Shown here: positions 1 through 64,000 of the stretch, in pieces | How positions within the stretch are numbered: position 1 is the first letter of the stretch | How the letters are laid out: every line of letters begins with the position of its first letter | Assembly (NCBI GenBank): GCA_018896525.1 | Contig: JAHIMR010000072.1 | Span: 32,718 to 96,717, forward strand | DNA: 64,000 bases | Direction of reading: 5' to 3' | Source: Actinomycetota bacterium | GTDB taxonomy: Bacteria > Actinomycetota > Geothermincolia > Fen-727 > Anoxymicrobiaceae | Notes under the pieces: model-generated | Database searches by the model: none | Told to the model about the DNA's origin: nothing | The model's input: the letters and a program-made list of their open reading frames with translations, nothing else | Position numbers and translations under genes: made by a program

Positions 1-66
1 AGGATCGACGGAGGTTCGTCAGGTGAGCCCGCGATACAGGGGCCTCCGGCAGGGGGGGCCGATAAG

Positions 67-723
67 ATGAGCATCGTGGAGTCACTCCTCTTTGTGGCCC
101 CCGAACCACTGTCGGCGGGGGCGCTGTCGGAGATAACCGGATTTGACCCCGGCGCGGTGAGGGAGATGCTAAACGAGCTTACCGAGTCGTACCGCCGGAG
201 AGACGGGGGCCTGATTGTTCGGGAGGTAGCTGGCGGCTTTTCCCTTTACGCCCGCCAGGAGGCCGCGCCGTTCATCGCCAGGATGGTAAGGTCGCAGGTC
301 AACCCGAGGCTCACCAGGGCGGCCCTGGAGACGATGGCCATAGTCGCTTACCTTCAGCCGGTGTCACGCGGGGTGGTAGCGGAGATACGCGGGCTGCAAT
401 CGGAGGGTGTCATGGGGACTCTGCTGGACCGCGGGCTGGTCCGGCGGGTGGGAAAAGGAGGGCCGCCTGGATACCCGGCGCTATACGGAACAACCCTCCG
501 TTTCCTGGAGAGGTTCGGGCTGGGGAGCATCGATGATCTTCCCAACCTTGAAGATTTCGCCCCGGATGAGGATACCGTGGAAAAGATAAGGAGGAGCCTC
601 TCCTGGGAAATTCTCGAGGAGGAGGAGGATGATGGTGTTGGTGGAGGAAGGGCGCGAGAGGGTACAGAAGATACTGGCCCGAGCGGGGGTAGCCTCGAGG
701 AGAGCCGTCGAGAAGCTGATTGA
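67..723 (+). CDS. scpB: Segregation and condensation protein B (ScpB); E-rich acidic C-terminal tail
   Basis: Translation shows the ScpB winged-helix pattern (LLFVAPEPLS...GGFSLYAR...VNPRLTRAALETMAIVAYLQPVSR...LLDRGLV). ATG at 67. The 3' end overlaps the next CDS by ~95 nt. Confidence 0.85.
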   Translation: MSIVESLLFVAPEPLSAGALSEITGFDPGAVREMLNELTESYRRRDGGLIVREVAGGFSLYARQEAAPFIARMVRSQVNPRLTRAALETMAIVAYLQPVSRGVVAEIRGLQSEGVMGTLLDRGLVRRVGKGGPPGYPALYGTTLRFLERFGLGSIDDLPNLEDFAPDEDTVEKIRRSLSWEILEEEEDDGVGGGRAREGTEDTGPSGGSLEESRREAD

Positions 724-1378
724 GCAGGGACGCGTGACCTGCAACGGCAACACGGTGGTCCTCGGCGACAGGGCACTGGCGGACGTTGACGTTCTGTCGG
801 TGGACGGCATCCGGGTCGAGAACACGCCGGGACTGGAGTACTACGCGCTGAACAAGCCGGCGGGGGTAATAACCACCTCGAGGGATCCCCAGGGACGGGT
901 TACGGTGCTGGACCTCCTGGGCGAGAAAGACGGGGGGAGCGGGCGACTTTTTGCGGTAGGAAGGCTGGACAAGCAATCCACCGGGCTTATACTTCTAACA
1001 AACGACGGGTTTCTGGCCAACCGGCTCATGCACCCGAGTTTCAAGGTAGGGCGGGAGTACAGGGTGGAGGTAGAGCCGGTCCCGGCGGCGGGAGACCTGG
1101 CGCTGCTCCGGAAGGGAGTACCGCTGGAGGACGGGATAACCGCGAAGGCCCGGGTATCGCTTGTTGGAAAGAGCGGAGGGCGGGGATTGGTGGCCATGAC
1201 CCTGCATACGGGAAAGAAGAGGCAGATAAGGAGGTCTTTCGAGTACCTGGGGTACCGGGTCCTATCGCTCAGTCGATTAAGGGTTGGTTCTCTGGGGCTG
1301 GGGTCGCTGAGGCCTGGTGAGTACCGTCGACTTGATCCCGGTGAGGTGAGAGAACTCTACAGGCAGACCGGACTCTAG
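629..1378 (+). CDS. rluB: 23S rRNA pseudouridine synthase, RsuA/RluB family (S4 domain plus catalytic GRLD motif)
   Basis: N-terminal S4 domain (RVQKILARAGVASRR) and FAVGRLDKQSTGLILLTNDG catalytic motif. A GAGGAGGAGGA SD-like run lies upstream of ATG 629/632. The exact start is uncertain because of the overlap with scpB. Confidence 0.85.
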   Translation: MMVLVEEGRERVQKILARAGVASRRAVEKLIEQGRVTCNGNTVVLGDRALADVDVLSVDGIRVENTPGLEYYALNKPAGVITTSRDPQGRVTVLDLLGEKDGGSGRLFAVGRLDKQSTGLILLTNDGFLANRLMHPSFKVGREYRVEVEPVPAAGDLALLRKGVPLEDGITAKARVSLVGKSGGRGLVAMTLHTGKKRQIRRSFEYLGYRVLSLSRLRVGSLGLGSLRPGEYRRLDPGEVRELYRQTGL

Positions 1379-1398
1379 CCAATTACCAAGGAGGGACG

Positions 1399-1761
1399 AT
1401 GAGGGTCAGGAGTTTGAGGGGGGCTATTACAGCGGACGATAACACCAAGGAAGATATCGTCGGGTCCACCGTCGAGTTGCTGCAGGAGATGCTCGACCGG
1501 AACGACGTTGCCATCGATGACGTGGTGTTCATCCTCTTTACCGCCACCGGGGACCTGACGGCGGAGTTCCCCGCGGCGGCGGTTCGCAAGATTGGCTTGA
1601 GCCACATACCGGTGATATGTTCCCGCGAGCTGGCGATAGAGGGAGCGTTGCCCAGGGTCGTCAGGGTGATGATGCTGATGAACACCGACAAGGCTCGGGA
1701 ACAGTTGAGGCATGTTTATCTGAAGGATGCCAGGCAGCTCAGGACCGACCTTCCTGAATAA
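1399..1761 (+). CDS. aroH: Monofunctional chorismate mutase, AroH class
   Basis: 120 aa, collinear with B. subtilis AroH (RGIRGATT..., VRVMM..., HVYL motifs). AAGGAGG RBS 6 nt upstream of ATG. Confidence 0.9.
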   Translation: MRVRSLRGAITADDNTKEDIVGSTVELLQEMLDRNDVAIDDVVFILFTATGDLTAEFPAAAVRKIGLSHIPVICSRELAIEGALPRVVRVMMLMNTDKAREQLRHVYLKDARQLRTDLPE

Positions 1762-1788
1762 TTGTTACCAGAAGGAGGCGATCCGGTC

Positions 1789-2805
1789 ATGATGATAGTA
1801 ATGACTGACGGAGCCACGGACCGGCAGATCGAGGACGTGGTAGACAAGATCCACCAGGTGGGCGCCGAGGCCCATATCTCCCGCGGCGAGTTCAAGATGA
1901 TCATCGGTGTGGTCGGGGACGAGAGGAAGAGGATATCGCAGATACCATTCGGGGCAATGCCGGGGGTGGAGAGGGTAATTCCCATAATGCGGCCATACCA
2001 GCTCGTGAGCCGCGAGTTCAAGCCGCAGGGAACCGTTGTGAAAGTAGGGCCGGTGGAGCTGGGAGGAGACACGTTTGTAGTGATAGGAGGCCCCTGCGCG
2101 GTGGAGAGCGAGGAGCAACTGATGGCGTCCGCCAGGGCGGCCAGGGAGATGGGGGTGCAGGTTCTGCGGGGGGGAGCGTTCAAGCCGCGCACCTCCCCGT
2201 ACTCGTTCCAGGGACTCGGGGAGGATGGCCTGAAGCTCCTGGCGCTGGCCCGGGAGGAGACCGGGCTGCCGGTTGTGACCGAGGTGATGGACACACGGCA
2301 GGTGGAGATGGTCGCCGGATACGTGGACATGCTGCAGGTCGGAGCGCGAAACATGCAGAACTTCGTGCTGCTCAGGGAGGTCGGTTTGCAGGAGAAGCCG
2401 GTGATGCTCAAGAGGGGGCTTTCCAGCACGGTGGAAGAACTACTCATGGCCGCGGAGTACATAGTCAGGGGCGGCAACGGCAACGTGGTCCTTTGCGAGA
2501 GGGGGATCAGGACGTTCGAGAGCGCCACCCGAAACACCCTCGACCTGAGCGCGGTCCCACTGGTCAAGCACCGGAGCCACCTGCCGATCATAGTGGACCC
2601 AAGCCATGCCACCGGCAAAATAGAGCTGATCCCGGCACTGGCCAGGGGTTCACTCGCAGTCGGCGCGGACGGGGTGATGGTGGAGATGCATCCCGACCCC
2701 GGGGAGGCGCTTTGCGACGGGCCCCAGTCGCTTACGTTCGGGCAGTTCGAGGAGATGATGGCCGAACTGAAGGCGATAGCGCCGTCGTTAGGCAGAAAGC
2801 TATAA
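1789..2805 (+). CDS. aroF: 3-deoxy-7-phosphoheptulonate (DAHP) synthase, type I-beta, with N-terminal ferredoxin-like regulatory domain
   Basis: KDO8PS-like catalytic core (GPCAVES..., KPRTSPYSFQG..., MLKRG..., IIVDPSHATG) preceded by a ~70-aa FL domain as in Thermotoga DAHPS. GAAGGAGG RBS precedes ATG 1789; the ORF-track start at 1762 is probably too far upstream. Confidence 0.9.
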   Translation: MMIVMTDGATDRQIEDVVDKIHQVGAEAHISRGEFKMIIGVVGDERKRISQIPFGAMPGVERVIPIMRPYQLVSREFKPQGTVVKVGPVELGGDTFVVIGGPCAVESEEQLMASARAAREMGVQVLRGGAFKPRTSPYSFQGLGEDGLKLLALAREETGLPVVTEVMDTRQVEMVAGYVDMLQVGARNMQNFVLLREVGLQEKPVMLKRGLSSTVEELLMAAEYIVRGGNGNVVLCERGIRTFESATRNTLDLSAVPLVKHRSHLPIIVDPSHATGKIELIPALARGSLAVGADGVMVEMHPDPGEALCDGPQSLTFGQFEEMMAELKAIAPSLGRKL

Positions 2806-2829
2806 CCAGTGGGGTCAGGTGTTAGATAG

Positions 2830-3939
2830 ATGGCTAACTTCAAGAAGGTAGCGATAATCGGTACAGGGCTGATGGGTGGGTCGTTATCCATGGCTCTCAA
2901 GGCACACCCCGGTGTCGGGCACGTCGCCGTTTATGACATATCGCCGGATGCCAGGTTGAAGGCCCGGGAACTGGAGATATCGGACGAGGTTACCGGTTCC
3001 CCGGGCGAGGCCGTCCGCGGTTGTGACCTGTTGTTCCTGGCCACACCGATAAGCGCCATGGTGAAAGTCGTGCATGAGGTGTCAGGGGATCTGCCGGCAG
3101 GGGCCATAATCTCTGATTTGGGCTCGGCGAAGCTGGAAACGGCGGCGGCGTTGGGGGACGCTACTCCACCCGGGATGCATTACGTTGGTGGACATCCCAT
3201 GACCGGTTCAGAGCAATCGGGTGTCGAGTTCGCCAGCGCGGACCTGTTCCGGAACTGCTACTACATACTTACGCCCACAGTCGACACCGACAGCGAGGCG
3301 TTCAGGCGCCTGCACGGGCTGATAACCGACATGGGCGCTCGTGTCATATCAATGGACCCCGAAACACACGACAAGGCGATGGCCACGGTCAGCCACACTC
3401 CACACATGCTCTCGTTACTCCTGATGGATATGGCCGGGAAACAGTATAAGGAGATGAAGAGCCTGTTCACCGTGGCCGCCGGGGGGTTTCGGGACATGAC
3501 CCGCATAGCCGCTAGCAGCCCTGACGTTTGGGTGGATATTTGCATGGAAAACCGGAAATTCATCGTCCAGCGGTTGCTGGAGTACGGTTTTGGGATAACC
3601 GAGCTGATCGACATGCTGGAAAACCGTGACCGGGTCAAGCTGGAGGAGCTTTTCCGCCGGGCCAGGCGAGCGCGCGCGGAGCTCTCGGTCAAAGCGGGCC
3701 GGGAGATAGATGAGTTGTTCGAGGTGTCGTTGCCGGTTACCGACAGGCCGGGTGTCATCAGCGAGGTATCCACCGCGGTGGGATCGCTGGGAATAAACAT
3801 CGAGGACGTGGAGATAGTGCATCCACTGGAGGGTGAAACGGGCATACTGACGTTGAGGATACTCGGCAGGGAGCAGGCCGGTGAGGCCAGGGACAGGCTT
3901 GAGTTCCTGGGTTACAAGGCCGCTGTTCGAGAAGGGTAG
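2830..3939 (+). CDS. tyrA: Prephenate dehydrogenase with C-terminal ACT domain
   Basis: N-terminal NAD-binding GxGxxG (VAIIGTGLMGGSL), a central PDH core, and a C-terminal ACT-like region (VSLPVTDRPGVISEVSTAVG). Confidence 0.9.
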   Translation: MANFKKVAIIGTGLMGGSLSMALKAHPGVGHVAVYDISPDARLKARELEISDEVTGSPGEAVRGCDLLFLATPISAMVKVVHEVSGDLPAGAIISDLGSAKLETAAALGDATPPGMHYVGGHPMTGSEQSGVEFASADLFRNCYYILTPTVDTDSEAFRRLHGLITDMGARVISMDPETHDKAMATVSHTPHMLSLLLMDMAGKQYKEMKSLFTVAAGGFRDMTRIAASSPDVWVDICMENRKFIVQRLLEYGFGITELIDMLENRDRVKLEELFRRARRARAELSVKAGREIDELFEVSLPVTDRPGVISEVSTAVGSLGINIEDVEIVHPLEGETGILTLRILGREQAGEARDRLEFLGYKAAVREG

Positions 3940-5245
3940 GACTGCACTATTGCGCGCGGCGTTTGAAAAAAGTGAACTCCTGAGGGGTGAGGTGGCCGTA
4001 CCGGGAGACAAGTCCATCTCCCACCGGGCCGCGATAGTGGGTGCCGTCTGCCGCGGCGGGGTAACCGCGAGGGGGTTCAGCCCCGCAGATGACTGCTCCA
4101 GCACCTGCGAGGTGTTGCGGGAACTGGGGGTGAGGGTAGACCGGGCCCCGGGGAGGGTCTTGGTGGAGGGCCGGGGTGACACCGGTCTGGAGCAGCCGGT
4201 AGGCGCACTGGACGCCGGCAACTCCGGCACCACGATGAGGTTGCTTGCCGGTGTGCTGGCCGCCAGGCCGATGACGGTTACGCTGACCGGGGATGACAGT
4301 CTGCGGAAGCGCCCCATGACGAGGATCATCGAGCCGTTGAGAATGATGGGCGCAACAATCACCGGGGATGACGCCGAGGGGCATCCGCCGCTGAAGATAC
4401 AGGGGGGGGCGCTGGATGGCATCGAGTACTCACAGGCGGTCCCGAGCGCCCAGGTAAAATCGGCGATACTGCTGGCCGGGCTGGGGGCGAGCGGGAGAAC
4501 CGTCGTGCGTGAGAAGATACCCACTCGTGACCACACTGAGAGGCTTCTGGAGCGCATGGGGATAGAGGTGGTCCGTCGGGGGCTCTCGGTGGAGGTCGAG
4601 CCGGGTGTACCGAGCGGGTGCGACCTGGATATTCCCGGTGACCTGTCATCCGCGGCGTTTGTCATAACATTGGCGCTTATCTGTCCGAAGTCGGATATCA
4701 CCGTGAGGTCGGTGGGGCTGAACCCGACCAGAACCGGATTCCTGGACCTGGTAAGGCGAATGGGCGCCGATATCCTGGTAGACGTGGAGGATGACGGGTC
4801 GTGGGAGCCGGTGGGGGATATCAGGATAAGGCACTCTTCACTCGAGGGAATAGAGCTCACGGGGGAGGATGTGGCGGGCGCCATAGACGAGGTTACGCTG
4901 GTGGCGTTGCTGGCGACACAGGCGAAGGGCAGAACGGTGATAAGGGGAGCGGCGGAACTAAGGCATAAGGAATCCGACCGTATCGGTGGAACGGTACTGG
5001 GGCTGTCGGCGATGGGGGCTGATATACGGGAGACGGAGGACGGCATGGTCATCGAGGGTGGCCGTGCGCTTACCGGGGCCGACGTTTCGCCTGATCGGGA
5101 CCACCGGCTGGCGATGATGTTCGCGGTGGCCGGGATGGCGGCCGCTGGGAGAACCATAGTGAGCGACTGGGAATGTTCCGATGTATCTTACCCCGGCTTT
5201 CTGGAGGCGGTTCGCGGCCTCGGGGGAAGGGCGTTCCATGACTGA
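3881..5245 (+). CDS. aroA: 3-phosphoshikimate 1-carboxyvinyltransferase (EPSP synthase)
   Basis: LxGEVxVPGDKSISHRA N-terminal signature and full-length EPSPS similarity. The true start may be the in-frame TTG near 3950, just after the tyrA stop, rather than 3881. Confidence 0.9.
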   Translation: MRPGTGLSSWVTRPLFEKGRTALLRAAFEKSELLRGEVAVPGDKSISHRAAIVGAVCRGGVTARGFSPADDCSSTCEVLRELGVRVDRAPGRVLVEGRGDTGLEQPVGALDAGNSGTTMRLLAGVLAARPMTVTLTGDDSLRKRPMTRIIEPLRMMGATITGDDAEGHPPLKIQGGALDGIEYSQAVPSAQVKSAILLAGLGASGRTVVREKIPTRDHTERLLERMGIEVVRRGLSVEVEPGVPSGCDLDIPGDLSSAAFVITLALICPKSDITVRSVGLNPTRTGFLDLVRRMGADILVDVEDDGSWEPVGDIRIRHSSLEGIELTGEDVAGAIDEVTLVALLATQAKGRTVIRGAAELRHKESDRIGGTVLGLSAMGADIRETEDGMVIEGGRALTGADVSPDRDHRLAMMFAVAGMAAAGRTIVSDWECSDVSYPGFLEAVRGLGGRAFHD

Positions 5246-5924
5246 AGGCAGTGGAAGCCCGATAATCGCCATCGACGGGCCGGCGGCCTCGGGGAAGAGC
5301 ACGGTTGCGATCACACTTGCCAGGCGCCTGGACCTGCAGCTCGTGGATAGTGGGTCGATGTACCGAACGGTGGCGTTCCTTGCAATGGAGAGCCGGTGCG
5401 GCTCCACCGACGAAATGGCGGTTGGTGCTATCGCCCGAACGGTGCGAGCCGAGTACAGGGCGGAGTTACCCGGAGAAGGGCAGTTGAGGGTTTTCCTCGG
5501 TGAGCGAGATGTGACCGGGGAAATAAGGTCGGCCGAGGCCACCGGGGCGGTTTCCGACGTGTCGCGGATACCGGTGGTCAGGGAGGAGATGGTGGACCTG
5601 CAGCGGTCGATGGTTTCCCGGAGTGGAGCGGTTGTGGAGGGACGGGATATCGGGACAACCGTGTTCCCCGACGCGACCCTCAAGGTATTCCTGGAGGCGA
5701 CGGCAGGGGAGAGGGCCCGAAGGCGCTACCGGGAGTACAGGGAGAAGGGGATCGACGCGAACATCTCGGAGGTTGCCCGGCAGATAAGGAAGCGCGACGA
5801 GATAGACTCCTCGCGAGAGTCGAGCCCACTGGCGATCCCGGACGGTGCGTTGCTGATAGACACCACCGAGAAGACGGTTGCACAGGTGGTGGAGGAGATA
5901 GCGGAAGCCCTGGAAGACGTTTGA
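5238..5924 (+). CDS. cmk: Cytidylate kinase
   Basis: P-loop IIAIDGPAASGKST and cytidylate kinase body. ATG 5238 with GGGGGAAGG RBS, overlapping the aroA stop (translational coupling). The ORF-track start at 5181 is too long. Confidence 0.9.
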   Translation: MTEGSGSPIIAIDGPAASGKSTVAITLARRLDLQLVDSGSMYRTVAFLAMESRCGSTDEMAVGAIARTVRAEYRAELPGEGQLRVFLGERDVTGEIRSAEATGAVSDVSRIPVVREEMVDLQRSMVSRSGAVVEGRDIGTTVFPDATLKVFLEATAGERARRRYREYREKGIDANISEVARQIRKRDEIDSSRESSPLAIPDGALLIDTTEKTVAQVVEEIAEALEDV

Positions 5925-5959
5925 GGACGAAGGCTTGCCCCGATGTGCCCCCGCGTTTC

Positions 5960-8527
5960 TCAGAAACCGACAACGTCATGGCCTCCGGGCCACTTACCCT
6001 GGTAGTTGAAGTACATGGGGCGCTCGCAGACAACCGGCAGGTCGGAGGTGACCGTAGCCGAGATGGAGAGCCCCGGGCCGGCGTCGGCGTTGACGTTGAC
6101 GGTGTGGCGGGACCCGGGGGCGACCAGGTGGGACCTCGTTAGCGGTTCGCCTGACTCGGGAAGGTAAGTGATACGGACTGTGGTGGCGCTGTCATGCGGG
6201 TTCTGGATGCAGAGCCACTCCTCGAAGCCGGGGCCGGTGTACCCCTCGGCGAACATCCAGGTGGTCTTGAGCATATTGGCCCCCAGCACGTCGTGCCCCC
6301 CCGGCCACTTGCCACCGTAGTTGAAGTACATGGGGCGCTCGGCGATGAAGGCGTACTCCGAGGTCAGTACGACGGAAACGTCCTTTCCCGGCCCCATCAC
6401 GTCGTTGACCGACAGGGTAAGCCGCCGCCTGTCGGGGATGGAGTAGGACCTCGCCACCGCGTCCCCCTGGCCCTCCCCAACTGTGAACAGGGCGTTGACC
6501 GTCATCGGCTCCGTGTTGGGGTTCTGTATGCAGAGCCACTCGTCAAAGCCTTCGCGCGTAGTGCCTTCCGCGAAGTACCACTCCTTGGCCGGGGAGGTGG
6601 AACCGACTACGCAGTGCCCTCCGCTCCACATGCCGTGGTAGTTGAAGTACATGATGCGTTCCGCCACTATGAACTCGTCCGATTCCACCAGAAGACTGAT
6701 GTTCCTGCCCGCACCTACGTGGTCCGAGGCCCTGAACGTGGACCGGCTGTTGCCCTCCACAGTCTCGGTGAACGAGATACTATTCTGGCCCTCGGGCATA
6801 TAGGTGAAGGTCAGGTTGGCCGTAGTGTTCTCTGGGTTTTGAACCGTTATGTACTCCTCGAAGCCGGGTAGGGTCGTCCCCTCGGCGAAGTACCACCGGT
6901 TCGAGGTGGCGGTGGCCCCGATGACATCGTGCCCTCCCGGCCACAGGCCGCCGTAGTTGAAGTAAAGCGGGCGTTCCGCCACCAGGTCCGCGCTCCTGGA
7001 GCGCACCCGGACTGAGACCTCACGGCCGGCACCCACCATCTCGTTGACGTTGACCGTCAGCCTGCCGTTCGCGGGGATACTTACCGTCTCGCCCTGTGGA
7101 TCGCCTTCCGCGAACATGAACAGGAGTTCCGCCTCGGCATCAGCCGGGTTGCGGTTACCTATGCACAGATACTCCTGGAAGCCCTCCGCTGTATACCCCT
7201 CGGCGAAGTAGAAGGTGGAGCGATAGGTTGGATTGGAGGTTCCGTAGCAACCGGTATGCCGGGAGTCGCGCCTGAACATCGGCCAGGGGAACTTGTCAGG
7301 GTGAAATGTTGCGTCTTTCTGTTCAACCCATACCCTGGGAGGATCGGGGCGGTTGTGGGCGATCTCCACCTTGCCGTCGTCGTCGAAATCGCCCAGCGCC
7401 GGTGCGTTATTGTAGTCATATTCGACATTCACATTGCCGTCACCGTCGGTGTCTCCCAGGGCGGGGGAGGCGAACTCGCAACCGGTGCTTTTCTTGTCAA
7501 GAAGTTTTCCCCCGGATGAGAACGTGTAGCTCTCCTGGTGTAAGTCCAGAGCCACTACCTCGAGCTCCCCGTCACCGTTGACGTCCCCCACCGCCGGCGA
7601 GGAGAAAACGTACCCCGCGGTGTCGACCGGCCACCCCGGGAGGGGGTTGCCCTGGTAATCCCAGGCGTAGACGTGCCGGCCGTCCACGTTTTCCCAGAAG
7701 TGCCCGGAGCCGATTACGATATCCAGGTAGCCATTACCGTCAAGGTCGGCGAGCGCGGGGGACGACCACTCGACCTGGGGAAGCCACTTCGGCCAGCCCG
7801 GCAGGCTCTGCCCGACGCCGTTTAACACGTAGACCAGGCCTCCACTGGGATACATCCAGCCGGAGCAGTCGGCGCCTATCACGACCTCGTTCAGGCCGTC
7901 CCCGTTGACGTCCCCGATGGCGGGGCTGCTCCATATCGAGTCCCTCACATCCACCGGGTAACCGGCAACCAGCGGGCCCTGGTAATGCCATGCCCATATC
8001 ATGTGCCGCCAGCTTCCGGTCACGATCTCCATGTCCCCGTCACCGTCGATGTCCCCGATCGACGGTGAGGAGAAGACGCCGACCTCCACCCCGGCGGAGG
8101 ACCCCTCCCAAGCTTTCTTGGGCCATCCCCACTGGGTGAGTTGTCCGCCCTGGTGGTCAAACCCCCACAGGTAGCCGCTGTTGTTGCCGACGAAGATCTC
8201 CATGTCCCCGTCACCGTCAACATCCCAGGCGGCGGGGCTCGAGCCGACCCAGTCACCGGTGTCGAACTCCCATCTCTGGGAGCCGTCGCAGTTCAGGCAA
8301 CGCAGGTAATCACCGTCGCCGCAGAGTATCTCCTCCTTGCCGTCCCCGTCGATATCGGCGGCACAGGGGGAGGACCTGGCGCCGTCTGCATAGTTGATAC
8401 CCATTGTACCTGACGGACCGATTCCCGACGCTGCGGCTCCCGCTCCTGGCATATGGCAGGGCAACAGAAGCGCAAATGTCAGCACAAATGTAATTCCGGC
8501 GGCAACTGGACCGACCCTCTGGCGCAT
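5960..8527 (-). CDS. Large secreted protein: signal peptide, ~7 FG-GAP/VCBS-like repeats (integrin-alpha-type beta-propeller), then four tandem ~105-aa repeats of unknown function
   Basis: N-terminal signal peptide (MRQRVGPVAAGITFVLTFALLLP). Repeated calcium-binding-like loops GDIDGDGDMEI, GDVNGDGLNEVV, ADLDGNGYLDIV, GDVNGDGELEVV, GDTDGDGNVNV, WDVDGDGDMEIF, ADIDGDGKEEIL. The C-terminal half has 4 tandem units sharing W/YFAEG(Y/T)T..GFEE(W/Y)L.IQNP...ERPMYFNYGGKWPGGHDV. Probable ATG start at 8527 with a GAGGTG SD; the ORF track extends to GTG 8533. Confidence 0.8.
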   Translation of the reverse strand: MRQRVGPVAAGITFVLTFALLLPCHMPGAGAAASGIGPSGTMGINYADGARSSPCAADIDGDGKEEILCGDGDYLRCLNCDGSQRWEFDTGDWVGSSPAAWDVDGDGDMEIFVGNNSGYLWGFDHQGGQLTQWGWPKKAWEGSSAGVEVGVFSSPSIGDIDGDGDMEIVTGSWRHMIWAWHYQGPLVAGYPVDVRDSIWSSPAIGDVNGDGLNEVVIGADCSGWMYPSGGLVYVLNGVGQSLPGWPKWLPQVEWSSPALADLDGNGYLDIVIGSGHFWENVDGRHVYAWDYQGNPLPGWPVDTAGYVFSSPAVGDVNGDGELEVVALDLHQESYTFSSGGKLLDKKSTGCEFASPALGDTDGDGNVNVEYDYNNAPALGDFDDDGKVEIAHNRPDPPRVWVEQKDATFHPDKFPWPMFRRDSRHTGCYGTSNPTYRSTFYFAEGYTAEGFQEYLCIGNRNPADAEAELLFMFAEGDPQGETVSIPANGRLTVNVNEMVGAGREVSVRVRSRSADLVAERPLYFNYGGLWPGGHDVIGATATSNRWYFAEGTTLPGFEEYITVQNPENTTANLTFTYMPEGQNSISFTETVEGNSRSTFRASDHVGAGRNISLLVESDEFIVAERIMYFNYHGMWSGGHCVVGSTSPAKEWYFAEGTTREGFDEWLCIQNPNTEPMTVNALFTVGEGQGDAVARSYSIPDRRRLTLSVNDVMGPGKDVSVVLTSEYAFIAERPMYFNYGGKWPGGHDVLGANMLKTTWMFAEGYTGPGFEEWLCIQNPHDSATTVRITYLPESGEPLTRSHLVAPGSRHTVNVNADAGPGLSISATVTSDLPVVCERPMYFNYQGKWPGGHDVVGF

Positions 8528-8654
8528 GTTCACCTCTACACTCTATTCTTGGATTGATTGTAATCCCAACCATCCCTTCTTGCAAAAGCGGCCTGGTCCC
8601 TTCCTCGCCACCCAAAGGTGCCTTCATGGCCAACCAGTGGGGTCAGCGCCTTCA

Positions 8655-8689
8655 AATGACACCCTGGTGCCAGGCACCAGGGTGTCATT
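8655..8689. repeat. Perfect 35-bp palindromic element (AATGACACCCTGGTGCC-A-GGCACCAGGGTGTCATT), one of a family of four loci
   Basis: Read directly: 17-bp arms are exact reverse complements. The same architecture occurs at 24948-25016, 43742-43776 and 56995-57029. Confidence 0.8.
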
Positions 8690-8910
8690 ATGTGGCTTTT
8701 GTTTATTTGTGAGGGAAGGTTGGGTCAGCGGTTGTGTAATAGGGGAGGATGTCGTATTATCTCAGCGCTATCAGAGTAGAGGTAGAAGGCCGGTAATAGA
8801 AGGTGGTGGTGGGGTTCTAGAGAGGAACCGCGGAGTTTTTATCAAGCCCCGGGTCGCGGACAGGGGTTTTTTATTGAGATGGAGACAGGCCGATTGAAAG
8901 GAGAGGTCAG

Positions 8911-10221
8911 ATGGGAAGCAAGGAAGATCCGTACAGGGTTGTTTTGAGCGAGAACGAGATACCGGATGCGTGGTACAACATAATGCCGGACCTGCCGGTG
9001 CCTCCACCACCACCGATACACCCGGCGACCAGGGAGCCGTGCACCGCGGACGACCTGTTGCCGCTGTTCCCATTGGAACTGGTGAAGCAGGAGGTCAGCC
9101 AGGAGCGCTACATCGAGATTCCGGAGCCGGTAATGGACGTGTATAAGCTGTACCGACCCAGCCCGTTGCACAGGGCTTACCGACTGGAGAAAGAGCTGGA
9201 CACCCCGGCCAAGATATTCTACAAGAACGAGAGCTTGAGCCCCGCCGGGAGCCACAAGCCGAATACGGCCATACCACAGGCGTACTACAACAAGGCGGAG
9301 GGTGTCGAGCACCTGACCACCGAGACCGGCGCCGGCCAGTGGGGGAGCGCGCTCGCGCTCGGTTGCAAGCTGTTCGGGATTGACCTCGAGGTCTACATGG
9401 TGAAGATAAGCTACCAGCAGAAGCCGTACCGGCGTACCATGATAGAAACCTGGGGAGCGAAAGTATTCGCCAGCCCCACCGACAGGACCGAGGCCGGCAG
9501 GGCGATGCTGGCGGAGGACCCGGACTGCCCGGGAAGCCTGGGGCTCGCCATCAGCGAGGCGGTGGAGGCCTGCATGACCAGCGACAACACCAAGTACGCG
9601 CTGGGGAGCGTTCTCAACCACGTATGCATGCACCAGACCATAGTGGGCCTGGAGGCGAAGGCGCAGATGGAGAAGATAGACGAGTACCCGGACGAGGTTA
9701 TCGGGTGCGTGGGAGGCGGAAGTAACTACTCGGGCCTGGCTTTCCCGTTCATGAAAGACAAGTTCGATGGAAAGGAACTCCGCTTCATCGCGGTGGAGCC
9801 GGTTTCCTGCCCCACGTTGACCAAGGGCAAGTACGAGTACGACTTCGGCGACCAGGCGGAGACTACCCCTCTGCTGAAGATGTACACCCTGGGACACAAG
9901 TTCATCCCGTCACCCATTCACGCCGGGGGTCTTCGGTACCACGGCGACGCGCCGCTGCTGTCGCTGCTGGTGAATGAGGGGTACATGGACGCGGTGGCTT
10001 ACCGGCAGACGGAGGTGTTCGAGGCGGCGATGATGTTCGCCCGCACAGAGGGGATTATCATCGCCCCGGAGACCGCGCACTGCGTAAAGTACACAATTGA
10101 CGAGGCGCTGAAGTGCCGCGAGAGCGGAGAGAGCAAGACCTTGCTGTTCAACCTGAGCGGCCACGGCCTGCTGGACCTCAAGGGTTACGAGGAGTACCTG
10201 GCGGGGAACCTCGTAGACTAG
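8911..10221 (+). CDS. trpB: Tryptophan synthase beta-chain-like PLP enzyme, TrpB2 family (stand-alone, no trpA nearby)
   Basis: 436 aa with the TrpB2-type N-terminal extension, PLP-lysine motif ([13 protein letters not shown]), and GxGxWG and ISYQQKPY regions. AAAGGAGAGG RBS upstream of ATG 8911. Confidence 0.85.
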
Positions 10222-10340
10222 AGCCGCTAAAGGGTTCCTGCGGTCATGTAAGAAGTATCTCCTGGAGAAACGTTAATCCTTGTGGAGGGGTTAAGTGTGT
10301 GTACTCAGTCTTTACGGTAGGAGATGCGAGGTGAGGCGTC

Positions 10341-11120
10341 GTGGTAATGATATGCCCCAGTTGCGGAGCAGAGAACCCTGACAACTCGCAGTACTGTAAC
10401 CTGTGCCTGGATTGCATCGGTTTTGAGAACCTGGAGTACACGAGCGCCGACCAGCAGGACGAAGGGTATATGCAGCAGTACCCCTCGAGCTTTCAGGAGG
10501 GAGCGGAGACGGTCGGCGGCGCGCCTGTCGACTACCCCCCCGAGGTACAGCAGGCTCCTTATTCGGCGCCGGTTGATATAGGAGAGTACGGAACACGGTC
10601 GGGAGCCGCACAGCCGGACCCGGTTGTGATTGATCCGGCATACATCGATTACCAATACGCGGCCGGGGGCACATATGATGTGGGTGAAAGGGTGTTCCCG
10701 TGGAACAAGGCGCTATGGGTATGCCTGTACGTATCACTGTTCGCGGCGGCCACGTCGATTATGCTCGAGTTAACATTCGGCTTTATCGGGGTCAGCGCCG
10801 CTATCGGCGGCAACCTGACCATGGCCCAGATATGGATTCTACTGGCGCTTCTCATACCGGTCGGAATCTGTGGTCTCATTCCGGGTTACCGCATGGAGGA
10901 GTACGGGTGGGCACTGGGTATCATTACCGTTGGGCTGTGGGCGTTTATCATGAGGCCGCTGTACTACGCGATATTCGGATGGATGATGTCCAGCCAGTTC
11001 ACGTTCTCGATGTCGGTGGACAAAGGTAGCCTGCTGTTCATCTTCGGGCTTTTCCTTCCGCTGGGCGCCCTGCTGGGATGGCTGGGGGAGAAGCGCGCCA
11101 CCACCGGCCTGTGGATTTGA
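10341..11120 (+). CDS. Hypothetical membrane protein: N-terminal zinc ribbon (CPSCGAENP...CNLC), Pro/Gln-rich linker, four predicted TM helices
   Basis: CxxC...CxxC at the N-terminus and a hydrophobic C-terminal half (WVCLYVSLFAAATSIMLELTFGFIGV..., ILLALLIPVGICGLIPG...). No recognisable enzymatic motif. Confidence 0.6.
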   Translation: MVMICPSCGAENPDNSQYCNLCLDCIGFENLEYTSADQQDEGYMQQYPSSFQEGAETVGGAPVDYPPEVQQAPYSAPVDIGEYGTRSGAAQPDPVVIDPAYIDYQYAAGGTYDVGERVFPWNKALWVCLYVSLFAAATSIMLELTFGFIGVSAAIGGNLTMAQIWILLALLIPVGICGLIPGYRMEEYGWALGIITVGLWAFIMRPLYYAIFGWMMSSQFTFSMSVDKGSLLFIFGLFLPLGALLGWLGEKRATTGLWI

Positions 11121-11156
11121 GCATCACCGCTAACTGACATGACCGGTATCAACTTA

Positions 11157-11319
11157 GCACCCCGCTCCATAAATACGCTGGCATTCGAACGCCGCTGCAT
11201 CCACTCCGGCTGCGTTCCGCTCCCTCGACGTACTCCAGGAGTACGACTCGGTCGCGCGCCTTGCCGGAGCGGCGCTTCGACGCTCTCGGTGCTCAACCGT
11301 ATTCATGGAACGAGGCACT
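11157..11319 (+). mobile_element. MITE copy 1 (~163-bp imperfect-palindrome element with TIRs; orientation A)
   Basis: Begins ACCCCGCTCCATAAATACGCTGGCATTCGAACGCC, has a central GTACTCCAGGAGTAC palindrome, and ends CGTATTCATGGAACGAGGCACT. Near-identical copies at 15004-15227, 30045-30290, 55112-55275 and 62673-62836. Confidence 0.85.
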
Positions 11320-11343
11320 TGAAGTAGATGTCTGTTATCATAG

Positions 11344-11601
11344 GTGCGTAAGTTTCATGTCTGGAGGTTGGCAATGGAGATGCTGGCAGTGTTGATAGAG
11401 TGGTCCAGCAGGTGGACAATCGTCATGTTCGCCGGCCTCGCGCTGGCGATTATCCTGGGGACCTGGGCCGGCGCGGTGGCCGGCCGTAAAGGCCGTAGCA
11501 CGCAGTTATGGTTCATCCTGGGGTTTTTTCTCCCGATAGTAGGGCTTGTCATTATTTACATACTGAAGCCGGTGAAGCCGTCTGAGGGTGAGAAGAAGTA
11601 G
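11344..11601 (+). CDS. Small hypothetical membrane protein (two TM helices)
   Basis: ORF with GGAGG RBS before the internal ATG at 11374 (MEMLAVLIEW...); hydrophobic segments FAGLALAIILGTWAGAVAG and WFILGFFLPIVGLVIIYIL. The start is either 11344 or 11374. Confidence 0.5.
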   Translation: MRKFHVWRLAMEMLAVLIEWSSRWTIVMFAGLALAIILGTWAGAVAGRKGRSTQLWFILGFFLPIVGLVIIYILKPVKPSEGEKK

Positions 11602-11644
11602 CGCCGGCGCCGACCGTCGAGTCATAGGTGTCACAAGCGGAACG

Positions 11645-12126
11645 CCATAAGCGGTCCACGAGCAAACGCACAAAAGCAAAGCGTCCGGTAATCGTTACAG
11701 CAATTCAGTATCGCTAGATAAGCCGTGCTACGGAGAGCAAGCGGTCCACGAGCAAACGCACACAAGCAAGCGGTGTTGAAACATCTAAGCTGCTGCTACG
11801 GTGTGCAAACGGTCCACGAGCAAACGCACATGAGCAAAGCGTCCGGTAATCGTTACAGCAATTCAGTATCGCTAGATAAGCCGTGCTACGGAGAGCAAGC
11901 GGTCCACGAGCAAGCGCACACAAGCAAGCGGTGTTGAATCGTTACATCCATACATTATCGTGAGACAAGCAGAGCTACGGTGAGCAAGCGCAGCACGAGC
12001 AAACGCACACAAGCAAGCGGTGTTGAATCGTTACATCCATGCATTATCGTGAGACAAGCAGAGCTACGGTGAGCAAGCGCAGCACGAGCAAACGCACATG
12101 AGCAAACGGACGATACACATCTAAGC
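11645..12126. repeat. Complex tandem-repeat array: six copies of a 33-bp core (GCGGTCCACGAGCAAACGCACAMRAGCAAGCGG) embedded in higher-order ~161-bp (x2) and ~90-bp (x2) units
   Basis: Core copies at ~11650, 11740, 11808, 11898, 11985 and 12075. The inter-core segments are themselves repeated (11683-11739 matches 11841-11897; 11938-11984 matches 12029-12074). The array abuts the 3' end of tRNA-Leu. Confidence 0.85.
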
Positions 12127-12213
12127 TGGTGCCGAAGGCCGGACTCGAACCGGCACGGGGTTTTACCCCACTGGTTTTTGAGACCAGCGCGTATACCATT
12201 CCGCCACTTCGGC
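12127..12213 (-). tRNA. tRNA-Leu(CAA), class II with long variable arm, encoded CCA
   Basis: Reverse complement GCCGAAGTGGCGGAATGGTATACGCGCTGGTCTCAAAAACCAGTGGGGTAAAACCCCGTGCCGGTTCGAGTCCGGCCTTCGGCACCA. It folds as a cloverleaf with a 7-bp acceptor stem, anticodon loop CUCAAAA (anticodon CAA), variable stem GGGG/CCCC, T-loop TTCGAGT, and closely resembles E. coli leuX. Confidence 0.93.
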
Positions 12214-12295
12214 AACGTCTTTGAGTTATTATACAGGTAGCGGGGTGCTCCTCGCAGTTACCATGAACCCGCGCGGATAACGGACGGACTCCAAC

Positions 12296-15010
12296 ATGGG
12301 GGCGAGTGTGGCTGAACAGAGAAAGGTCTTGCTGATAGATGGGCATAGCCTTGCCTACAGGGCCTTCTACGCACTTCCCGAAACGATGACTACCGCGGAC
12401 GGACAGCCGACCAACGCGGTCTTCGGATTCACCAGCATGCTGCTAAAGGTGATTGACGAGAAGAAGCCGGACGCTGTGATAGTGGCGTTTGACATCTCTC
12501 GCAAGGACCTGAAGCGGACACATGAGTACCCGGAGTACAAGGCGCACCGCCCGCCCATGCCGGACGAGCTTGGAACACAGATTTCGATGATCGGGGAACT
12601 GCTGGAGCATATGAGGATACCGGCCGTCAGGGCGCAGGGGCACGAGGCGGATGACGTCCTGGGGACCCTGGCGGATGAAGTAGCCGGCCGCGGAGATGAG
12701 GCGATAATCGTTACCGGTGACAGGGACACGCTTCAACTGGTGCGAGACGGGGTGACCGTGCTCATGACCGGGAAGGGGATAACCGAGACCCGGGAGTACG
12801 ACCGGGGCGCGGTTCAAGAGGAGTACGGGGTCCCGCCCGAGAAACTGCCGGAGATCGCCGGTCTCAAGGGCGACTCCTCCGATAATATCCCCGGGGTCCC
12901 GGGCATAGGCATAAAGGGCGCGTCGGCGCTTATCGGAAAGTACGGGTCGTTGGAGAACCTCTACGACCACCTGGAAGAGATAACAGGCCCCAAAAGGAAG
13001 CTATCCCTCGAGGAGAACCGGGAGCAGGCGTTCCTGTCCAGGCGGCTGGCCACTATCGAGAAGGCAGTGCCGGTCCGGCTCGATGTGGGCGAGGTGGAGT
13101 TGGAGACCTGGGATGCGGACGAGGTGCTCGAGTACCTGTCATCGCTCCAGTTCAAGAGGCTTGCCCGGAAGTTCGCCATGATGTACGGGGAGGAATCGGG
13201 TCCCCATGTGAGAGGTTCGGGTGAAGAGCTGCCATATACGGCGGTTCCCGGCGACCGGAAGTCGCTGAAGGAGTTCCTGTCGGGCGCGCGCGATGCCGGG
13301 GAGGTCGCGGTGGCCATCTCGCTCTCCGGGGAGGGTTACTGCGACCTCCGGCTGGAGGGGGCCGCTATAGCCACCGGAAACGCGGTACTGGTGGCCGCCG
13401 GGAGCGATGACGAACCCGCGATGGATGTAGTCGGCGACATCTTGCGCTCGCCGGAGATAGAGAAGTGGTTCCACGGTGCCAAGGAGGCGCTGGAAGCGCT
13501 GGATAAGAAGAAGATGACGGTACGCGGAGTGGCTTTCGACACCAAGGTGGCCGCCTATCTGAAGAACCCATCACTGGGGAAGTATGCTCTCGAGGATATC
13601 TGGGAGAGAAACGTGGGTGCCACGGTCCTGGTGGATGGCGAGTCGGTTCGGGTGCGTGAGCAGGAATCGTTGCTGGCCCCCGACGAGGGTGAGGAGCGGC
13701 TCCGGCTTGCATCCGAGGCGGCCCGTATCTTCAACCTGAAGCGGGTCATCGAAAGGGATATCACCGATCTGGGGATGGCGAGACTCTTCCGCGACATCGA
13801 GATGCCGCTTATCCTGGTGCTCAAGGGCATGGAGGAAACCGGTGTGGCCCTGGACGCGGAAGTGGTGGAGAGGCTGGCCGATGAGGCCGGCCTTGCTCTG
13901 GTGGAACTGAAGGAGGATATACACCGGCTGGCCGGGCATGAGTTCAACGTGAGTTCCACCAGGCAGCTTGGGCGCGTTCTTTTCGAGGAGATGGGTATTC
14001 CTCCAGTCAGGAAGACCAAGGCCGGGTTCTCCACCGACTCCACGGTATTGAGGTCATTGAAGGACGAGTGGGAGATAGCCGGTAAGGTTATCGCCTTCAG
14101 GGAAAACGCCAAGCTCAAGTCCACCTACTACGACACGTTGCCGCGTCTAGTCTGTCCTGAGAGCGGAAGGATACACTGCTCGTTCAACCAGACCGCCACC
14201 TCAACCGGGAGGATATCCTCGAGCAATCCAAACCTGCAGAATATTCCGGTGAGAACGGATGATGGCAGGCGGATCAGGAAGGCGTTCGTTCCCGGAGGGC
14301 CGGGATGGAAGATGCTGGTGGCCGACTACTCACAGATAGAGTTGAGGGTCCTTGCCCATATGTCGGGAGACGAGCGGATGATCGGCGCGTTTGCTTCCGG
14401 GGCCGATATTCACCGGCAGACCGCCGCGGAGATCTTTGGAGTCGAGGAAGGGGACGTCACCGACGACATGAGGCGGAAGGCCAAGGTGGTGAACTTCGGG
14501 ATAATCTACGGCATGGGCCGGTACGGGTTATCGTCCCGGATGGGGATATCGGTGGAACGGGCTACGGAGTACATCGAGGCGTATTTCATAAGGTACGATG
14601 GTGTACGGGAGTACAGAGAGAGGTGCGTAGCTGAAGCGGAGGAGAAGGGGTATGCGGAAACGCTTCTGGGGAGGCGAAGGCTTTTGCCCGAGCTGGCAAG
14701 CCCGAAGAGGCACACCAGGGAGCTGGGGGAGAGGTTGGCGGTAAACACGCCTATACAGGGGACCGCGGCGGATATCATCAAGAAGGCCATGAACGATGTT
14801 GCCTCCGCCATGGGGGAGGATGGGTTCCAGAGCCGGATGATCATGCAGATACACGATGAGCTCGTCTTTGACGTGGCACCCGGCGAGGGTGACGAACTTA
14901 GTACCCTGGTGGTGGGGCTTATGGCCGGGGTCCTCGACCTGCGAGTTGCCTTGAAGGTGGAGGCCGGCCTGTTCGATAACTGGGGACAGGCTAAGTACCC
15001 CGCTTCATAG
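12296..15010 (+). CDS. polA: DNA polymerase I
   Basis: 904 aa with a 5'-3' exonuclease N-terminus (LLIDGHSLAYRAFYAL), Klenow-like polymerase motifs A/B/C (DYSQIELR..., RRKAKVVNFGIIYG, QIHDELVFD). The last codons and stop lie inside the MITE terminus. Confidence 0.95.
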   Translation: MGASVAEQRKVLLIDGHSLAYRAFYALPETMTTADGQPTNAVFGFTSMLLKVIDEKKPDAVIVAFDISRKDLKRTHEYPEYKAHRPPMPDELGTQISMIGELLEHMRIPAVRAQGHEADDVLGTLADEVAGRGDEAIIVTGDRDTLQLVRDGVTVLMTGKGITETREYDRGAVQEEYGVPPEKLPEIAGLKGDSSDNIPGVPGIGIKGASALIGKYGSLENLYDHLEEITGPKRKLSLEENREQAFLSRRLATIEKAVPVRLDVGEVELETWDADEVLEYLSSLQFKRLARKFAMMYGEESGPHVRGSGEELPYTAVPGDRKSLKEFLSGARDAGEVAVAISLSGEGYCDLRLEGAAIATGNAVLVAAGSDDEPAMDVVGDILRSPEIEKWFHGAKEALEALDKKKMTVRGVAFDTKVAAYLKNPSLGKYALEDIWERNVGATVLVDGESVRVREQESLLAPDEGEERLRLASEAARIFNLKRVIERDITDLGMARLFRDIEMPLILVLKGMEETGVALDAEVVERLADEAGLALVELKEDIHRLAGHEFNVSSTRQLGRVLFEEMGIPPVRKTKAGFSTDSTVLRSLKDEWEIAGKVIAFRENAKLKSTYYDTLPRLVCPESGRIHCSFNQTATSTGRISSSNPNLQNIPVRTDDGRRIRKAFVPGGPGWKMLVADYSQIELRVLAHMSGDERMIGAFASGADIHRQTAAEIFGVEEGDVTDDMRRKAKVVNFGIIYGMGRYGLSSRMGISVERATEYIEAYFIRYDGVREYRERCVAEAEEKGYAETLLGRRRLLPELASPKRHTRELGERLAVNTPIQGTAADIIKKAMNDVASAMGEDGFQSRMIMQIHDELVFDVAPGEGDELSTLVVGLMAGVLDLRVALKVEAGLFDNWGQAKYPAS

Positions 15011-15227
15011 ATACGGTTAAGCACCGAGAGCGTCGAAGCGTCGCTCCGGCAAGGCGCGCGACTCAGTGCCTCGTTCCATAGATACGGTTAAGCACCGAGA
15101 GCGTCGAAGCGCCGCTCCGGCAAGGCGCGCGACCGAGACGTACTTCCTTAGTACTTCGAGGGAGTGGAACGCAGCCGGTGTGGATGCGGCGGCGTTCGAA
15201 TGCCAGCGTATTCATGGAGCGGGGTAC
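15004..15227 (-). mobile_element. MITE copy 2 (orientation B) with an extra ~60-bp tandem partial copy of its left end overlapping the polA stop
   Basis: The 15004-15064 half-copy (CATAGATACGGTTAAGCACCGAGAGCGTCGAAGCG...) is followed by the full element 15065-15227, which ends ...CGTATTCATGGAGCGGGGTAC. Confidence 0.85.
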
Positions 15228-15360
15228 TGAATAAGGGGCCCGGACGCACGGTCCAGGGCACGCGTTATACAGATGCAAACCTACCTGATGGCAACTTGCG
15301 GCGATATTACGTATGTGCTATTCATAATAACGTACGTGTTCACGAGAGGGAAGGAAAACC

Positions 15361-17058
15361 ATGATGGAAGACGAGACGGGAACCGAAGAGTACGTCGGGC
15401 AGGTGGAAGAGGACGAGGAAGACCCGCTGACCGGGAAAGGGGCGCGAGAATCGCTGGCCGGGTTGGGATTGGATCCTGAGGAAAGCCAGATAGTGCCGGA
15501 CTACGACGGCACTATGAAGATGTTCAACGAAGGCGATATCGTCAGTGGCTTAGTGGTAAAGGTGGACAAGGAAGAGGTTTTGCTGGATATCGGGTACAAG
15601 TCCGAGGGCGTAATCCCGGCGCGTGAGCTTTCCATCCGCTACGACGCCAAGACATCGGACATCGTGTCACCAGGGGACCGGCTGGAGGCCCTGGTACTGC
15701 AGAAAGAGGATAAAGAAGGGCGGCTGATACTGTCCAAGAAGAGGGCCCAGTACGAGCGGGCCTGGAACAATATCGAGAGCGTAAAGGATGAGGGCGGCGT
15801 AGTCGACGGAGAGGTGATCGAGGTCGTCAAGGGCGGGCTCATACTCGATATAGGCCTGCGCGGGTTCCTCCCGGCATCGCTTGTTGACCTGAGGAGGGTT
15901 AAGGATCTGAACCAGTTCATTGGCCAGACGCTCGAGGCCAAGGTAATCGAGCTCGACAAGAACCGAAACAACGTGGTTCTATCTCGAAGGGCACACCTCG
16001 AGGTGCAGAAATCGACCGAGAGGAAAGAGTTCCTCGAGCAATTAGAGAAGGGAACGAAACACAAGGGGAGCGTCAGTAGCATCGTAAACTTCGGCGCTTT
16101 CGTGGACCTTGGCGGAGTAGACGGGCTGATTCACATCTCCGAGCTCTCCTGGAGCCACGTTGACCATCCCTCGGAGGTACTTGCCGCCGGCGACGAGGTG
16201 GATGTGGAGATCCTCGACGTGGACCTGGAGAGGGAGCGCGTATCGCTCTCGCTCAAGAAAGCGCAGGAAGACCCATGGCAGAAGCTCAGCAAGGAGAAGC
16301 CGGCGGGATCCACGGTACAGGGCAAAGTCACGAAGCTGGTCCCGTTCGGGGCGTTCGTGGAGATTGCTCCCGGCGTAGAGGGGCTGGTACACATCTCCGA
16401 GCTGGCCTGGGAGCATATAGAGTTTCCCGAGGAGGTACTGTCTGTTGGTGACGAGATCGAAGCCAAGATAATAGATATAGACCTGAGCCGCAGGAGGATC
16501 AGTCTGAGCGTAAAGCAGCTGACCGGGCCTGGTGAGGCGGCGGGGTACCAGGAGTACCAGGCCGAACCCGAGCACGAGCCTGACATCGAGCCTGACATCG
16601 AGCCTGACAGTGAGCCCGAGCCAGGGCCCGAACCTGAACTGGTGGAGGCAGAGGAGTTCGAGGAGCGGTTGTCGGGCAAGGCCCCGGAGGAGGAAGCAGA
16701 TAAGAAGCCGGCGCTGACCGAGATAGTGTCTGATGCCGCGGAGATATTGGCCGAGGTGGAACGTATCGAGTCCCAGGTCGCGTCTCCAGAGTACGAGGAA
16801 GCAACTGAGGCGGAGAAAGAGGAACCACCGGCCGCGCCGGCTCCGGAAACAGTAGAAGAGGCTGCCGAAGTCGTCAGCGGGGAAGAGACCCCGGTGGAGG
16901 AAGAGAAGCAAGAGGAAGCCGAGGAGACTCCTGCCGAGGAAGGGACGACTGAATCACCGGAAATCGGCGAGGAGGAAACGCCGGAGAAGCCTGTAGCGGA
17001 GGACGGCTCACTGGAGTCGGTACTTGCCGATATGAAGAAAAAGGGCAGTCAGCCATAA
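15361..17058 (+). CDS. rpsA: 30S ribosomal protein S1 with long acidic C-terminal extension
   Basis: Four S1 domains (GDIVSGLV..., GEVIEVVKGGLILDIG..., GSVSSIVNFGAFVDLGG..., GKVTKLVPFGAFVEI). A C-terminal ~180 aa E/P/D-rich tail includes EPEHEPDIEPDIEPDSEPEPGPEPE. GGGAAGGAAAACC RBS. Confidence 0.93.
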   Translation: MMEDETGTEEYVGQVEEDEEDPLTGKGARESLAGLGLDPEESQIVPDYDGTMKMFNEGDIVSGLVVKVDKEEVLLDIGYKSEGVIPARELSIRYDAKTSDIVSPGDRLEALVLQKEDKEGRLILSKKRAQYERAWNNIESVKDEGGVVDGEVIEVVKGGLILDIGLRGFLPASLVDLRRVKDLNQFIGQTLEAKVIELDKNRNNVVLSRRAHLEVQKSTERKEFLEQLEKGTKHKGSVSSIVNFGAFVDLGGVDGLIHISELSWSHVDHPSEVLAAGDEVDVEILDVDLERERVSLSLKKAQEDPWQKLSKEKPAGSTVQGKVTKLVPFGAFVEIAPGVEGLVHISELAWEHIEFPEEVLSVGDEIEAKIIDIDLSRRRISLSVKQLTGPGEAAGYQEYQAEPEHEPDIEPDIEPDSEPEPGPEPELVEAEEFEERLSGKAPEEEADKKPALTEIVSDAAEILAEVERIESQVASPEYEEATEAEKEEPPAAPAPETVEEAAEVVSGEETPVEEEKQEEAEETPAEEGTTESPEIGEEETPEKPVAEDGSLESVLADMKKKGSQP

Positions 17059-17066
17059 AGCGGGCA

Positions 17067-17732
17067 GTGGGTAACTCGGCAATATGGGGGCCTGCCGCCG
17101 ACGGCCTTCTGGTTGTAGGGTTGACCGGAGGGATAGCCTCCGGGAAAACGGAGGTCACATCCCGGCTGGTGGCGCTCGGGGCGATGGTTGTAGATGCCGA
17201 TCAGGTTGCCCGTGACGTGACAGTTCCCGGAACCGATGTCTTTAAACGGTTGGTCGACGAGTTCGGCCCTGGGATACTGGGAGCCGAAGGCGGAATAGAC
17301 CGCCCGGCGCTGGCGGAGAAGGTCTTCGGCAACGAGTCCAGGCGGCAACTGCTCAACAGCATCACCCACCCGGCAATCTTCGCCGAGATCGTAAGACAGG
17401 TGCGGGAGCATGGTGAAAGCCTGGGGCCGGAGGACGTGCCGGCTGTGGTTATAGACGCGGCGTTGATAGTCGATATCGGGGCATCGGGGATGTTCGACTT
17501 TCTTATCGTGGTGACAGCCGAAGAGAAGACAAGGGTCAGTCGTCTTACCGGCAAGAGGGGGATGTCCGAAGAGGACGCGCGCGGCCGCGTTGCTTCCCAG
17601 ATCACGGACCGTGAGCGGATCGCTTCAGCGGATATTGTGATCGAGAACAATGGGAGCATCGACGAACTCAAGGAAACCGTAGACAGGGTCTGGGACGATG
17701 TGGTTCGAAGGGCTCGATCGAGTCACTCCTGA
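17067..17732 (+). CDS. coaE: Dephospho-CoA kinase
   Basis: P-loop VVGLTGGIASGKTEV and a CoaE body; GTG start 9 nt after the rpsA stop. Confidence 0.88.
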   Translation: MGNSAIWGPAADGLLVVGLTGGIASGKTEVTSRLVALGAMVVDADQVARDVTVPGTDVFKRLVDEFGPGILGAEGGIDRPALAEKVFGNESRRQLLNSITHPAIFAEIVRQVREHGESLGPEDVPAVVIDAALIVDIGASGMFDFLIVVTAEEKTRVSRLTGKRGMSEEDARGRVASQITDRERIASADIVIENNGSIDELKETVDRVWDDVVRRARSSHS

Positions 17733-18046
17733 GGGGGCTCCTGCTCCGCTGTGACGCTGGACAGGAACGGGAACATCATCCTGAGCCGGTACTCGATCTC
17801 GTTGTCTATCTCGTTCATGAATAGATCATAGACCGGACAGCCCATCTGCAGGCAGAGTAGCATGCTCCTCGAGCCGCGAGGGTTGGATACTTCCCAGCAC
17901 CTCTTGATCTCGGTGTAGGCTTTACAGTTGAGGTACTGAGCCGCCGAGCACTTCTTTATTTCCCAGCAGTTCCTGTCTATTGTCATATCGCTGCCAAAGT
18001 TAGCATTAATGCGGGGGGTGGTCAAACCACATAACAAATGAATCAC
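17723..18046 (-). CDS. Small Cys-rich hypothetical protein with two CWE motifs (NCWEIKKC ... RCWEV), possibly 2CW-like
   Basis: ORF convergent with the coaE end and divergent from uvrB. An AAGGAG SD lies 7 nt before an in-frame TTG near 18037, so the real start is probably TTG 18037 or ATG 17986. Seven Cys in ~90 aa. Confidence 0.5.
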   Translation of the reverse strand: MIHLLCGLTTPRINANFGSDMTIDRNCWEIKKCSAAQYLNCKAYTEIKRCWEVSNPRGSRSMLLCLQMGCPVYDLFMNEIDNEIEYRLRMMFPFLSSVTAEQEPPQE

Positions 18047-18262
18047 TCCTTGCTGGACAAGTATTACGGTGACATCCGCGTTATTTCCGCTATCTGTTCC
18101 AGCAGTAATCGTAGCATATCCGTACGAAATCGGCCTTCAGAGGGTGGTTATCCGGTGCTTGAACGGATTGAACTCCCAGGGTGGCGGGATTACAATCAGG
18201 AGCAAGGGGTTCCGTGTTAAGCACAGGTCCCCTTTGATTAATCTCCTACGGGGGTAAGAACG

Positions 18263-20245
18263 TTGCCCGATCTCAAGACGCATACCATTTTCACCCCGCA
18301 GGGGGACCAGCCGGGGGCCATTGACGGGCTGGTGGAAGGAGTGCGGAACGGTGAGCGTTACCAGGTCCTGCTGGGGGTCACCGGGTCCGGCAAGACGTTC
18401 ACCATGGCCAAGGTGATAGAGCGCATGGGGATGTCTACCCTGGTGCTGGCACCCAACAAGACGCTGGCCGCCCAGCTCTACTCGGAGTTCAGGGATTTCT
18501 TCCCGGCGAACGCTGTGGAGTACTTCGTGAGCTACTACGACTACTATCAGCCGGAGGCGTACCTGCCCAGCACCGACACCTACATCGAGAAGGACTCCTC
18601 CATAAACGACGAGATAGACAGGTTGAGGCATGGTGCCACCAGCGCGCTTCTCTCCCGGGATGACGTCATAATCGTGGCATCGGTGTCGTGCATCTTCGGC
18701 CTGGGCTCACCGGACGAGTACCTGAACAGGATGGTGATGGTCGAGGCGGGGAGGGAGTACGAGCGGGAGGCACTACTGGAGAAACTGGTGGACGTCCACT
18801 ACAAGCGAAACGATTACGCTCCCCAGCGGGGAGCGTTCAGGGCGCGGGGGGACGTCATCGACGTTTTCCCGGCATACACCGAGCGGATGATACGGATAGA
18901 GATGTTCGACGACCTGGTGGAGAGGATAACCGAGCTGGACCCACTTACCGGCGAGATCCGGGGGGCGCTGGAGCGTGTGGTGATATGGCCGGCGACCCAC
19001 TTCCTGACCCCCTCGGACAAGCTCATTGGGGCGGTCGAGGCGATCCAGGAGGAGCTGGAGGAGCGCCTGGGCGTGTTGAAAGCACAGGGGAAGCTGTTGG
19101 AGGCCCAGCGTCTGAAGTCGCGCACGCGCTACGACCTGGAGATGATATCCGCGGTGGGGTACTGCCAGGGGATAGAGAATTACAGCCGCTACCTCTCGGG
19201 CAGGCGGGAGGGCGAGCCGCCGCACACCCTCATTGATTTCTTCGGTCCGGGGTTTCTCACGTTCATTGACGAGTCTCACATAACCGTTCCCCAGCTTGCC
19301 GGGATGTACAATGGCGACCGGTCGCGTAAGGAGACGCTGGTTGAGCACGGTTTCAGGCTGCCCTCCGCGCTGGACAATCGTCCCCTGACACGGGAAGAGT
19401 TTTTCGAGAAGGTGGGGCCGGTGGTTTTCGTGAGCGCAACGCCGGCCGACTGGGAGATGGACAGGAGCACAAGGGTACTCCAGCAGGTAATAAGGCCCAC
19501 CGGGCTTGTCGATCCGGAGGTGGAGGTAAGGGATGCCGAAGGACAGATAGACGATCTTATAGCCGAGATACAGGAGAGGGTCCAGCGCGATGAGCGGGTG
19601 CTGGTGACCACACTTACCAAGAGGATGTCCGAGAGTCTGTCGGAGTACCTTGTGGAGATGGGGGTGCGCACCAGGTACCTCCACTCCGAGATAGGTACCG
19701 TAGAGAGGGTGAAGATACTGAAGGCCCTGCGGGCGGGGGAGTTCGACGTGCTGGTGGGAATAAACCTGCTCCGTGAGGGGCTGGACCTCCCGGAGGTCTC
19801 CCTGGTCGCGATACTGGACGCGGACAAGCAGGGCTTCCTGCGCAGCAAGAGGTCCCTGGTGCAGACGATGGGGAGGGCCAGCAGGAACGTGAGCGGCAAG
19901 GTGCTGCTGTACGCGCAGCAGTACTCAAATGCGATGGAGGGCGCGATTCGTGAAACGCGGAGGCGGAGGAGCATTCAGCTCGAGTTCAACCGAGAGCACG
20001 GGATAACCCCGGAGTCGATTAGTAAGGACGTGCGCGATCTTCTGGAGGTCGCGAACGGTGCCGGTGGGTCCGGGGAGGCGAAACTGCTTGACAAGGCCCG
20101 CGGCCTTCAGAAAGCTGAACTGGAGAGGCTGCTGCTCAACCTGGAGGAGGAGATGAGAGTGCTGGCCGAGGAGCTTCGCTTCGAGGAGGCGGCCCGGCTC
20201 AGGGACGAGATAGAGCGGATCAGTGAGGAGTTGATGCCGTCGTGA
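18263..20245 (+). CDS. uvrB: Excinuclease ABC subunit B
   Basis: Helicase motifs ([24 protein letters not shown]), a beta-hairpin region and a C-terminal UvrC-interaction coiled coil. TTG start. Confidence 0.95.
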
Positions 20246-23085
20246 GCGACGGTTTTATAAGGATACGTGGGGCCAGAGAGCACAACCTGAAAAACGTAAG
20301 AGTGGACATTCCCCGCAACAGGATGACGGTGATGACCGGCATTAGCGGCTCGGGGAAGTCCTCGCTGGCGTTCGACACCATATACGCGGAAGGCCAGCGT
20401 CGGTACGTGGAGTCCCTTTCCTCCTATGCCAGGCAGTTCCTTGGGCAACTCGACAAACCTGACGTGGATCTCATCGAGGGGCTGTCGCCCGCGATATCAA
20501 TAGACCAGAAAGGGGGGACCACAAACCCCAGGTCCACCGTGGGAACGGTCACCGAGATATATGACTACCTGCGGGTGCTTTACGCCCGGGTGGGTGTCCC
20601 TCACTGCCATAAGTGCGGACGCATCGTCTCCCGGCAGACACCCCAGCAGATAACCGACCGGATACTGTCCCTTGAGGAAGGAAAGCGGATCCTTCTGCTG
20701 GCTCCGCTGGTAATGGGCAGGAAGGGCGAACACATCGCGGTGCTGGAGGGCCTGCGGCAGAGGGGCTACGTTCGGGTCATGGTGAACGGGGAGGTCCGGG
20801 ACCTTTCCGAGGACATCACTCTGGAAAAGAACAGGAAACACGAGATACTCGCGGTGGTTGACCGCCTGGTGATCAAGGACGGTTCCGTGACCCGTGTTGC
20901 CGAGTCGGTGGAGGCGGCGCTCCACCTTGGCGAAGGGATGGTGGCGGTACAGGAAGAGAACGGGGTGAGAGAGGTTTTCTCCGAGGAGTTCGCCTGCGTT
21001 CAATGCTCGGTGAGCCTGCCCGAGATGTCTCCCAGGATGTTCTCGTTCAACAGTCCGTACGGCGCCTGTAGGGTGTGCGACGGGTTGGGCTACCGGCAGG
21101 AGATCGACCCTGAACTGGTGGTTCCCGACGGGAGCCGCACTCTCCTGGAGGGTGCTATTGCCCCGTGGGAAGCGGCTACCCAGACGTACTTCTACGCGAC
21201 AATGGAAGCGCTGGCCGATTCGTACCACTTCAGACTTACCGATCCGTTCGAAAGCCTTCATGAGGACGTGAAGCAACTGGTTCTCTTCGGGTCGGGAGAC
21301 GAGGAGGTGCGGGTGACCCACCTGGACCGGCGAAACAGGAAGAGGACGTTCTACACCCGGTACGAGGGGGTCATACCGACCCTGGAGCGCAGGTACCGGG
21401 AAACTGAGTCGGAGTTATCAAGGCACCGCATCGGGACGTTCATGAGTGTGAAGCCGTGCCCTGATTGTGGGGGTAACAGGCTGCGGCCGGAAAGCCTGGC
21501 GGTGACGGTGGGGGGGTTTTCCATCGGGGAACTGTGCGCACTCACCATCGGGAAGGTGGCGGAGGCGATCAAGGGGTTCGAACTGGACGAGAGGCAGAGG
21601 AGTATCGCCAACAGGCTGGTAAAGGAACTGCTGGGGAGGATACATTTTCTCCAGGACGTGGGCCTTGATTACCTCACCCTGTCACGATACGCGAATACCC
21701 TTGCCGGGGGCGAGTCCCAGAGGATACGGCTGGCGACCCAGATCGGCTCGGGGCTGGTGGGGGTGGTCTATATCCTGGACGAGCCAAGCGTCGGCCTCCA
21801 CAAGAGGGACAACAAGCGGTTGCTGGCAACCCTGGCCAGGTTGCGGGACGCGGGTAACACCGTGATAGTGGTGGAGCATGACGAGGACACGATGAGGGAA
21901 GCGGACCACCTGGTGGATATCGGCCCCGGGGCCGGTATCCATGGGGGGAAGATAGTGGCTACCGGTTCGATCGATGACCTGATAGCAACCAGGAAATCCA
22001 TAACCGGCCGTTACCTGGCGGGGGAGTTGGAGATACCGGTCCCACCCATTAGAAGGCATGTAGGGAAGAGCGTTATCGTCAGGGGAGCCGAGGAGCACAA
22101 CCTCAAGCGGATAGACGTTGGATTCCCGCTGGGCACTTTCACCTGCGTCACCGGGGTGAGCGGGTCGGGGAAGAGTACCCTGGTGAGAGAGATACTGTAT
22201 CGAGCGCTGAAGAGAAAGCTGTCGTCGTCCAGGGTTCCACCGGGCCGTCACGTCGGCCTGGAGGGGGCTGAGCAGATAGACAAGGTGGTAAACATCGACC
22301 AATCGCCGATAGGGAGGACCCCACGGTCCAACGCGGCGACCTACACCAAGCTGTTTGACGGCATCCGGACCCTGTTTGCCAGCACCCCCCAGGCAAAGGT
22401 CAGGGGGTATAAGGGGGGGAGATTCAGCTTCAACGTTCGCGGGGGCAGGTGTGACGCCTGCAGGGGAGAGGGGATGGTAAAGATAGAGATGCACTTCCTC
22501 CCCGACGTCTACATCACCTGTGACGTGTGCAAGGGCAGGCGGTACAACCGGGAGACCCTGGAGATACGGTACAAGGGAAAGACCATACACGAGGTCCTGG
22601 AGATGACCGCCCTGGAGGCGATGTCTCACTTCAAGAACATCCCCACCATAAACCGTCAACTCCGGATACTTGCCGACGTGGGGCTGGGTTACATCCGGCT
22701 GGGGCAGCCCGCGCCGACGCTTTCCGGGGGCGAGGCGCAGAGGGTCAAGCTGGCCAGGGAACTGGCGAAGAGGTCTACCGGGAAGACGCTGTACCTGCTT
22801 GACGAGCCCACCACCGGCCTGCACTTCGATGACATAAGCAAGCTGATACAGGTTCTGGACAGGCTGGTGGAGGACGGGAACACGGTGGTAGTGGTCGAGC
22901 ACAACCTGGACGTCATCAAGGTGGCGGATTACGTGATCGACCTGGGGCCGGAGGGAGGCGACAGGGGGGGCATGCTGGTAGCCAGCGGAACCCCGGAGGA
23001 GGTCGCCCGTAACTCACGGTCTTACACCGGGAAGTACCTGAAAAAGGTCCTGGCGGGACACCGGAAGGCGGCCGGGAAACGGTGA
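20242..23085 (+). CDS. uvrA: Excinuclease ABC subunit A
   Basis: Two ABC ATPase modules ([14 protein letters not shown] and [11 protein letters not shown]), LSGGE signatures and zinc-finger Cys clusters. GTG start overlapping the uvrB stop. Confidence 0.95.
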
Positions 23086-24983
23086 GAAAAGGGATCGAGG
23101 CCAGGTTGAAGGCGTTACCCGACGTCCCGGGCGTCTATGTTTTTCGAGACGGGGAAGGCAGGGTCATATACGTCGGTAAGGCCAGGTCACTGCGTGACAG
23201 GGTGAGGTCTTACTTCCGGGGACCGGCCGCCGGCGATTACAAGGGTGAAGCGCTCAGGGGTGAGATCTCGGACCTGGAGGTTACCGTCTGTGACAGCGAG
23301 GTCGATGCGCTCATCCTCGAGGAAACGCTGATCAAGAGGCATCAGCCGCGCTTCAACGTCTTGTTGAAGGACGACAAGAGCTATCCCTTCATCGCGGTCA
23401 CCGTCTCCGACGAGTTCCCCCGTGTGATGTTGTTCAGGGGAAAGCGAAAGCGAGGGGTAAAGTATTACGGACCTTACGTGAGCGCGGGGGCCGCCAGGAG
23501 AACGATGCGCCTGCTGGAGAGGATATTTCCGCTCCGGCACTGCCGGGGAAAGGACCCGGGGAAGAGTGGTGGATCACCGTGTCTGTACAGGGACATGGGC
23601 CTCTGCCTTGGGCCGTGCACCGGCGACGTGGACCCCGGCGAGTACGGGCGTTACGTGGAGATGTTCACCGATTTTCTGGAGGGGAGGCACCGGGACGTGT
23701 TGCGGGACCTGGATGCCCGCATGTGGGAGGCCTCGCGCAAACAGGAGTACGAGAGGGCCGCCCGGATCCGCAACCAGATACAGTCGGCCGAGGAGGTCCT
23801 GGCGCACCGCCGATCGGTATCCTCCTCGAGTGGCGACTACGATGTCATCGGCGTGCATACCGACAGGGAGCGGGCCTGCTTCTCGGTGGCCAGGAACAGG
23901 GGCGGCTTTCATATAGGGAACCTCTGCTTCTTTAACGAACTGCCGGGCGATACCGGGGACGGGGAACTGGTATGCGAGTTCGTGAAGCGATACTACGGCC
24001 GGTCCGATTCGATACCGGAGCAGATACTGGTCCCTGAAGTGGCGGAGGATGAAGCCGCGTTGAGCCAGTGGCTGTCGATAATGAGGGGCGCCAGGGCGGT
24101 AATCAGGGTGCCGGAAAGGGGCCCGAAGATGGGAGAGCTCTCCCTGGCGGAGGCGAACGCCAGGGTCGCCCTGGAGGGCGCCGATATTACCAGGGCCGGG
24201 GACAGGGAGCGTATTGAGGCGGCGCTCTCGGAGCTTGCCGAGGGACTTGGTCTATCCCGGTTTCCCTTGAGGATAGAGTGCTACGACATATCCACGATGG
24301 GGGGGGCCGCCTCCGTCGGGTCAATGGTGCTGTTCGTGGAAGGCTTCCCGGCAAGGCGCGCTTATAGAAGGTACCGCATCAAGTTCACCCCGGGCATCGA
24401 TGACGTGGGAATGATGAAAGAGGTCCTGTACCGCAGGTTCAAGAGGTTTGGCAGTGAGAGTGTGGAGGACGGCGACAGTGAAGTGGAAAAGGAATCAACG
24501 CTGGGGGAAAAGCCGGACCTGGTTCTGCTGGATGGTGGGGTGGGACAGCTCGGAGCGGGACGGGAAGTCCTGGATGACCTGGGAATCGAGGGTGTGGACA
24601 TCGCCGCCCTTGCCAAGAGGTTCGAAGAGGTATATCGCCCGGGTCGCCCGGAGCCGGTGCTGCTTCCCAGGGGGTCTGAGGCGCTCTTTCTTCTCCAGCG
24701 TATAAGAGACGAGGCGCATCGCGTGGCGGTGAGCTACCACCGGTCGCTTATGGAGAAGGCGACCGCGGACTCGTGGCTGGACCAGGTGGCGGGCGTGGGG
24801 CCGGCAAGAAAAAAGAGATTGGTGAGGCACTTCGGATCCCCCGGAAAAGTGAGCAGGGCGTCCCTGGAGGAGTTGGAATCGGCGGGCATCCCCGCGAAAG
24901 TGGCGGAAGCGGTGTTCGAGGCGGCCCGGAGCCTCGAGAGGGAGAGAAATGACGCAGTGGTGCCTGGCACCGGTGGTGCATAA
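23082..24983 (+). CDS. uvrC: Excinuclease ABC subunit C
   Basis: GIY-YIG N-terminus ([22 protein letters not shown]), UvrBC-binding and RNase H-like endonuclease domains, and C-terminal HhH. Its last ~11 codons are formed by a palindromic repeat element. Confidence 0.93.
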
Positions 24984-25016
24984 TGACGCAGTGGTGCCAG
25001 GCACCGGTGGCGCATT
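24948..25016. repeat. Tandem pair of degenerate palindromic-family elements (AATGACGCAGTGGTGCCWGGCACCGGTGGYGCAT x2) spanning the uvrC stop codon
   Basis: Direct 34-bp duplication read in sequence. It shares the GGTGCCWGGCACC core and AATGACGCA left arm with the 43742 and 56995 palindromes. The first copy encodes the uvrC C-terminus. Confidence 0.7.
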
Positions 25017-25069
25017 ATGTAACGTGCGGGGTCGTCTGCTGATATAGTTATGGCGTTGGGCCCCAACGG

Positions 25070-25936
25070 ATGGAGAAGGCAATGGAGATAGTAATAATAA
25101 CGGGGATGTCGGGTGCCGGAAAGACCGAGGCGCTGAAATGTCTCGAGGATATCGGTTACTACGCGATAGACAACCTGCCGGCCTCCCTTCTGGTGAAGAT
25201 CGCCGACATAGGATCGGCTGGTGCGAAGTTCGAGCGGGTCGCGCTGGTGACCGACGTGCGAGCGGGGAAGTCTTTTGAAGACCTGTTCAAGGCGCTTGAC
25301 GAACTGGAGGCCAAGGGTGTCCATAACACCATACTGTTTCTGGACGCGTCTGACGAAACGCTTGTCAGGAGGTTCTCAGAGACCAGGCGCATTCACCCCA
25401 TGGAAAGCGAAAACCTGCGGGTGGTGGACACGATATCAGAGGAACGAAAGGTGCTCGATACGCTGAGGGAACGCGCGGACCTGATAATAGACACCTCACA
25501 TATGAACATCTACCAGCTTCGGGAAAAGCTGGGCGAGTTGGTCGGGCCGTCCACCACACCGTCGGTCAACCTGACGGTGGTGTCGTTCGGCTTCAAATAC
25601 GGGCACCCGCGGGACGCGGACATCATCATAGATGCACGTTTCATACCGAACCCTTACTGGGTGGAGGGATTGCGTGACCTTGACGGGCTGGACCCGGCGG
25701 TATGTGAGTACGTCCTGAAACAGGGTGAGGTCGAGGAGTTTCTGGAAGGATTCGTCGAACTGATCGAACTCGTTTCACCCGGCTATCGGCGCGAGAAGAG
25801 GGCTTACCTGACCATTGGGGTGGGGTGTACCGGTGGGCGCCATCGTTCGGTGGTAGTTGCCGATGAGCTTGCGCGGAGGTTTATCGAAAAGGGGAACCGG
25901 GTATCGGTTTTCCACCGCGACATAGGCAAGAGATGA
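25070..25936 (+). CDS. rapZ: RNase adapter protein RapZ (YvcJ), P-loop NTPase
   Basis: GMSGAGKTEALK Walker A and full-length RapZ similarity. RBS GATGGAGAAGG. Confidence 0.9.
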   Translation: MEKAMEIVIITGMSGAGKTEALKCLEDIGYYAIDNLPASLLVKIADIGSAGAKFERVALVTDVRAGKSFEDLFKALDELEAKGVHNTILFLDASDETLVRRFSETRRIHPMESENLRVVDTISEERKVLDTLRERADLIIDTSHMNIYQLREKLGELVGPSTTPSVNLTVVSFGFKYGHPRDADIIIDARFIPNPYWVEGLRDLDGLDPAVCEYVLKQGEVEEFLEGFVELIELVSPGYRREKRAYLTIGVGCTGGRHRSVVVADELARRFIEKGNRVSVFHRDIGKR

Positions 25937-26907
25937 CATCAGCGGTACAGAAGGTCAAAGAGGAAATCGCGCACCACCGGTCGAGCCGCCGGTGTTGCCA
26001 GCTGGCTGAGCTATCCGCCCTGCTTCACATGGACGGCACCTACAGTATAAGGGGCGGTGGGAGGCACGTGCTGGTAACGGATAGCGCGGGGGTGAATACG
26101 GCCAGGAAGATATACACGTTGCTTCACACCCTGTTCGAGGTGGAAACACCGGTGATCAAGATACAGCGGAGTTCCCCGCGACACCAGAACGTCTATCGCC
26201 TGGAGTTCGAGGAACAGCCGGGGTTTCACCAGGTGCTGAACGAGCTGGGCGTTCTTGACAATAGGTTGTCTCCGGAACACGCACTGCCGGTTAGACTCAC
26301 CCGCAACGATTGCTGCGCCGCCGCCGCTCTCAGGGGAGCGTTCCTGGGAGGTGGATACATAAGCGAGTCGTACAAGCCCGCCGACCTTGAGATATCGGTA
26401 TTCTCTAGAGACGCCGCACTGTCGCTGGAGGCGCTGTTCATCAGAAAATCGCTCGAACCAGGCATCAGGGCAAGGCGGGGCCATTGGGTTCTCTACCTGA
26501 AGAAAAGGACGTCGATATCCGCGTTCCTGGCCATAGTCGGCGCACACCAAGCGCACTTGCAGTGGGAAAGCCAGGGTATCATGAGGAGTACCAGGAACTG
26601 CGTGAACAGGCTGGTCAACTGTGACGCGGCCAACGCCCGGAGGCTTGCAGAGGCATCGACCCGGCAACGTGAGGTGGTGAACGAACTCATCACGCTCGGG
26701 ATCCTGGGTGGCGCGGACCCCGTGCTGGTGGAACTGGCCGAGACGCGCCTGCGTTACCCACAGGCATCGCTGGCGGAGCTCGGTAAACTGCTCGATCCTC
26801 CGGCTTCAAAGCCATGCGTACAGGGCAGAATGCGCCGCCTGGAGTCACTCCTTCCAGCGGAGACGGCCTATAAGATTCTCACCCAGGCGGCATTTCTTCA
26901 GTTATAA
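25933..26907 (+). CDS. whiA: Sporulation/cell-division transcription regulator WhiA
   Basis: LAGLIDADG-like N-terminal domain and C-terminal HTH; ATGA overlap with the rapZ stop. No yvcK between rapZ and whiA. Confidence 0.9.
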   Translation: MTSAVQKVKEEIAHHRSSRRCCQLAELSALLHMDGTYSIRGGGRHVLVTDSAGVNTARKIYTLLHTLFEVETPVIKIQRSSPRHQNVYRLEFEEQPGFHQVLNELGVLDNRLSPEHALPVRLTRNDCCAAAALRGAFLGGGYISESYKPADLEISVFSRDAALSLEALFIRKSLEPGIRARRGHWVLYLKKRTSISAFLAIVGAHQAHLQWESQGIMRSTRNCVNRLVNCDAANARRLAEASTRQREVVNELITLGILGGADPVLVELAETRLRYPQASLAELGKLLDPPASKPCVQGRMRRLESLLPAETAYKILTQAAFLQL

Positions 26908-26949
26908 TAGCTGTGTATACAGTAGTTGGACGTGAAAGGAGTGGCGCTG

Positions 26950-27948
26950 ATGGCGGTAAGAATCGGAATAAATGGGTTTGGAAGGATAGGGCGTCTGGTT
27001 GCCCGAGTCGCAATTTCAGACCCCGGGATAGAGATAGCCGCGGTCAACGACCTGGCTGACGCGGAAACACTGGCCCACCTCTTCAAGTACGACTCGGTTC
27101 ATGGCACTTACGGCGGGGAAGTGAGCGGCGGTAACGGCAGATTGGTGGTTGACGGAACCGAGATCAACGTGCTGAGCGAGCGGGATCCCGCCGATCTCCC
27201 CTGGGAGGAGAATGGCGTGGAGGTAGTGGTTGAAGCGACCGGGCTATTTCGCAAGAAAGAACAGGCCTCCAGGCACCTGGCCGCCGGCGCCGGGAAGGTC
27301 ATAATAACGGCCCCCGCGCCCGATCCTGACATCACCGTTGTACTGGGGGTGAACGAGGATGCCATAGACCAGGATCGAGACAGGATAATATCCAACGCGT
27401 CATGCACGACAAACGCACTGGCTCCGGTGGTGAAGGTGCTCATGGACAGCTTTGGTGTTAAATCCGCCTTGATGACCACAGTTCACGCCTACACCAATGA
27501 CCAGGCACTGCTGGACGGTCCACATAAGGACCTGCGCCGGTCCCGGGCGGCCGCGATGTCTATCATCCCGACTTCCACCGGGGCCGCGAGGGCTACAGGG
27601 CTGGTTATTCCTGAGATGCAGGGCAAGATGGATGGAATGGCGATGAGGGTTCCCACGTTTGACGGTTCGGTGGTTGATTTAGTGGCAATCCTGGACCGCG
27701 AAGCAACCGTGGAGGAGGTTAACAGGGCGATCAGTGACGCGGCCGACAGGGGAGGGTTCAAGGGGATACTCGCCTACACGGAAGATCCTGTTGTAAGCAT
27801 AGACGTCGTAGGCAGTACCTACTCGTCGGTGTTTGATGCGGGAGCGACCATGGCCCTGGGAAAGATGGTGAAGGTTCTCACCTGGTATGACAACGAGTGG
27901 GGCTACTCCAACCGGGTCGTCGACCTCATCGGGTACATCTCCTCGTGA
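26950..27948 (+). CDS. gap: Glyceraldehyde-3-phosphate dehydrogenase (type I)
   Basis: INGFGRIGR NAD-binding motif and ASCTTNALAP active site. AAAGGAG RBS before ATG 26950. Confidence 0.95.
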   Translation: MAVRIGINGFGRIGRLVARVAISDPGIEIAAVNDLADAETLAHLFKYDSVHGTYGGEVSGGNGRLVVDGTEINVLSERDPADLPWEENGVEVVVEATGLFRKKEQASRHLAAGAGKVIITAPAPDPDITVVLGVNEDAIDQDRDRIISNASCTTNALAPVVKVLMDSFGVKSALMTTVHAYTNDQALLDGPHKDLRRSRAAAMSIIPTSTGAARATGLVIPEMQGKMDGMAMRVPTFDGSVVDLVAILDREATVEEVNRAISDAADRGGFKGILAYTEDPVVSIDVVGSTYSSVFDAGATMALGKMVKVLTWYDNEWGYSNRVVDLIGYISS

Positions 27949-27967
27949 TGTGTTGGTGGTTAAGAAG

Positions 27968-29152
27968 ATGATGAGTCTTCCAAGGAAAACCATCGAAGAT
28001 CTTGACGTTGACAACAAGAAGGTGCTGGTCAGGGTGGATTTCAACGTCCCCCTGGACAAGAACCGCAAAGTCGCCGACGATACAAGGATAAGAGGAGCCC
28101 TTCCCACTATCCAGTACCTGCTGGACCATGGCGCGAGGCCTATCCTGATGTCTCACCTCGGCCGCCCAAAAGGGCAGGTGGTTGAGAGCCTGCGGATGGA
28201 CCCGGTGGGGAAACGCCTGGCGGAACTCCTGGGTTACCCCGTACTTACCCTGAAGGAGAGCGTAGGCCCTCGCGTAAGAGAGGCGATAAAGAACAATCCG
28301 AACAAGGTCATACTTCTTGAGAACCTGCGGTTCTATGCCGGCGAGCGCGAGAACATGCCGGAGTTCGCCAGGCAGTTGGCCTCGCTGGCGGACATGTACG
28401 TGAACGACGCTTTCGGGACCAGTCATAGAGCCCACGCCTCGACGGCAGGGGTCAACGATTACCTTCCTTCAGCTGTGGGGTTCCTGATGGAGAAAGAGTT
28501 GCGGGTCCTGGGAGGGATACTGGAGGACCCGGCGCGACCGTTCGTGGTGGTGTTGGGGGGAAACAAGGTGTCGGACAAGCTAGGGGTGATCGATAGCTTC
28601 ATCGAGATTGCCGACACGATCCTCACCGGCGGCGGGATGTGCTTTACCATCATCAAGAGCATGGGCCTGGGGATAGGGCAGTCGGTTATCGAGGAAGACC
28701 AGTTGGAACAGGTGTCAGCGTCAATGAAAAAGGCCCGCAAGAAAGGGGTCAGGGTGATGGTTCCGGTGGATTTCGTCGTGGCGGACCGCTTTGACAAAGA
28801 CGCCAACAGGAAGCTGGTTCCTACCGAGGCGATACCCCCGGATTTCATAGGGCTGGATATCGGCCCGGCCACCGTGAAGAAGTACTGCCGGATAATTCAC
28901 GAAGCCGGGACGGTATTCTGGAACGGCCCGATGGGTGTCTTTGAGTGGCCCTCGTTTGCTCACGGCACCGAGAGCATAGCGGGGTGCATCGCGGACTCGA
29001 GCGCGACCACCGTAGTAGGCGGCGGCGACTCCGACGCGGCGCTCAGGCAGTTCGGGCTTGAGGAGAAGATGGACTTCGTTTCCACCGGCGGAGGGGCCGC
29101 CATGAGGTTGCTGGAAGGCAAGGAGTTGCCGGCGTTGGACGCGCTGTTGTAA
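27968..29152 (+). CDS. pgk: Phosphoglycerate kinase
   Basis: Start MMSLPRKTIEDLDV..., with RVDFNVPLD, GGGMCFT and GGGDS motifs. The ORF-track start at 27887 overlaps the gap stop; ATG 27968 is the likely start. Confidence 0.93.
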   Translation: MMSLPRKTIEDLDVDNKKVLVRVDFNVPLDKNRKVADDTRIRGALPTIQYLLDHGARPILMSHLGRPKGQVVESLRMDPVGKRLAELLGYPVLTLKESVGPRVREAIKNNPNKVILLENLRFYAGERENMPEFARQLASLADMYVNDAFGTSHRAHASTAGVNDYLPSAVGFLMEKELRVLGGILEDPARPFVVVLGGNKVSDKLGVIDSFIEIADTILTGGGMCFTIIKSMGLGIGQSVIEEDQLEQVSASMKKARKKGVRVMVPVDFVVADRFDKDANRKLVPTEAIPPDFIGLDIGPATVKKYCRIIHEAGTVFWNGPMGVFEWPSFAHGTESIAGCIADSSATTVVGGGDSDAALRQFGLEEKMDFVSTGGGAAMRLLEGKELPALDALL

Positions 29153-29184
29153 TAAGCAGGAACCGGTGAAAGGGGAGATAGACC

Positions 29185-29943
29185 GTGCGCAAACCGATAA
29201 TCGCGGGAAACTGGAAGATGAACGTGCTTCCCGGGCAGGCGGTCGAGCTGGTAAGGCGGCTGTGGGCGGATATCTCGGGGTACGACGCGGTGGAGGTTGT
29301 CGTTTGTCCTCCGTGCGTCGATCTGCCCGCGGTGTCAGAGTTCATGAGAAGCGGTGATATCCGGATCGGCCTGGGCGCTCAGAACATGCACTGGAAGGAG
29401 TCGGGGGCGTTCACCGGGGAGGTGTCCCCCACAATGCTGCTGGACCTCGGAGCAACGCACGTGATCATCGGGCACTCGGAGCGCAGGCAACTCTTCGGTG
29501 AAACAGACCAGGGGGTAAACCGAAAAGTAAAGTCCGCCCTGAGCTTCGGGCTGGTCCCGATAATGTGCGTTGGGGAAACGCTGAAGCAGAGGGAGGCCGG
29601 GGAAACTGAGGGTATCATTACCGGTCAGGTAAACTGCGGGCTGTTCGAGTTGGGGCCGGAAGAAGTGCCTACTGTTGTGGTCGCCTACGAACCGATTTGG
29701 GCTATAGGAACTGGAAAAGCGGCGACCGCGGGGGACGCGCAGGAAGTCACAGGAATGATCCGTTCGGTATTGAGCGGGCAGTTCGGGCAGCAGGCGGCGG
29801 AATCGGTACGAATCCAATACGGCGGTAGCGTGAAGCCGGATAACGTTTCCGAGATCATGTCGATGCCTGATATCGACGGAGCCCTGGTGGGAGGAGCCAG
29901 TCTGGAGGCCGACGTCTTTGCCCGGATAGTGAAGTTCTCCTGA
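29185..29943 (+). CDS. tpiA: Triosephosphate isomerase
   Basis: IAGNWKMN, IIGHSERR and AYEPIWAIGTG motifs; GTG start. Confidence 0.95.
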   Translation: MRKPIIAGNWKMNVLPGQAVELVRRLWADISGYDAVEVVVCPPCVDLPAVSEFMRSGDIRIGLGAQNMHWKESGAFTGEVSPTMLLDLGATHVIIGHSERRQLFGETDQGVNRKVKSALSFGLVPIMCVGETLKQREAGETEGIITGQVNCGLFELGPEEVPTVVVAYEPIWAIGTGKAATAGDAQEVTGMIRSVLSGQFGQQAAESVRIQYGGSVKPDNVSEIMSMPDIDGALVGGASLEADVFARIVKFS

Positions 29944-30044
29944 TGTCGCTTCTCGCGAAAAGGCAGGGTCCGGGTGTTACAGGTGAACGGTTGACCACGG
30001 CCCCGTTGCAATAAGAATGAGATGACCCTACAATTACTGTTGTT

Positions 30045-30290
30045 CCGTCTCATAAATACGGTGAAGCACCGAGAGCGTCGGTGCGCCGCGCCGGCAAGGC
30101 GCGCGACCGAGTCGTACTCCTGGAGTACGTCGAGAGAGCGGAACGCAGCCGGAGTGGATGCAGCGGCGTTCGAATGCCAGCGTATCTATGTAGCGGGGTA
30201 CCTAGCGTACTCACTGAGTACGTCGCAGGGAGCGGAACGCAGCAGGAGTGGATGCAGCGGCGTTCGAATGCCATTGTATTTGTGAGACGG
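30045..30290 (-). mobile_element. MITE copy 3 (orientation B) plus a ~88-bp tandem partial duplication of its right half
   Basis: The full unit 30045-30201 runs CATAAATACGGTGAAGCACCGAGAGCG...CGTATCTATGTAGCGGGGTAC. The half-copy 30203-30290 repeats the central palindrome and right arm (GTACTCACTGAGTAC...GAATGCCATTGTATTTGTG). Confidence 0.85.
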
Positions 30291-30333
30291 GACACTAGAG
30301 ATTGATTCCAATTGGTTTCGGAGGAGACGGTAG

Positions 30334-30576
30334 ATGAGAGCTTTTACGATAGTAGTGCTGTGTGTGCACGTAGGTGTATCGATGGGGTTGATAATATCGG
30401 TACTGCTGCACTCGGGCAGAGGCGGGGGACTATCAAGCGCGCTGGGCGGGGCAAGTCCATCAACGTTCTCCGGGTCCCAGATTGTAGAGAAGAACCTCGA
30501 CCGTATTACCATAGGGCTAGGTGTCGTTTTCGCCATCACCACACTGCTTCTGGTCTGGCAACTGAACCCCACGTAG
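30334..30576 (+). CDS. secG: Preprotein translocase subunit SecG
   Basis: 80 aa with two TM helices and a Gly-rich loop (HSGRGGGLSSALGG). GGAGGAGACGG RBS. Confidence 0.88.
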   Translation: MRAFTIVVLCVHVGVSMGLIISVLLHSGRGGGLSSALGGASPSTFSGSQIVEKNLDRITIGLGVVFAITTLLLVWQLNPT

Positions 30577-30660
30577 CGGTTGCGGGAACGCGTTTTCAAG
30601 TTGCGCGCCCCATAGGGGTGTGATAAACTCAATTTGACTTTAGAAGAGTGCTCGAGAGAT

Positions 30661-30690
30661 GAGTGGGCAAGCGCCCACTCTTTGTTTACT
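30661..30690 (+). terminator. Intrinsic terminator-like hairpin (GAGTGGGC-AAGC-GCCCACTC + TTTGTTT): either the secG terminator or a rimP-nusA leader attenuator
   Basis: An 8-bp GC-rich stem with a 4-nt loop followed by a T-run, 85 nt after secG and 13 nt before the rimP start. Confidence 0.55.
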
Positions 30691-30702
30691 TAGGGGAAAG
30701 AG

Positions 30703-31167
30703 TTGGAGTGTGAAGTTCGAGAAAATGTGTTTGAAGCAACCCGGGGGGTTATACGAGGGCTGGGGTTTGAGCCGGTTGACGTAGAAGCCACGCGGGAAGG
30801 AGGGCGGCTGTTCATAAGAATACTGATAGACCGTGAAGATGGGGTCACAGTTGATGATTGCGCGATTACAAGCGGTCTTATCGGTAAGGTGCTGGAGCGG
30901 GAGGATGTCGTGAAAGGACCTTACGTGCTGGAGGTTATGAGCCCTGGAGTAAACAGGCGTCTGAAGAGGCCGGAGGACTTTTCCGCGAGCAGCGGGAAGA
31001 GAATCAAGGTGAAGTTATTCCAGCCGTTTGAGGGAAGTAGAAGTTACTCCGGGGTCCTGATGGATTCAGGGGAGGTCTCGTTTGCGCTGGAACTGGGGAA
31101 CGAGCTGTTGGAACTCAAGTACGAGAGTGTTTCGATGGCAACGCTTGACCCGGAACTTCCATGGTAG
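30703..31167 (+). CDS. rimP: Ribosome maturation factor RimP
   Basis: 154 aa in the conserved position upstream of nusA; TTG start after GGGGAAAGAG. Confidence 0.8.
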   Translation: MECEVRENVFEATRGVIRGLGFEPVDVEATREGGRLFIRILIDREDGVTVDDCAITSGLIGKVLEREDVVKGPYVLEVMSPGVNRRLKRPEDFSASSGKRIKVKLFQPFEGSRSYSGVLMDSGEVSFALELGNELLELKYESVSMATLDPELPW

Positions 31168-31192
31168 GCGGTAGAAGAGGATGTGTTGATCG

Positions 31193-32614
31193 ATGGATTC
31201 AGAACTGATCCAGGCATTAAAGCGAATTGAGATGGAAAAGGGACTGGCGTTTGATACGGTCCTGGACGCGCTCAGTGAAGCGCTGCTTTCCGCCTATATG
31301 AAAAATTATGGAGTGGAGGTCGAAGCCCGGGTGGATATAGACAGTGAAACCGGGCAGATGAAGGTCATCGAGCTAAGGGAGAACGAGTCCGGCGAGATCG
31401 AGGAAGTGGAGGTCACGCCGGCTAACTTCGGGAGGATAGCTGCTCAGACCGCCAAGCAGGTGATAGTCCAACGTATCCGGGAAGCCGAGAGAGAGTTGAT
31501 GTTCGACGAGTACCAGGATCGCGAGGGCGATATTGTAACCGGCATAGTACAGCAGAGTGACCACCGTTACACGTTGATAGACCTGGGTAAAGTAGAGGCC
31601 CTGCTCCCACCGAGCGAACAGGTGCGTGGAGAGAGGTACGAACACGGAGCCCGGTTGAAGACGTACATAGTGGATGTCCGCAGGACGAACAAGGGTCCCC
31701 AGATCATGGTATCGCGAACTCATCCCGGCCTGTTAAAGAGGCTTTTCGAGCTGGAGGTCCCGGAGATTTTTGACGGCCTGGTAGAGATCAAGGCGATTGC
31801 CAGAGAGGCCGGACAGCGGTCCAAGGTGGCGGTTGAGTCTAATGATACCAATGTGGACCCGGTAGGCGCCTGCGTGGGCGCCAAGGGGTCCAGGGTGCGC
31901 ATGATAGTAAGTGAGCTCAGGGGAGAGAAAGTCGACATCGTGGAGTGGAAAGAGGATCCCGCCGAGTTCATCGCAAACGCCATAAGCCCGGCCAAGGTGA
32001 AGGAGGTACTGATCGATCCGGCAAGCGAAACGGCCGAGGTCGTAGTGCCCGATAACCAGCTCTCCCTGGCGATTGGAAAAGAGGGGCAGAACGCCAGGCT
32101 GGCCGCGAAGATGACCGGGTGGCGGATAGACATCCTGAGCGAGTCGCAGGCGACGGAGGCCGCGGCGCGGAGGGCCGAACGTGAGCTTCAAGGTGAGGTG
32201 GCTGAAGATGAAGAGCGGCAATGCCGAGCGATAACCGCTTCGGAACGGAGGTGCAGGAACAAGGCGCTGCCGGGCTCCGATTTCTGCGGAATACCGGCGC
32301 ACCAGAAGCTTGCCGATTTGCTCGAGCAAGGGTCGGCACAGGTAGAGGTATTCTCTCCGGTCGAGGACGTGGACGACGAAACGGAGGTTCCCGGCGAGGA
32401 ATCGGCGAAGGATTCGGAGCCGCGGGCGACAGAGAAATCCGAGGCTGATGTCGGCGAGCCGGAAGGCTCCGTGACGGAAGCGGTGAACGATGAGGAGCCG
32501 GGAGAGTCCCAAATGGTTGAAGCCGGAACTGAAGAAGGGGTCCCGGGCGAAGGTCCTGAGGTGGAGGAGCCGGACGCAGCTGATAGCGTCGACAGTTCGG
32601 AGGAAGGCGGGTGA
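31193..32614 (+). CDS. nusA: Transcription termination/antitermination factor NusA with atypical C-terminal Cys-cluster and acidic tail
   Basis: N-terminal domain, S1 and two KH domains (to ~aa 345). Then CRAITASERRCRNKALPGSDFCGIPAH followed by ~100 aa of D/E-rich sequence in place of AR1/AR2. Confidence 0.92.
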   Translation: MDSELIQALKRIEMEKGLAFDTVLDALSEALLSAYMKNYGVEVEARVDIDSETGQMKVIELRENESGEIEEVEVTPANFGRIAAQTAKQVIVQRIREAERELMFDEYQDREGDIVTGIVQQSDHRYTLIDLGKVEALLPPSEQVRGERYEHGARLKTYIVDVRRTNKGPQIMVSRTHPGLLKRLFELEVPEIFDGLVEIKAIAREAGQRSKVAVESNDTNVDPVGACVGAKGSRVRMIVSELRGEKVDIVEWKEDPAEFIANAISPAKVKEVLIDPASETAEVVVPDNQLSLAIGKEGQNARLAAKMTGWRIDILSESQATEAAARRAERELQGEVAEDEERQCRAITASERRCRNKALPGSDFCGIPAHQKLADLLEQGSAQVEVFSPVEDVDDETEVPGEESAKDSEPRATEKSEADVGEPEGSVTEAVNDEEPGESQMVEAGTEEGVPGEGPEVEEPDAADSVDSSEEGG

Positions 32615-32889
32615 CGTTGGCGGTTCCGGTGAGGACGTGCGCCGGGTGTGGCGCCAGAAGGCCCAGGAGTGAAATGATAAGGGTCGCCGCCGACAGAAAC
32701 GGAAACGTGCATGTAACCGGTAAGATGAGTACTCCGGGACGAGGTGCATATATATGCCCCAGGCGGGCATGCCTGGGGACAGCGCGTGATAAGGGAGGCT
32801 TGCGCCGGGGATTGAAGGTCCATGTCTCGGATGCGGTCTTTGAGGAGCTTGGGCAGTTAATAGGGAGCCAACGAGGACAGATTGGGTAA
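32611..32889 (+). CDS. ylxR: YlxR/RnpM family protein (DUF448)
   Basis: RTCAGCGARRPRSEMIRV...ICP motif typical of YlxR; lies between nusA and infB. Confidence 0.8.
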   Translation: MTLAVPVRTCAGCGARRPRSEMIRVAADRNGNVHVTGKMSTPGRGAYICPRRACLGTARDKGGLRRGLKVHVSDAVFEELGQLIGSQRGQIG

Positions 32890-35386
32890 TATAAGGGTTC
32901 ACCAACTGGCAACCGAACTACGGAAATCAAACCGTGAGGTTTCTGACAGGCTTCGCAAACTCGGAATAGAGGCCAAGACCAACCTCTCGTCTGTAACTCC
33001 CGAGGATTCAAACAGGGTAAGGGTGTCATTCGGCATGGAACCCCTCAAAATCGTGAAGCCGAAGCCGAAGAAGAAGCTCGCCAAGAAGAAGCCCGCCGCA
33101 AAAAAGGAAAAGAAGCCGGCCGGGAAGAAGCCCGCCGCAAAAAAGGAAAAGAAGCCGGCCAGGAAGAAGCCCGCCGGGAAGAAACCCGCTGCGAAAAAGC
33201 CCGCTGCAAAAAAGGAAAAGAAGCCGGCCGGGAAGAAGCCGGCCGGGAAGAAACCGGCCAAGAAGAAGCCCGCCGCAAAAAAGGCAACGAAGCCTGCCCG
33301 GAAGAAAGAGCCTGCAAAGAAGGCGGTCGCCGGCCCCCTCCCAGCACCGGCAGAGGAGTCAGGGGAGAAGGCGCCTGTCAAGAAGGTGCCCGCAAAGGCC
33401 AGGATTGAGACAGGAAAGCCTGAAAGGGCTGCATCGGCGGTAGAGACAAAGAAAGCGCCGGTCAGGCCGAAGGTGAAAGAGGCACGGGTACCCGAGAAAA
33501 CGGAGCAGAAGAAACTGCGAGTAGCCCCCCCCGATAAGAAGGCCAGGGCCGCCCGACCCTCGGGAAGAAGGAAGGGTGTTTATCGGTTCGTACCTCGAGG
33601 GAGGAGGGCGCCGTCCAGGGCGAAGGGCCCCCCCAGCACAAAGGCCAGGAAACACCTGCGCGTGCCTTGCGGAGTAACAGTGAAGGAGTTCGCTCAGATG
33701 GCGGGCCTGACCCCGTCTGATGTACTCAAGAGGTTGGTGGATTTCGGAGAGACGCTGACCGTGAACCAGTCGATACCGAACGATGCCTTGAAGCTCCTCT
33801 CCGAGAGTATTGGGGTCGAGATAAAGATAAAGGCCCCCCGGTTGGCTGAATTCGAGGAGATAGTCGACGACCCCGAGGACCTGGTAGATAAGCCACCGGT
33901 AGTCACGGTAATGGGCCACGTGGACCACGGAAAAACACTACTGCTTGACGCCATACGAAAGAGCGATGTGGTGGGGTCCGAGGTGGGGGGGATCACCCAG
34001 CACATAGGCGCCTACCAGATTGAGTTCAACGGAAAGATCATTACATTCATTGATACGCCCGGGCACGAGTCGTTCACCGCCATGAGAGCCCGTGGTGCGG
34101 GAATAACAGACATAGCGATACTGGTGGTAGCGGCGGATGACGGTGTAATGCCGCAGACCCTGGAGGCTCTCGACCACGCCAATGAGGCGGACGTGCCGGT
34201 GATAGTTGTTGTGAACAAGATAGACAAGCCGGATGCCGATCCCCACAGGGTGAGGCAACAGCTGTCCGAAAGGGGATTGCTTCCCGAGGAGTGGGGCGGT
34301 GAACATGTGTTCACCGACGTTTCCGCCAAGGAAGGCGACAATATCGATCACCTCCTGGAGATGATCTTGTTGATCTCCGAGATGCACGAACTAAAGGCAA
34401 ACACGAACGCTCCGGCAAGCGGTGTCGTGGTGGAGGCCGGGCTCGACAAAGCGCGGGGAGCGGTTTCCACGTTCCTCGTACAACGGGGCACAGCGCGCAT
34501 CGGGGACGTTGTAGTCGCGGGAACGGAATGGGGGAAGATAAGGGCGATGTTCGACGACCGGGCGCAGCCCGTCAAGAGCGCGGGGCCCGCGACACCGGTT
34601 GAGGTCCTTGGGCTTTCGAATCCTCCCATAGCAGGTGACGAATTCAGGGTTGTCGACAGTGAGAAGATGGCGCGGCAGATGGCCGACAGACAAAGGGCGG
34701 AGAAAAAGCGGCAGGAGCCAGGGGTGAATCGCGAGGTTTCCCTCGAGAACTTTCTTGATCGCATCAGGGAAGGTGAGATATCGCGTTTGAAGCTGGTGAT
34801 GAAAACAGACACCCAGGGCTCCCTGGAAGCGATACTCGATTCGCTTGAGAGACTATCCACCGACGATGTCAAGCTCGATGTAATCCACAGTGGTGTGGGA
34901 GGAATCAGCGAGACGGACATAATGCTCGCTTCCGCGAGTGAGGCTATAGTGATGGGCTTTCACGTAAGGCCGGAACCCAAGGCATCCCGGGCGGCGGAAC
35001 TGGAGAACGTCGAGATAAGGACCTACCAGGTCATATACGACCTGACTGATGACGTACAGGACGCGCTTATCGGGATGCTCGAGCCTGTATATGAGGAAGA
35101 GGAGCTCGCGAGGGCCGAGGTCAAGACGACGTTCCGCGTGCCGGGGATGGGAGTTATCGCGGGCTCATACATAGTCGAGGGCGAGATTAGCAGGAACAAT
35201 AGGGTGAGGGTGGTCCGCGACGATACTGTTGTCTACGACAGCAAAGTATCGTCCCTCAGGCGGTTCAAGGACGACGTCAAGTCGGTCGCCATGGGATACG
35301 AGTGCGGTATTGGGATACAGGACTTCCAGGACCTGAAGGAAGGCGATATCCTGGAGGTGTACGAGATGCGAGAGGTACCCCGTTAG
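32882..35386 (+). CDS. infB: Translation initiation factor IF-2 with Lys/Ala/Pro-rich repetitive N-terminal region
   Basis: G domain ([29 protein letters not shown]) and C-terminal beta-barrels. The N-terminus carries [28 protein letters not shown]-type repeats. Confidence 0.95.
33085..33300. repeat. Tandem ~42-48-bp DNA repeats inside infB encoding the K/A/P-rich N-terminal repeats
   Basis: GAAGAAGCCCGCCGCAAAAAAGGAAAAGAAGCCGGCCGGGAA recurs three or more times, with variants. Confidence 0.8.
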
Positions 35387-35416
35387 AGCCCGCCCGAGCG
35401 AATAACCACTGGAGCA

Positions 35417-35740
35417 GTGGAGGAATTCGTGAAATTCTTCGTGGGAATAGGAAGGTACCGCCTGGATTTGAGGAACTGCATGTCACTTAAGGACAAGCGA
35501 AGAGTGATAAAGAGCCTGGTGGACCGATTGGGGCGGGGAAACCTTGGCTGCGCCTCGGAGATAGGGCCCGGTGAGTACCCGAAGAGTGGCGATCTGGCGT
35601 ATGTGTGTTTATCCTCGTCACACCAAGTAGTGGATCGCATGCTCTCGAAATCGGTAGAGATGCTCGAGGGCACCGGAGTGGACATCCTGGAAATCCAGCA
35701 TTGGATACTCAGTCCGGAAGATATCATGGAGACACGGTGA
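35417..35740 (+). CDS. DUF503 (YlxP-like) protein
   Basis: ~100-aa protein in the conserved slot between infB and rbfA; the SLKDKRRVIKSL motif is typical of DUF503. Confidence 0.75.
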   Translation: MEEFVKFFVGIGRYRLDLRNCMSLKDKRRVIKSLVDRLGRGNLGCASEIGPGEYPKSGDLAYVCLSSSHQVVDRMLSKSVEMLEGTGVDILEIQHWILSPEDIMETR

Positions 35741-36105
35741 TGTCTCGTCGAGTGGACCGGGTGGAAGAGGCGTGCAAGGAAGAACTCTCGGAGATACTGC
35801 AGCGGGAGATCAAGGACCCGCGCGTTGGATTTGTAACCATAACCAGGGTGAAGCTCACTCGAGACCTGCGTCACGCCAGGGTATACATCAGCATAATGGG
35901 GAGCGATAATGAGGTACGGCAGTCGCTGGAGGGCCTGGAGAGCGCGCGCGGATACCTCAGGGCCCGCCTCGGGGAACACCTGCGGCTCAAGTACCTGCCG
36001 GAGATTGATTTCCGTCACGAGCGGATAGCCCAGGAAGCGCTTGAACTGGAGAGGTTACTGCGACAGGCGGCCCAGGACGAGGAGCGCGGCGATGGGGATC
36101 AATAG
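35740..36105 (+). CDS. rbfA: Ribosome-binding factor A
   Basis: MSRRVDRVEEACKEELSEILQREIKDPRVGFVTITRVKLTRDLRHARVYISIMG. ATG 35740 overlaps the DUF503 TGA. The ORF-track start 35605 is an upstream extension. Confidence 0.9.
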   Translation: MSRRVDRVEEACKEELSEILQREIKDPRVGFVTITRVKLTRDLRHARVYISIMGSDNEVRQSLEGLESARGYLRARLGEHLRLKYLPEIDFRHERIAQEALELERLLRQAAQDEERGDGDQ

Positions 36106-37066
36106 GGGTGAGGTAGGCAGGGCCAATAGACTCATCGAGGAGAGTGACTCCGTGGTGGTCCTCAGCCACCAGAACCCGGACGGCGACGCGTTCGGTTCCG
36201 TGCTGGGTCTCGGGTTGATGTTGAGAGGAGCAGGGCTGAACGTCAAGGCCTCCTGGCCGGATCCAGTCGAACTGCCCCTCAAGTACGAGTTCTTACCAGG
36301 CAAGGAGCTGCTGATAAGCCCCGCAGACCTGCGGCCCCAAGGCCTGGTGATAGCGGTCGATTGTGCTAACGCGGGCCGGCTGGGCGAACTGGAGGACGCC
36401 GTGCTGAAGGTGGACAATATCATAAATATCGATCACCATCCGGACAACTCACTGTTCGGCACGGTGAACCTGGTAGACGCGGCCGCATCGGCGACCACGG
36501 AGATACTATATGAGGAAGCCGATGATCTCGGCCTGGAGCTGGACAGGGATATTGCGGTTTGTTTGTACACCGGGCTGGTGACGGATACGGGGAGGTTTCA
36601 GTTCAGCAATACATCCGCGGAGACATTCCGTATCGCCTCGGAACTGGTCGAGATGGGGGCGGAGCCAAATCGGCTTTACGAGGAGATTTTCCAGGGTGAT
36701 ACGCTATCGTACATGCGGCTTACCGGTGAGATGGTTTCCCGGGCCGTGTTCGAGCCCGAAACGGGCCTTGTCCACGTGTTCATGCCGCAGGAAGAACTCA
36801 GGCGCTTCGGAGTTGAGATGAACGAGACGGAGGACCTGATCGATTCTTTGAGGACACTCAGGGGGCACAGGATAGCCGCGCTGTTCAAGGAGCAGGATGA
36901 CGGGAGGATAAGGGTCAGCCTTCGCTCCCGGGCCGACACCGACATAGGGACCGTGGCCAGGAGTCTCGGAGGAGGAGGACACCGGGTGGCCGCCGGGTAT
37001 ACGTCCGAGAAGGGCAGCTTCGAGGAAGCGCTTCAGGAGCTTAAAGGAGAGATAGTTGCCCCCTGA
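36091..37066 (+). CDS. nrnA: DHH/DHHA1 phosphoesterase, NrnA-like (oligoribonuclease/pAp phosphatase)
   Basis: DHH motif VVLSHQNPDGDAFGSVLGL, a DHHA1 C-terminal domain ending with GGGH. ATG 36091 overlaps the rbfA end. Confidence 0.85.
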
Positions 37067-38006
37067 CGCGATTCTGGTAGTTGACAAGCCGCGCGGACCC
37101 ACGTCAAGGCAGGTGGCGGAAGCAGTCAGGAGGGTAGCCGGGGCGGGTAAGGCCGGGCACGCCGGCACCCTGGATCCGATATCCACCGGGGTCCTGGTGG
37201 TCTGTCTGGGCAGGGGAACGTTGCTGTCGGGGTACCTGGCCGGTGGCGGGAAGGAGTACCTGGTATCGGCTCTCATGGGAGTAGAAACAGAAACTTATGA
37301 CACCGACGGGGAGATAACCGCGCGGGGCGATACCACCGGCCTGTCACGGGAGGAGACCGAGGCGTCGTTCGACTGTTTGCTGGGACACATCCTTCAGAAG
37401 CCGCCGATGTACTCGGCGGTAAAGCACAAGGGGAAGCCGCTGCACCGTTATGCGAGGAGCGGCATCAAGGTTGAGGTGGAGCCCCGGTTGGTTGAGGTGA
37501 AGTCCATCGAGCTTGTTTCGCTGGTCAGGGACGGGAGTGAGCTGCGGGCCGGCCTCAAGGTGGTTTGCGGGCCGGGGACGTATATCAGGAGCCTGGTCCA
37601 CGAGATAGGCGGGAAGCTGGGTTGTGGTGCGTGCGTGGAGGAACTCAGGAGGACCAGGTCCGGCCGGTTTGGTATTGAAGGTGCCCCCACGCTGGATCGC
37701 CTTTCATCGGCGGAACCGGAGGAGATAGCGGAATTCATCACGTCTCTGGAGGACGCAACGGCCTGGTTCCCGACGGTTGTGGTCAACAAAGAGGGGATGT
37801 CAGGCGTGGGCGCGGGGAAGCAGTTGCTCGCCCGATGGATCAACGAGAGTGGAGGGGAAGTAGAGAAAGGCGAGGTGTTTCGCGTGCTCGACCGGCGGGG
37901 ACAGTTGTTGGCGCTGTACGGCCCACCCAGGGAAAGTGACGGGGATGGTACTGTCGGGAGAGCGGTCAGGGTAATCCGACCGGTGACACTCGAAGAGCGA
38001 GAATAA
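37056..38006 (+). CDS. truB: tRNA pseudouridine(55) synthase
   Basis: VVDKPRGPTS...GHAGTLDP catalytic motif and a PUA-like C-terminus. Confidence 0.92.
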   Translation: MPPDAILVVDKPRGPTSRQVAEAVRRVAGAGKAGHAGTLDPISTGVLVVCLGRGTLLSGYLAGGGKEYLVSALMGVETETYDTDGEITARGDTTGLSREETEASFDCLLGHILQKPPMYSAVKHKGKPLHRYARSGIKVEVEPRLVEVKSIELVSLVRDGSELRAGLKVVCGPGTYIRSLVHEIGGKLGCGACVEELRRTRSGRFGIEGAPTLDRLSSAEPEEIAEFITSLEDATAWFPTVVVNKEGMSGVGAGKQLLARWINESGGEVEKGEVFRVLDRRGQLLALYGPPRESDGDGTVGRAVRVIRPVTLEERE

Positions 38007-38923
38007 TGGAGCTTCTTGAGAAAACCGATGACTTCAAGGGCCATGGTAGTGAGTCAACAGTGACAATAGGGGTTTTCGATGGTGTCCATCGCGGGCACCA
38101 GGAGATAATATCGGAGTGTGTTCGTGAGGCGCGCCGCCGCGGGATACCATCGGTGGTGCTTACGTTCGAGCGGAACCCCCGGGAGGTCGTAAGCGGGGAG
38201 TTTCCTTGCGTTATCACCGCCCCGCGGAGGAAGATCACGATACTCGAGGAGCTTGGTGTTGATTTCACGATATCGGTAAGGTTCAACAGTCGGTTCGCGT
38301 CCCTGGGGCCGGACCGGTTCTGCCGGTTGATACTGGAGGGACACCTTGGAGCCAGGGAGGTCTGCGTGGGAGAGAACTTCCACTTTGGTTCCGGGGGGAA
38401 GGGTGATGTCGCACTGCTCGCTCGCCAGGGAGAGGTACTGGGATTTCAGGTGGATGTGGTGCCGCTGATCTCGGTGGGTGGCGAAACCCTCTCCAGCACG
38501 TTAATAAGGAGACTTATCGGTGAAGGGCGGGCCGGCGAGGTTACCCGGGGCCTGGGCAGGCCGTATACCGTGACCGGCAGGGTCGTAAGGGGGCACGACC
38601 GAGGCAAGAGAATGGGATTTCCCACCGCGAACCTGTCTCTGGTGCGCGACTTTTGCGTGCCTGCTGATGGGGTCTATGCCGGAATGGCGATTCTGGGCGA
38701 GAACGGGTACCGGTGCGCGATCAATATCGGGAGCAACCCGACATTCGGTGACGAGGAGGTCGCGCTGGAGGTGTTCATGATTGATTTTGATGGCGATATC
38801 TACGGAGAATCGCTTGAGGTGGAGTTCCATCACCGATTGAGGCCCGAGATCGCCTTTAAGGGCGAGAAGGAGTTGGCACGGCAGATCGAGAAGGACGTGG
38901 AGGCGGCAAGATCGCTTCTTTGA
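38006..38923 (+). CDS. ribF: Bifunctional riboflavin kinase / FAD synthetase
   Basis: N-terminal FMN adenylyltransferase (GVFDGVHRGHQ) and C-terminal flavokinase (GRPYTVTGRVVRGHDRGKRMGFPTAN). Confidence 0.92.
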   Translation: MELLEKTDDFKGHGSESTVTIGVFDGVHRGHQEIISECVREARRRGIPSVVLTFERNPREVVSGEFPCVITAPRRKITILEELGVDFTISVRFNSRFASLGPDRFCRLILEGHLGAREVCVGENFHFGSGGKGDVALLARQGEVLGFQVDVVPLISVGGETLSSTLIRRLIGEGRAGEVTRGLGRPYTVTGRVVRGHDRGKRMGFPTANLSLVRDFCVPADGVYAGMAILGENGYRCAINIGSNPTFGDEEVALEVFMIDFDGDIYGESLEVEFHHRLRPEIAFKGEKELARQIEKDVEAARSLL

Positions 38924-38995
38924 CTTTGCCGGTAAGATGTGTTTGGTGTATAAGATATGATAGTATTTCGCGGAAACGATTCAAGTGGAGAGTAA

Positions 38996-39262
38996 ATGAC
39001 AACACGAGATGAGAAAAAAGAAATAGTCAACAAGTTCAGTGTGCATGAGTCAGACACCGGTTCCCCCGAAGTTCAGGTTGCGTTACTGACTAAAAAGATA
39101 GATGAATTGACCGAACACCTTAAGGAGCACAAGAAAGACCATCACACACGCAGGGGTTTGCTGATGAAGGTCGGGCAGAGAAGGAGGTTGCTGGATTACT
39201 TAAAGAAAGAAGATGTCGAGAGGTATCGGGCTCTTATCAAGGAACTCGGACTGAGAAGGTAA
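38996..39262 (+). CDS. rpsO: 30S ribosomal protein S15
   Basis: 88 aa with the [16 protein letters not shown]...[16 protein letters not shown] signature. Confidence 0.95.
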
Positions 39263-39359
39263 GGCCCAACCGGGTACCGGCTCGGATCAGGCACGCGGGA
39301 GCGAAGCCGGTCCGGGATCTAATGGTTTGGAAGCAAGGGCTAAGGAGGCTCATTTTTTT

Positions 39360-41672
39360 ATGAGGATATTGATCACAGAGATGGAGATTGACGGAAAGAA
39401 GATAAAGTTGGAAACGGGCAAGATGGCCAAGCAGGCGGACGGCGCCGTGGTGGTAAGCTGCGAGGGCACCTCGGTGCTGGTAACCGCGGTGGTGAGCGAC
39501 GACGTACGGCCGATCGATTTCCTGCCGCTTACCGTCGATGTGGAGGAGAAACTGTACGCTGCCGGGAAGATACCGGGCAGCTTCTTTAAGAGGGAGGGGC
39601 GTCCAACTGAAACAGCGACGTTGACCTGCCGCCTTATCGACCGGACTATTCGACCTAACTTCGACAAGAGGTTCAGGAATGAAACGCAGGTGGTTCTTAC
39701 CGTTCTTTCCGCAGACCTGGAAAACCCTCCCGACATGCTGGGGATGATAGGCGTCGCGGCGGCGCTGGAAATATCGAACATCCCGTTTCAAGGACCGGTG
39801 GCGGGGGTGAGGGTAGGCCGCGTGGATGACAGGTGGGTGATAGATCCCACATACGAGCAGATTAAACTTTCTTCGTTGAACATGGTGGTAGCCGGCAACA
39901 AGGAAGCGATCTTGATGGTCGAGGCCGGGGCGATGGAAATCCCCGAGTCGCAAATAGTCGAGGCGTTATCCGTGGGGCACGAGGCCATCAAGAAGATAAT
40001 CGGAAAGATAGAGGAGCTGGACGTCGAGGTAAGGCGTCAGAGTGGTGAGAAACCCAAGAGCGAGTTGATTGATGGGATAACCGCCGGCCTGGAGGAGAAG
40101 TATGGCCGGGTGGCATCGAACCTGATTGAGTCATATAAGAGCGGTGACGAAGCCGCGATCGATAAGGGCAGGGAGGCGTTCGAGAAAGTCGCCGCCGAGG
40201 CGGCCGTGGAGTTTGACGACTCCTATCGCAAGGTGGTACTGGTCCTTACACGTGCGGTCGGAGAGAGGGTTTTGTCCGATATGCTTGAGATCGAGATAGT
40301 CCCCGAGGTGAGGGACGAGATGAAGCAGGCGATTCGGAAGGCCTCCGATCCCGAGCTTTCCAAGTACCAAGCGTCTCTTATTCGCAAGGACGCCCGAAAA
40401 TCGCTTGCCGTACCTTTCAGCGAGCGGTTTCCCGGCCAGGAGAGAAGAATCAAGGAGATCATGCAAGGAGTGGAGCGAAAGCTGCTCAGGGAGCTGATTC
40501 TGGACGAAGAGCTCAGGCCCGATGGCAGGAAGCCGTTCCAGATACGCAAGCTCACATGTGAGGTTGGACTGCTTTCAAAGACCCACGGATCCGCGCTGTT
40601 CACCAGGGGGCAGACCCAGGTGCTGTCGATCGCCACGCTCGGCGCCTATGGCGAGAAGCAGATACTGGACGACCTGGGGACTGAGGATTACAAGAGCTTC
40701 TTACACCATTACAACTTTCCGCCGTTCTCCAGCGGCGAAGCCCGCCCGATGAGGGGTCCGAAGAGGAGAGAGATAGGGCACGGGGCGCTGGTGGAGAGGG
40801 CATTGCTGCCGTTGATTCCCGATGCTGAGGAGTTCCCATATACCATAAGGCTTGTGTCAGAGGTGTTGGAGTCTAACGGGTCAACGTCTATGGCCAGCCT
40901 GTGCGCGAGCAGCATGGCATTGATGGATGCGGGTGTTCCACTGAAAAACAAGTCGTCGGTAGGCGGTATAGCGATGGGGTTGATTCTGGAAGGTGACCGG
41001 TCCGCGATATTGAGTGACATACAGGGACTGGAGGACGCGATAGGCGATATGGATTTCAAGGTGGCCGGAACCAGCGCGGGGGTGACCGCTTTGCAGATGG
41101 ACATAAAGTGCCTTGGCCTGTCCCCCCGGATAATGGAAGCGGCGCTGGAGCAGGCGCGACAGGGAAGGTCGTTTATCGTCAAGGCGATGACCGAGGCGAT
41201 AAGTGAGCCCCGTCGGGAGGTTTCTCCCAACGCGCCCAGCATGGTGCAGATTAAGATACCGGTGAAAAAGATCGGGGAAGTCATAGGCCCCGGGGGCAAG
41301 AACATCAGGGGAATGATAGAGCGTTACGAGGTCGATATTGATGTCGAGGACGACGGCCGGGTGTTCGTGTTCGGCAGGAATCGGGAGAACGTCGAGAAAG
41401 CAAGGCGCGATATTGAGTTGATCACCAAGGATCCGGAGGTCGGAGAGAGGTTCAAGGGGAAGGTAGTGAAGATAATGAACTTCGGTGCCTTCGTCCAACT
41501 GGTCCCGGGCAAGGACGGGCTGATACATATCTCCAAGTTGTCCAAGGGAAGGGTGGACCGCGTGGAGGACGTCGTCAACGTGGGCGACATTGTCGAGGTC
41601 GAGATAGAGGCAATTGACAATATGGGACGCATAAACCTCAGGGCGATCGATCTCAACCCGGACGTCAACTAA
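39360..41672 (+). CDS. pnp: Polyribonucleotide nucleotidyltransferase (PNPase)
   Basis: Two RNase PH domains, KH and S1 (GKVVKIMNFGAFVQL). AAGGAGG RBS 14 nt before ATG 39360; the ORF-track start 39327 is upstream of the RBS. Confidence 0.95.
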   Translation: MRILITEMEIDGKKIKLETGKMAKQADGAVVVSCEGTSVLVTAVVSDDVRPIDFLPLTVDVEEKLYAAGKIPGSFFKREGRPTETATLTCRLIDRTIRPNFDKRFRNETQVVLTVLSADLENPPDMLGMIGVAAALEISNIPFQGPVAGVRVGRVDDRWVIDPTYEQIKLSSLNMVVAGNKEAILMVEAGAMEIPESQIVEALSVGHEAIKKIIGKIEELDVEVRRQSGEKPKSELIDGITAGLEEKYGRVASNLIESYKSGDEAAIDKGREAFEKVAAEAAVEFDDSYRKVVLVLTRAVGERVLSDMLEIEIVPEVRDEMKQAIRKASDPELSKYQASLIRKDARKSLAVPFSERFPGQERRIKEIMQGVERKLLRELILDEELRPDGRKPFQIRKLTCEVGLLSKTHGSALFTRGQTQVLSIATLGAYGEKQILDDLGTEDYKSFLHHYNFPPFSSGEARPMRGPKRREIGHGALVERALLPLIPDAEEFPYTIRLVSEVLESNGSTSMASLCASSMALMDAGVPLKNKSSVGGIAMGLILEGDRSAILSDIQGLEDAIGDMDFKVAGTSAGVTALQMDIKCLGLSPRIMEAALEQARQGRSFIVKAMTEAISEPRREVSPNAPSMVQIKIPVKKIGEVIGPGGKNIRGMIERYEVDIDVEDDGRVFVFGRNRENVEKARRDIELITKDPEVGERFKGKVVKIMNFGAFVQLVPGKDGLIHISKLSKGRVDRVEDVVNVGDIVEVEIEAIDNMGRINLRAIDLNPDVN

Positions 41673-41690
41673 TCCAACCAATATTCATAT

Positions 41691-42959
41691 ATGCGGGAGA
41701 TTGGATTAAAGAAGACGGAGCTGGACTCGAAGGTGCGCGTTCTGACCGAGCGCGTGCCGGGGGTCCGGTCGGTTTCGCTGGGAATATGGGTCAATAACGG
41801 CTCCAGGGATGAGAGCAAGAGGCAGTATGGGCTCTCTCATTTCCTGGAGCATATGCTTTTCAAGGGGACAAGCAGGATAAGGGCCCGGGGCATCGCGGAG
41901 GCGTTTGACAACATGGGGGCCGATATCAACGCCTTCACCGGGCGGGAGGGCACCGCGGTGCATACGCAGGCCCTGGACGAGTTCATTCCCCGGGCAATGG
42001 AGATCCTGGGCGACATGATTCAGCATCCCCTGCTGGATTCTGACGATCTAGACTCCGAGCGGCAGGTGGTGCTCGAAGAGATCAACATGCACGCTGATTC
42101 CCCCGACGAGATGGTCCATGACTTCCTTGACGACGTGTTATGGGGGGACCACCCCATCGGACACAGCGTGCTTGGTGACGTCGATGTCATAAAGGAGGTT
42201 GGACCGGCGTCGATGTCAGATTTTCACAGGGAGCGGTATGTAGGATCGAGGATAGTCGTGGCGGTGGTGGGGGCTGTGGACCACCAGATGATTTGCGAAC
42301 TGGTCCTGGGGCATATGGATGGGCTTGACCGGGGGGAGCCGATGGTCAGGGACAAGTCGGTTTCAGTTTCGTCTGCCGGCCGGAAGATTACCTGGAAGGA
42401 AACTGAACAGGCCCACATAGCTATCGGGTCCAGGGGCCTTTCGAGGAGGCACCCCGACCGGTTCACGCTGGCGGTGATGGACAGTATAATCGGTGGCAGC
42501 ATGAGTTCAAGGTTGTTCCAGAGGATCAGGGAGGAGAGGGGGCTTGCGTACTCCATCTACTCCTACAGCGGGTTGTTCCTGGGGATGGGCATGGTAGGGA
42601 TTTACTGTGGTACCCAACCGGAGCAGGCGCAGGACGTCATACGGCTGATTGAGGATGAGCTGGTCAAGGTCCGTGACAATGGCTTTACCGGTGAGGAGTT
42701 AGAGCGGGCCGGGAAGCACATAAGGGGTTCCCTGACGATAAGCATGGAGTACTCCGCCAGCAGGATGAACAGGATGGGCAGGATAGAGCTTGCCGACGGG
42801 GAGCACCTGACGGTCGACCAGACAATCGAGCGGATAAAAGCAGTTACCCTGGATGACCTGCACAGGGTTTTCCAGGAAACCTGGGGGGCCGCAGGGGCCA
42901 GCCTGGCGGTAGTAGGTCCGTTCGCCGACGATGAACTCAGCATGTCGGGCAGAATATAA
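41691..42959 (+). CDS. M16-family zinc peptidase (pitrilysin-like, PepR-type)
   Basis: Inverted zinc-binding motif HFLEHMLFKGT and conserved N/C M16 domains; its position after pnp matches actinobacterial pepR. Confidence 0.88.
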   Translation: MREIGLKKTELDSKVRVLTERVPGVRSVSLGIWVNNGSRDESKRQYGLSHFLEHMLFKGTSRIRARGIAEAFDNMGADINAFTGREGTAVHTQALDEFIPRAMEILGDMIQHPLLDSDDLDSERQVVLEEINMHADSPDEMVHDFLDDVLWGDHPIGHSVLGDVDVIKEVGPASMSDFHRERYVGSRIVVAVVGAVDHQMICELVLGHMDGLDRGEPMVRDKSVSVSSAGRKITWKETEQAHIAIGSRGLSRRHPDRFTLAVMDSIIGGSMSSRLFQRIREERGLAYSIYSYSGLFLGMGMVGIYCGTQPEQAQDVIRLIEDELVKVRDNGFTGEELERAGKHIRGSLTISMEYSASRMNRMGRIELADGEHLTVDQTIERIKAVTLDDLHRVFQETWGAAGASLAVVGPFADDELSMSGRI

Positions 42960-42972
42960 CCTGGAGGTTCAC

Positions 42973-43740
42973 ATGATAAGAGTCGTGGTTGCCGGCGCAC
43001 TGGGAAAGATGGGTATCCCGGTCTGCGGGGCGGTGGTCGCCGACCCCGAGTTGCGCCTCACGGGCGCGGTGGATGCCTCCGCCGTGGGAGCCGGGGTGCA
43101 CGGCCTGGAGGTGCTGGAGGGCATTGACCTCCTGGAGGCCGATTCAGTCGATGTACTGGTGGATTTCACCAATGCCGAAGCGGCTGTTGCCAATATCACC
43201 TGGGCCCTGGACAACGGTGTTCACGCCGTCGTGGGTACCACCGGGATGAGCGTGGATGAGTTGGGGGAGATCGCCGCCCGGTCCGATTCCGGTGACTCCA
43301 ACGTGATCGTGGTACCCAACTTCGCTCTGGGGGCGGTACTGATGATGAAGTTCGCCGAGATGGCGGCGAAGGTCTTCGATGAGTGCGAGATCATCGAACT
43401 GCACCACCGTGGAAAGCTGGACGCGCCCAGCGGCACCGCGATAGCGACCGCGATGAGGGTTGCCGAGGTAATGAAGGATACACCTGTGCCGACTGTGCAT
43501 GAAAAGGGCGTCCAGGGCGCTCGCGGCGGTGGAATCGGCCCGGTGAACATCCACAGCGTGCGCCTGGATGGACTGGTCGCCCACCAGGAGGTACTGTTCG
43601 GCTCACAGGGGCAAACGCTCTCGATAAGGCACGACACCACCGACCGTTCGTGCTTCATGCCGGGCGTGGTCATGGCGATAAAAGCGGTCGGCTCACTCCC
43701 CGGCCTCACCGTAGGCCTGGAAGAAGCACTCTCCATATAA
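42973..43740 (+). CDS. dapB: 4-hydroxy-tetrahydrodipicolinate reductase
   Basis: MIRVVVAGALGKMG NAD(P)-binding motif and the EIIELHHRGKLDAPSGTA catalytic region. GGAGG RBS before ATG 42973. Confidence 0.92.
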   Translation: MIRVVVAGALGKMGIPVCGAVVADPELRLTGAVDASAVGAGVHGLEVLEGIDLLEADSVDVLVDFTNAEAAVANITWALDNGVHAVVGTTGMSVDELGEIAARSDSGDSNVIVVPNFALGAVLMMKFAEMAAKVFDECEIIELHHRGKLDAPSGTAIATAMRVAEVMKDTPVPTVHEKGVQGARGGGIGPVNIHSVRLDGLVAHQEVLFGSQGQTLSIRHDTTDRSCFMPGVVMAIKAVGSLPGLTVGLEEALSI

Positions 43741-43741
43741 A

Positions 43742-43776
43742 AATGACGCACTGGTGCCTGTCACCAGTGCGTCATT
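43742..43776. repeat. Palindromic family element (AATGACGCACTGGTGCC-TGT-CACCAGTGCGTCATT) immediately after the dapB stop
   Basis: Near-perfect inverted arms read directly, starting 2 nt after the dapB TAA. Confidence 0.8.
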
Positions 43777-44117
43777 CTCGCCCCTGGGCTGTTGCATAGT
43801 GTTTCCCTTGTAGCGCCGGCATCTTGCCGGCATCGGTTCCGCCGCTTGCTTGGAGAGGGAAGGGTCCCGCCCCTGGGCATATGCATTGTGGGGCATGGAT
43901 TCAAGCAAAGTTTTGAACGTCACATGCCCGAGGATAGCGTACCTTGTCTGACAGCCGCTTGTGTAACGTGGGGGGTCAGGCCTTCTGGCCGTAACGTTTA
44001 CTATCGGCCATCGCTTAAAGGCACAGACCCCACAAGTTAGCGATGATCGTGAAGGAGCGGATTTCTTAGGCAAGAATACTAATAATGAGTACTTTTATCG
44101 CCAGTTGAAAGGACACA

Positions 44118-46328
44118 GTGGCTAAAAGCGGAAAGAAGGGCAAGGCCGGGGGCACGAGGAAGAAAGCCGGCGGAAAGAAAGAGAAAGCGTCCAGCGGCAA
44201 GGAGAAGAAAAAGGGCGATAGGGAGGAGGCCGGAAGGCGGCTGACACCCGGCCGTATCAGGGCTATATATGGGGTATCGTTTGCCGCGCTGGCGGTGTTC
44301 ACGTTCCTGTGCGTGTTCGCGTCCGCAAGCGCGGGGATAGTAGGCGGCGGCGTACGTGACGCTATGGCGTGGACGCTGGGCCTGGGGAGGTACGTGGTTC
44401 CGTTCGCCTTTCTCGCGGGCGCGGTGATGGCCTTCAAGAAGCCGGAGGTGCGGGTGTGGTTGCTGGCGGTGGGAACGGCGATCATGTTCGTGTCGGTGCT
44501 GGCGCTGCTGCATATAACTACCGACCCGTCGGTCATGTTCGAGAGTAATGAACTGATGAGCGGAGGCGGGGTTGTCGGCGCGGTGATCGCCTGGCCGCTG
44601 GTTAACCTCGTGGGGACGATAGGCGCCTACATATTCGTAGTGGCGGCCCTGATTTCGGGCATCGTGATTGCCTTCGAGGAGCAGATATCGGCGGGATGGC
44701 GGTCGCTTGTTAAGAAGAGGGCAGGGGAGACGGAACAGGCCGCTCCCGAGAAAACAGTACAGGGCCCAAAGCCCGCCGCCGAACGGCGGAAAGGCAAGTC
44801 GCAGGACGTCAAGGTGTACCCGTCAAAGCCGATTCCGACCAGGGAATTACAAGAGGAACCCAGCGGTCAACTGCCGATGAAGATCGCGAAGCCGAAGTCC
44901 GGAAAGTACAAGTTGCCACCGATATCGATTCTGACAAAGGGCCACGACAAAGCATTTTCCAAGCAGAGCAACGAGGAGAGAAAGAAAGCCATCGAGCACA
45001 CGTTGCAAAGCATGGGCGTCGACGCCAGGGTAGTGAAGGTTTCCAAGGGCCCCACCGTATCACTGTTCGAGGTGGAGGTGGGAACCGGCGAGAAGGTAAA
45101 GAGGGTCACCGAGTTGGAGCAGGACATCGCCTACGCGCTTGGCTCCCCGGACATCCGGATATACTCTCCAATACCGGGCCGGCAGGCGATAGGCATAGAG
45201 GTCCCTAACAACATGAGGGACACGGTGTTACTGGGTGATGTCATGCAGACCCTTGAGCCGGTGAAGCCACATAACCAGTTGACGATGGCGGTGGGTAGGG
45301 GCATGTCCGGAGAACTGGTGGTCCTGGACCTGGCCCAGCTTCCGCACCTGATGCTGGCTGGTTCGACCGGGGCCGGGAAATCGTGCTGCATAAACAGCCT
45401 GATCTGCTGCCTTCTGTTCAGGAACCGCCCCGACGAGGTCAAGCTGATAATGATTGATCCCAAGTTTGTGGAGTTCACCTGGTATGACGGGCTCCCACAC
45501 CTCCTGTGCGACGTCATCAACGAGCCTGAGTTCGCCGCCAAGGCGCTTCTCTGGGCGGTGAACGAGATGGACAGGCGTTACCGGTTACTGCAAAAGCAGA
45601 AGGTCGTGCATATCGACGATTACAACGCCATCGCGATAAAGGACGATGAGCTGGAGAAGCTTCCCAAGATCGTGATAGTAATCGACGAGTTGGGAGATCT
45701 CATGATAGTGGCCCGCAGGGAGGTCGAGAGCTCCATAAGCCGGCTGACCGCCAAGGCGCGGGCTGTGGGTATACACATGATTATAGCCACCCAGAGGCCA
45801 TCCGTGGACGTGATAACCGGCGTTATCAAGAATAACATCACCGCCAGGATAGCCTTTCAGGTTGCAAGCAACGTGGATTCCAGGACAATACTTGGAACCA
45901 AGGGCGCGGAGAAGCTGCTGGGCAAGGGGGACATGCTTCTGGATCCGGGGAACATCCCGCAACCGGAGCGAGTGCAGGGGGCCCTGGTACAGCAGAAAGA
46001 GATCGAGTTCCTGACGGGGTATATCAAGCAGCAGAAGGCCGGCGATGGAGTGTCAATAGATCTGGACGGGGTCAAGATATCCACCAGGGACAAGTTAGAG
46101 GACAGGGACCCCCTGCTGGACGAGGCCGCCGAGTTTGTGGTGCTGGCCGGCGAGGCCTCCGCCTCGATGTTGCAGACTACTCTAAAGGTAGGGTACGCGC
46201 GGGCCCGACGGATTATTGTGGAGATGTCGGAACTGGGCATAGTTGGCCCGCACCAGGGAAGCAAGCCCAGGAAGGTGCTTCTTACACCCGAGGAGTTCCG
46301 GGAGTGGAAATCCAGGTCCAACGACTGA
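44118..46328 (+). CDS. ftsK: DNA translocase FtsK/SpoIIIE
   Basis: Lys-rich N-terminus, four TM helices, linker, then the motor domain (LAGSTGAGKSCCINSLI Walker A) and a C-terminal gamma wHTH. Confidence 0.93.
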   Translation: MAKSGKKGKAGGTRKKAGGKKEKASSGKEKKKGDREEAGRRLTPGRIRAIYGVSFAALAVFTFLCVFASASAGIVGGGVRDAMAWTLGLGRYVVPFAFLAGAVMAFKKPEVRVWLLAVGTAIMFVSVLALLHITTDPSVMFESNELMSGGGVVGAVIAWPLVNLVGTIGAYIFVVAALISGIVIAFEEQISAGWRSLVKKRAGETEQAAPEKTVQGPKPAAERRKGKSQDVKVYPSKPIPTRELQEEPSGQLPMKIAKPKSGKYKLPPISILTKGHDKAFSKQSNEERKKAIEHTLQSMGVDARVVKVSKGPTVSLFEVEVGTGEKVKRVTELEQDIAYALGSPDIRIYSPIPGRQAIGIEVPNNMRDTVLLGDVMQTLEPVKPHNQLTMAVGRGMSGELVVLDLAQLPHLMLAGSTGAGKSCCINSLICCLLFRNRPDEVKLIMIDPKFVEFTWYDGLPHLLCDVINEPEFAAKALLWAVNEMDRRYRLLQKQKVVHIDDYNAIAIKDDELEKLPKIVIVIDELGDLMIVARREVESSISRLTAKARAVGIHMIIATQRPSVDVITGVIKNNITARIAFQVASNVDSRTILGTKGAEKLLGKGDMLLDPGNIPQPERVQGALVQQKEIEFLTGYIKQQKAGDGVSIDLDGVKISTRDKLEDRDPLLDEAAEFVVLAGEASASMLQTTLKVGYARARRIIVEMSELGIVGPHQGSKPRKVLLTPEEFREWKSRSND

Positions 46329-46446
46329 TTCAGAGACCGGGTCGTGTTGCACTTTTACCTGCGTATTGATAACCTTGTTTTCGGCGAATTGGGCTGTGGC
46401 AACCCGGGGGTATTATCTGGATGGAATGTGATATGGGAGGCTTGAA

Positions 46447-46680
46447 TTGGCCAATCCTCTGGCCCAGCGGGTGGAGAAAGCGTTGTCCTCCGCGGTAGGT
46501 GAGTTCATAGCGAAGGCTACGGTAAAGAAAAACTGCGAGATAATCGGAACAACACCGGATGATCTGATCGCGGCGCAGTTACCGGAGTTGGCGGTACATA
46601 TCGAGAAATCGGTTTCATTTTTCTCCGGGAAAGAGACTGGAGTCGAGGTCGCGGAGAAGATACGAGGCCTCGGTGGATAA
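46447..46680 (+). CDS. Small hypothetical protein (77 aa, predicted helical)
   Basis: ORF with a GGGAGG RBS, lying between ftsK and the MCP gene; no recognisable motif. Confidence 0.35.
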   Translation: MANPLAQRVEKALSSAVGEFIAKATVKKNCEIIGTTPDDLIAAQLPELAVHIEKSVSFFSGKETGVEVAEKIRGLGG

Positions 46681-46701
46681 CAGTCCAAGGATGGTCCCAT
46701 C

Positions 46702-47988
46702 TTGAAACGCGGCGTGAGCATCAAGGCGAAAACATGGTTGTATTCGGGGGTTTGCGGTATCACGGTACTGGCCGTAGTGCTCCTGCTGCTACTGCTGCTC
46801 ACCGATCTGTCCGTTCGAATGGTTCTACTGATAACAGGGCTGGTCGGCCTGGTGGAGTTCGCTGGGTTAATCGTGTTAGCCTGGGCAACCCTGTATGCCA
46901 TGAAGCGATCGCTGGACCCGGTGATCGAGTTCTGCCATGCCGTCGCCGAGGGTGACCTGACGGGGCATCTCGACACGGAATCATCGGGCATGATAGGCAG
47001 ACTCGCGGAAGCGCAGAACGCGATGGCGGATGGACTGAAGCGAATAATAGAGCAGCTGCACGACTCATCAGCCAGGGCAAGTTCAACCGCCGAGGAACTG
47101 GCGGCGTCTTCCGAAGAGGTGATGGCCTCCACCCAGGAGGTTTCGTCAACCGTAGAGCAGATATCAAAGGGCGCCGAATCCCAGGCGCGTGCGGTTGAGG
47201 AAACCTCTGAAGTGGTGAACGAGATCGCCAGGATGGCAAGCAGCGTGGAGGAGCAGGCAAGGGCGTCGTCTGAGACCGCGCGGGAAGCGAACGAAATCGC
47301 CCGCGCCGGTTCAAGGAACGCGGAGGAAGCCGCGACTAAGATGCATGAGATGCAACACGCCATGGACGATGTGACAGGCATCATGCGGGGGTTGGGGGAA
47401 AGGTCCATGCAGATAGGACTTATCGTTGATGTCATTACCAACATCTCGGAGCAGACCAACATGCTGGCGTTGAACGCTGCGATAGAGGCGAGCCGCGCCG
47501 GCGAGCACGGCAGGGGCTTCGCGGTGGTGGCCGAGGAAGTGCGAAGCCTTGCGGAGGGAAGCCGAAAGGCCGCGGATCAGATAGCGAAGATGGTCCGCGA
47601 CACCGAGAACGAGACGTCAAAGGCACTCGAGGCGATGGAGAAATCCAAGGGAATCGTGGGAAGCTCCACTGAGGTTATCCAATCCACCCTGGACGCGCTG
47701 ACTAACGTGGCCGATATAGTTGAGGACATCGCCGATGGTTCCGAGTCGGTCTACAAGGCGACGGAGGCACAGAGAGAGGGCTCGGAGAGGGTGGTAAAGG
47801 CGTCGCACGACATCGCGGCTATCGCCGAGGAGGCGGCGGCGGGAACCGAGGAGGCATCGGCCGCGGCGAACGAGCAGACCGCTTCCATGCAGGAGGTACG
47901 GGCATCAATTCAGGAACTGGCCCGGATCTCGGATGAGATGAGGAGGCTTGTCGACGACTTCAAGATAACAGACGAAGAGCAGGGATAG
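46702..47988 (+). CDS. Methyl-accepting chemotaxis protein (two TM helices, minimal periplasmic loop, HAMP plus MA domain)
   Basis: Highly conserved MCP signalling-domain core ([36 protein letters not shown]) and methylation heptads. No che genes in the window. Confidence 0.88.
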
Positions 47989-47990
47989 GC

Positions 47991-48485
47991 ATGGCCTCTC
48001 AGACAAATTCGTTCGATATAGTAAGCAAGGTGAACAGGCCGGAACTCGAAAACGCCTTGAACCAGGCACGCAGGGAGATAGACAACAGGTTTGATTTCAA
48101 GGGGACCGGGTCACGCATTGAGAGCGGCGAGGAAGGGCTGACCGTTTTTTCCTCGGATGAGTACCACTTAAAGGCGATGATCGAGGTCATGGAAACGCGC
48201 CTGACCAGGCGCAAGGTGCCACTGAAGGCGTTATCCTGGAAGGCGACAGCCGACGGGCCCAAAGGGACCGTAAAGCGGGAGGCGGCCGTACTGGAGGGGA
48301 TTGACGCCGACAAGGCGCGGGAGATAACCAAGTTAGTCAAGGGCCTCCACAAGAAGATGAACGTCGTGGTCCAGAAGGAACAGGTGCGCGTCAGCAGCAA
48401 GAGCAAGGACCTTCTCCAGGAAGCGATGAAAGCGGTGCGTGAGCACGATTTCGGGATTCCACTCCAATTCACCAACTACCGATAA
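47991..48485 (+). CDS. yajQ: YajQ family nucleotide-binding protein (UPF0234)
   Basis: MASQTNSFDIVSKVNRPELENALNQARREIDNRFDFKG matches the YajQ N-terminus. Confidence 0.88.
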   Translation: MASQTNSFDIVSKVNRPELENALNQARREIDNRFDFKGTGSRIESGEEGLTVFSSDEYHLKAMIEVMETRLTRRKVPLKALSWKATADGPKGTVKREAAVLEGIDADKAREITKLVKGLHKKMNVVVQKEQVRVSSKSKDLLQEAMKAVREHDFGIPLQFTNYR

Positions 48486-49848
48486 GGATGCCCGCACTCC
48501 CCCCGCCGGGAAACCAGGACCCTACCTGCTGGTAACACTGGGCTGCTTTAGAAACGAGGCGGACTCAGACGCTATCAGGAGCGAGCTGGGGGATATGGGC
48601 CTGGAGGAAACAGACAGCGTGGAGTCCGCGGGCATTATCGTGGTTAACACCTGTGGGTTCATAGCCGACGCCTGCGCCGAGGGGATAGACACAATCCTGG
48701 AGCTCGACCGGATTATCTCCGACCTGTCGCCACGCCCACCCATCCTGCTGGTTGGTTGCATGGGACAGAGGTACGGGGCCGCGCTCCTGGAGCAGTTGCC
48801 GGAGGTGTCCGGTGTGCTGGGGGTAGACTGGTCCGGGAGCCTGGAGAAAGTGGTGACCGCGCTGGTCGGCGGTAGGCGGCTGTCGGCGGTGAGGGGACCC
48901 GGGATGGCCTCGCTGACGAGGACGGTGGATTCCCGGGGTGGAGCCACGATGCTGGTACGGGTTGCTGACGGGTGCGATCGCGGTTGCCGTTTCTGTGCCA
49001 TCCCCTCGATCAAGGGTGGTCTCGTAAGCAGACCTCCCGAGGACATCTGCCGGGAGATAGAGCGGCTGTCCGGGGGGAGGGAAAGGGAGGTGTTACTGCT
49101 GGCGCAGGACCTTACCTCGTATGGCACCGACCTGCCGGGCGATACCGATCTCACCTCGCTCGTCAGAAGTGTGTCCGAGCTGGAGTGGGTTCGGTGGTTG
49201 CGACTGCTCTACCTTGAGCCCGAAGGGGTAACTGAAGAGCTGATCCGTGAGATGACCGGAAACCCCACCGTTTGCGATTACTTCGATATCCCGTTCCAGC
49301 ACGCCAGTTCAGTGATCTTGAAGGGTATGGGAAGGCCCGGTAACGCGTCAAGGTATCGGGAGCTCGTGTCGTCGATAAGGAGAAGGTCCCCCCGGGCGTC
49401 CATTCGATCGACCGTGATGGTCGGGTACCCCGGAGAGACCGAGGAGGATTTTCGGCAACTGGTGAGGTTTGTCGAGGACGTCAGGTTTGACTGGCTTGGG
49501 GCGTTCCTGTTTTCCCCCGAGGAGGGCACCCCCGCCGCGGAATTGCCCGGGGCGGTAGGGCGTGACGTCGCGGTTTCACGTTATAATACAGTTCTGTCTA
49601 TCCAGGACTCTATCGAGGAATCGGGATCAGAAAGAAATGTCGGCCGGGAGCTCGAGGTCGTGGTGGAATCCCCCGATGAGCTCGAGAGTTACGACTTCAT
49701 TGGGCGTTCATACCGTGAGGCGCCGGTCGTCGATGGAGTGATACACCTGCGGCGCTCGGGAAGCGATAGCGGGAAGGCGCAAGCCGGCGATTTCCTGGTG
49801 GCTAAGATAATGGGGCGGGAGGGGCTCGACCTTGTCGGAGAGATCTAA
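48439..49848 (+). CDS. rimO: Ribosomal protein S12 methylthiotransferase RimO (radical SAM MTTase with TRAM domain)
   Basis: MTTase N-domain cysteines (TLGCFRNEADSD, NTCGFI, GCMGQR), radical-SAM CDRGCRFC, and C-terminal TRAM. The start is uncertain: GTG 48439 overlaps the yajQ end, and no good in-frame ATG lies nearer the conserved N-terminus. Confidence 0.85.
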   Translation: MSTISGFHSNSPTTDKDARTPPAGKPGPYLLVTLGCFRNEADSDAIRSELGDMGLEETDSVESAGIIVVNTCGFIADACAEGIDTILELDRIISDLSPRPPILLVGCMGQRYGAALLEQLPEVSGVLGVDWSGSLEKVVTALVGGRRLSAVRGPGMASLTRTVDSRGGATMLVRVADGCDRGCRFCAIPSIKGGLVSRPPEDICREIERLSGGREREVLLLAQDLTSYGTDLPGDTDLTSLVRSVSELEWVRWLRLLYLEPEGVTEELIREMTGNPTVCDYFDIPFQHASSVILKGMGRPGNASRYRELVSSIRRRSPRASIRSTVMVGYPGETEEDFRQLVRFVEDVRFDWLGAFLFSPEEGTPAAELPGAVGRDVAVSRYNTVLSIQDSIEESGSERNVGRELEVVVESPDELESYDFIGRSYREAPVVDGVIHLRRSGSDSGKAQAGDFLVAKIMGREGLDLVGEI

Positions 49849-49870
49849 CAGTTTTGCGGGCATAAGGCGG

Positions 49871-50461
49871 ATGGCGGTAGAGGGGAAGTGGTTCAATCCC
49901 GCGAACCTGTTGACTGCGCTGAGAGTCGCGCTGGCCCCGGTTATTATACTGCTGCTGATGGCCGATACTCAGTTGATAAGCGCGGTATCCAACAGTACTC
50001 TGGCGGGTATAGTGTTCGTAATCGCCGCGCTGACCGACAAGGTGGACGGCTACTACGCCCGCAGGTACGACGCGGTGACACGGCTGGGACAGTTCCTGGA
50101 CCCACTGGCCGACAAGCTATTGATGATACCGGTGCTGATTACTCTCTCCTGCCTGGGACTGCTGCCGTGGTGGGCGGTAACGGTGGTTGTACTCAGGGAG
50201 CTGCTGATATCGGGCATAAGGTTCGTGGGCGCCAGGCGCGGTATAACGTTCCCCGCGAGTTGGTCGGGCAAGGTAAAGATGTTCTCCCAGGTTGTGGTGG
50301 TGGGAGTCCTGATCTTCTTCCCGGGGAGCGCGCACAGTATCTGGATGCAGACATTGGTCTACTTCATGGTGGCGATAACCGCCTACTCGGGGATCGAGTA
50401 CATCTTCCGGGCGCGCCGGGAGATATTCGGTCCCCCTTCATCCGACGTGAAGACCCCATGA
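49871..50461 (+). CDS. pgsA: CDP-diacylglycerol--glycerol-3-phosphate 3-phosphatidyltransferase
   Basis: CDP-alcohol phosphatidyltransferase motif DKVDGYYAR...LGQFLDPLADK and multiple TM helices. Confidence 0.85.
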   Translation: MAVEGKWFNPANLLTALRVALAPVIILLLMADTQLISAVSNSTLAGIVFVIAALTDKVDGYYARRYDAVTRLGQFLDPLADKLLMIPVLITLSCLGLLPWWAVTVVVLRELLISGIRFVGARRGITFPASWSGKVKMFSQVVVVGVLIFFPGSAHSIWMQTLVYFMVAITAYSGIEYIFRARREIFGPPSSDVKTP

Positions 50462-51726
50462 ACGATCACCCCGGCCGAATCGCGGTTCTAACAGTAGGCG
50501 ACGAGCTTTTAGCCGGTGAGGTCGCGGACAGTAACCTGGGTACTATCGGCAAAGCGCTCTCGGCGATGGGGATGAGCGTATGGGAGCACGCGACCGTGCG
50601 CGACGACGTCCAGGCCATCTCCACCGCTATCAAGGACTTCCTGGAAACGAATGACGCGGTACTGATCACCGGTGGCCTCGGCCCCACCAGCGACGACGTT
50701 ACAAGGGAAGCGGTTGCGGACGCGACCGGAAAGCGGCTGGAGAGCCGTAAGGCCCTGGAGACGATGATACGCGGCTTTTTCGAGTCGATGGACAGGGAGA
50801 TGCCGGAGGAGAACCTGAAACAGGCGCTTATCCCATGTGGCGCTCGTGCAATACCACCGGCCGGCGGGACCGCGCCGGGGTTCATCGTGGAGTATGGCGG
50901 GAAGCTGATCGCGGCTTTGCCCGGAGTGCCTCGAGAGATGGAAAGGATGCTGCGATCCGACGTCAAGGGTGAGTTGGGGAGTAGGTTCTCGTCGGGAGAA
51001 TTCACGGTAACGCTCAGGGTGAACACCTTTGGGGCGGGAGAGTCGGATGTGGCCCAAGAGCTCCACGACCTCATCGGTGGGTGTGCGGTACGCTACGGGT
51101 TCCTGGCCCTGAATGGGCCGATAGTGGTCAAGCTCACGGCTACGGCTGGATCCCGGGAAGAGGCGGAGCGCCTCGCCGCCGACGAGCGCGAAAAGGTGGT
51201 TGGGCGCCTGGGACCGCTGGTCTATGGCTTTGGCGATGAAACCATGGAGGAAGTGATGGGAAGGCTGTTGCTGGAAAGGGGGCTTTCAATCGCGGTCGCG
51301 GAGTCCCTGACCGCGGGAATGGTCTGTTCGCGCATAGCCAACGTGCCGGGGAGCAGTGATTACTTCCGTGGTGGAGTAGTGACTTACAGCAGGGAGTCCA
51401 AGGAAGAGGTGCTGGGGCTTCCGAAGGAGTTGCTGCGGGAGGGAGCGGTCAACCAGGGGGTTGCCCGGGCCATGGCCGAATCGGTGCGGCGCATGTTCTC
51501 CGCCGACCTCGGGGTAGCCACCACCGGGCTTGCCGGGCCGGGTCGCGACGGTGAGAAAAAGACGGTCGGGACGTTGTGCCTGGCGCTGGCCGACGGGAAA
51601 GATACAGGCTCTTGGGAACGCATGCTTCCCGGTGACCGCGAGCTGGTAAGGAGCATCGCGACAATGGCGGCGATGAACGTGATACGGCTGTACGTGCTGC
51701 ACGGCGATCAGGTTGTCGCTGATTGA
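50458..51726 (+). CDS. cinA: CinA (competence/damage-inducible protein; MoCF-binding N-domain plus NMN deamidase C-domain)
   Basis: IAVLTVGDELLAGEVADSN N-terminus and C-terminal SLTAGMV...SDYFRGGVVTYS motif. ATG 50458 overlaps the pgsA TGA. The ORF-track ORF from 49888 is an out-of-frame upstream extension. Confidence 0.88.
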   Translation: MNDHPGRIAVLTVGDELLAGEVADSNLGTIGKALSAMGMSVWEHATVRDDVQAISTAIKDFLETNDAVLITGGLGPTSDDVTREAVADATGKRLESRKALETMIRGFFESMDREMPEENLKQALIPCGARAIPPAGGTAPGFIVEYGGKLIAALPGVPREMERMLRSDVKGELGSRFSSGEFTVTLRVNTFGAGESDVAQELHDLIGGCAVRYGFLALNGPIVVKLTATAGSREEAERLAADEREKVVGRLGPLVYGFGDETMEEVMGRLLLERGLSIAVAESLTAGMVCSRIANVPGSSDYFRGGVVTYSRESKEEVLGLPKELLREGAVNQGVARAMAESVRRMFSADLGVATTGLAGPGRDGEKKTVGTLCLALADGKDTGSWERMLPGDRELVRSIATMAAMNVIRLYVLHGDQVVAD

Positions 51727-51789
51727 CACTTCTTCGGCTTCAATGGTAGTTTAGACTGGCCTGTCGAAAGGGCTGTCCGATGGTAATTA

Positions 51790-51815
51790 GCGGCGAGGTT
51801 CGCCGCTATCTTTTT
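51790..51815 (+). terminator. Intrinsic terminator-like hairpin (GCGGCG-AGGTT-CGCCGC + TATCTTTTT) 12 nt upstream of the ileS RBS; candidate leader attenuator
   Basis: 6-bp GC stem, 5-nt loop, then a U-run ending at 51815. The AAGGA RBS is at 51816-51820 and the ileS ATG at 51827, so no promoter can fit between the terminator and the gene. Confidence 0.5.
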
Positions 51816-51826
51816 AAGGAATTACG

Positions 51827-54622
51827 ATGGATTACAAGGAAACGTTGAACCTGCCGAAAATGGTGTTTCCCATGAAGGGAAACCTGGCCTCGAAGGAGCC
51901 GGAGATACAGGAGTACTGGGAAGACATCCACATCTACGACCTCATCCTGGAGAAGGGGGAGGGGCGGCCTCTCTTTATCCTTCACGATGGCCCACCGTAC
52001 GCTAACGGGGACATCCACGTAGGGACCGCCTACAACAAGATAATCAAGGACATCATCGTCAAGTACAAGACCATGCGGGGTTTCAGGTGCCCCTACGTCC
52101 CCGGCTGGGACTGCCACGGGCAGCCCATAGAGCACGAGGTCACAAAGAGGCTCGGGGCGGACTCGGATGTCGACAAGGTCGAGCTTCGGGCGATGTGCCG
52201 TGCGTACGCCATGGAGTACATGGAGAAACAACGCGAGCAGTTCAAGCGCCTGGGGGTCCTGGGGGAGTTCAAAGACCCCTACCTTACGCTTGCCCCGTCG
52301 TACGAGGCGACCAACGTGGACGTGTTCGGGGAACTCTACCGCAAGGGGCTCATATACAAGGGGCGGAAGCCGATCCACTGGTGCACCAACTGTGTGACCG
52401 CCCTGGCGGAGGCGGAACTTGAGTACGAGGACAAGGAGTCTCACTCAATCTACGTCAAGTTTCCACTCACCGAGGAGTTCACGACGCTGACACGGGCGGG
52501 AAAGCCGGTCTCCCTGGTGATATGGACCACAACACCATGGACGTTGCCGGCAAACGTGGCGGTGGCGCTTTCAGGGCGGCTCCCCTACGTCGGGGTGGAC
52601 ACCGGCGAGGAGATACTTGTGATGGCCCGGGACATGGTCGAGGGCGTCATGGAGGAGATGGGTGTAGGCGATTACAAGGCAACCGACACGTTTACCGGAC
52701 CGGAGATGGAGGGTCTTCACTGCCGGCACCCATGGAACGACCGTGACTCGGTGGTGGTTCTGGCCCCCTACGTGACATTGGAGCAGGGGACCGGGTGTGT
52801 GCACATAGCGCCGGGGCATGGACAGGAGGATTACCTTACCGGCCTGGAGTACGACCTGCCCGACCCGATGCCGGTGGACGACCTGGGGCGCTTTACCAGT
52901 GAGGCGGGGCAGTTTGCCGGAATGAGCCTCGATAAGGCCAACCCCGAGATACTGAAGGACCTGCGGGACAGAGGCCTGCTGCTGGCAGCGGGCACTGTAA
53001 CCCATCCTTACCCTCACTGCTGGCGCTGCAAGCAACCGGTGGTGTTCCGGGCTACACCCCAGTGGTTTATCGCCCTGGACAAGGAGGGAGAAGGTCCCTC
53101 GCTTCGTCAGGAGGCAATGGACGCGATAAGAGGAGTGGAGTGGATACCGGAGTGGACGGCGAACCGCATCGGCTCAATGGTTGAAAGCCGTCCCGACTGG
53201 TGCATATCCCGCCAGCGGGCATGGGGGGTGCCGTTGCCGGTGCTGTACTGCCGTGGCTGCGGCAGGGAGATGGTAAACGACGAGACCCTGAGCGTGATAA
53301 GGGCCATGTTTGAAGCCGAGGGGGCCGACGCATGGTTCACCCGGGATCCGGAGGGGTTCCTGCCGGAGGGTACCGCCTGTCCGGAGTGCGGCGGCCGGAG
53401 CTTTGAGAAGGAAACCGACATCCTGGACGTATGGTTCGAGTCGGGGATAAGCCACCTGGCGGTCCTTCGAAAGCGCAACGGTCTTCGATGGCCGGCGGAT
53501 CTCTACGTAGAGGGTAGCGATCAGCACCGGGGATGGTTCCAGTCGAGCCTCCTGCTCTCGGTGGGGGTCGAGGGGAGGCCGCCGTTTGACGCGGTTCTGA
53601 CCCATGGTTTCACCGTAGATGGGTTTGGACGGAAGATGTCCAAGTCCGAGGGCAACGCGATAGACCCCCGCGAGGTGTACGAGCGATCGGGGGCGGAGAT
53701 ACTGCGCCTGTGGACGGCCGCCACCGACTACTCCAGTGACATGTCGATATCCGAGGAGATACTGGCCCAGAGTACCGAAAGCTACCGGCGTATCAGGAAC
53801 ACTCTACGCTTTCTGATAGGGAACACCAGCGACTTCGACCCCGGCGAACACACGGTACCCACCCGGGAGATGGAAGAGATAGACCGATGGATGGTGGGTC
53901 GTATCGAGCGTCTGGTCGAAAACGTCACCTCCCTGATGGACCGCTGGAACTTTCACCAGGCTGTCGGGGCGCTGAACCTGTTCTGCACCGTGGAACTGAG
54001 CTCACTTTACCTGGATGTCCTGAAGGACCGCCTGTACACGTTCCCGGCCGACTCCCGCGAAAGGAGGTCCGCCCAGAGCGTGCTTTTCTCCGTGCTGGAG
54101 AAGCTCAACACGATGATAGCACCGGTGCTGGCGCATACGGCGGAGGAAGCGTTTCAGGCGATCCCCGTTGGCATGAGGGCGGAGAAGAGCGTGCACCTGC
54201 TCCCCTGGCCGGAGTACGACCCGGAACTGGTGGATGTCATGCTGGAGGAGAAGTGGGGGCGCCTGATAGAGGTCCGGGAAGATGTCTATCGGGCACTGGA
54301 GGAGGCAAGGCGGGGAGGCGTGGTGGGCACAGGGCTGGAGGCGAGCGTAAAGATCCTCGCGGACGGGACGTTGTTGGAACTTCTAGCCGGGATGGAGGAT
54401 CAACTTCCCGAACTGTTCATCGTTTCCCAGGTGGAGGTAACCGATTCATTACCCCCCGGTGTGCAGGGTAGCGAAACGGGAGGAGTCACGGTGGTGGTGG
54501 AGAAAGCATCCGGGGAGAAGTGCCGGAGGTGCTGGAATTACAGCCCCAGCGTGGGTAGCGACCCGGAAAACCCCGACATCTGCCAGAGGTGCGTGGCCAC
54601 CCTGGAGAAGATCGCGCGATAA
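51827..54622 (+). CDS. ileS: Isoleucyl-tRNA synthetase (type 1, C-terminal zinc finger)
   Basis: HIGH-region variant (PYANGDIHVGTA), KMSKS motif, CP1 editing domain, and C-terminal CRRCWNY...CQRC. Confidence 0.95.
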   Translation: MDYKETLNLPKMVFPMKGNLASKEPEIQEYWEDIHIYDLILEKGEGRPLFILHDGPPYANGDIHVGTAYNKIIKDIIVKYKTMRGFRCPYVPGWDCHGQPIEHEVTKRLGADSDVDKVELRAMCRAYAMEYMEKQREQFKRLGVLGEFKDPYLTLAPSYEATNVDVFGELYRKGLIYKGRKPIHWCTNCVTALAEAELEYEDKESHSIYVKFPLTEEFTTLTRAGKPVSLVIWTTTPWTLPANVAVALSGRLPYVGVDTGEEILVMARDMVEGVMEEMGVGDYKATDTFTGPEMEGLHCRHPWNDRDSVVVLAPYVTLEQGTGCVHIAPGHGQEDYLTGLEYDLPDPMPVDDLGRFTSEAGQFAGMSLDKANPEILKDLRDRGLLLAAGTVTHPYPHCWRCKQPVVFRATPQWFIALDKEGEGPSLRQEAMDAIRGVEWIPEWTANRIGSMVESRPDWCISRQRAWGVPLPVLYCRGCGREMVNDETLSVIRAMFEAEGADAWFTRDPEGFLPEGTACPECGGRSFEKETDILDVWFESGISHLAVLRKRNGLRWPADLYVEGSDQHRGWFQSSLLLSVGVEGRPPFDAVLTHGFTVDGFGRKMSKSEGNAIDPREVYERSGAEILRLWTAATDYSSDMSISEEILAQSTESYRRIRNTLRFLIGNTSDFDPGEHTVPTREMEEIDRWMVGRIERLVENVTSLMDRWNFHQAVGALNLFCTVELSSLYLDVLKDRLYTFPADSRERRSAQSVLFSVLEKLNTMIAPVLAHTAEEAFQAIPVGMRAEKSVHLLPWPEYDPELVDVMLEEKWGRLIEVREDVYRALEEARRGGVVGTGLEASVKILADGTLLELLAGMEDQLPELFIVSQVEVTDSLPPGVQGSETGGVTVVVEKASGEKCRRCWNYSPSVGSDPENPDICQRCVATLEKIAR

Positions 54623-54625
54623 GAG

Positions 54626-55099
54626 GTGTCAACACCGTCAAGCAAGAGAAACACGATACTTTTCCTGGTTATCGCCGCCGGCGCCCTGGCCGTAGATCAA
54701 CTTCTCAAGCTGCTGGTGGTTATGCTCATGGAGCCGGGCCAGTCCGTGACCGTGATACCCGGCGTGCTGGACATCACCTACTCCACCAACACCGGGGCGG
54801 CGTTCGGCATCTTGAAGGGCAGCGGGCAGGTGCTGTTCCTGGTCGCGCTGGTGGTAGTGGTCCTTACGGTGGCATGGTTCTACTACACCCGTCACCAGGA
54901 GGGCACCTGGTCGTTTATCGCCCTGGGCATGGTGATAGGTGGAGCACTGGGAAACCTGGCAGACCGGCTCCTCCGCGGAAAGGTCACGGACTTCCTGGAC
55001 CTGGGCTGGTGGCCGGTGTTCAACTTCGCGGATGTGGTCATCGTAACCGGTGTTATAATATTCGTCGTCGGTACCGCGCTGGAGTTAATGAAGGAGTAG
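54626..55099 (+). CDS. lspA: Lipoprotein signal peptidase (signal peptidase II)
   Basis: Four TM helices and conserved LspA motifs (DQLLK..., NTGAAFG, FNFADV). Confidence 0.9.
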   Translation: MSTPSSKRNTILFLVIAAGALAVDQLLKLLVVMLMEPGQSVTVIPGVLDITYSTNTGAAFGILKGSGQVLFLVALVVVVLTVAWFYYTRHQEGTWSFIALGMVIGGALGNLADRLLRGKVTDFLDLGWWPVFNFADVVIVTGVIIFVVGTALELMKE

Positions 55100-55111
55100 A
55101 GGGGAGTAACA

Positions 55112-55275
55112 AGTGCCTCGTTCCATAGATACGGTTAAGCACCGAGAGCGTCGAAGCACCGCTCCGGCAAGGCGCGCGACCGAGTCGTACTCTTGGAGTA
55201 CGTCGAGGGAGCGGAACGCGACCGGAGTGGATGCAGCGGCGTTCGAATGCCAGCGTATTTATGGAGCGGGGTGCT
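55112..55275 (-). mobile_element. MITE copy 4 (orientation B) between lspA and lgt
   Basis: AGTGCCTCGTTCCATAGATACGGTTAAGCACCGAGAGCG...GTACTCTTGGAGTAC...CAGCGTATTTATGGAGCGGGGTGCT. It begins 13 nt after the lspA stop and overlaps the putative lgt start. Confidence 0.85.
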
Positions 55276-56049
55276 AAGACTGTGCACCGGGTGCTATTCA
55301 ACATAGGGAATCTAACGGTCTACTCCTATGGAGTGTTCCTGGCCCTGGGGTTTGTGACGGCGACCATTGTAGCCAGGCGGCGGCTTGCCGAGACCTTCCG
55401 TAACCCTGACATAATCCTTGACCTGGTGCTGGCGGCGGTTGTCGGCGGCATAGCGGGGGCGCGGATCTGCTACATCATAGGGCACTGGTCGTACTACATG
55501 GCCAACAAGGGCGAGATATTGAAGCTCAACATGGACGGGCTGGTGTTCTATGGAGGGCTCCTGCTGGGGTTTGTGCTTGCCGTGCTGGTGGGAAGGTGGA
55601 GGAACGTCAGGTTCTGGGAGGTCATGGACCTGGGCGGGCTGAGCGTTCCCATCGCGCTGGGGGTCGGCAGGATAGGTTGCCTGCTGAACGGATGCTGTTA
55701 CGGGAAGCAGACCTCTCTGCCGTGGGGAATAACGTATCCCGCGACCACCGGCCTGGCAGGCCCCAGGCATCCAACCCAGGTGTACGAGTTACTACTGGAC
55801 CTCGCCCTGTTCGCTTTCCTGTGGTCCAAGAGGGACAGCTGGGAGAGGGATGGCACGTCGTTCTGGTTGTTCGTGATGGGGTACGCGGCCATTCGGTTCA
55901 CAATGGAGTTCTTCCGCGAGCATACCCTTTCCAACGCCGCACTGACTTTCCAGATGGTCAGCGTTGCACTTTTCCTGGTGGCGGGGGCGGTTCTGCTGCT
56001 CCGGTACCGGCTCCTGCCGGAGACCGGCGACAGGGGCCTGCCACTCTGA
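55261..56049 (+). CDS. lgt: Prolipoprotein diacylglyceryl transferase
   Basis: Lgt signature (GGLLLGFVLAVLVGRW..., RIGCLLNGCCYGK). The start is uncertain: ATG 55261 lies in the MITE terminus, and GTG 55291 is an alternative. The ORF-track start 55231 is inside the MITE. Confidence 0.88.
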   Translation: MERGAKTVHRVLFNIGNLTVYSYGVFLALGFVTATIVARRRLAETFRNPDIILDLVLAAVVGGIAGARICYIIGHWSYYMANKGEILKLNMDGLVFYGGLLLGFVLAVLVGRWRNVRFWEVMDLGGLSVPIALGVGRIGCLLNGCCYGKQTSLPWGITYPATTGLAGPRHPTQVYELLLDLALFAFLWSKRDSWERDGTSFWLFVMGYAAIRFTMEFFREHTLSNAALTFQMVSVALFLVAGAVLLLRYRLLPETGDRGLPL

Positions 56050-56996
56050 TGGAAGCCGGGGGTGGGTCGGTCACGGTAGAGCCCGGAGATAGCGGTGTAA
56101 GACTGGACAGTTTCGTATCCTCGAGGGCCGGTATTTCCAGGAACAGGGCACAGGGGCTTATCACCGACGGGATGGTCCTGGTAGACGGAATGCCCGCTGA
56201 GAAGAAGCACCGCCTCAACACCGGCGAGAAGATCGCCTGGGAGTTACCCCCACCACGCCCAAACGAGGTCATCGGACAGCCTATTGAGCTGGACGTGGTT
56301 TACCAGGACGACTCGCTGGCGGTCATCGACAAGCCGGCGGGAATGGTAATGTACCCCGGTCCCGGCCATGAGAAAGACACGTTGCTGAACGCACTCCTGG
56401 ACCGTTATCCGAAGATCTCCGGCGTTGGAGGAACGGGGCGCCAGGGGATATTTCACCGGCTCGACCGTGATACGTCCGGCCTGGTCGCGGTGGCGCTGAT
56501 CGAGGAGGCGTTTGCCCTGATGGTGGAGCAGGTCAAGGACCGAAAGGTGGAACGCGTGTATACGGCGCTGGTGTCGGGCGACATCTCCGCGGAGCGCGGT
56601 ACCATAGACGCGCCGATGGGCAGGAGCAGGGGAAACCGGAAGAAGATGGCGGTGGACCGGCTTGCGGGCAGGCGCGCGGTGTCGCATTTCGTGGTCACCG
56701 AGAGGTTCGGCAAGGAGTTCAACCTGGTGGAGGTTTCACTGGAAACCGGCAGGACGCACCAGATAAGGGTCCATTTCGCGCATATCGGCCACCCGATTGT
56801 CGGGGACCGGGAGTACTCAGGGGGAACGGCGGGAAAGGGGCTCGGGCTCGAGAGGCAGTTCCTGCACGCGTGCAGATTAAGCTTCAATCACCCCCTGACC
56901 GGCGAGCCACTTAACCTTCACTCGGAACTCCCGAAAGACCTCGCCGAAACGTTAGAGCGCCTACGCTCGCAGTACAAACTTCCACTTGGAAAATAA
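56049..56996 (+). CDS. rluD: 23S rRNA pseudouridine synthase, RluA family (RluD-like, S4 plus catalytic domain)
   Basis: S4 domain (RLDSFVSSRAGISRNRAQGLITDGMVLVDG) and HRLDRDTSGL catalytic motif. ATG 56049 overlaps the lgt TGA. The ORF-track N-terminal 151 aa lie in a different frame from lgt and are not real. Confidence 0.9.
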   Translation: MEAGGGSVTVEPGDSGVRLDSFVSSRAGISRNRAQGLITDGMVLVDGMPAEKKHRLNTGEKIAWELPPPRPNEVIGQPIELDVVYQDDSLAVIDKPAGMVMYPGPGHEKDTLLNALLDRYPKISGVGGTGRQGIFHRLDRDTSGLVAVALIEEAFALMVEQVKDRKVERVYTALVSGDISAERGTIDAPMGRSRGNRKKMAVDRLAGRRAVSHFVVTERFGKEFNLVEVSLETGRTHQIRVHFAHIGHPIVGDREYSGGTAGKGLGLERQFLHACRLSFNHPLTGEPLNLHSELPKDLAETLERLRSQYKLPLGK

Positions 56997-57029
56997 TGAC
57001 ACGCTGGTGCCTGGCACCAGCGTGTCATT
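56995..57029. repeat. Palindromic family element (AATGACACGCTGGTGCC-T-GGCACCAGCGTGTCATT) acting as a bidirectional terminator between convergent rluD and aroF2
   Basis: Perfect 17-bp arms. It overlaps the rluD stop (56994-56996) and ends at the stop of the minus-strand DAHPS gene (57030-57032). Confidence 0.85.
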
Positions 57030-58043
57030 TTAGACGCTGCGGCCGATGATGGAGGCGATGGCACTTAACTTGCTCATCATTGAATCGAACTGCCCGAGGG
57101 TAAGCGCCTGCGGACCATCGCAGAGGGCGCAGTCGGGGTCGGGATGGACCTCGACCATGATTCCATCAGCGCCGGCGGCCACCGCGGCGAGAGACATGGG
57201 CTCGACAAGATAGGAGAAACCGGTTGAGTGCGATGGGTCAACCACTACCGGCAGGTGAGAGAGTCGCTTGATAACCGGCACCGCGGAGAGGTCGAGGGTG
57301 TTCCTTGTTTTGGTCTCGAAAGTAGTGATTCCGCGTTCGCAGAGGATGACATCGCGGTTTCCCTCGATAATCACGTACTCCGCGGCGAGGAGGAGGTCTT
57401 TCACCGTGGCGCTGGGCCCCCGCTTCAACATGACCGGGTGACCGCTTCTTCCCACCTCGGTAAGCAGGACGAAGTTCTGCATGTTGCGGGCCCCAACCTG
57501 GAGGATATCGGCGTACTCGCAGACAAGTTCCACGTTGCGGGGGTCGGTAACCTCGGTGATGATCGGGAGGCCGGTCTCATCGCGGGCGCGGGCCAGCAGT
57601 TCCAGGGCCTCTTCGCCAAGGCCCTGGAAGGAGTAGGGGGATGTACGGGGCTTGTAGGCCCCTCCCCTGAGCACCCGGGCGCCGCTCCTCTTCACGCTGA
57701 GAGCGATCTCCATCAACTGCTTCTCGTTCTCGACCGCACAAGGGCCGGCGATGACCGTCACGTCGACGCCGCCGAACTTCACACCTCTGACATCTATGAC
57801 CGTGGGATCCGGATGGGCTTCCCGCCCGGCGAACTTGTACGGTTGCAGGATGGGGATGATGCTCTCCACCCCGGGAAGGCCCTGCATGTTCTCCACGACC
57901 CTGGTCTTATCGTCGCCGACTATACCGATGACCGTCTTCTGAACGCCGTAAATAGGGTGCGTGCGCAGTCCGTATGAGTGGACCTTCTCGATAACGCTTT
58001 CGACCTGTTCCTCCGTCGCCTGCGACGACATTACTATTATCAT
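57030..58043 (-). CDS. aroF: DAHP synthase type I-beta, second paralog (with N-terminal FL regulatory domain)
   Basis: Same architecture and motifs as the 1789-2805 gene (GPCAVENE, KPRTSPYSFQGLGEE, MLKRGPSAT, VVVDPSHSTG). By eye the two proteins are paralogs at roughly 55% identity. Confidence 0.9.
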   Translation of the reverse strand: MIIVMSSQATEEQVESVIEKVHSYGLRTHPIYGVQKTVIGIVGDDKTRVVENMQGLPGVESIIPILQPYKFAGREAHPDPTVIDVRGVKFGGVDVTVIAGPCAVENEKQLMEIALSVKRSGARVLRGGAYKPRTSPYSFQGLGEEALELLARARDETGLPIITEVTDPRNVELVCEYADILQVGARNMQNFVLLTEVGRSGHPVMLKRGPSATVKDLLLAAEYVIIEGNRDVILCERGITTFETKTRNTLDLSAVPVIKRLSHLPVVVDPSHSTGFSYLVEPMSLAAVAAGADGIMVEVHPDPDCALCDGPQALTLGQFDSMMSKLSAIASIIGRSV

Positions 58044-58104
58044 TTTCTCTTAAGCTCCCCTTCCCGGTCTGATGATTAACGTCCTTACGGATTTAACAGG
58101 ATAA

Positions 58105-59100
58105 TCATATTAGCCCGTTTATACTGTTCTTATCAATAGTTTCATCGGCCTCACCCCAGGTGAGAACGCCATCTTCGTCCATGTAGGCCACGCCACGGCT
58201 ACCGCCAACCCTGTCAAGCGAGTGCTTGCTGAGGTAGCCCTCCACGATTCCCTTGAGGCCTTCGATCCTGGAGAGACAGTTCGCGACCTGTTTGTGGGTC
58301 GCAACAAGCTCGTCCACCGCCTGTCCGACGTCCAGTGGCGGCGCGGCGGGCCTGCGAGCGGGCGGCGGGTTATCTTTCAACAGAGGGCACTCCCCAAGGA
58401 AATCGCACCAGGGGCACAGACTGTTCTCACAAGGATCAAAATGCTCCGCCTCAATGGACCTGACCACATCCTTTATCTCTTCCAGCGCCCTCCGGGCACG
58501 ATCGGGAGTCACCTGGAGAGTGTGGCGGTGATTCATCAGCAGGTAGTGGAACGTTACCTTCTCCGGTGCGATATCCCATATCCTCCCGGCTGCTATGTGA
58601 TAGATGGTAAGCTGAAGGTCCTTCTCGAGCCTCCACGCAGGCGGCAGGCGGCGGTTGGTCTTGTAGTCGATTATCTCGAACCCGCCTTCCGGGTCCTTGT
58701 CCAGGCGGTCTATGACCCCGCTCAGCTCGCAGATCCCGACGTCAATCTTGAACCTGTGTTCCAGCGCAGCGGGAACGCGGAAATCCCCCGCGTACTTACG
58801 GTAGTAGATCTCCAGGGCGGATTTCGCCTGGCAGAAGTACTTTGTCTCCTCCTCGGGAGAGCTATAACCGTCGCTGGACCAGCACTGATCAAGGTAATCC
58901 AGGAGGTCGGGGAGCGGGCAGGGGTCGGGTGTGGGGACCGAATAGAACCACTCCAGCGCCTTATGCAGGCTGTTTCCGAAGCTGAGGGCGGGACTCGGCA
59001 ACGCGGGCCTGCCATCGACGTACCTGAGGCGATACTGAAGCGGACAGGTCTCATACGAAGATATCGCGCTATAGCTCAGTTTCAAGCTCATCCTCCCCAT
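58105..59100 (-). CDS. Cas4-like PD-(D/E)XK nuclease with Fe-S cysteine staple (1 N-terminal plus 3 C-terminal Cys) and ~95-aa C-terminal extension
   Basis: N-terminal Cys (ETCPLQYRLRY), nuclease motifs (GVIDRLD..., EIIDYKT, QLTIYHIAAG), C-terminal C-x4-C-x2-C-x5-C (CENSLCPWCDFLGEC). The start is probably MGRMSLKL.../MSLKL... (about 59091-59100) rather than 59184. No cas genes or CRISPR nearby. Confidence 0.75.
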   Translation of the reverse strand: MGRMSLKLSYSAISSYETCPLQYRLRYVDGRPALPSPALSFGNSLHKALEWFYSVPTPDPCPLPDLLDYLDQCWSSDGYSSPEEETKYFCQAKSALEIYYRKYAGDFRVPAALEHRFKIDVGICELSGVIDRLDKDPEGGFEIIDYKTNRRLPPAWRLEKDLQLTIYHIAAGRIWDIAPEKVTFHYLLMNHRHTLQVTPDRARRALEEIKDVVRSIEAEHFDPCENSLCPWCDFLGECPLLKDNPPPARRPAAPPLDVGQAVDELVATHKQVANCLSRIEGLKGIVEGYLSKHSLDRVGGSRGVAYMDEDGVLTWGEADETIDKNSINGLI

Positions 59101-59165
59101 GTCAGCGGTCCTTGTTAAGATAATTACACAACTGGTGGCGATTTCCTTATGAGAACCATGATAAC

Positions 59166-62100
59166 GTGAAGGAGAACGCCACAACCCAAAGAAATATTAT
59201 AAGGTCGCCAGGGAGCCGGGAGATTAATTTGTCACAGGAGTTTGTTCATCTCCATTTGCATACCGAGTATTCCATTCTGGATGGCGCCTGCCGGATAAGC
59301 GAAGCGCTCGAGGCCGCCCGGGAGATGGGAATGGACTCCCTGGCGATAACCGACCACGGGGTCATGTACGGGGTCCTGGAGTTTTACCAGAAGGCGCTCA
59401 AGCACGATATGCGCCCTATACTCGGCGTAGAGGTGTACGTGGCTCCCCGGGGGAGGCTTTCCCGCGCCGGGGGCATGGAGGAGCGGCCGAACCACCTGAT
59501 CCTGATCGCGGAGAACAACACCGGGTACGAGAACCTTATGCGTATCGTCACCAGGGGTTTCACCGAGGGCTTCTACTACAAGCCCAGGGTCGACAAGGAG
59601 GTCCTCACCGAGCACAGCGAAGGCCTGATTGCGCTAAGCGCCTGCCTGAAAGGGGAGATACCGGTCGCCCTACTGGCCGGGGATGACGCCCTGGCGGCAA
59701 CTGTCGCGGACGAGTACCTGCGAATCTTCGGTGAAAATAACTTCTACATCGAACTGATGAACCACGGCATAGAGGAACAGGTCCGCGTGAACCCGATGCT
59801 GGTGGAGTTCGCCCGCGGGAAGGGCATCGGACTGGTGGCCACCAACGACATCCATTATGTAAAGCCCGAGGACAGCAAGGCCCACGACTATCTTCTGTGC
59901 ATCCAGACCGGAAAACTGCTGGCCGAGCAGTCTCGCATGAGATTCTCCACCGAGGAGTTTTATATGAAGTCCCCCGACCAGATGGCGGACCTTTTCCCCG
60001 ATTTCCCCGAGGCGCTGTCGAACACGGTTGATATAGCATCGCGATGCAACGTGGAAATCCCGCTGGATACCGTCTATCTGCCCCGTTACGACCCGCCGGA
60101 GGGTTACGATCTGGATTCCTTCCTGGAGCACCTGGCGCTCGAAGGAGTCGAAGAGCGCTTCACCGAGATATCCGTGGAGGTCACACAGCGGCTGGAGAAG
60201 GAGCTGAAAATCATACAGGAGTTGGGGTTTTCCGGCTACTTCCTTATCGTATGGGATTTCGTGAAGTACGCCAAGGAAAAGGGGATAAAGGTGGGGCCGG
60301 GGAGAGGATCGGCGGCCGGAAGCCTGGTCGCCTACGCCCTGGGGATTACCACTATCGACCCACTCAAGTACGGGTTGCTGTTCGAGCGTTTCCTCAACCC
60401 GGAGAGGATAGCGCTTCCCGATATCGACATCGATTTCAGCCACGACAGGCGGTCGGAGGTCATAGAGTACGTTGGCAACAAGTACGGGAAGGACAGGGTT
60501 GCACAGATAATATCGTTTTCCCGGCTGAACACGCGGGCGGCGGTGAAGGATGTGGGCAGGGTCATGGACATCCCGTACGCCCGGATGGATACATTATCCA
60601 AGATGGTTCCCGAGGATCCAAAGATGAACATCGAGCTGGCACTGAAGCAGAGCAGCGAACTCAGGAACGCTTACGAAAACGATAAGGAGGTCCGGGAGAT
60701 AGTCGACACCGCCCGGAGCCTGGAGGGCCTGGTCAGGCACGACACCATCCACGCGGCGGGCGTGGTGATAGCCGACAACGAGCTGAATAAGTACACACCA
60801 CTCCAGCGAAAAGGCGGCGACGATTCGGAGGTCGTGACCCAGTACGACATGTACAATATCGAGAACCTGGGCTTGCTTAAGGTGGACCTGCTGGGCTTGA
60901 GGAACCAGAGTCTCCTGGAGCTCGCGGTCAACCTCATCAACGACAGGTATGGCGGGGAGCTCGAAATAGACAGCATTCCCATGGATGACCCTGAGACGTT
61001 CAAGCTTGTGCAGAGGGGCGAGACGGTAGGGACGTTCCAGCTCGCCAGCCCGGGCATGAGGGCGCTGATGAGAGACCTGGTGCCGACCAGGTTCGAGGAG
61101 ATCATCGCGCTGATAGCGCTATACAGGCCGGGCCCCCTTTCCAGTGACATGCACAAGGTGTTCGTGGAGCAGAAGCATGGGCGAAAGGCGGTGAGTTATC
61201 CCCACCCGTCCCTGGAGGAAGTGCTGAAGGAAACCTACGGAGTGATCGTCTACCAGGAGCAGGCGATGCGGATATCACAGGTGCTTTCCGGATACTCGGG
61301 GCTGGAGGCGGACCAACTCAGGAAGGCGATGGCCAAGAAGCAGGAAGATAAGATGGCCGAACACCGGGATAAGTTCATCGGGGGCGCCTGCGACAGGGGA
61401 GTGGAAAAGATTGTCGCCACCCGGGTCTTCGACCTGATCGAGAAGTTCGGCGGTTACGGCTTCAACAAGTCTCACAGCACCGCCTACGCGTTTGTGTCGT
61501 ACCAGACCGCGTACCTCAAGGCCCACTACCCGTCAGAGTACATGGCCGCGCTCATGACCATCTACATGGATAACCAGGACCGGTTGGTGGAGTACATCAA
61601 CGAGTGCCGGCGGATGGGCCTGGAGGTCAGGCTGCCGGACATAAACAAGAGCGACGGTAACTTCACCCCGTTCGATAAGTATGTCCTTTTCGGGTTGTCA
61701 GCGGTAAAGAACGTCGGCACAGCGGTGGTGGAACAGATAATCAAAGCCCGTGATGAGGGCGAGGAGTTCAAGAGTTTCATGGAGTTTTGCGACCGTGTCC
61801 CGGCGTCGGTGACCAACAAGAAGACGCTGGAGAGCTTTATCAAGGCCGGCGCGTTCGACACGATAGAGGCAGACAGAAGCCGGCTCCTGGCTACCTACGA
61901 TGTGGCCGTGAGTATCGCCCAGCGCAAGAGGAGGGAGAAGGAGGAGGGGCAGTTCTCACTGTTCGATGACTCCAACGACGTGGATGACGTGTCCAGTGGC
62001 GGGCTTCCCGACGATTACACCGAGATACCGAAGAGGCAGTTGCTGGCCTGGGAAAGGGAGATGCTGCGGGTTTTCGTCAGCGACCATCCGCTGACCGACT

Positions 62101-62672
62101 ACCGGGAACTGCTGTCGGGTTTTACCGATATCGAGATATCCCAGATATCAAAGGATATGGACAAGGCGGTGTTGACCATCGGCGGCCTTATTACCGGGCT
62201 GGAGAAGCGGTATAACAAGGCGGGGAAGCCGTGGGCGAGCTTTACGCTGGAGGATTTCTCGGGATCGATGGACGTGCTGCTGTTCCACCACAAGTACGAG
62301 AAGTTCGCCGATGCGCTCTCGGAAGACGCTATAGTACTGGTCAAGGGGAGGGTGGACCTCAAGGACAGCTCACGGAAGCTGCTGGCGGACGAGGTACGGT
62401 TACTTCCCAGGAACTCGATGCGTCCTACCCACCTGGTGCTCAAGATAGACGCCGCCTGGTTTACCGAGGATAGGACCTCGCAGGTGCAGGAGGTCCTGAT
62501 GCAGCATCCCGGGGAGTTGCAGGTGTACTTTCAGCTGTACGAGAACGGTGAGGAAACGACCACCGTTAGATTGGGGGATTTATACTCGGTGGGGACGGAC
62601 AGTGACGTTCTGGGCAAGCTCAGGGCGCTTCTCGGGGAGTCCGCGGTGGCCCTGGAGTACCCGGAGATCTGA
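59166..62672 (+). CDS. dnaE: DNA polymerase III alpha subunit (DnaE1-type)
   Basis: PHP domain (HLHLHTEYSILDGA), polymerase core, OB fold. Start GTG 59166 (AAGGAG RBS) or TTG 59227. Its stop is immediately followed by a MITE. Confidence 0.95.
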   Translation: MKENATTQRNIIRSPGSREINLSQEFVHLHLHTEYSILDGACRISEALEAAREMGMDSLAITDHGVMYGVLEFYQKALKHDMRPILGVEVYVAPRGRLSRAGGMEERPNHLILIAENNTGYENLMRIVTRGFTEGFYYKPRVDKEVLTEHSEGLIALSACLKGEIPVALLAGDDALAATVADEYLRIFGENNFYIELMNHGIEEQVRVNPMLVEFARGKGIGLVATNDIHYVKPEDSKAHDYLLCIQTGKLLAEQSRMRFSTEEFYMKSPDQMADLFPDFPEALSNTVDIASRCNVEIPLDTVYLPRYDPPEGYDLDSFLEHLALEGVEERFTEISVEVTQRLEKELKIIQELGFSGYFLIVWDFVKYAKEKGIKVGPGRGSAAGSLVAYALGITTIDPLKYGLLFERFLNPERIALPDIDIDFSHDRRSEVIEYVGNKYGKDRVAQIISFSRLNTRAAVKDVGRVMDIPYARMDTLSKMVPEDPKMNIELALKQSSELRNAYENDKEVREIVDTARSLEGLVRHDTIHAAGVVIADNELNKYTPLQRKGGDDSEVVTQYDMYNIENLGLLKVDLLGLRNQSLLELAVNLINDRYGGELEIDSIPMDDPETFKLVQRGETVGTFQLASPGMRALMRDLVPTRFEEIIALIALYRPGPLSSDMHKVFVEQKHGRKAVSYPHPSLEEVLKETYGVIVYQEQAMRISQVLSGYSGLEADQLRKAMAKKQEDKMAEHRDKFIGGACDRGVEKIVATRVFDLIEKFGGYGFNKSHSTAYAFVSYQTAYLKAHYPSEYMAALMTIYMDNQDRLVEYINECRRMGLEVRLPDINKSDGNFTPFDKYVLFGLSAVKNVGTAVVEQIIKARDEGEEFKSFMEFCDRVPASVTNKKTLESFIKAGAFDTIEADRSRLLATYDVAVSIAQRKRREKEEGQFSLFDDSNDVDDVSSGGLPDDYTEIPKRQLLAWEREMLRVFVSDHPLTDYRELLSGFTDIEISQISKDMDKAVLTIGGLITGLEKRYNKAGKPWASFTLEDFSGSMDVLLFHHKYEKFADALSEDAIVLVKGRVDLKDSSRKLLADEVRLLPRNSMRPTHLVLKIDAAWFTEDRTSQVQEVLMQHPGELQVYFQLYENGEETTTVRLGDLYSVGTDSDVLGKLRALLGESAVALEYPEI

Positions 62673-62836
62673 GTACCCCGCTCCATAGATACGCTGGCAT
62701 TCGAACGCCGCTGCATCCACTCCGGCTGCGTTCCGCTCCCTCGAAGTACTACAGGAGTACGTACTCGGTCGCGCGCCTTGCCGGAGCGGCGCTTCGACGC
62801 TCTCGGTGCTTAACCGTATCCATGGAACGAGGCACT
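62673..62836 (+). mobile_element. MITE copy 5 (orientation A) starting at the nucleotide after the dnaE stop
   Basis: GTACCCCGCTCCATAGATACGCTGGCATTCGAACGCC...GTACTACAGGAGTAC...CGTATCCATGGAACGAGGCACT. Confidence 0.85.
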
Positions 62837-62934
62837 AAGGTACCCCGGGTTCTCGATCGCGTCACACAAAACGCAAGGTGGTACCCGGTACCAAACGCAA
62901 GGCACCAAACGCAAGTACTTTAGACGTAAAGTAT

Positions 62935-62970
62935 GTGCAAAAGGGGCCTGGCCCCTTTTGCACTTTTCAC
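62935..62970. terminator. Bidirectional intrinsic terminator (GTGCAAAAGGGGCC-T-GGCCCCTTTTGCAC + TTTTCAC) between dnaE/MITE and the convergent small Cys-rich gene
   Basis: Perfect 14-bp palindrome with A-run/T-run flanks, read directly. Confidence 0.7.
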
Positions 62971-62979
62971 GTGTAGATA

Positions 62980-63195
62980 CTACGGCTCGGGGAACCGGAG
63001 AACGGTGTTGACCCCGGGATCCCGGAAGCAGTCGGGGCAGAACGCCAGTATCTGGCCGCCGTCGCAGCCGAAGCCGTAGTCCTCGAGCCTGGTGCAAGTG
63101 TTACACAGGGGGATGCCGCATCCATGGCATACAACCACCGCTTTCATCTCGCCGCAGTAATGGCAATCGGTGTCGTTGTCTATCAATTCAGCCAC
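62980..63195 (-). CDS. Small hypothetical zinc-ribbon protein (four CxxC pairs)
   Basis: 71 aa with CHYC...CHGC...CNTC...CDGG...CPDC spacing; terminator immediately downstream. No identifiable family. Confidence 0.5.
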   Translation of the reverse strand: MAELIDNDTDCHYCGEMKAVVVCHGCGIPLCNTCTRLEDYGFGCDGGQILAFCPDCFRDPGVNTVLRFPEP

Positions 63196-63258
63196 CCGTG
63201 GTATCCTACGGCAGTAGCCGCGTTAAGTTATACTTCGTTGTAAGCGTAAGGCATTCTT

Positions 63259-64000
63259 ATGATAAACATGTTCGAGATAACGAGGCAAGAAGATATATCA
63301 GCGGCGCTCACGGAGATACGTCGTGCGTCCGAGATATCCCCGGAGAAGGAAAGCGTGGTGAAGGGGATAATCGACGCCGTCCGGGAGGGCGGGGACGACG
63401 CTGTCCTCGAGTTGACCCGTGAGTTCGACGGGGTCTCGATGGAAGTGGAGGACCTGGAGGTCCCTCGACGCGAGGTTGAGGCGGCATGGGACTCCCTGGA
63501 CGAGGAAACACGCGAGGCGCTACGGTTGGCGGAGGGCAGGGTATCCGCGTTCGCGCGGCGTGGACTGCCGGCCGACTGGGAGGAAGAGGTGAGCCCGGGT
63601 GTGACGGTGGGAGAGGTCCATCGGCCCCTGGACACGGTAGGCATCTATGTACCGGGGGGGAGGTACCCGTACCCCTCCACCGTCCTGATGACCGGGGTGC
63701 CCGCCCGGGAGGCCGGGGTGAAGGAGATACTCTACTCGATTCCACCGGACGGGGAAGGGGTGGATAGCTCAGTGACACTGGCGGCTACCCGGCTAGTGGG
63801 GGATTGCCGAGTATTTCGCATGGGAGGGGCGCAGGCGATCGCCGCCATGGCGTTTGGCACAGGGACCGTGCCGAGGTGCCGGATGGTGGCCGGGCCGGGG
63901 AACGTATACGTGGCGACCGCCAAGCGGCTTCTTGCCGGAGTGGTCACGATCGACCTGGATGCGGGGCCCAGTGAGATCGCGGTCTACGTCGACGGCTCGG
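63259..64000 (+). CDS. hisD: Histidinol dehydrogenase (5' partial; continues beyond the window)
   Basis: Hand translation from ATG 63259 gives MINMFEITRQ...HRPLDTVGIYVPGG...RLVGDCRVFRMGGAQAIAAMAFGT...AGPGNVYVATAKR, matching HisD motifs. It is absent from the ORF track because there is no stop in the window. Confidence 0.85.
   Translation, partial: MINMFEITRQEDISAALTEIRRASEISPEKESVVKGIIDAVREGGDDAVLELTREFDGVSMEVEDLEVPRREVEAAWDSLDEETREALRLAEGRVSAFARRGLPADWEEEVSPGVTVGEVHRPLDTVGIYVPGGRYPYPSTVLMTGVPAREAGVKEILYSIPPDGEGVDSSVTLAATRLVGDCRVFRMGGAQAIAAMAFGTGTVPRCRMVAGPGNVYVATAKRLLAGVVTIDLDAGPSEIAVYVDGS

Follow-up and report, generated by a model that had tools for sequence, protein, structure and literature searches.

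Copies of the element in the window

In the window, a 64,000-nt stretch of one contig from an Actinomycetota bacterium, a 164-nt imperfect palindrome occurs as five full copies and two half-copies, recovered by independent repeat detection and alignment, at a density of about one copy per 13 kb. The five full copies show a mean column identity of 89% in the alignment (84–97% pairwise), and the repeats lie beyond chance, as their nhmmer E-values range from 1e-55 to 1e-59. They are listed below with the strand on which each folds better, together with two sites that are empty here and occupied in a relative.

11156..11319, minus strand: copy 1, full length (repeat detection, alignment, nhmmer)
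12214..12295, no strand: empty site in the tRNA-Leu/polA spacer; an internally deleted copy lies here in relative L173
14993..15064, plus strand: 5′ half-copy, the outer 5′ arm (model positions 3–77, nhmmer) of an older polA-rpsA copy
15065..15228, plus strand: copy 2, full length, a nested-insertion remnant, sense to polA and rpsA
30039..30202, plus strand: copy 3, full length, between tpiA and secG, sense
30206..30296, plus strand: 3′ half-copy, an extra centre and 3′ arm (model positions 79–168), the outer half of a nested pair
46326..46342, no strand: empty site; a full copy lies here in relative L098 (flanks ~91% identical)
55112..55275, plus strand: copy 4, full length, within the 6–18-nt lspA-lgt spacer, sense
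62672..62836, minus strand: copy 5, full length, abutting the dnaE stop codon (TGA, 62670–62672), between convergent genes

Repeat detection, alignment, and nhmmer agree with the original prediction on where the copies lie and on their strands, but two of its ranges (15004–15227 and 30045–30290) each fuse a full copy with a half-copy. Its count of five holds for full copies in the window, whereas the family as a whole runs to well over a hundred. The neighboring genes that it named are borne out by Pfam for polA, rpsA, tpiA, lspA, lgt, and dnaE (PolA, S1, TIM, LspA, Lgt, and DnaE), while secG, next to copy 3, is confirmed only via its orthologue in L180. Copy 1 lies between genes for a Zn-ribbon membrane protein (10341–11120) and a small membrane protein (11344–11601), both on the plus strand; its better-folding strand is the minus strand, and it is therefore antisense to both. 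The copies had all been placed in intergenic DNA, which does not hold at polA, where the half-copy at 14993..15064 provides the final four codons (YPAS) and the stop codon. Copy 2 itself consists of an inner 5′ arm, the centre, and a 3′ arm whose sequence is that of the outer arm, and copy 3 has a 5′ arm from the CCGTCTCAT subfamily, which pairs with the extra 3′ arm downstream.

Family spread, recent activity, and nested insertions

Across about 160 related loci, nhmmer recovered 231 matches to the family, of which 126, representing about 88 distinct sites, are full length, and the family is present in more than 116 metagenome stretches. Among named groups, the host lineage is closest to Candidatus Geothermincolia and Anoxymicrobiaceae. 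For each of the five window sites, at least one close relative lacks the insertion. The site of copy 1 is empty in L173, as is the polA-rpsA site of copy 2, where L174 has one intact copy that shares its 5′ junction and 3′ flank with the window. At the site of copy 3, AATTACT runs directly into TGAGATT in the empty L180, while in the window AATTACT is followed by the element (GTTGTTCC...GGGACACT) and then AGAGATT. The site of copy 4 is empty in five relatives, L175–L179 (LspA identity 83–96%); the empty L175 reads GTAACAAACTGTG, against GTAACAA, the element (GTGCC...GGTGCTAAG), and ACTGTG in the window. The site of copy 5 is empty in L177, which is free of the element across 20 kb of syntenic DNA; in L178 and L179 the spacer holds an independent insertion at another position, facing the other way. 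L182 likewise has an independent insertion elsewhere in a spacer that holds a window copy. The converse arrangement is seen at 12214..12295, where CTTTGAG is followed by T and TATTATAC in the window and by AACCTCGC...GCACTAAAGGA and then TATTATAG in L173.

Five filled/empty pairs were found among the fetched loci, and presence/absence polymorphism extends to more than 10 sites, including those of all five window copies and the two window-empty sites. At one orthologous site filled in both genomes compared, the copies are 76.7% identical and their flanks 93.7%. The copies have been gained lineage by lineage, and the family has been recently active. This accords with the original view of a dispersed mobile repeat; a check for conserved orthologous positions found none of the five copies position-conserved in relatives.

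Elements also nest within each other, always at the same internal position, immediately 5′ of the apical stem-loop. We recovered 13 complete composites, five arrangements of a full copy plus a 3′ half, and one of a 5′ half plus a full copy, with both members in the same orientation in all 19. Recombination between the direct arms of a nested composite yields the half-plus-full and full-plus-half forms present in the window. The half-copies in the window are remnants of such element-into-element insertion and not tandem partial duplications of an arm, as had been proposed; for the polA-rpsA pair this follows from the un-nested single copy in L174, which represents the ancestral state.

Hairpin fold and strand-specific constraint

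Alignment and folding both recover the inverted termini, the central palindrome GTACTCCnGGAGTAC, and the long hairpin described in the original prediction, and all are present in the window copies. The termini (AGTGCCYCGTTCCATRRATACGG ... CGTATYTATGGAGCGGGGYACT) pair over 22 bp to form the terminal helix of a single end-to-end hairpin, and copy 1 folds at −104.4 kcal/mol (z −9.0) on the minus strand versus −65.3 on the plus strand. Isolated arms fold no better than shuffled sequences on either strand (z = 0.45, 1.73, −0.31, 1.54), leaving no REP-like local hairpins. The 164-nt element has no coding capacity beyond spurious overlapping ORFs, and its variation tracks base-pairing rather than codons. 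A search of Rfam 15 gave no match in the window at the gathering threshold and none at E <= 10 on copy 4, and only chance matches on an acidobacterial relative.

Conservation is higher in the arm interiors (94–95%) than at the termini (85–88%), a figure biased within the 3′ arm, where an exact 23-mer was used to pick the alignment set. Of the cells in paired columns, 98.2% are paired, with double changes at 10 pairs and in 67 cells, a cell count inflated by subfamily inheritance; none of 500 shuffles matches this. The same strand folds better in 71 of 71 copies, at −96.6 versus −72.7 kcal/mol with RNA parameters and −45.3 versus −39.8 with DNA parameters, which corresponds to strand gaps of 24 and 5.5 kcal/mol, respectively. 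On that strand, the wobble pairs G:U and U:G together account for 10.8% of paired cells, versus 0.8% for A·C plus C·A. As substitution directions are balanced, this wobble asymmetry reflects constraint and not mutational bias.

Wobble-tolerant covariation is a classic signature of RNA structure, and a host-selected cis-acting RNA element in housekeeping operons, retained to regulate its neighbors as a stabilizing or RNase III-processing hairpin or as a terminator lacking a U-tract, would account for it. In the window, three of the five copies lie within operons in the sense direction, where the sense strand would form a very stable RNA hairpin with its 22-bp terminal helix, and an influence on mRNA stability is reported for ERIC-type repeats (PMC3184786). 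However, the better-folding strand is sense to the neighboring genes in 28 cases and antisense in 29, every window copy is absent from close relatives with the same operons, and in the doubly filled pair the copy diverges faster than its flanks. The element copies show neither a promoter consensus nor a U-tract terminator signature and belong to no Rfam family. We regard host selection as very unlikely, and the ERIC-like role in mRNA stability suggested in the original prediction finds no support in the same orientation, signature, and presence/absence data. Given the random orientation, the structural constraint most likely acts on propagation and not on host mRNA function; any effect on host transcripts, for instance by offering an RNase III-type cleavage site or blocking read-through, would be incidental and not the reason for the element.

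Insertion junctions and candidate modes of propagation

No target-site duplication was found among 69 unique copies with k = 2–8 at all offsets (best 35% at k = 2 and <=25% at k = 3), nor at the four resolved filled/empty junctions (copy 3, copy 4, polA-rpsA, and tRNA-polA). Insertion proceeds without target duplication and with the loss of at most about one base. The flanks show a weak three-base preference at both ends, C-T/C-W before the element and W-A/G-G/A after it. The base before the element equals the base after it (positions −1 and +1) in 38 of the 69 copies versus ~27 expected, but no such duplication is seen at the resolved junctions. At these junctions the element ends shift by −6 to +4 nt, which is odd for any precise transposase and could also reflect divergence of the comparison genomes (flanks 87–96% identical), and 2–5 nt of microhomology is seen at one junction in three of the four sites. 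Insertion is frequent at or beside stop codons and into very short spacers, down to 6 nt, inside essential operons.

Neither a transposase nor an insertion sequence (IS) with these termini was found in the window or in ~1.3 Mb of sampled flanking DNA of the loci, and no such IS in plasmid, phage, or viral (IMG/VR) collections. The 5,284 ORFs of the loci contained no phmmer match to E. coli RayT better than E = 1.6, and an HUH...Y regular expression picked out nothing credible among them. No reverse transcriptase was seen in the loci, and no internal promoter or tail in the element. At the tpiA-secG site, the relative L181 carries an IS1595-type transposase fragment, which has no homologue near any other copy. 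The original prediction had likewise reported no transposase, and the family is called non-autonomous because no mobilizing enzyme was found in the ~1.3 Mb of sampled flanks.

We consider it probable that these repeats are a family of non-autonomous, recently active 164-nt mobile DNA hairpins that lack coding capacity, propagate via a strand-specific folded intermediate, and have spread to a hundred or more intergenic sites of an uncultured Actinomycetota lineage. During propagation, one particular strand would pass through a single-stranded, folded stage, as ssDNA or RNA. The one basis for this step is the strand-asymmetric covariation: wobble tolerance and compensated double changes occur on one strand only, whatever its orientation to host genes. 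The near-invariant arm interiors, with their conserved internal loops, would be a likely recognition module for a trans-acting enzyme, while the termini may need only to pair.

MITEs are defined by terminal inverted repeats (TIRs) around a transposase-less core, flanking target-site duplications, and mobilization in trans (PMC3184786). The MITE label originally applied here captures a small, non-coding, polymorphic, mobile element with inverted termini, but the hallmark target-site duplication is absent. A classical MITE, descended by deletion from a DDE insertion sequence and moved as dsDNA by a TIR-binding transposase, with a blunt or one-base-staggered cut that leaves no visible duplication, would fit an element that is small, abundant, intergenic, bounded by inverted termini, and present or absent from genome to genome; the excess of identical −1/+1 bases would suit a 1-bp duplication at some of the copies, and the IS1595-type fragment in L181 sits at the very site of copy 3. 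We nonetheless judge it unlikely: there is no duplication of >=2 bp, the −1/+1 bases are single at resolved junctions, and the L181 fragment is isolated. The termini are also the least conserved part and change in compensated pairs, contrary to what a TIR bound by protein would do; wobble tolerance confined to one strand serves no purpose in the recognition of dsDNA; and no IS with these ends appears in the loci or the collections searched.

Several named repeat families are comparable in form. Correia/NEMIS, RUP, and Nezha elements are bounded by defined TIRs and by a duplication of TA or a longer sequence, and frequently contain promoters or IHF sites. They resemble the present family as 100–170-bp non-coding elements with inverted termini and long hairpins that lie near genes, are co-transcribed, and vary in presence from strain to strain, but the window element has neither target-site duplication nor promoter-like sites and its termini are variable. 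ERIC/IRU elements are ~127-bp imperfect palindromes of Enterobacteriaceae and Vibrio. They share its approximate size, its location in transcribed intergenic regions beside housekeeping genes, the occurrence of variants with internal insertions or deletions, and the lack of a known transposase, yet their host phylum and GC content differ, and the window element is clearly lineage-specific and recent. By description, ERIC-type repeats carry TIRs, target duplications, and a flanking 5′-TA-3′ (PMC3184786), the latter two not seen at the termini of the window element. Integron attC sites were rejected as a match: the ends read AGTGCC.../...GGYACT and not the RYYYAAC ... GTTRRRY R″/R′ core sites, and the copies are dispersed among housekeeping operons instead of lying in cassette arrays by intI.

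Close parallels exist with REPINs, described as extragenic high-copy hairpins with compensatory changes, no target-site duplication, singlet remnants, and ordered clusters (PMC3116915, Bertels & Rainey 2011), all features with counterparts here, half-element remnants included; both are proposed to be recognized as folded single strands. A REPIN-type origin, in which a doublet of inverted REP sequences is moved on folded ssDNA by a single-copy domesticated HUH tyrosine transposase (RAYT), would also suit a strand-specific fold that persists with DNA parameters. Against this, REPIN arms are short REP palindromes at the ends, whereas the arms here lack REP-like hairpins on either strand and are conserved in their interior; the element measures ~164 nt, about twice the usual REPIN size (~70–110); its host is a deep-branching Actinomycetota rather than a member of the Proteobacteria or Cyanobacteria; and the RayT and HUH/Y searches of the loci were empty. 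Membership among REPINs was rejected on the arms and the missing RAYT in the sampled loci, and we consider this mode of movement improbable.

IS200/IS605 ends form two separate subterminal hairpins without TIRs, and their targets are fixed tetra- or pentanucleotides, 3′ of which they integrate with a replication-linked orientation bias. As HUH, palindrome-associated elements, they share with the window element the lack of target-site duplication, a strand-specific folded DNA as plausible substrate, and tolerance of G·T mispairs. The latter differs in forming one long hairpin with TIRs whose arms lack local hairpins, in its weak flank preference (C-T/C-W), and in its 28:29 orientation to genes. 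Gene direction serves here as a proxy for replication direction, and the missing bias is a point against the folded-intermediate reading, as IS200/IS605-type ssDNA transposition would predict one. Wobble is far better tolerated in RNA, as the strand gaps under the two parameter sets illustrate, and a retroelement whose folded master-copy transcript is reverse-transcribed and inserted by microhomology-primed synthesis could produce imprecise ends and the short microhomologies. Yet neither a reverse transcriptase in the loci nor an internal promoter or tail in the element turned up, the four junctions are too small a sample, and imprecise ends can also arise as an artifact of divergence between the genomes compared. 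We give this route scarcely any weight.

A more specific form of the folded-intermediate reading, which we advance tentatively and hold to be rather unlikely, is an undescribed class of mobile hairpin with a strand-specific folded intermediate (ssDNA or RNA) and an enzyme that would be neither a RAYT/IS200-type HUH nor a TIR-binding DDE protein. Integration would proceed without duplication, with imprecise ends and short microhomology, and the conserved inner core, common to longer hairpin repeats of Acidobacteriota (L031), may be the recognition module.

Small palindromic repeats are common in bacterial genomes, and to our knowledge only a few such systems have a known spreading mechanism, namely DDE-derived MITEs and RAYT-REPINs. 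The family described here, from a poorly studied, uncultured Actinomycetota lineage, resembles such small repeats yet makes no target-site duplication. In practice, it will break assemblies and mislead gene calls in these MAGs through false ORF starts and ends. If its mover were an ordinary IS, it would be one more MITE family, and if the mover were new, its interest would rise substantially. For the question of how hairpin repeats propagate, it offers a tractable case through the combination of its abundance, recent activity, insertion into spacers as small as 6 nt in essential operons, rewriting of the polA stop, lack of target duplication, and a strand-specific constraint that does not depend on host transcription.

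Copies in the window and extent of the family

A profile built from five full copies of the 164-nt element (c1-c5, in coordinate order) and run on the window recovers these five together with two half-copies, and nothing else, at a density of about one copy per 13 kb. The full copies share 84-97% pairwise identity, with a mean column identity of 89% in their alignment. Every copy is an imperfect palindrome around the centre GTACTCCnGGAGTAC, and the termini, AGTGCC... and ...GGYACT, pair with each other. A reading of the region and independent repeat detection both bear out the repeat family named in the original prediction, and its assignment of neighbouring genes also holds: PolA, S1, TIM, LspA, Lgt and DnaE were identified directly, while secG, beside c3, was confirmed solely via its orthologue.

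Copies of the element in the window, with neighbouring genes and orientation
c1, 11156-11319: full copy between membrane-protein genes, antisense to its neighbours
5' half-copy, 14993-15064: found with the five-copy profile
c2, 15065-15228: full copy, polA-rpsA, sense
c3, 30039-30202: full copy, tpiA-secG, sense
3' half-copy, 30206-30296: found with the five-copy profile
c4, 55112-55275: full copy, lspA-lgt, sense
c5, 62672-62836: full copy after dnaE, between convergent genes

At c4, the longest lgt ORF begins within the element (window 55231-55281), and the orthologue starts lie just downstream.

The window sequence also occurs in the MAG GCA_022014015.1 (contig JAKLSA010000108.1) and in one JGI and one ENA metagenome; among named homologues, those nearest to its RpsA and TpiA (66-79% identity) come from Candidatus Geothermincolia and Anoxymicrobiaceae MAGs. 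An element 19-mer has at least 11 sites in another Actinomycetota MAG, KR13_S3.mb.41, and also picks out diverged forms in one more Actinomycetota MAG and in an Acidobacteriota MAG; a 23-mer hits more than 116 metagenome stretches among the matches listed. Across 163 loci, nhmmer returned 231 matches, full length in 126, and flanking sequences separate about 88 distinct sites. Subfamilies from Actinomycetota metagenomes carry coordinated double changes, for example CCGGC/GCCGG versus CCCGC/GCGGG. The Acidobacteriota MAG contig L031 holds a dispersed pair of hairpin repeats, each roughly 310-365 nt long (342-697 and 5825-6134), 90% identical to each other and folding about equally well on both strands; their inner core matches the element (59.5 bits), whereas the outer stems are unrelated. 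Miniature derivatives of about 45-90 nt, reduced by internal deletions to just the two termini, lie at 6044-6084 in L135, 929-1013 in L137 and 14169-14253 in L144 (loci from the compared contigs), and show that the family decays also through loss of its centre. An Rfam search of the window, of c4 and of the L031 relative found no known RNA family, and neither the plasmid and phage collections nor IMG/VR yielded a carrier of the element.

Several other features were recorded in the window. About five 89-nt units in tandem (11640-12116; 86% matches) separate a small membrane-protein gene from tRNA-Leu(caa) (12127-12213, minus strand); this array has no Rfam match and is missing from the related locus L173, which carries element fragments there instead. 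The octamer CAAACGCA occurs eight times in the window against 1.03 expected, five times in this array (11663-12096) and twice in short CAAACGCAAGG repeats immediately 3' of c5 (62892-62913); it could serve as a binding motif or mark a second family of small repeats. Two DAHP-synthase paralogues (1762-2805, plus strand; 57030-58043, minus strand) lie 54 kb apart in opposite orientation, each with Pfam DAHP_synth_1 and a ferredoxin-like domain, and over 225 nt they are 73% identical at the nucleotide level. Early in an 834-aa ORF (32882-35386), probably infB judging from its place after nusA, lie coding repeats rich in Lys, Ala and Pro (33070-33321), spaced at 15 and 39 nt. An 857-aa ORF (5960-8533, minus strand) repeats internally, in units of about 315-321 nt as well as in shorter ones with a D-x-D-x-D-like pattern, and looks like a repeat-domain surface protein.

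Strand-specific folding and host transcription

One strand of c1 folds at -104.4 kcal/mol (z = -9.0) versus -65.3 (z = -2.3) for the other. The better-folding strand is the same in 71/71 distinct copies of alignment A3, on which all structural statistics were computed, with mean energies for the two strands of -96.6 versus -72.7 kcal/mol under RNA parameters and -45.3 versus -39.8 kcal/mol under DNA parameters. The consensus structure has standard pairs in 98.2% of cells. Double-sided changes affect ten pairs and 67 cells, although the cells tally sequences, not events, and subfamily inheritance inflates their number; 0/500 shuffled controls reach any of the five measures. Single-sided changes nearly always yield wobble pairs, with G:U and U:G in 10.8% of paired cells versus 0.8% for A·C and C·A. 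Strand-biased deamination was considered as the source of this asymmetry and rejected: measured against the consensus, substitutions run evenly in either direction, so the asymmetry reflects structural constraint. Compensatory change falls mostly in the terminal helix (9/20 pairs), and arm interiors are almost invariant, being 94-95% conserved versus 85-88% for the termini, a difference only partly due to retrieval with the 23-mer. A tRNA T-arm mimic at GGCGTTCGAATGCC was also rejected, as the adjoining bases lack a 5-bp stem.

Gene orientation around the copies was assigned with a codon-usage gene caller. Relative to both neighbours, the well-folding strand is sense in 28 copies and antisense in 29; the others lie between divergent genes (13), between convergent genes (9) or within a gene (1). 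Neither a sigma-70-like promoter nor an intrinsic, U-tract terminator was found in the element. Given this even orientation and the lack of both signals, the simplest reading is that the element needs the strand-specific fold for its own propagation. Sense copies, if co-transcribed, would place a 22-bp perfect helix in the transcript. Such an RNA helix is a plausible RNase III substrate; nothing in the present data shows selection for RNase III processing, and the ERIC-like regulatory role suggested in the original prediction is unsupported.

Mobility, insertion junctions and nesting

Alignment of loci after masking the element gave five filled/empty pairs, with flanks 87-92% identical; at one of them (46326-46342) the window itself is the empty allele and locus L098 the filled one. 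Further orthologous loci were retrieved through RpsA, LspA and TpiA homologues.

Orthologous loci at the window's insertion sites
c1, membrane-protein genes: empty in L173
c2, polA-rpsA: empty in L173; one single copy in L174
c3, tpiA-secG: empty in L180
c4, lspA-lgt: empty in L175-L179 (LspA identity 83-96%), where gene spacing is just 6-18 nt
c5, after dnaE: empty in L177

L177 has zero copies across 20 kb of syntenic DNA at 90% LspA identity, and L173 carries the element in the tRNA-Leu/polA spacer, which is empty in the window. Copies at a different position and in opposite orientation occupy the spacer of c5 in L178/L179 and that of c3 in L182, and are independent insertions. Every window site is thus empty in some relative and relatives hold insertions of their own; the competing scenario of conserved, position-specific elements is therefore excluded. 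At one orthologous filled-filled pair, the element is 76.7% identical against 93.7% for its flanks and is hence diverging faster. L134 was rejected as a c3 orthologue, as tpiA and secG are both missing and just the nested-composite subfamily is shared.

Four junctions were read against their empty alleles.

Junctions of filled sites (insertion boundaries marked ^) and corresponding empty alleles
c4: filled GTAACAA^GTGCC...GGTGCTAAG^ACTGTG; empty GTAACAAACTGTG
c3: filled AATTACT^GTTGTTCC...GGGACACT^AGAGATT; empty AATTACTTGAGATT
polA-rpsA: filled CYAAGTA^CCCCGC...GGGTACT^GAA; empty CCAAGTAGAAG
tRNA-polA (filled in L173): CTTTGAG^AACCTCGC...GCACTAAAGGA^TATTATA; empty CTTTGAGTTATTATA

None of the four carries a duplication, and target loss is at most 1 base. 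Taking AGT...ACT as reference, the element ends are offset by -6 to +4 nt, and at 3/4 sites one of the junctions shows microhomology of 2-5 nt; we treat both features as leads because the flanks are only 87-96% identical and later divergence may blur junction details. Circular permutation (sliding ends) was rejected for the shifted junctions, the offsets summing inconsistently. Across 69 unique non-nested copies, no target-site duplication (TSD) of at least 2 bp was found at any boundary offset (k = 2-8). Flank preference is weak and symmetric (C-T/C-W before AGTGCC, W-A/G-G/A after GGYACT), and TWA, YTAR and TA target models were rejected after manual checking. Positions -1 and +1 hold the same base in 38/69 copies (about 27 expected); complementarity from -1/+1 to -8/+8 is no better than chance, so the flanks do not form a hidden stem extension. 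Hairpins or terminators as insertion targets were likewise rejected, since 40-nt flanks fold like shuffles (mean z about -0.2).

Between co-directional genes, about a third of the copies (20/57) share 1-2 nt with the stop codon of the upstream gene. At the polA site (14996-15010), the frame enters the half-copy: the ancestral AAG TAG, as in L173, has become AAG TAC CCC GCT TCA TAG, so that the original TAG is destroyed, four codons and a new stop are gained, and the protein acquires YPAS.

Complete nested composites, comprising an outer 5' arm, TC, a full inner copy, TAT(A/G), the centre and the outer 3' arm, were found at 13 loci, a full copy plus 3' half at 5, and a 5' half plus full copy at one, window c2; a triple nest is also present. 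Orientation and internal breakpoint are the same in 19/19, between model positions 77 and 78, immediately 5' of the apical stem-loop. This junction recurs with outer arms from different subfamilies, which argues for repeated site-specific insertion over a single founder. The polA-rpsA locus of L174 preserves an un-nested ancestor with junctions identical to those of the window. Given the composites and this ancestor, the window half-copies, originally taken for tandem partial duplications of an arm, are best explained by nested insertion and probable later recombination between direct arms, which would have cut nested copies down to half-copies.

The mover and the place of the element among known families

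Among locus ORFs, an HUH...Y regular expression gave no credible match, and the lowest E-value obtained with E. coli RayT as phmmer query was 1.6; clustering of multi-copy ORFs in the sampled loci revealed no transposase. Genes bracketed by close or inverted copies are housekeeping genes, including DisA, DnaA, DnaJ, HIT and an epimerase. In L181, whose TpiA is 87% identical, tpiA is directly followed by a truncated ORF of 64 aa (3408-3602) that carries a Zn ribbon of the IS1595 type and occupies the same AATTACT site as c3 in the window, and the contig ends 110 nt further; no homologue of this fragment lies near any other element copy. A literature search found no paper in which both Geothermincolia and transposable elements are mentioned, and a wider one on stem-loop repeat families and MITEs in Actinobacteria gave nothing relevant.

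With MITEs the element shares size, terminal inverted repeats, lack of a transposase and polymorphism, whereas the TSD test fails and no cognate IS was found in the sequences searched (PMC3184786). With REPINs it shares the extragenic hairpin, compensatory changes, absence of TSDs, and remnants and clusters, but the REP-palindrome criterion fails and no RAYT was seen in the sampled loci (PMC3116915). Isolated arms form no local hairpins and so are not REP units. The general form is that of ERIC, without its TA flank and duplication; absence of TSDs is common to the IS200/IS605 type, whose end architecture and orientation bias are not seen here. The element thus behaves most like a REPIN or a MITE and is a member of neither as those families are defined: the description as a mobile, non-autonomous palindromic repeat was right in outline, while the MITE label is unsupported.

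The finding is real, and it bears on annotation: automatic calls of gene starts and ends near element copies are probably often wrong. Its interest would be higher if the mover proves novel, and routine if it proves to be an ordinary IS with the same ends.

Follow-up and report, generated by a model that had tools for sequence, protein, structure and literature searches.

On balance, we favor the view that the repeats lying directly 3′ of a tRNA-Leu(CAA) gene in the DNA examined here form a lineage-specific, hypervariable intergenic minisatellite (VNTR), interspersed in the manner of MIRUs and driven by slippage or recombination. Such a minisatellite is probably neutral. An initial annotation of the same DNA had offered a satellite, an integration scar, a protein-binding array and a tandem sRNA locus as explanations; the satellite is the one that the evidence favors.

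Results

Organization of the array

Six head-to-tail units fill positions 11651–12126 of the window (the whole 64-kb stretch of DNA that was analyzed). They occupy the gap between two convergent genes, that for a 75-aa membrane protein on the plus strand and the 3′ end of tRNA-Leu(CAA) on the minus strand. The features are as follows, the spacer and the units being given without strand.

11374–11601, plus strand: gene for the 75-aa two-helix membrane protein (open reading frame), with its stop codon 49 nt upstream of the array
11602–11650: unique spacer ahead of the array, which includes GTCATAGGTG at 11621–11630
11651–11740: unit 1, A-type, 90 bp
11741–11808: unit 2, short and C-like, 68 bp, with internal deletions, bearing ACATCTAAGCTG
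11809–11898: unit 3, A-type, 90 bp, equal to unit 1 save at 3 core positions
11899–11987: unit 4, C-type, 89 bp
11988–12076: unit 5, C-type, 89 bp
12077–12126: unit 6, the terminal 50-bp module touching the tRNA, orthologous to the lone copy of L001 and to the lysS-locus module
12127–12213, minus strand: tRNA-Leu(CAA) with encoded CCA (ARAGORN and Rfam); the array lies immediately 3′ on the same strand
12296–15010, plus strand: polA (DNA polymerase I), divergent from the tRNA and serving as synteny anchor

All six copies of the 33-bp core that had been described initially were located, one at the head of every unit (starts at 11651, 11741, 11809, 11899, 11988 and 12077), and the units open with the consensus GCG(GTC/CAG)CACGAGCAA(A/G)CGCACA(AA/CA/TG)AGCAA. 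When the 64-kb window was searched with a 27-nt core probe allowing up to three mismatches, there were four matches, all within the array, against 0.00 expected. TRF assigned the array a period of 89 bp (score 409), and a repeat search recovered a 132-nt family at spacings of 158, 89 and 89; the long period is therefore 158 bp in place of the ~161 bp first reported. The full-length units, 1 and 3 (A-type) and 4 and 5 (C-type), are homologous end to end, with ~69% identity between A- and C-type "spacers", and units 2 and 6 are shortened variants of the 89-bp unit. The core is itself built of three 14–15-nt sub-repeats, each consisting of RAGCAARCG followed by 5–6 nt, and 14 of the 17 matches to this 9-mer in the window fall inside the array (1.7 expected). 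The plus strand of the array is rich in A (33%) and poor in T (15%).

The distribution of differences among the units bears on whether the core is maintained. Between units 1 and 3 there are 3 differences over the 34 core positions and none over the other 56; between units 4 and 5 there are 4 over the 34 core positions and 1 over the other 55. In these recent duplicates the core has thus diverged more than the spacer, and it shows no purifying selection. The variant states (GTC/CAG; AA/CA/TG) are distributed mosaically over the six units, and together with the core differences they point to recombination breakpoints in the core, not to selection on it.

A 12-mer, ACATCTAAGCTG, recurs as initially reported at 11781–11792 and 12117–12128, its final 2 nt overlapping the tRNA CCA. 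Common to the short units 2 and 6, it corresponds in alignment to the ACATC...AAGCAG stretch of the full-length units. The recurrence had been likened to an att-site duplication or integration scar at the tRNA, a suggestion that fails: the 12-mer reflects repeat-unit homology and is not a copy of the tRNA, and the flanks are syntenic in relatives.

With their regular spacing, the 33-bp repeats recall a CRISPR, and a CRISPR-DR4 match falls on a unit junction in L207, at 15 bits, well short of the gathering score (35). We nonetheless reject, with near certainty, a CRISPR-like array, a protein-coding repeat or a structured RNA. In agreement with the initial annotation, which had called the locus a nested tandem array and not a CRISPR, the "spacers" are mutually homologous or duplicated (42/42 and 40/41 identical, or ~69–70% alike between types), and there is no cas gene among the open reading frames of positions 8000–16000 (FG-GAP, PALP, Zn-ribbon, polA, rpsA-like). 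The open reading frames that cross the array are short, as had been noted; they contain stops, and units of 68, 89 and 50 bp disrupt any frame, so a coding repeat was set aside. Folding was worse than in dinucleotide shuffles on both strands (z = +1.8 on each), with single-unit z-scores of −0.2 to +0.8, and the repeat search found no inverted repeats in the array. In the window, Rfam placed the tRNA alone above threshold; across the window and lysS searches, matches to mir-665, mir-74 and CRISPR-DR4 were sub-threshold. A known structured RNA or coding family, either of which would have overturned the first description, is thus not what the array is, and a tandem locus of structured sRNAs is equally at odds with the folding and Rfam results.

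Copy number among strains

The exact 75-aa neighbor protein was found on 11 public contigs. Three independent assemblies (L201, L204 and L205: GCA_018895545.1, GCA_022014015.1 and JGI 3300013391) carry the identical six-unit array, which speaks against an assembly artifact, the concern raised at the outset. ERZ27247113 (L202) carries five units, one 89-bp unit being gone, and its junction joins the core of unit 4 to the spacer of unit 5. GCA_018896015.1 (L203) carries four; units 2 and 3 are gone, and the join lies within a stretch identical in units 1 and 3. The left flank of L203 is just 98.1% identical to the window (~2% different), and L203 is therefore a different strain. Both junctions match the products that would be expected of unequal recombination or slippage between units. 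Copy number thus differs among strains, with 6, 5 and 4 units at the tRNA locus and 1 versus 2 at the lysS locus described below, as read from short-read assemblies in which partial collapse is possible for both the five- and the four-unit allele.

Origin at the tRNA-Leu locus

Loci gathered by way of polA place the organism among uncultured Actinomycetota, close to Anoxymicrobiaceae and Ca. Geothermincolia. The succession of the Zn-ribbon membrane protein, the small membrane protein, tRNA-Leu(CAA) on the opposite strand and polA is kept down to 61% PolA identity (L002, L005), and the order of small gene, tRNA and polA is identical in L001, L002, L005 and L209. Since gene order is conserved in relatives, no island has been inserted at the tRNA locus.

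Comparison of the orthologous tRNA-Leu locus, a check already suggested in the initial annotation, was informative: with the same gene order, relatives carry either a single module or a diverged homologue. The species represented by L001 (~81% DNA identity; seven assemblies) carries only one module, ~50 bp long and next to the tRNA; the module aligns rightward with the terminal unit of the window and leftward with the start of unit 1. In L209, L212 and L213 (~89% identity) the spacer is 178 bp long, and alignment reveals a diverged homologue in the final ~70 nt; these trailers share the CATCCAARC end with the window and contain similar GGCAARYG sub-repeats. L210 and L211 have a different, shorter spacer. 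Given the single module in L001 and the diverged homologue in the ~89% relatives, the array grew in place from the tRNA 3′ trailer, and judged by these alignments it is a species-specific expansion of the sequence just 3′ of tRNA-Leu. One observation counts against the minisatellite reading: a RAGCAARCG-like sub-repeat recurs in trailers at 81–89% identity, so that constraint is possible instead of drift.

Several other features of the neighborhood deserve mention. The Zn-ribbon membrane protein (259 aa, 10341–11120) and the 75-aa protein (11374–11601) are a conserved pair beside tRNA-Leu and polA across the clade; the N-terminal zinc ribbon of the former is just above the Pfam gathering threshold, the sole Pfam match of the latter is sub-threshold, and no other Pfam family was found for the pair. 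The ribosomal protein S1 homologue (15361–17058) is lengthened at its C terminus by an acidic, E/P-rich tail of ~170 aa, an unusual feature in an S1 protein. Separately, an imperfect-palindrome element of ~168 bp is present in five full copies (91–96% identity) in the 64 kb, and it also has partial copies.

11153–11321, plus strand: ~168-bp element, full copy
15065–15228, minus strand: full copy
30051–30199, minus strand: full copy
55110–55278, minus strand: full copy
62669–62836, plus strand: full copy
14993–15062 and 30206–30284: partial copies (89–90%)

The orthologous site is empty in L001 and L209; the element occupies another site, between tRNA and polA, in L210 and L213, and it is also found in L189. 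From this pattern it seems to behave like a MITE-type mobile element.

A second copy of the module at lysS

A module profile search across 1.9 Mb found two loci alone, tRNA-Leu and the spacer between lysS and mcsA. The first sign of the latter was L189, a contig from the same sample as a window-identical contig, which ends within a core copy just past lysS; it was the sole informative match among the metagenome pattern matches listed (15 specified bases), the rest being chance matches. In the same species (L214, L216) there is a 134-bp insertion at the lysS stop codon, comprising a hairpin (13-bp stem), a linker and a ~52-bp core-plus-tail module, and flanked by GGTAGATCACAGTG and GGTAGGTCATAGGTG, an imperfect 14–15-bp direct repeat. 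A sister strain (lysS 98% identical; L207, L227, L228) carries the insertion as two tandem copies, and two related species (lysS 94% and 89%; L206 and L208) have an empty site, GGTAGGTCATAGGTG.

L214 4523–4670: lysS insertion
L207 1762–2029: lysS insertion, doubled
L206 ~2392–2406: empty site
L208 ~5523–5537: empty site

The insertion overlaps the stop codon, altering the final LysRS residues, and its hairpin keeps the stem and varies in the interior. Several assemblies break inside the element, which accounts for their ending after lysS. Because the module is found at lysS–mcsA as well, where it is again tandemly duplicated, the family behaves like an interspersed repetitive unit. The identity of the module between the two loci, 80–90%, counts against the minisatellite reading.

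We considered several identities for the hairpin half of the insertion. A degenerate tRNA was rejected (ARAGORN and Rfam negative), as was homology to the regions preceding the module in relatives, the similarity not being significant. Rfam returned sub-threshold noise only on the lysS element, and blastn found no other copies of the hairpin half. The flank sequence GTCATAGGTG occurs exactly once in the window, at 11621–11630, 20 nt before the array; a copy with one mismatch, ATCATAGGTG, lies at 11337–11346, where the −10 region of the small gene probably falls.

The clean 134-bp insertion at lysS, with its direct repeat and an empty site in relatives, and the presence of GTCATAGGTG beside the window array too, would be compatible with a mobile-element footprint, that is, either the att scar left by an integrative element with a tRNA target or a small non-autonomous site-specific element that was then amplified. 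We regard such a footprint as very unlikely. Every close relative carries the module at the tRNA locus as an orthologue and not as an insertion; the distal end of the array bears no duplicated piece of the tRNA, blastn of array plus tRNA against related loci found the tRNA only at its own orthologous position, and ARAGORN called a single tRNA gene in the window. The flanking genes are housekeeping genes in conserved order, and in the compared loci L001, L002, L005 and L209 there is no inserted cargo or integrase that would be missing from an empty site in relatives. The lysS insertion, read from its sequence, has no terminal inverted repeats, searches of phage, plasmid and viral-contig collections gave no match, and only two loci turned up in the 1.9 Mb searched.

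Possible functions of the repeats

Several observations would fit an array that serves as a tRNA 3′ external transcribed spacer. By analogy with 3′ETS-leuZ of E. coli, such a spacer acting as an sRNA sponge (PMC6191717), it would be co-transcribed with tRNA-Leu and freed by 3′ processing as an unstructured, A-poor RNA, in which up to 14 CGYUUGCUY motifs might titrate an sRNA or RNA-binding protein, copy number setting the dose; partners (an sRNA or a 5′UTR) would be complementary to CCGCUUGCUUGUGUGCGUUUGCUCGUG. Read on the strand of the tRNA, the array follows directly on the CCA; no terminator is predicted between the two, and promoter and terminator prediction found nothing inside the array. 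Self-structure is depleted, as expected of a binding platform, the 9-mer is concentrated in the array, a similar sub-repeat is retained in relatives' trailers, and at lysS the module is followed on the same strand by the conserved hairpin, an sRNA-like layout. The E. coli precedent, whose partner is RyhB (PMC6191717), is close in that it, too, is non-coding, follows immediately on a tRNA-Leu gene in the orientation of the tRNA and could be released by tRNA 3′ processing (PMC6191717). It differs in being single-copy, with an intrinsic terminator and proven sRNA partners, whereas the array is tandem and has neither a detected terminator nor a detected partner. Against a trailer RNA, no complementary target was found elsewhere in the 64-kb window, where the 9-mer is at chance level; the core is more variable than the spacers in recent duplicates; relatives at 89% identity have drifted to ~60–65% in the trailer, by an estimate made by eye from the alignment; and the strand of the lysS copy is antisense to the operon, with no evident promoter. 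We consider a functional trailer RNA of this kind unlikely, if worth keeping in mind.

In an extended form of this idea, the ~52-bp module would be a functional tRNA-Leu 3′-trailer RNA whose dose is tuned by tandem amplification, and the lysS copy would be a whole trailer transcript unit, running from an ACC(A) junction, by way of the module, to a hairpin resembling a terminator, the whole flanked by a 14–15-bp target duplication, and possibly arrived at via an RNA intermediate. We hold this form to be highly improbable; if true, the lysS copy would be a retro-copied bacterial tRNA trailer.

The strong enrichment and even spacing of the 9-mer could also suggest a DNA-level protein-binding array, iteron- or decoy-like, in which RAGCAARCG sites, three per unit at 14–15-bp spacing, would bind a regulator or nucleoid protein. 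This we judge quite unlikely: the array sits between convergent gene ends and not in a promoter region, spacing of 14–15 bp is out of helical phase, sites in the window outside the array are at chance level, copy number is not conserved and no candidate binding protein is encoded alongside. A likeness of GGTCCACG and GTCACAAGCG to DnaA or MtrA boxes was also examined and set aside, with 3 mismatches by eye to the TTGTCCACA box and with the motif missing from units 5 and 6 and from L001.

Discussion

We infer that slippage or recombination drives the minisatellite and that, apart from forming a long trailer, probably co-transcribed, between convergent genes, the array has no function that depends on its sequence. 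Its history probably ran as follows. The ancestor would have been one T-poor module, ~50 bp long and immediately 3′ of tRNA-Leu(CAA), itself composed of two or three 14–15-nt sub-repeats of RAGCAARCG plus 5–6 nt. In the window species, slipped-strand mispairing and unequal recombination between sub-repeats would have given rise to units of ~89 bp, which were then presumably duplicated, partly deleted and reshuffled into the six units seen; the same processes would continue to gain and lose units among strains. One copy of the module would have reached the lysS–mcsA spacer, with tandem duplication following there.

Comparable behavior is known from other short repeats. Pneumococcal BOX elements and enterobacterial BIMEs are repeats that are likewise short, intergenic and non-autonomous, and they contain a module whose tandem number varies; they form families of tens to hundreds of copies with strong stem-loops. 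A tandem-variable module is what the array has in common with them, and it differs in being unstructured and low-copy. MIRUs are actinobacterial minisatellites, mostly intergenic and variable in copy number (PMC3635867). The MIRU-VNTR loci of Mycobacterium tuberculosis are, like the array, found in Actinomycetota as head-to-tail units of 50–100 bp, intergenic, at more than one locus and with strain-variable copy number. At lysS the resemblance extends to a unit that overlaps the end of the upstream open reading frame and lies between same-strand genes, an arrangement given for MIRUs in the passage of PMC3635867 that cites Supply 1997. MIRUs occupy dozens of loci, in contrast to the two found here, and the likeness is one of behavior and not of sequence, homology being unexpected between lineages so far apart; the array further differs in lying between convergent genes, in abutting a tRNA and in being built from a 14–15-nt sub-repeat.

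Biologically the finding is modest; only a functional trailer RNA would give it greater weight. Its practical value, likewise modest, would be as a strain-typing marker (4, 5 or 6 units at the tRNA locus; 1 or 2 at lysS) for an uncultured subsurface lineage of Actinomycetota near Ca. Geothermincolia. The loci also illustrate cleanly, step by step, the birth of a minisatellite from a tRNA trailer, from diverged homologue to one module to a six-unit array, together with the seeding of a second locus.

Follow-up and report, generated by a model that had tools for sequence, protein, structure and literature searches.

A predicted, probably vertically inherited stand-alone nuclease of the RecB/AddB type with a conserved C-terminal domain and a divergent dnaE neighbour in Actinomycetota

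Results

Gene organization at the nuclease locus

The window, as we call the whole 64-kb stretch of DNA that was analysed, carries a gene for a predicted nuclease between dnaE, which is transcribed divergently, and a gene for a second DAHP synthase (DAHPS) on the same strand (Table 1). Further housekeeping genes in the window are polA, rpsA, uvrABC, infB, pnp, ftsK, cinA, ileS, lspA, lgt and rluD. The neighbours of the nuclease gene and the other scanned ORFs of the window are all of the housekeeping kind.

Table 1. Position of the nuclease gene, its predicted motifs and domains, and its neighbours. Residue numbers count from the ATG at 59100.
Feature	Position	Strand	Basis
Nuclease CDS, intact; stop codon 58105-58107	58105..59085	-	ORF list
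RecB/AddB-type PD-(D/E)XK nuclease core, residues ~6-240	58381..59085	-	
Cys19 codon, N-terminal ligand of the presumed 4Fe-4S cluster	59044..59046	-	invariant in 23-sequence alignment
Catalytic motif D131 ('GVIDRLD') ... E142-I-I-D145-Y-K147, RecB-like 'GxID...DYK'	58660..58710	-	sequence; invariant
Q163-x3-Y167, RecB-type QxxxY motif	58600..58614	-	invariant in 23-sequence alignment
C229-x2-C232-x5-C238, three C-terminal cysteines of the presumed cluster	58387..58416	-	sequence; invariant alignment columns
Conserved C-terminal domain, residues ~241-320	58141..58380	-	AF2 pLDDT 79-91; conserved columns; DUF7376, phrog_2362 and BFVD Foldseek matches
Last 11 codons, unconserved, low confidence	58108..58140	-	pLDDT <50 for residues 321-331
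Second DAHP synthase, type I-beta with N-terminal FXD domain	57030..58043	-	PF00793 and PF18152, NF006421
Divergent intergenic region nuclease/dnaE	59086..59228	.	sequence; alignment with L002-L009
dnaE (Pol III alpha)	59229..62672	+	ORF; TTG 59229 with GGGAG SD and 'MSQEFVHLH' N-terminus; mechanical ORF start GTG 59166

The preferred start codon of the nuclease gene is the TTG at 59085, which has a GGAGG 6 nt upstream and gives the N-terminus 'MKLSYS'. In the alignment this N-terminus was common to the 96%-identical homologue P0001 and nearly all other homologues. In-frame ATG codons at 59091 and 59100 are alternative starts. Since the TTG and not the ATG at 59100 is the likely start, the protein should comprise 326 aa instead of 331 aa. 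For dnaE, the TTG at 59229 is more probably the start than the GTG at 59166, and the divergent spacer would therefore have a length of 143 bp.

Domain assignment and conserved residues of the nuclease

The PF12705 (PDDEXK_1) profile matched residues 7-239 over its full length (positions 1-247 of 247) with 131.3 bits (cut-off 22; E 7e-38), and phrog_69 'exonuclease' matched with an E value of 7e-28. The AF2 model of the protein had a pLDDT of 89.5 and a pTM of 0.79. DUF2800 (PF10926; gathering cut-off 21 bits) gave no match to the window nuclease at E≤1; its cut-off was passed by two relatives, L072 from a CPR bacterium (29.7 bits) and P0145 (22.1 bits).

When 23 diverse homologues were aligned, C19, C229, C232, C238, D131, E142, D145, K147, Q163 and Y167 were invariant. 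C224 (58429-58431, minus strand), which lies upstream of the CxxCx5C motif, was not conserved. The predicted cluster ligands are consequently the canonical C...CxxCx5C set without C224, and the conservation of these four cysteines suggests that the protein binds an Fe-S cluster, presumably of the 4Fe-4S type. By its full-length profile match and its invariant motifs, the protein is assigned to the PD-(D/E)XK superfamily and to PF12705. A reading made from the DNA sequence alone (the sequence-only reading) had described a Cas4/AddB-type Fe-S PD-(D/E)XK nuclease, which was right at the superfamily level, and both the D...EIIDYK and the QxxxY motif that it listed were present and invariant. From its proposed C-x4-C-x2-C-x5-C staple the CxxCx5C part stood, as did the additional N-terminal cysteine, while the first cysteine of the staple had to be dropped.

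The C-terminal tail is a conserved domain of the family

The sequence-only reading considered the C-terminal extension to be unique and to lack a family. The homologue search did not bear this out: the tail is conserved across hundreds of homologues. Among the 120 homologues listed, the best of 509 nuclease homologues found at E≤1e-3, most covered 91-98% of the query. In the AF2 model the tail consists of a Pro/Arg-rich linker, a long helix (residues 258-292) and three strands (residues 297-317), and V262, E264, L282 and G300 were invariant or nearly so in the 23-sequence alignment. Only the extreme C-terminus varied, even in P0001. Judged on these alignments, the tail is a conserved domain of the nuclease family and not a unique extension.

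The match of DUF7376 (PF24091) to the window tail was weak (20.2 bits compared to a gathering cut-off of 27), and phrog_2362 also matched weakly. The DUF7376 cut-off was exceeded by the homologous tails of P0105 (28.7 bits), P0125 (32.5 bits) and L072 (41.4 bits), and half of the long tails (6/12) matched DUF7376 at E<0.01. The window tail resembles a short form of the DUF7376/phrog_2362-like, Gp157-like tail that lacks the helical insert. By Foldseek against BFVD, the tail model resembled phage proteins of 120-160 aa (E 1e-4 to 6e-6), one of them annotated as Siphovirus Gp157. In the comparison with Siphovirus Gp157 and Mu Gam-like proteins, PF22709 matched weakly, with all matches below the Pfam cut-off, and DNA-end binding by the tail is only putative. 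Gp157 and Gam genes hold equivalent places in phage recombination modules (PMC8093625).

A search with a profile of the tail retrieved 253 representative clusters. Ten of these were scanned: in six a nuclease preceded the tail (five of the six were N-terminally truncated), three were short proteins without a detected nuclease, and one was an aldehyde-dehydrogenase fusion. Most of the remaining matches listed were 350-410 aa long and ended with the tail. An occurrence of the tail in other architectures was rejected, as the search gave almost only proteins with nuclease and tail, or fragments.

The nuclease gene is conserved as the divergent neighbour of dnaE

Relatives of the nuclease are encoded at no fewer than 475 loci of species-representative genomes, among them the reduced genomes of CPR bacteria, and also occur in actinophages. 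The identities of the nuclease and of DnaE correlated with r = 0.88 (57 loci), and the conserved context of the nuclease loci is dnaE/rluD-lspA-ileS, with about 60 relatives located between dnaE and rluD. These data support one suggestion of the sequence-only reading, a housekeeping repair nuclease conserved in the lineage. That reading also mentioned the divergent dnaE in passing, yet this gene turned out to be the truly conserved neighbour: divergent adjacent dnaE was present in 59/65 testable loci, and in 59 of the 62 loci that hold both genes. The pairing was kept down to about 41% nuclease identity, with spacers of ~120-370 bp (median about 160 bp). The flank opposite dnaE varied among loci, with gaps of 0 to 7 kb and with ileS replaced or inverted. 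Outside Actinomycetota the adjacency to dnaE was absent; the CPR relatives adjoin Rrf2-IscS-NifU genes instead.

On the nuclease strand of the spacer we found a -10-like TGTGTAATTA at about 59133-59124, which aligns with the conserved TATAATCA of relatives. On the opposite strand, that of dnaE, AAGGAGA is located around 59169-59175 and TATTATAAG around 59195-59203. The spacer in the sister clade contained phased DnaA-box-like 9-mers of the form TT(A/G)TCCACA in 35/60 loci, while about 1.2 were expected. The spacer of the window itself had no DnaA box when up to two mismatches were allowed, and no LexA, Cheo or RecA-NDp motif.

Regulation by SOS or PafBC was rejected, as the 60 spacers contained no Cheo-type LexA box. 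The search of these spacers for the actinobacterial LexA box gave only scattered matches with three mismatches, and the search for RecA-NDp gave one chance match.

The DAHPS neighbour is restricted to close relatives

The nuclease stop codon is separated by 61 nt from the DAHPS ATG (58043) on the same strand, in agreement with the sequence-only reading, which had also identified DAHPS correctly as a paralogue: the other copy (1789-2802) is 58% identical and, as the pathway copy, belongs to the aro operon at 1789-5245. The two neighbours were further described as apparently co-operonic. A functional operon that links a DNA enzyme to aromatic biosynthesis would fit the common strand, the short gap without a terminator-like hairpin between the genes in the window, and the recurrence of the adjacency in five close relatives. 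However, DAHPS was found between nuclease and rluD only in these five (L001, L002, L005, L007 and L009; 5/69 actinomycetotal loci); L003, L004, L006 and every one of the approximately 55 more distant loci lack it there. The gaps in relatives (120-261 nt) hold a conserved promoter-like element of the form TTGAT(A/G)-N17/18, and in L002 the two genes are separated by an inserted hairpin repeat element. In the window, DAHPS is preceded by its own promoter-like element (TTGATA at 58136-58131, 18 nt, TAATAT at 58112-58107), which overlaps the unconserved last codons of the nuclease gene; a cTATTGATa element is likewise located upstream of DAHPS in L001, L005 and L009. A functional nuclease-DAHPS operon is therefore very unlikely, even if read-through transcripts from the nuclease gene into DAHPS may well exist. 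From this distribution and the putative promoter we concluded that the DAHPS adjacency is a recent lineage-specific insertion without functional meaning.

Discussion

Relation to known nucleases

The closest structural relatives of the nuclease are AdnAB and Dna2, not Cas4, although it also resembles Cas4 and the Argonaute-associated ACE1 in structure. The nuclease domains of mycobacterial AdnA and AdnB and of Bacillus AddB have the same RecB-type motifs (GxID...DYK, QxxxY), and AdnB and AddB have the same 1+3 cysteine Fe-S staple. In contrast to AdnAB and AddAB, the window protein is stand-alone (~326 aa), has no fused UvrD-like helicase or motor, and carries a C-terminal helix/beta domain which those enzymes lack. 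None of the large window ORFs that were scanned encodes a partner subunit as in AdnAB, AddAB or RecBCD. The nuclease domain of Dna2, the replication flap nuclease of eukaryotes and archaea, is also an Fe-S PD-(D/E)XK domain and threads ssDNA, but its sequence identity to the window protein is 14% and the latter has no helicase domain. The pairing with dnaE makes the replication link of Dna2 suggestive; for the window nuclease a replication role would follow from synteny.

The sequence-only reading also raised the possibility that the gene is left over from a defence module. If it were a solo Cas4 or the relic of a defence or mobile module, this could account for the structural likeness to Cas4 and ACE1 and for the weak Cas4 matches, but these matches stayed below the curated cut-offs (TIGR00372, 32.7 bits versus 65; PF01930, 18 bits versus 22.7). 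Apart from DruK with an E value of 0.015, PADLOC reported only generic Cas4 models (best 36.8 bits). The nuclease core is larger than Cas4 and has the extra tail. As already stated in the sequence-only reading, a CRISPR-cas context is missing: the 64-kb window has no CRISPR array, and the 20 other large ORFs scanned in it include no cas gene, no helicase-nuclease such as RecBCD or AddAB, and no defence partner. The GC content of the gene is in line with that of the adjacent dnaE, and the housekeeping synteny is kept over class-level divergence. A solo Cas4 or a defence origin is thus largely refuted, and we regard it as extremely unlikely. Widespread homologues, no defence association and an unconserved DAHPS adjacency are essentially the combination that the sequence-only reading had named beforehand as speaking against its own proposal. 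For annotation it follows that the gene should not be named Cas4 nor be counted as a defence gene.

Proposed function and link to replication

We consider it probable that the gene encodes a vertically inherited, stand-alone housekeeping nuclease of the RecB/AddB/AdnAB/Dna2/Cas4 structural class which is linked to replication or recombination. The four-cysteine cluster, presumably 4Fe-4S, would staple the N-terminal helix to the end of the PD-(D/E)XK core, which is followed by the family-specific helix-plus-beta-sheet domain. By analogy, a single-stranded DNA end or flap may be threaded into the metal-dependent active site (D131, D145 and K147, with E142, Q163 and Y167) and be degraded or trimmed there; substrate and polarity are presumed in this scheme. 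The tail would most likely serve oligomerisation or contacts to a partner or to DNA ends. From the divergent pairing with dnaE in deep-branching Actinomycetota we infer a role in replication-linked processing of ends or flaps or in repair by recombination, and an expression coordinated with that of the replicase. The need for a separate flap nuclease is not obvious, however, as polA in the window still has its 5'-3' exonuclease domain intact.

A general exonuclease for double-strand breaks and recombination, possibly an anciently domesticated phage nuclease, whose position at dnaE is a frozen ancestral order without any regulatory or functional link to replication, is possible but rather doubtful. 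Actinophage relatives annotated as 'Cas4-family/RecB-like exonucleases' (Tsukamurella TIN4, Arthrobacter KellEzio, Rhodococcus Mbo2) have the same architecture of nuclease and DUF7376/Gp157-like tail and lie in recombination/replication modules, in Mbo2 together with beta-clamp, RusA and WhiB. The group PDDEXK_1/DUF2800/COG2887 (group 63) was listed as 'RecB-like, probable prophage proteins' (Steczkiewicz et al. 2012). The location of the relatives outside Actinomycetota and the DnaA-box-free spacer of the window also fit this explanation. The phage nucleases are about 26-28% identical to the window protein, whose gene is chromosomal, syntenic with dnaE and outside any phage module. Against this explanation, the divergent junction was maintained in spite of repeated remodelling of the opposite flank. 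Promoter cores are conserved in the spacer, which in one clade also has the phased DnaA-box-like sites. Conserved divergent gene pairs are usually co-regulated. The adjacency to dnaE could as such also reflect an old actinobacterial order of genes (ileS-lspA-rluD...dnaE) that was retained neutrally.

A more specific role of this housekeeping nuclease is conceivable, but unlikely as a whole: as a replisome accessory of deep-branching Actinomycetota and a helicase-less bacterial analogue of Dna2, it would share with Pol III alpha a bidirectional promoter, which DnaA would control in the sister clade, and would process 5' flaps, the ends of reversed forks or primer remnants. The Gp157-like tail would dock it to DNA ends or a replisome partner.

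Our literature search for characterised members (Cas4-like/stand-alone, Rv2119, COG2887/DUF2800/DUF7376) yielded only inventory tables and the superfamily classification from 2012, and we found no biochemical or genetic data on any member of the family. All catalytic and cluster residues are intact in this widespread family, yet apparently no member has been studied. The dnaE pairing and, in one clade, the phasing of the DnaA-box-like sites give a concrete lead for testing: early-branching Actinomycetota, a group without tractable models, may have a stand-alone Fe-S nuclease linked to the replication of their chromosome.

Nuclease Gene and Family Assignment

The open reading frame of the nuclease was intact and encoded 331 aa when read from the ATG, the codon from which residues are numbered here. 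An in-frame TTG further downstream is preceded by GGAGG at a distance of 6 nt, and the sequence 'MKLSYS' at its position forms the N-terminus of protein P0001 (96% identical) and of nearly all other homologues. This TTG is therefore the likely start codon and would give 326 aa. For dnaE, which was correctly described as divergent from the nuclease gene, a TTG with a GGGAG SD and the N-terminus 'MSQEFVHLH...' is a more plausible start than the mechanically assigned GTG, and this start sets the length of the nuclease-dnaE spacer to 143 bp.

Pfam family PF12705 (PDDEXK_1) covered the nuclease from end to end with 131 bits (cut-off 22). Residues C19, C229, C232, C238, D131, E142, D145, K147, Q163 and Y167 were invariant in an alignment of 23 sequences with 41–81% identity to the query. 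The motifs named in the sequence-only reading were thus right, except that the first cysteine of its 'C-x4-C' (C224) is not conserved in this alignment; the predicted ligand set is the canonical C...CxxCx5C.

From this alignment, AlphaFold2 produced a confident model (pLDDT 89.5, pTM 0.79). In it the nuclease core extends to about residue 240 and is followed by a Pro/Arg-rich linker, a long helix (258–292) with three strands (297–317), and 11 disordered terminal residues. In fold comparisons, the nuclease domains of AdnA and AdnB scored highest (21.5 and 20.5), followed by Dna2 (18.4), the Argonaute-associated Cas4-family enzyme ACE1 (17.3), Cas4 (about 14), MGME1 and Exo5 (12–13) and AddB (11.2), each aligning with the core only. 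The nuclease domains of AdnB and AdnA were also the best PDB matches by sequence (E about 0.02). Assignment to Cas4 in the strict sense was rejected, with scores of 32.7 for TIGR00372 (curated threshold 65) and 18 for PF01930 (22.7). Judged by its sequence and fold, the protein is a RecB/AddB-class, presumably Fe-S, nuclease and not a Cas4 in this sense. Pfam and COG already include the family (PDDEXK_1, DUF2800, COG2887); its database annotation is generic, and it has been described as 'RecB-like, probable prophage proteins' (PMC3424549). No characterised member was found in the literature.

Foldseek matches among viral models included PD-(D/E)XK nucleases of Tsukamurella phage TIN4 and Arthrobacter phage KellEzio and many phage proteins of 120–160 aa, one of them annotated as Siphovirus Gp157. 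By tblastn, a nuclease of Rhodococcus phage Mbo2 covered 93% of a long-form protein, and its gene lies in a module with beta-clamp, RusA and WhiB.

Positions of features in the window and in loci of related genomes
Feature	Position	Strand
Nuclease ORF	58105-59184	-
Nuclease ATG	59100	-
Nuclease TTG	59085	-
dnaE TTG	59229	+
dnaE GTG	59166	+
DAHPS heading the aro operon	1789-2802	
aro operon region	1789-5245	
Solitary DAHPS	57030-58043	-
DAHPS promoter-like element	58136-58107	-
~165-170-bp repeat	11153-11321	-
~165-170-bp repeat	15065-15228	+
~165-170-bp repeat	30051-30201	+
~165-170-bp repeat	55110-55279	+
~165-170-bp repeat	62668-62836	-
~165-170-bp repeat, partial	14991-15062	
~165-170-bp repeat, partial	30200-30291	
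89-bp tandem repeat	11649-12109	
tRNA gene	12130-12213	-
34-bp repeat	24948-25019	
L001, transposase-like ORF and unrelated genes	4586-5756	
L002, related repeat copy	about 6850-7000	
L068, L071, L072, L075, homologues and divergent neighbours	about 5700-10200	
L077, fusion gene	7989-9755	

C-Terminal Tail

The tail had been regarded as unique, a view that the homologues did not bear out: the 120 listed of 509 (E ≤ 1e-3) mostly cover 91–98% of the query. Within the tail, the 23-sequence alignment shows no variation at V262 and E264 and almost none at L282 and G300. Homologues fall into a short class of about 315–330 aa, to which the window nuclease belongs, and a long class of about 375 aa, whose strands are interrupted by a helical insert. 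Against DUF7376 (PF24091, cut-off 27) the window tail reached 20.2 bits, the tail of the long-form protein P0105 28.7 bits, homologue P0125 32.5 bits and a Moranbacteria homologue (L072) 41.4 bits, the last also exceeding the cut-off of DUF2800. The region is matched by phrog_2362 (unknown function) as well. A long-tail profile searched against 1.84 billion representatives retrieved 253 clusters; the matches listed were mostly 350–410 aa long and carried the tail C-terminally. Ten were scanned, of which six contained the nuclease domain and one was an aldehyde-dehydrogenase fusion. In the metagenomic protein P0076 (554 aa), the PDDEXK_1 Fe-S nuclease domain is present twice on one polypeptide, complete and in tandem, and there is no DUF7376-type tail.

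Distribution and Pairing with dnaE

When one genome per species was scanned, at least 475 loci encoding a relative were found. The best 80 were mostly from deep-branching Actinomycetota MAGs, including Geothermincolia, Anoxymicrobiaceae, Solincola and Solirubrobacterales, and also comprised relatives of about 30% identity from Patescibacteria, 'Bdellovibrionales' and Elusimicrobia. In 59 of the 62 actinomycetotal loci holding both genes, dnaE was divergent and adjacent, with a spacer of about 120–370 bp; the fraction is 59/65 when L001, L017 and L059 are counted, where dnaE is missing from more than 6 kb of sequence upstream. Upstream of the nuclease in L001, a Geothermincolia MAG and the closest GTDB representative, unrelated genes and a frameshifted transposase-like ORF with a HARWLIEN motif are present instead, which suggests an IS-mediated rearrangement. 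Identities of nuclease and DnaE to the window proteins were correlated (r = 0.88, n = 57), which fits vertical descent of the two genes together. The opposite flank varied, with rluD at a distance of 0 to 7 kb and, in the distant clade, an ileS of other type and orientation.

None of the relatives outside Actinomycetota adjoined dnaE in the loci compared. Several CPR copies are divergent from Rrf2-cysteine desulfurase-NifU genes: in four Patescibacteria-type MAGs (L068, L071, L072, L075), homologues of 370–385 aa with PDDEXK_1, DUF7376 and DUF2800 matches have an Rrf2 regulator, a cysteine desulfurase and NifU/IscU (Fe-S assembly) as divergent neighbours, and a gene for a PolB-exonuclease-like 3'-5' exonuclease is close by in L068 and L072. 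An Elusimicrobia MAG (L077) encodes an unusual nuclease-signalling fusion of 588 aa, which combines a homologous nuclease domain (PDDEXK_1, Fe-S type) with GAF and GGDEF (diguanylate cyclase) domains.

Both genes of the pair have conserved promoter-like cores of their own in close relatives, TATAATCA for the nuclease and AGGAAA-N~17-TATAAT on the dnaE strand. No LexA or RecA-NDp motif was present in the spacer. Spacers of the distant, long-form clade (among loci L008–L079) share a highly conserved core in which TTGTAA hexamers stand back to back, AAACCTGTGGAT..CTTACAnGCTTGTAATTC-N13-TAnACT. The DnaA-box-like 9-mer TTATCCACA occurred with at most one mismatch in 35 of 60 spacers (about 1.2 in shuffles) and perfectly in 8 (0.035 expected), both counts being inflated by kinship of the loci. 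These sites are often paired in the distant clade, 11 bp apart, and were absent from the spacers of the window and close relatives. The pairing with dnaE and the DnaA-box-like sites of the sister clade are the only leads that are mildly novel.

Proposed Function

Following the established paradigms of AdnAB, AddB, Dna2 and Cas4, the N-terminal helix would be stapled to the core by a 4Fe-4S cluster that helps to form a channel. Through this channel an ssDNA end would be threaded to a two-metal PD-(D/E)XK site, and ssDNA ends or flaps would be trimmed or degraded. The tail may serve oligomerisation or contact a partner or the DNA end. Conserved divergent gene pairs tend to be co-regulated. Since this is so, and since phage relatives lie in replication/recombination modules, the nuclease may be linked to replication. 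The synteny with dnaE may also represent a frozen ancestral gene order, and polA, which lies in the window and encodes a 5'-3' exonuclease domain, is a further caveat to the replication link.

The Neighbouring DAHP Synthase

The window encodes two DAHP synthases with 58% identity. The pathway enzyme is the copy heading the aro operon, which also encodes prephenate dehydrogenase and EPSP synthase; the other is solitary, has an N-terminal FXD regulatory domain and lies between nuclease and rluD. The 61-nt gap from the nuclease to its start (58043) was as first described. The proposed operon of the two genes was not supported. A DAHPS gene occupied this position only in L001, L002, L005, L007 and L009, with gaps of 120–261 nt, and was missing from it in L003, L004, L006 and every more distant locus compared. 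In addition, a promoter-like element, cTATTGAT(A/G)-N17/18-TAC(C/G)AT/TAT, is conserved in the gaps of L001, L005 and L009; its window equivalent, CTATTGATA-18-TAATAT, lies within the unconserved last nuclease codons. Since no terminator was detected between the genes in the window, read-through is possible, but nothing pointed to a functional pairing. In L002 (Anoxymicrobiaceae) a hairpin repeat, related to the ~165–170-bp repeat of the window, lies between nuclease and DAHPS.

Genomic Setting

The window is a housekeeping region: besides the aro operon it holds polA, rpsA, uvrB, uvrA, uvrC, rapZ, whiA, gap, pgk, nusA, infB, pnp, ftsK, cinA, ileS, lspA, lgt and rluD, along with the solitary DAHPS gene, the nuclease and dnaE. 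The GC content of the nuclease did not differ from that of dnaE. No CRISPR-like array was found within the 64 kb, and PADLOC matched the nuclease to generic Cas4 models only. The idea of a defence remnant was not supported. The housekeeping alternative was supported by this location and by the conserved divergent pairing with dnaE.

A ~165–170-bp intergenic repeat was found in at least five copies in the window (91–96% identical), one directly after the dnaE stop codon and another between lspA and lgt. The repeat forms one long and almost perfect hairpin (-99 kcal/mol, z = -7.9), had no match in Rfam and looks like a MITE/REP-type element. An 89-bp tandem repeat (about 3.5 copies, 86% matches) is located upstream of polA, with weaker copies reaching back to 11649, and adjoins a tRNA gene. 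The 3' end of uvrC, immediately ahead of rapZ, carries a 34-bp repeat (2.1 copies, 92% matches).
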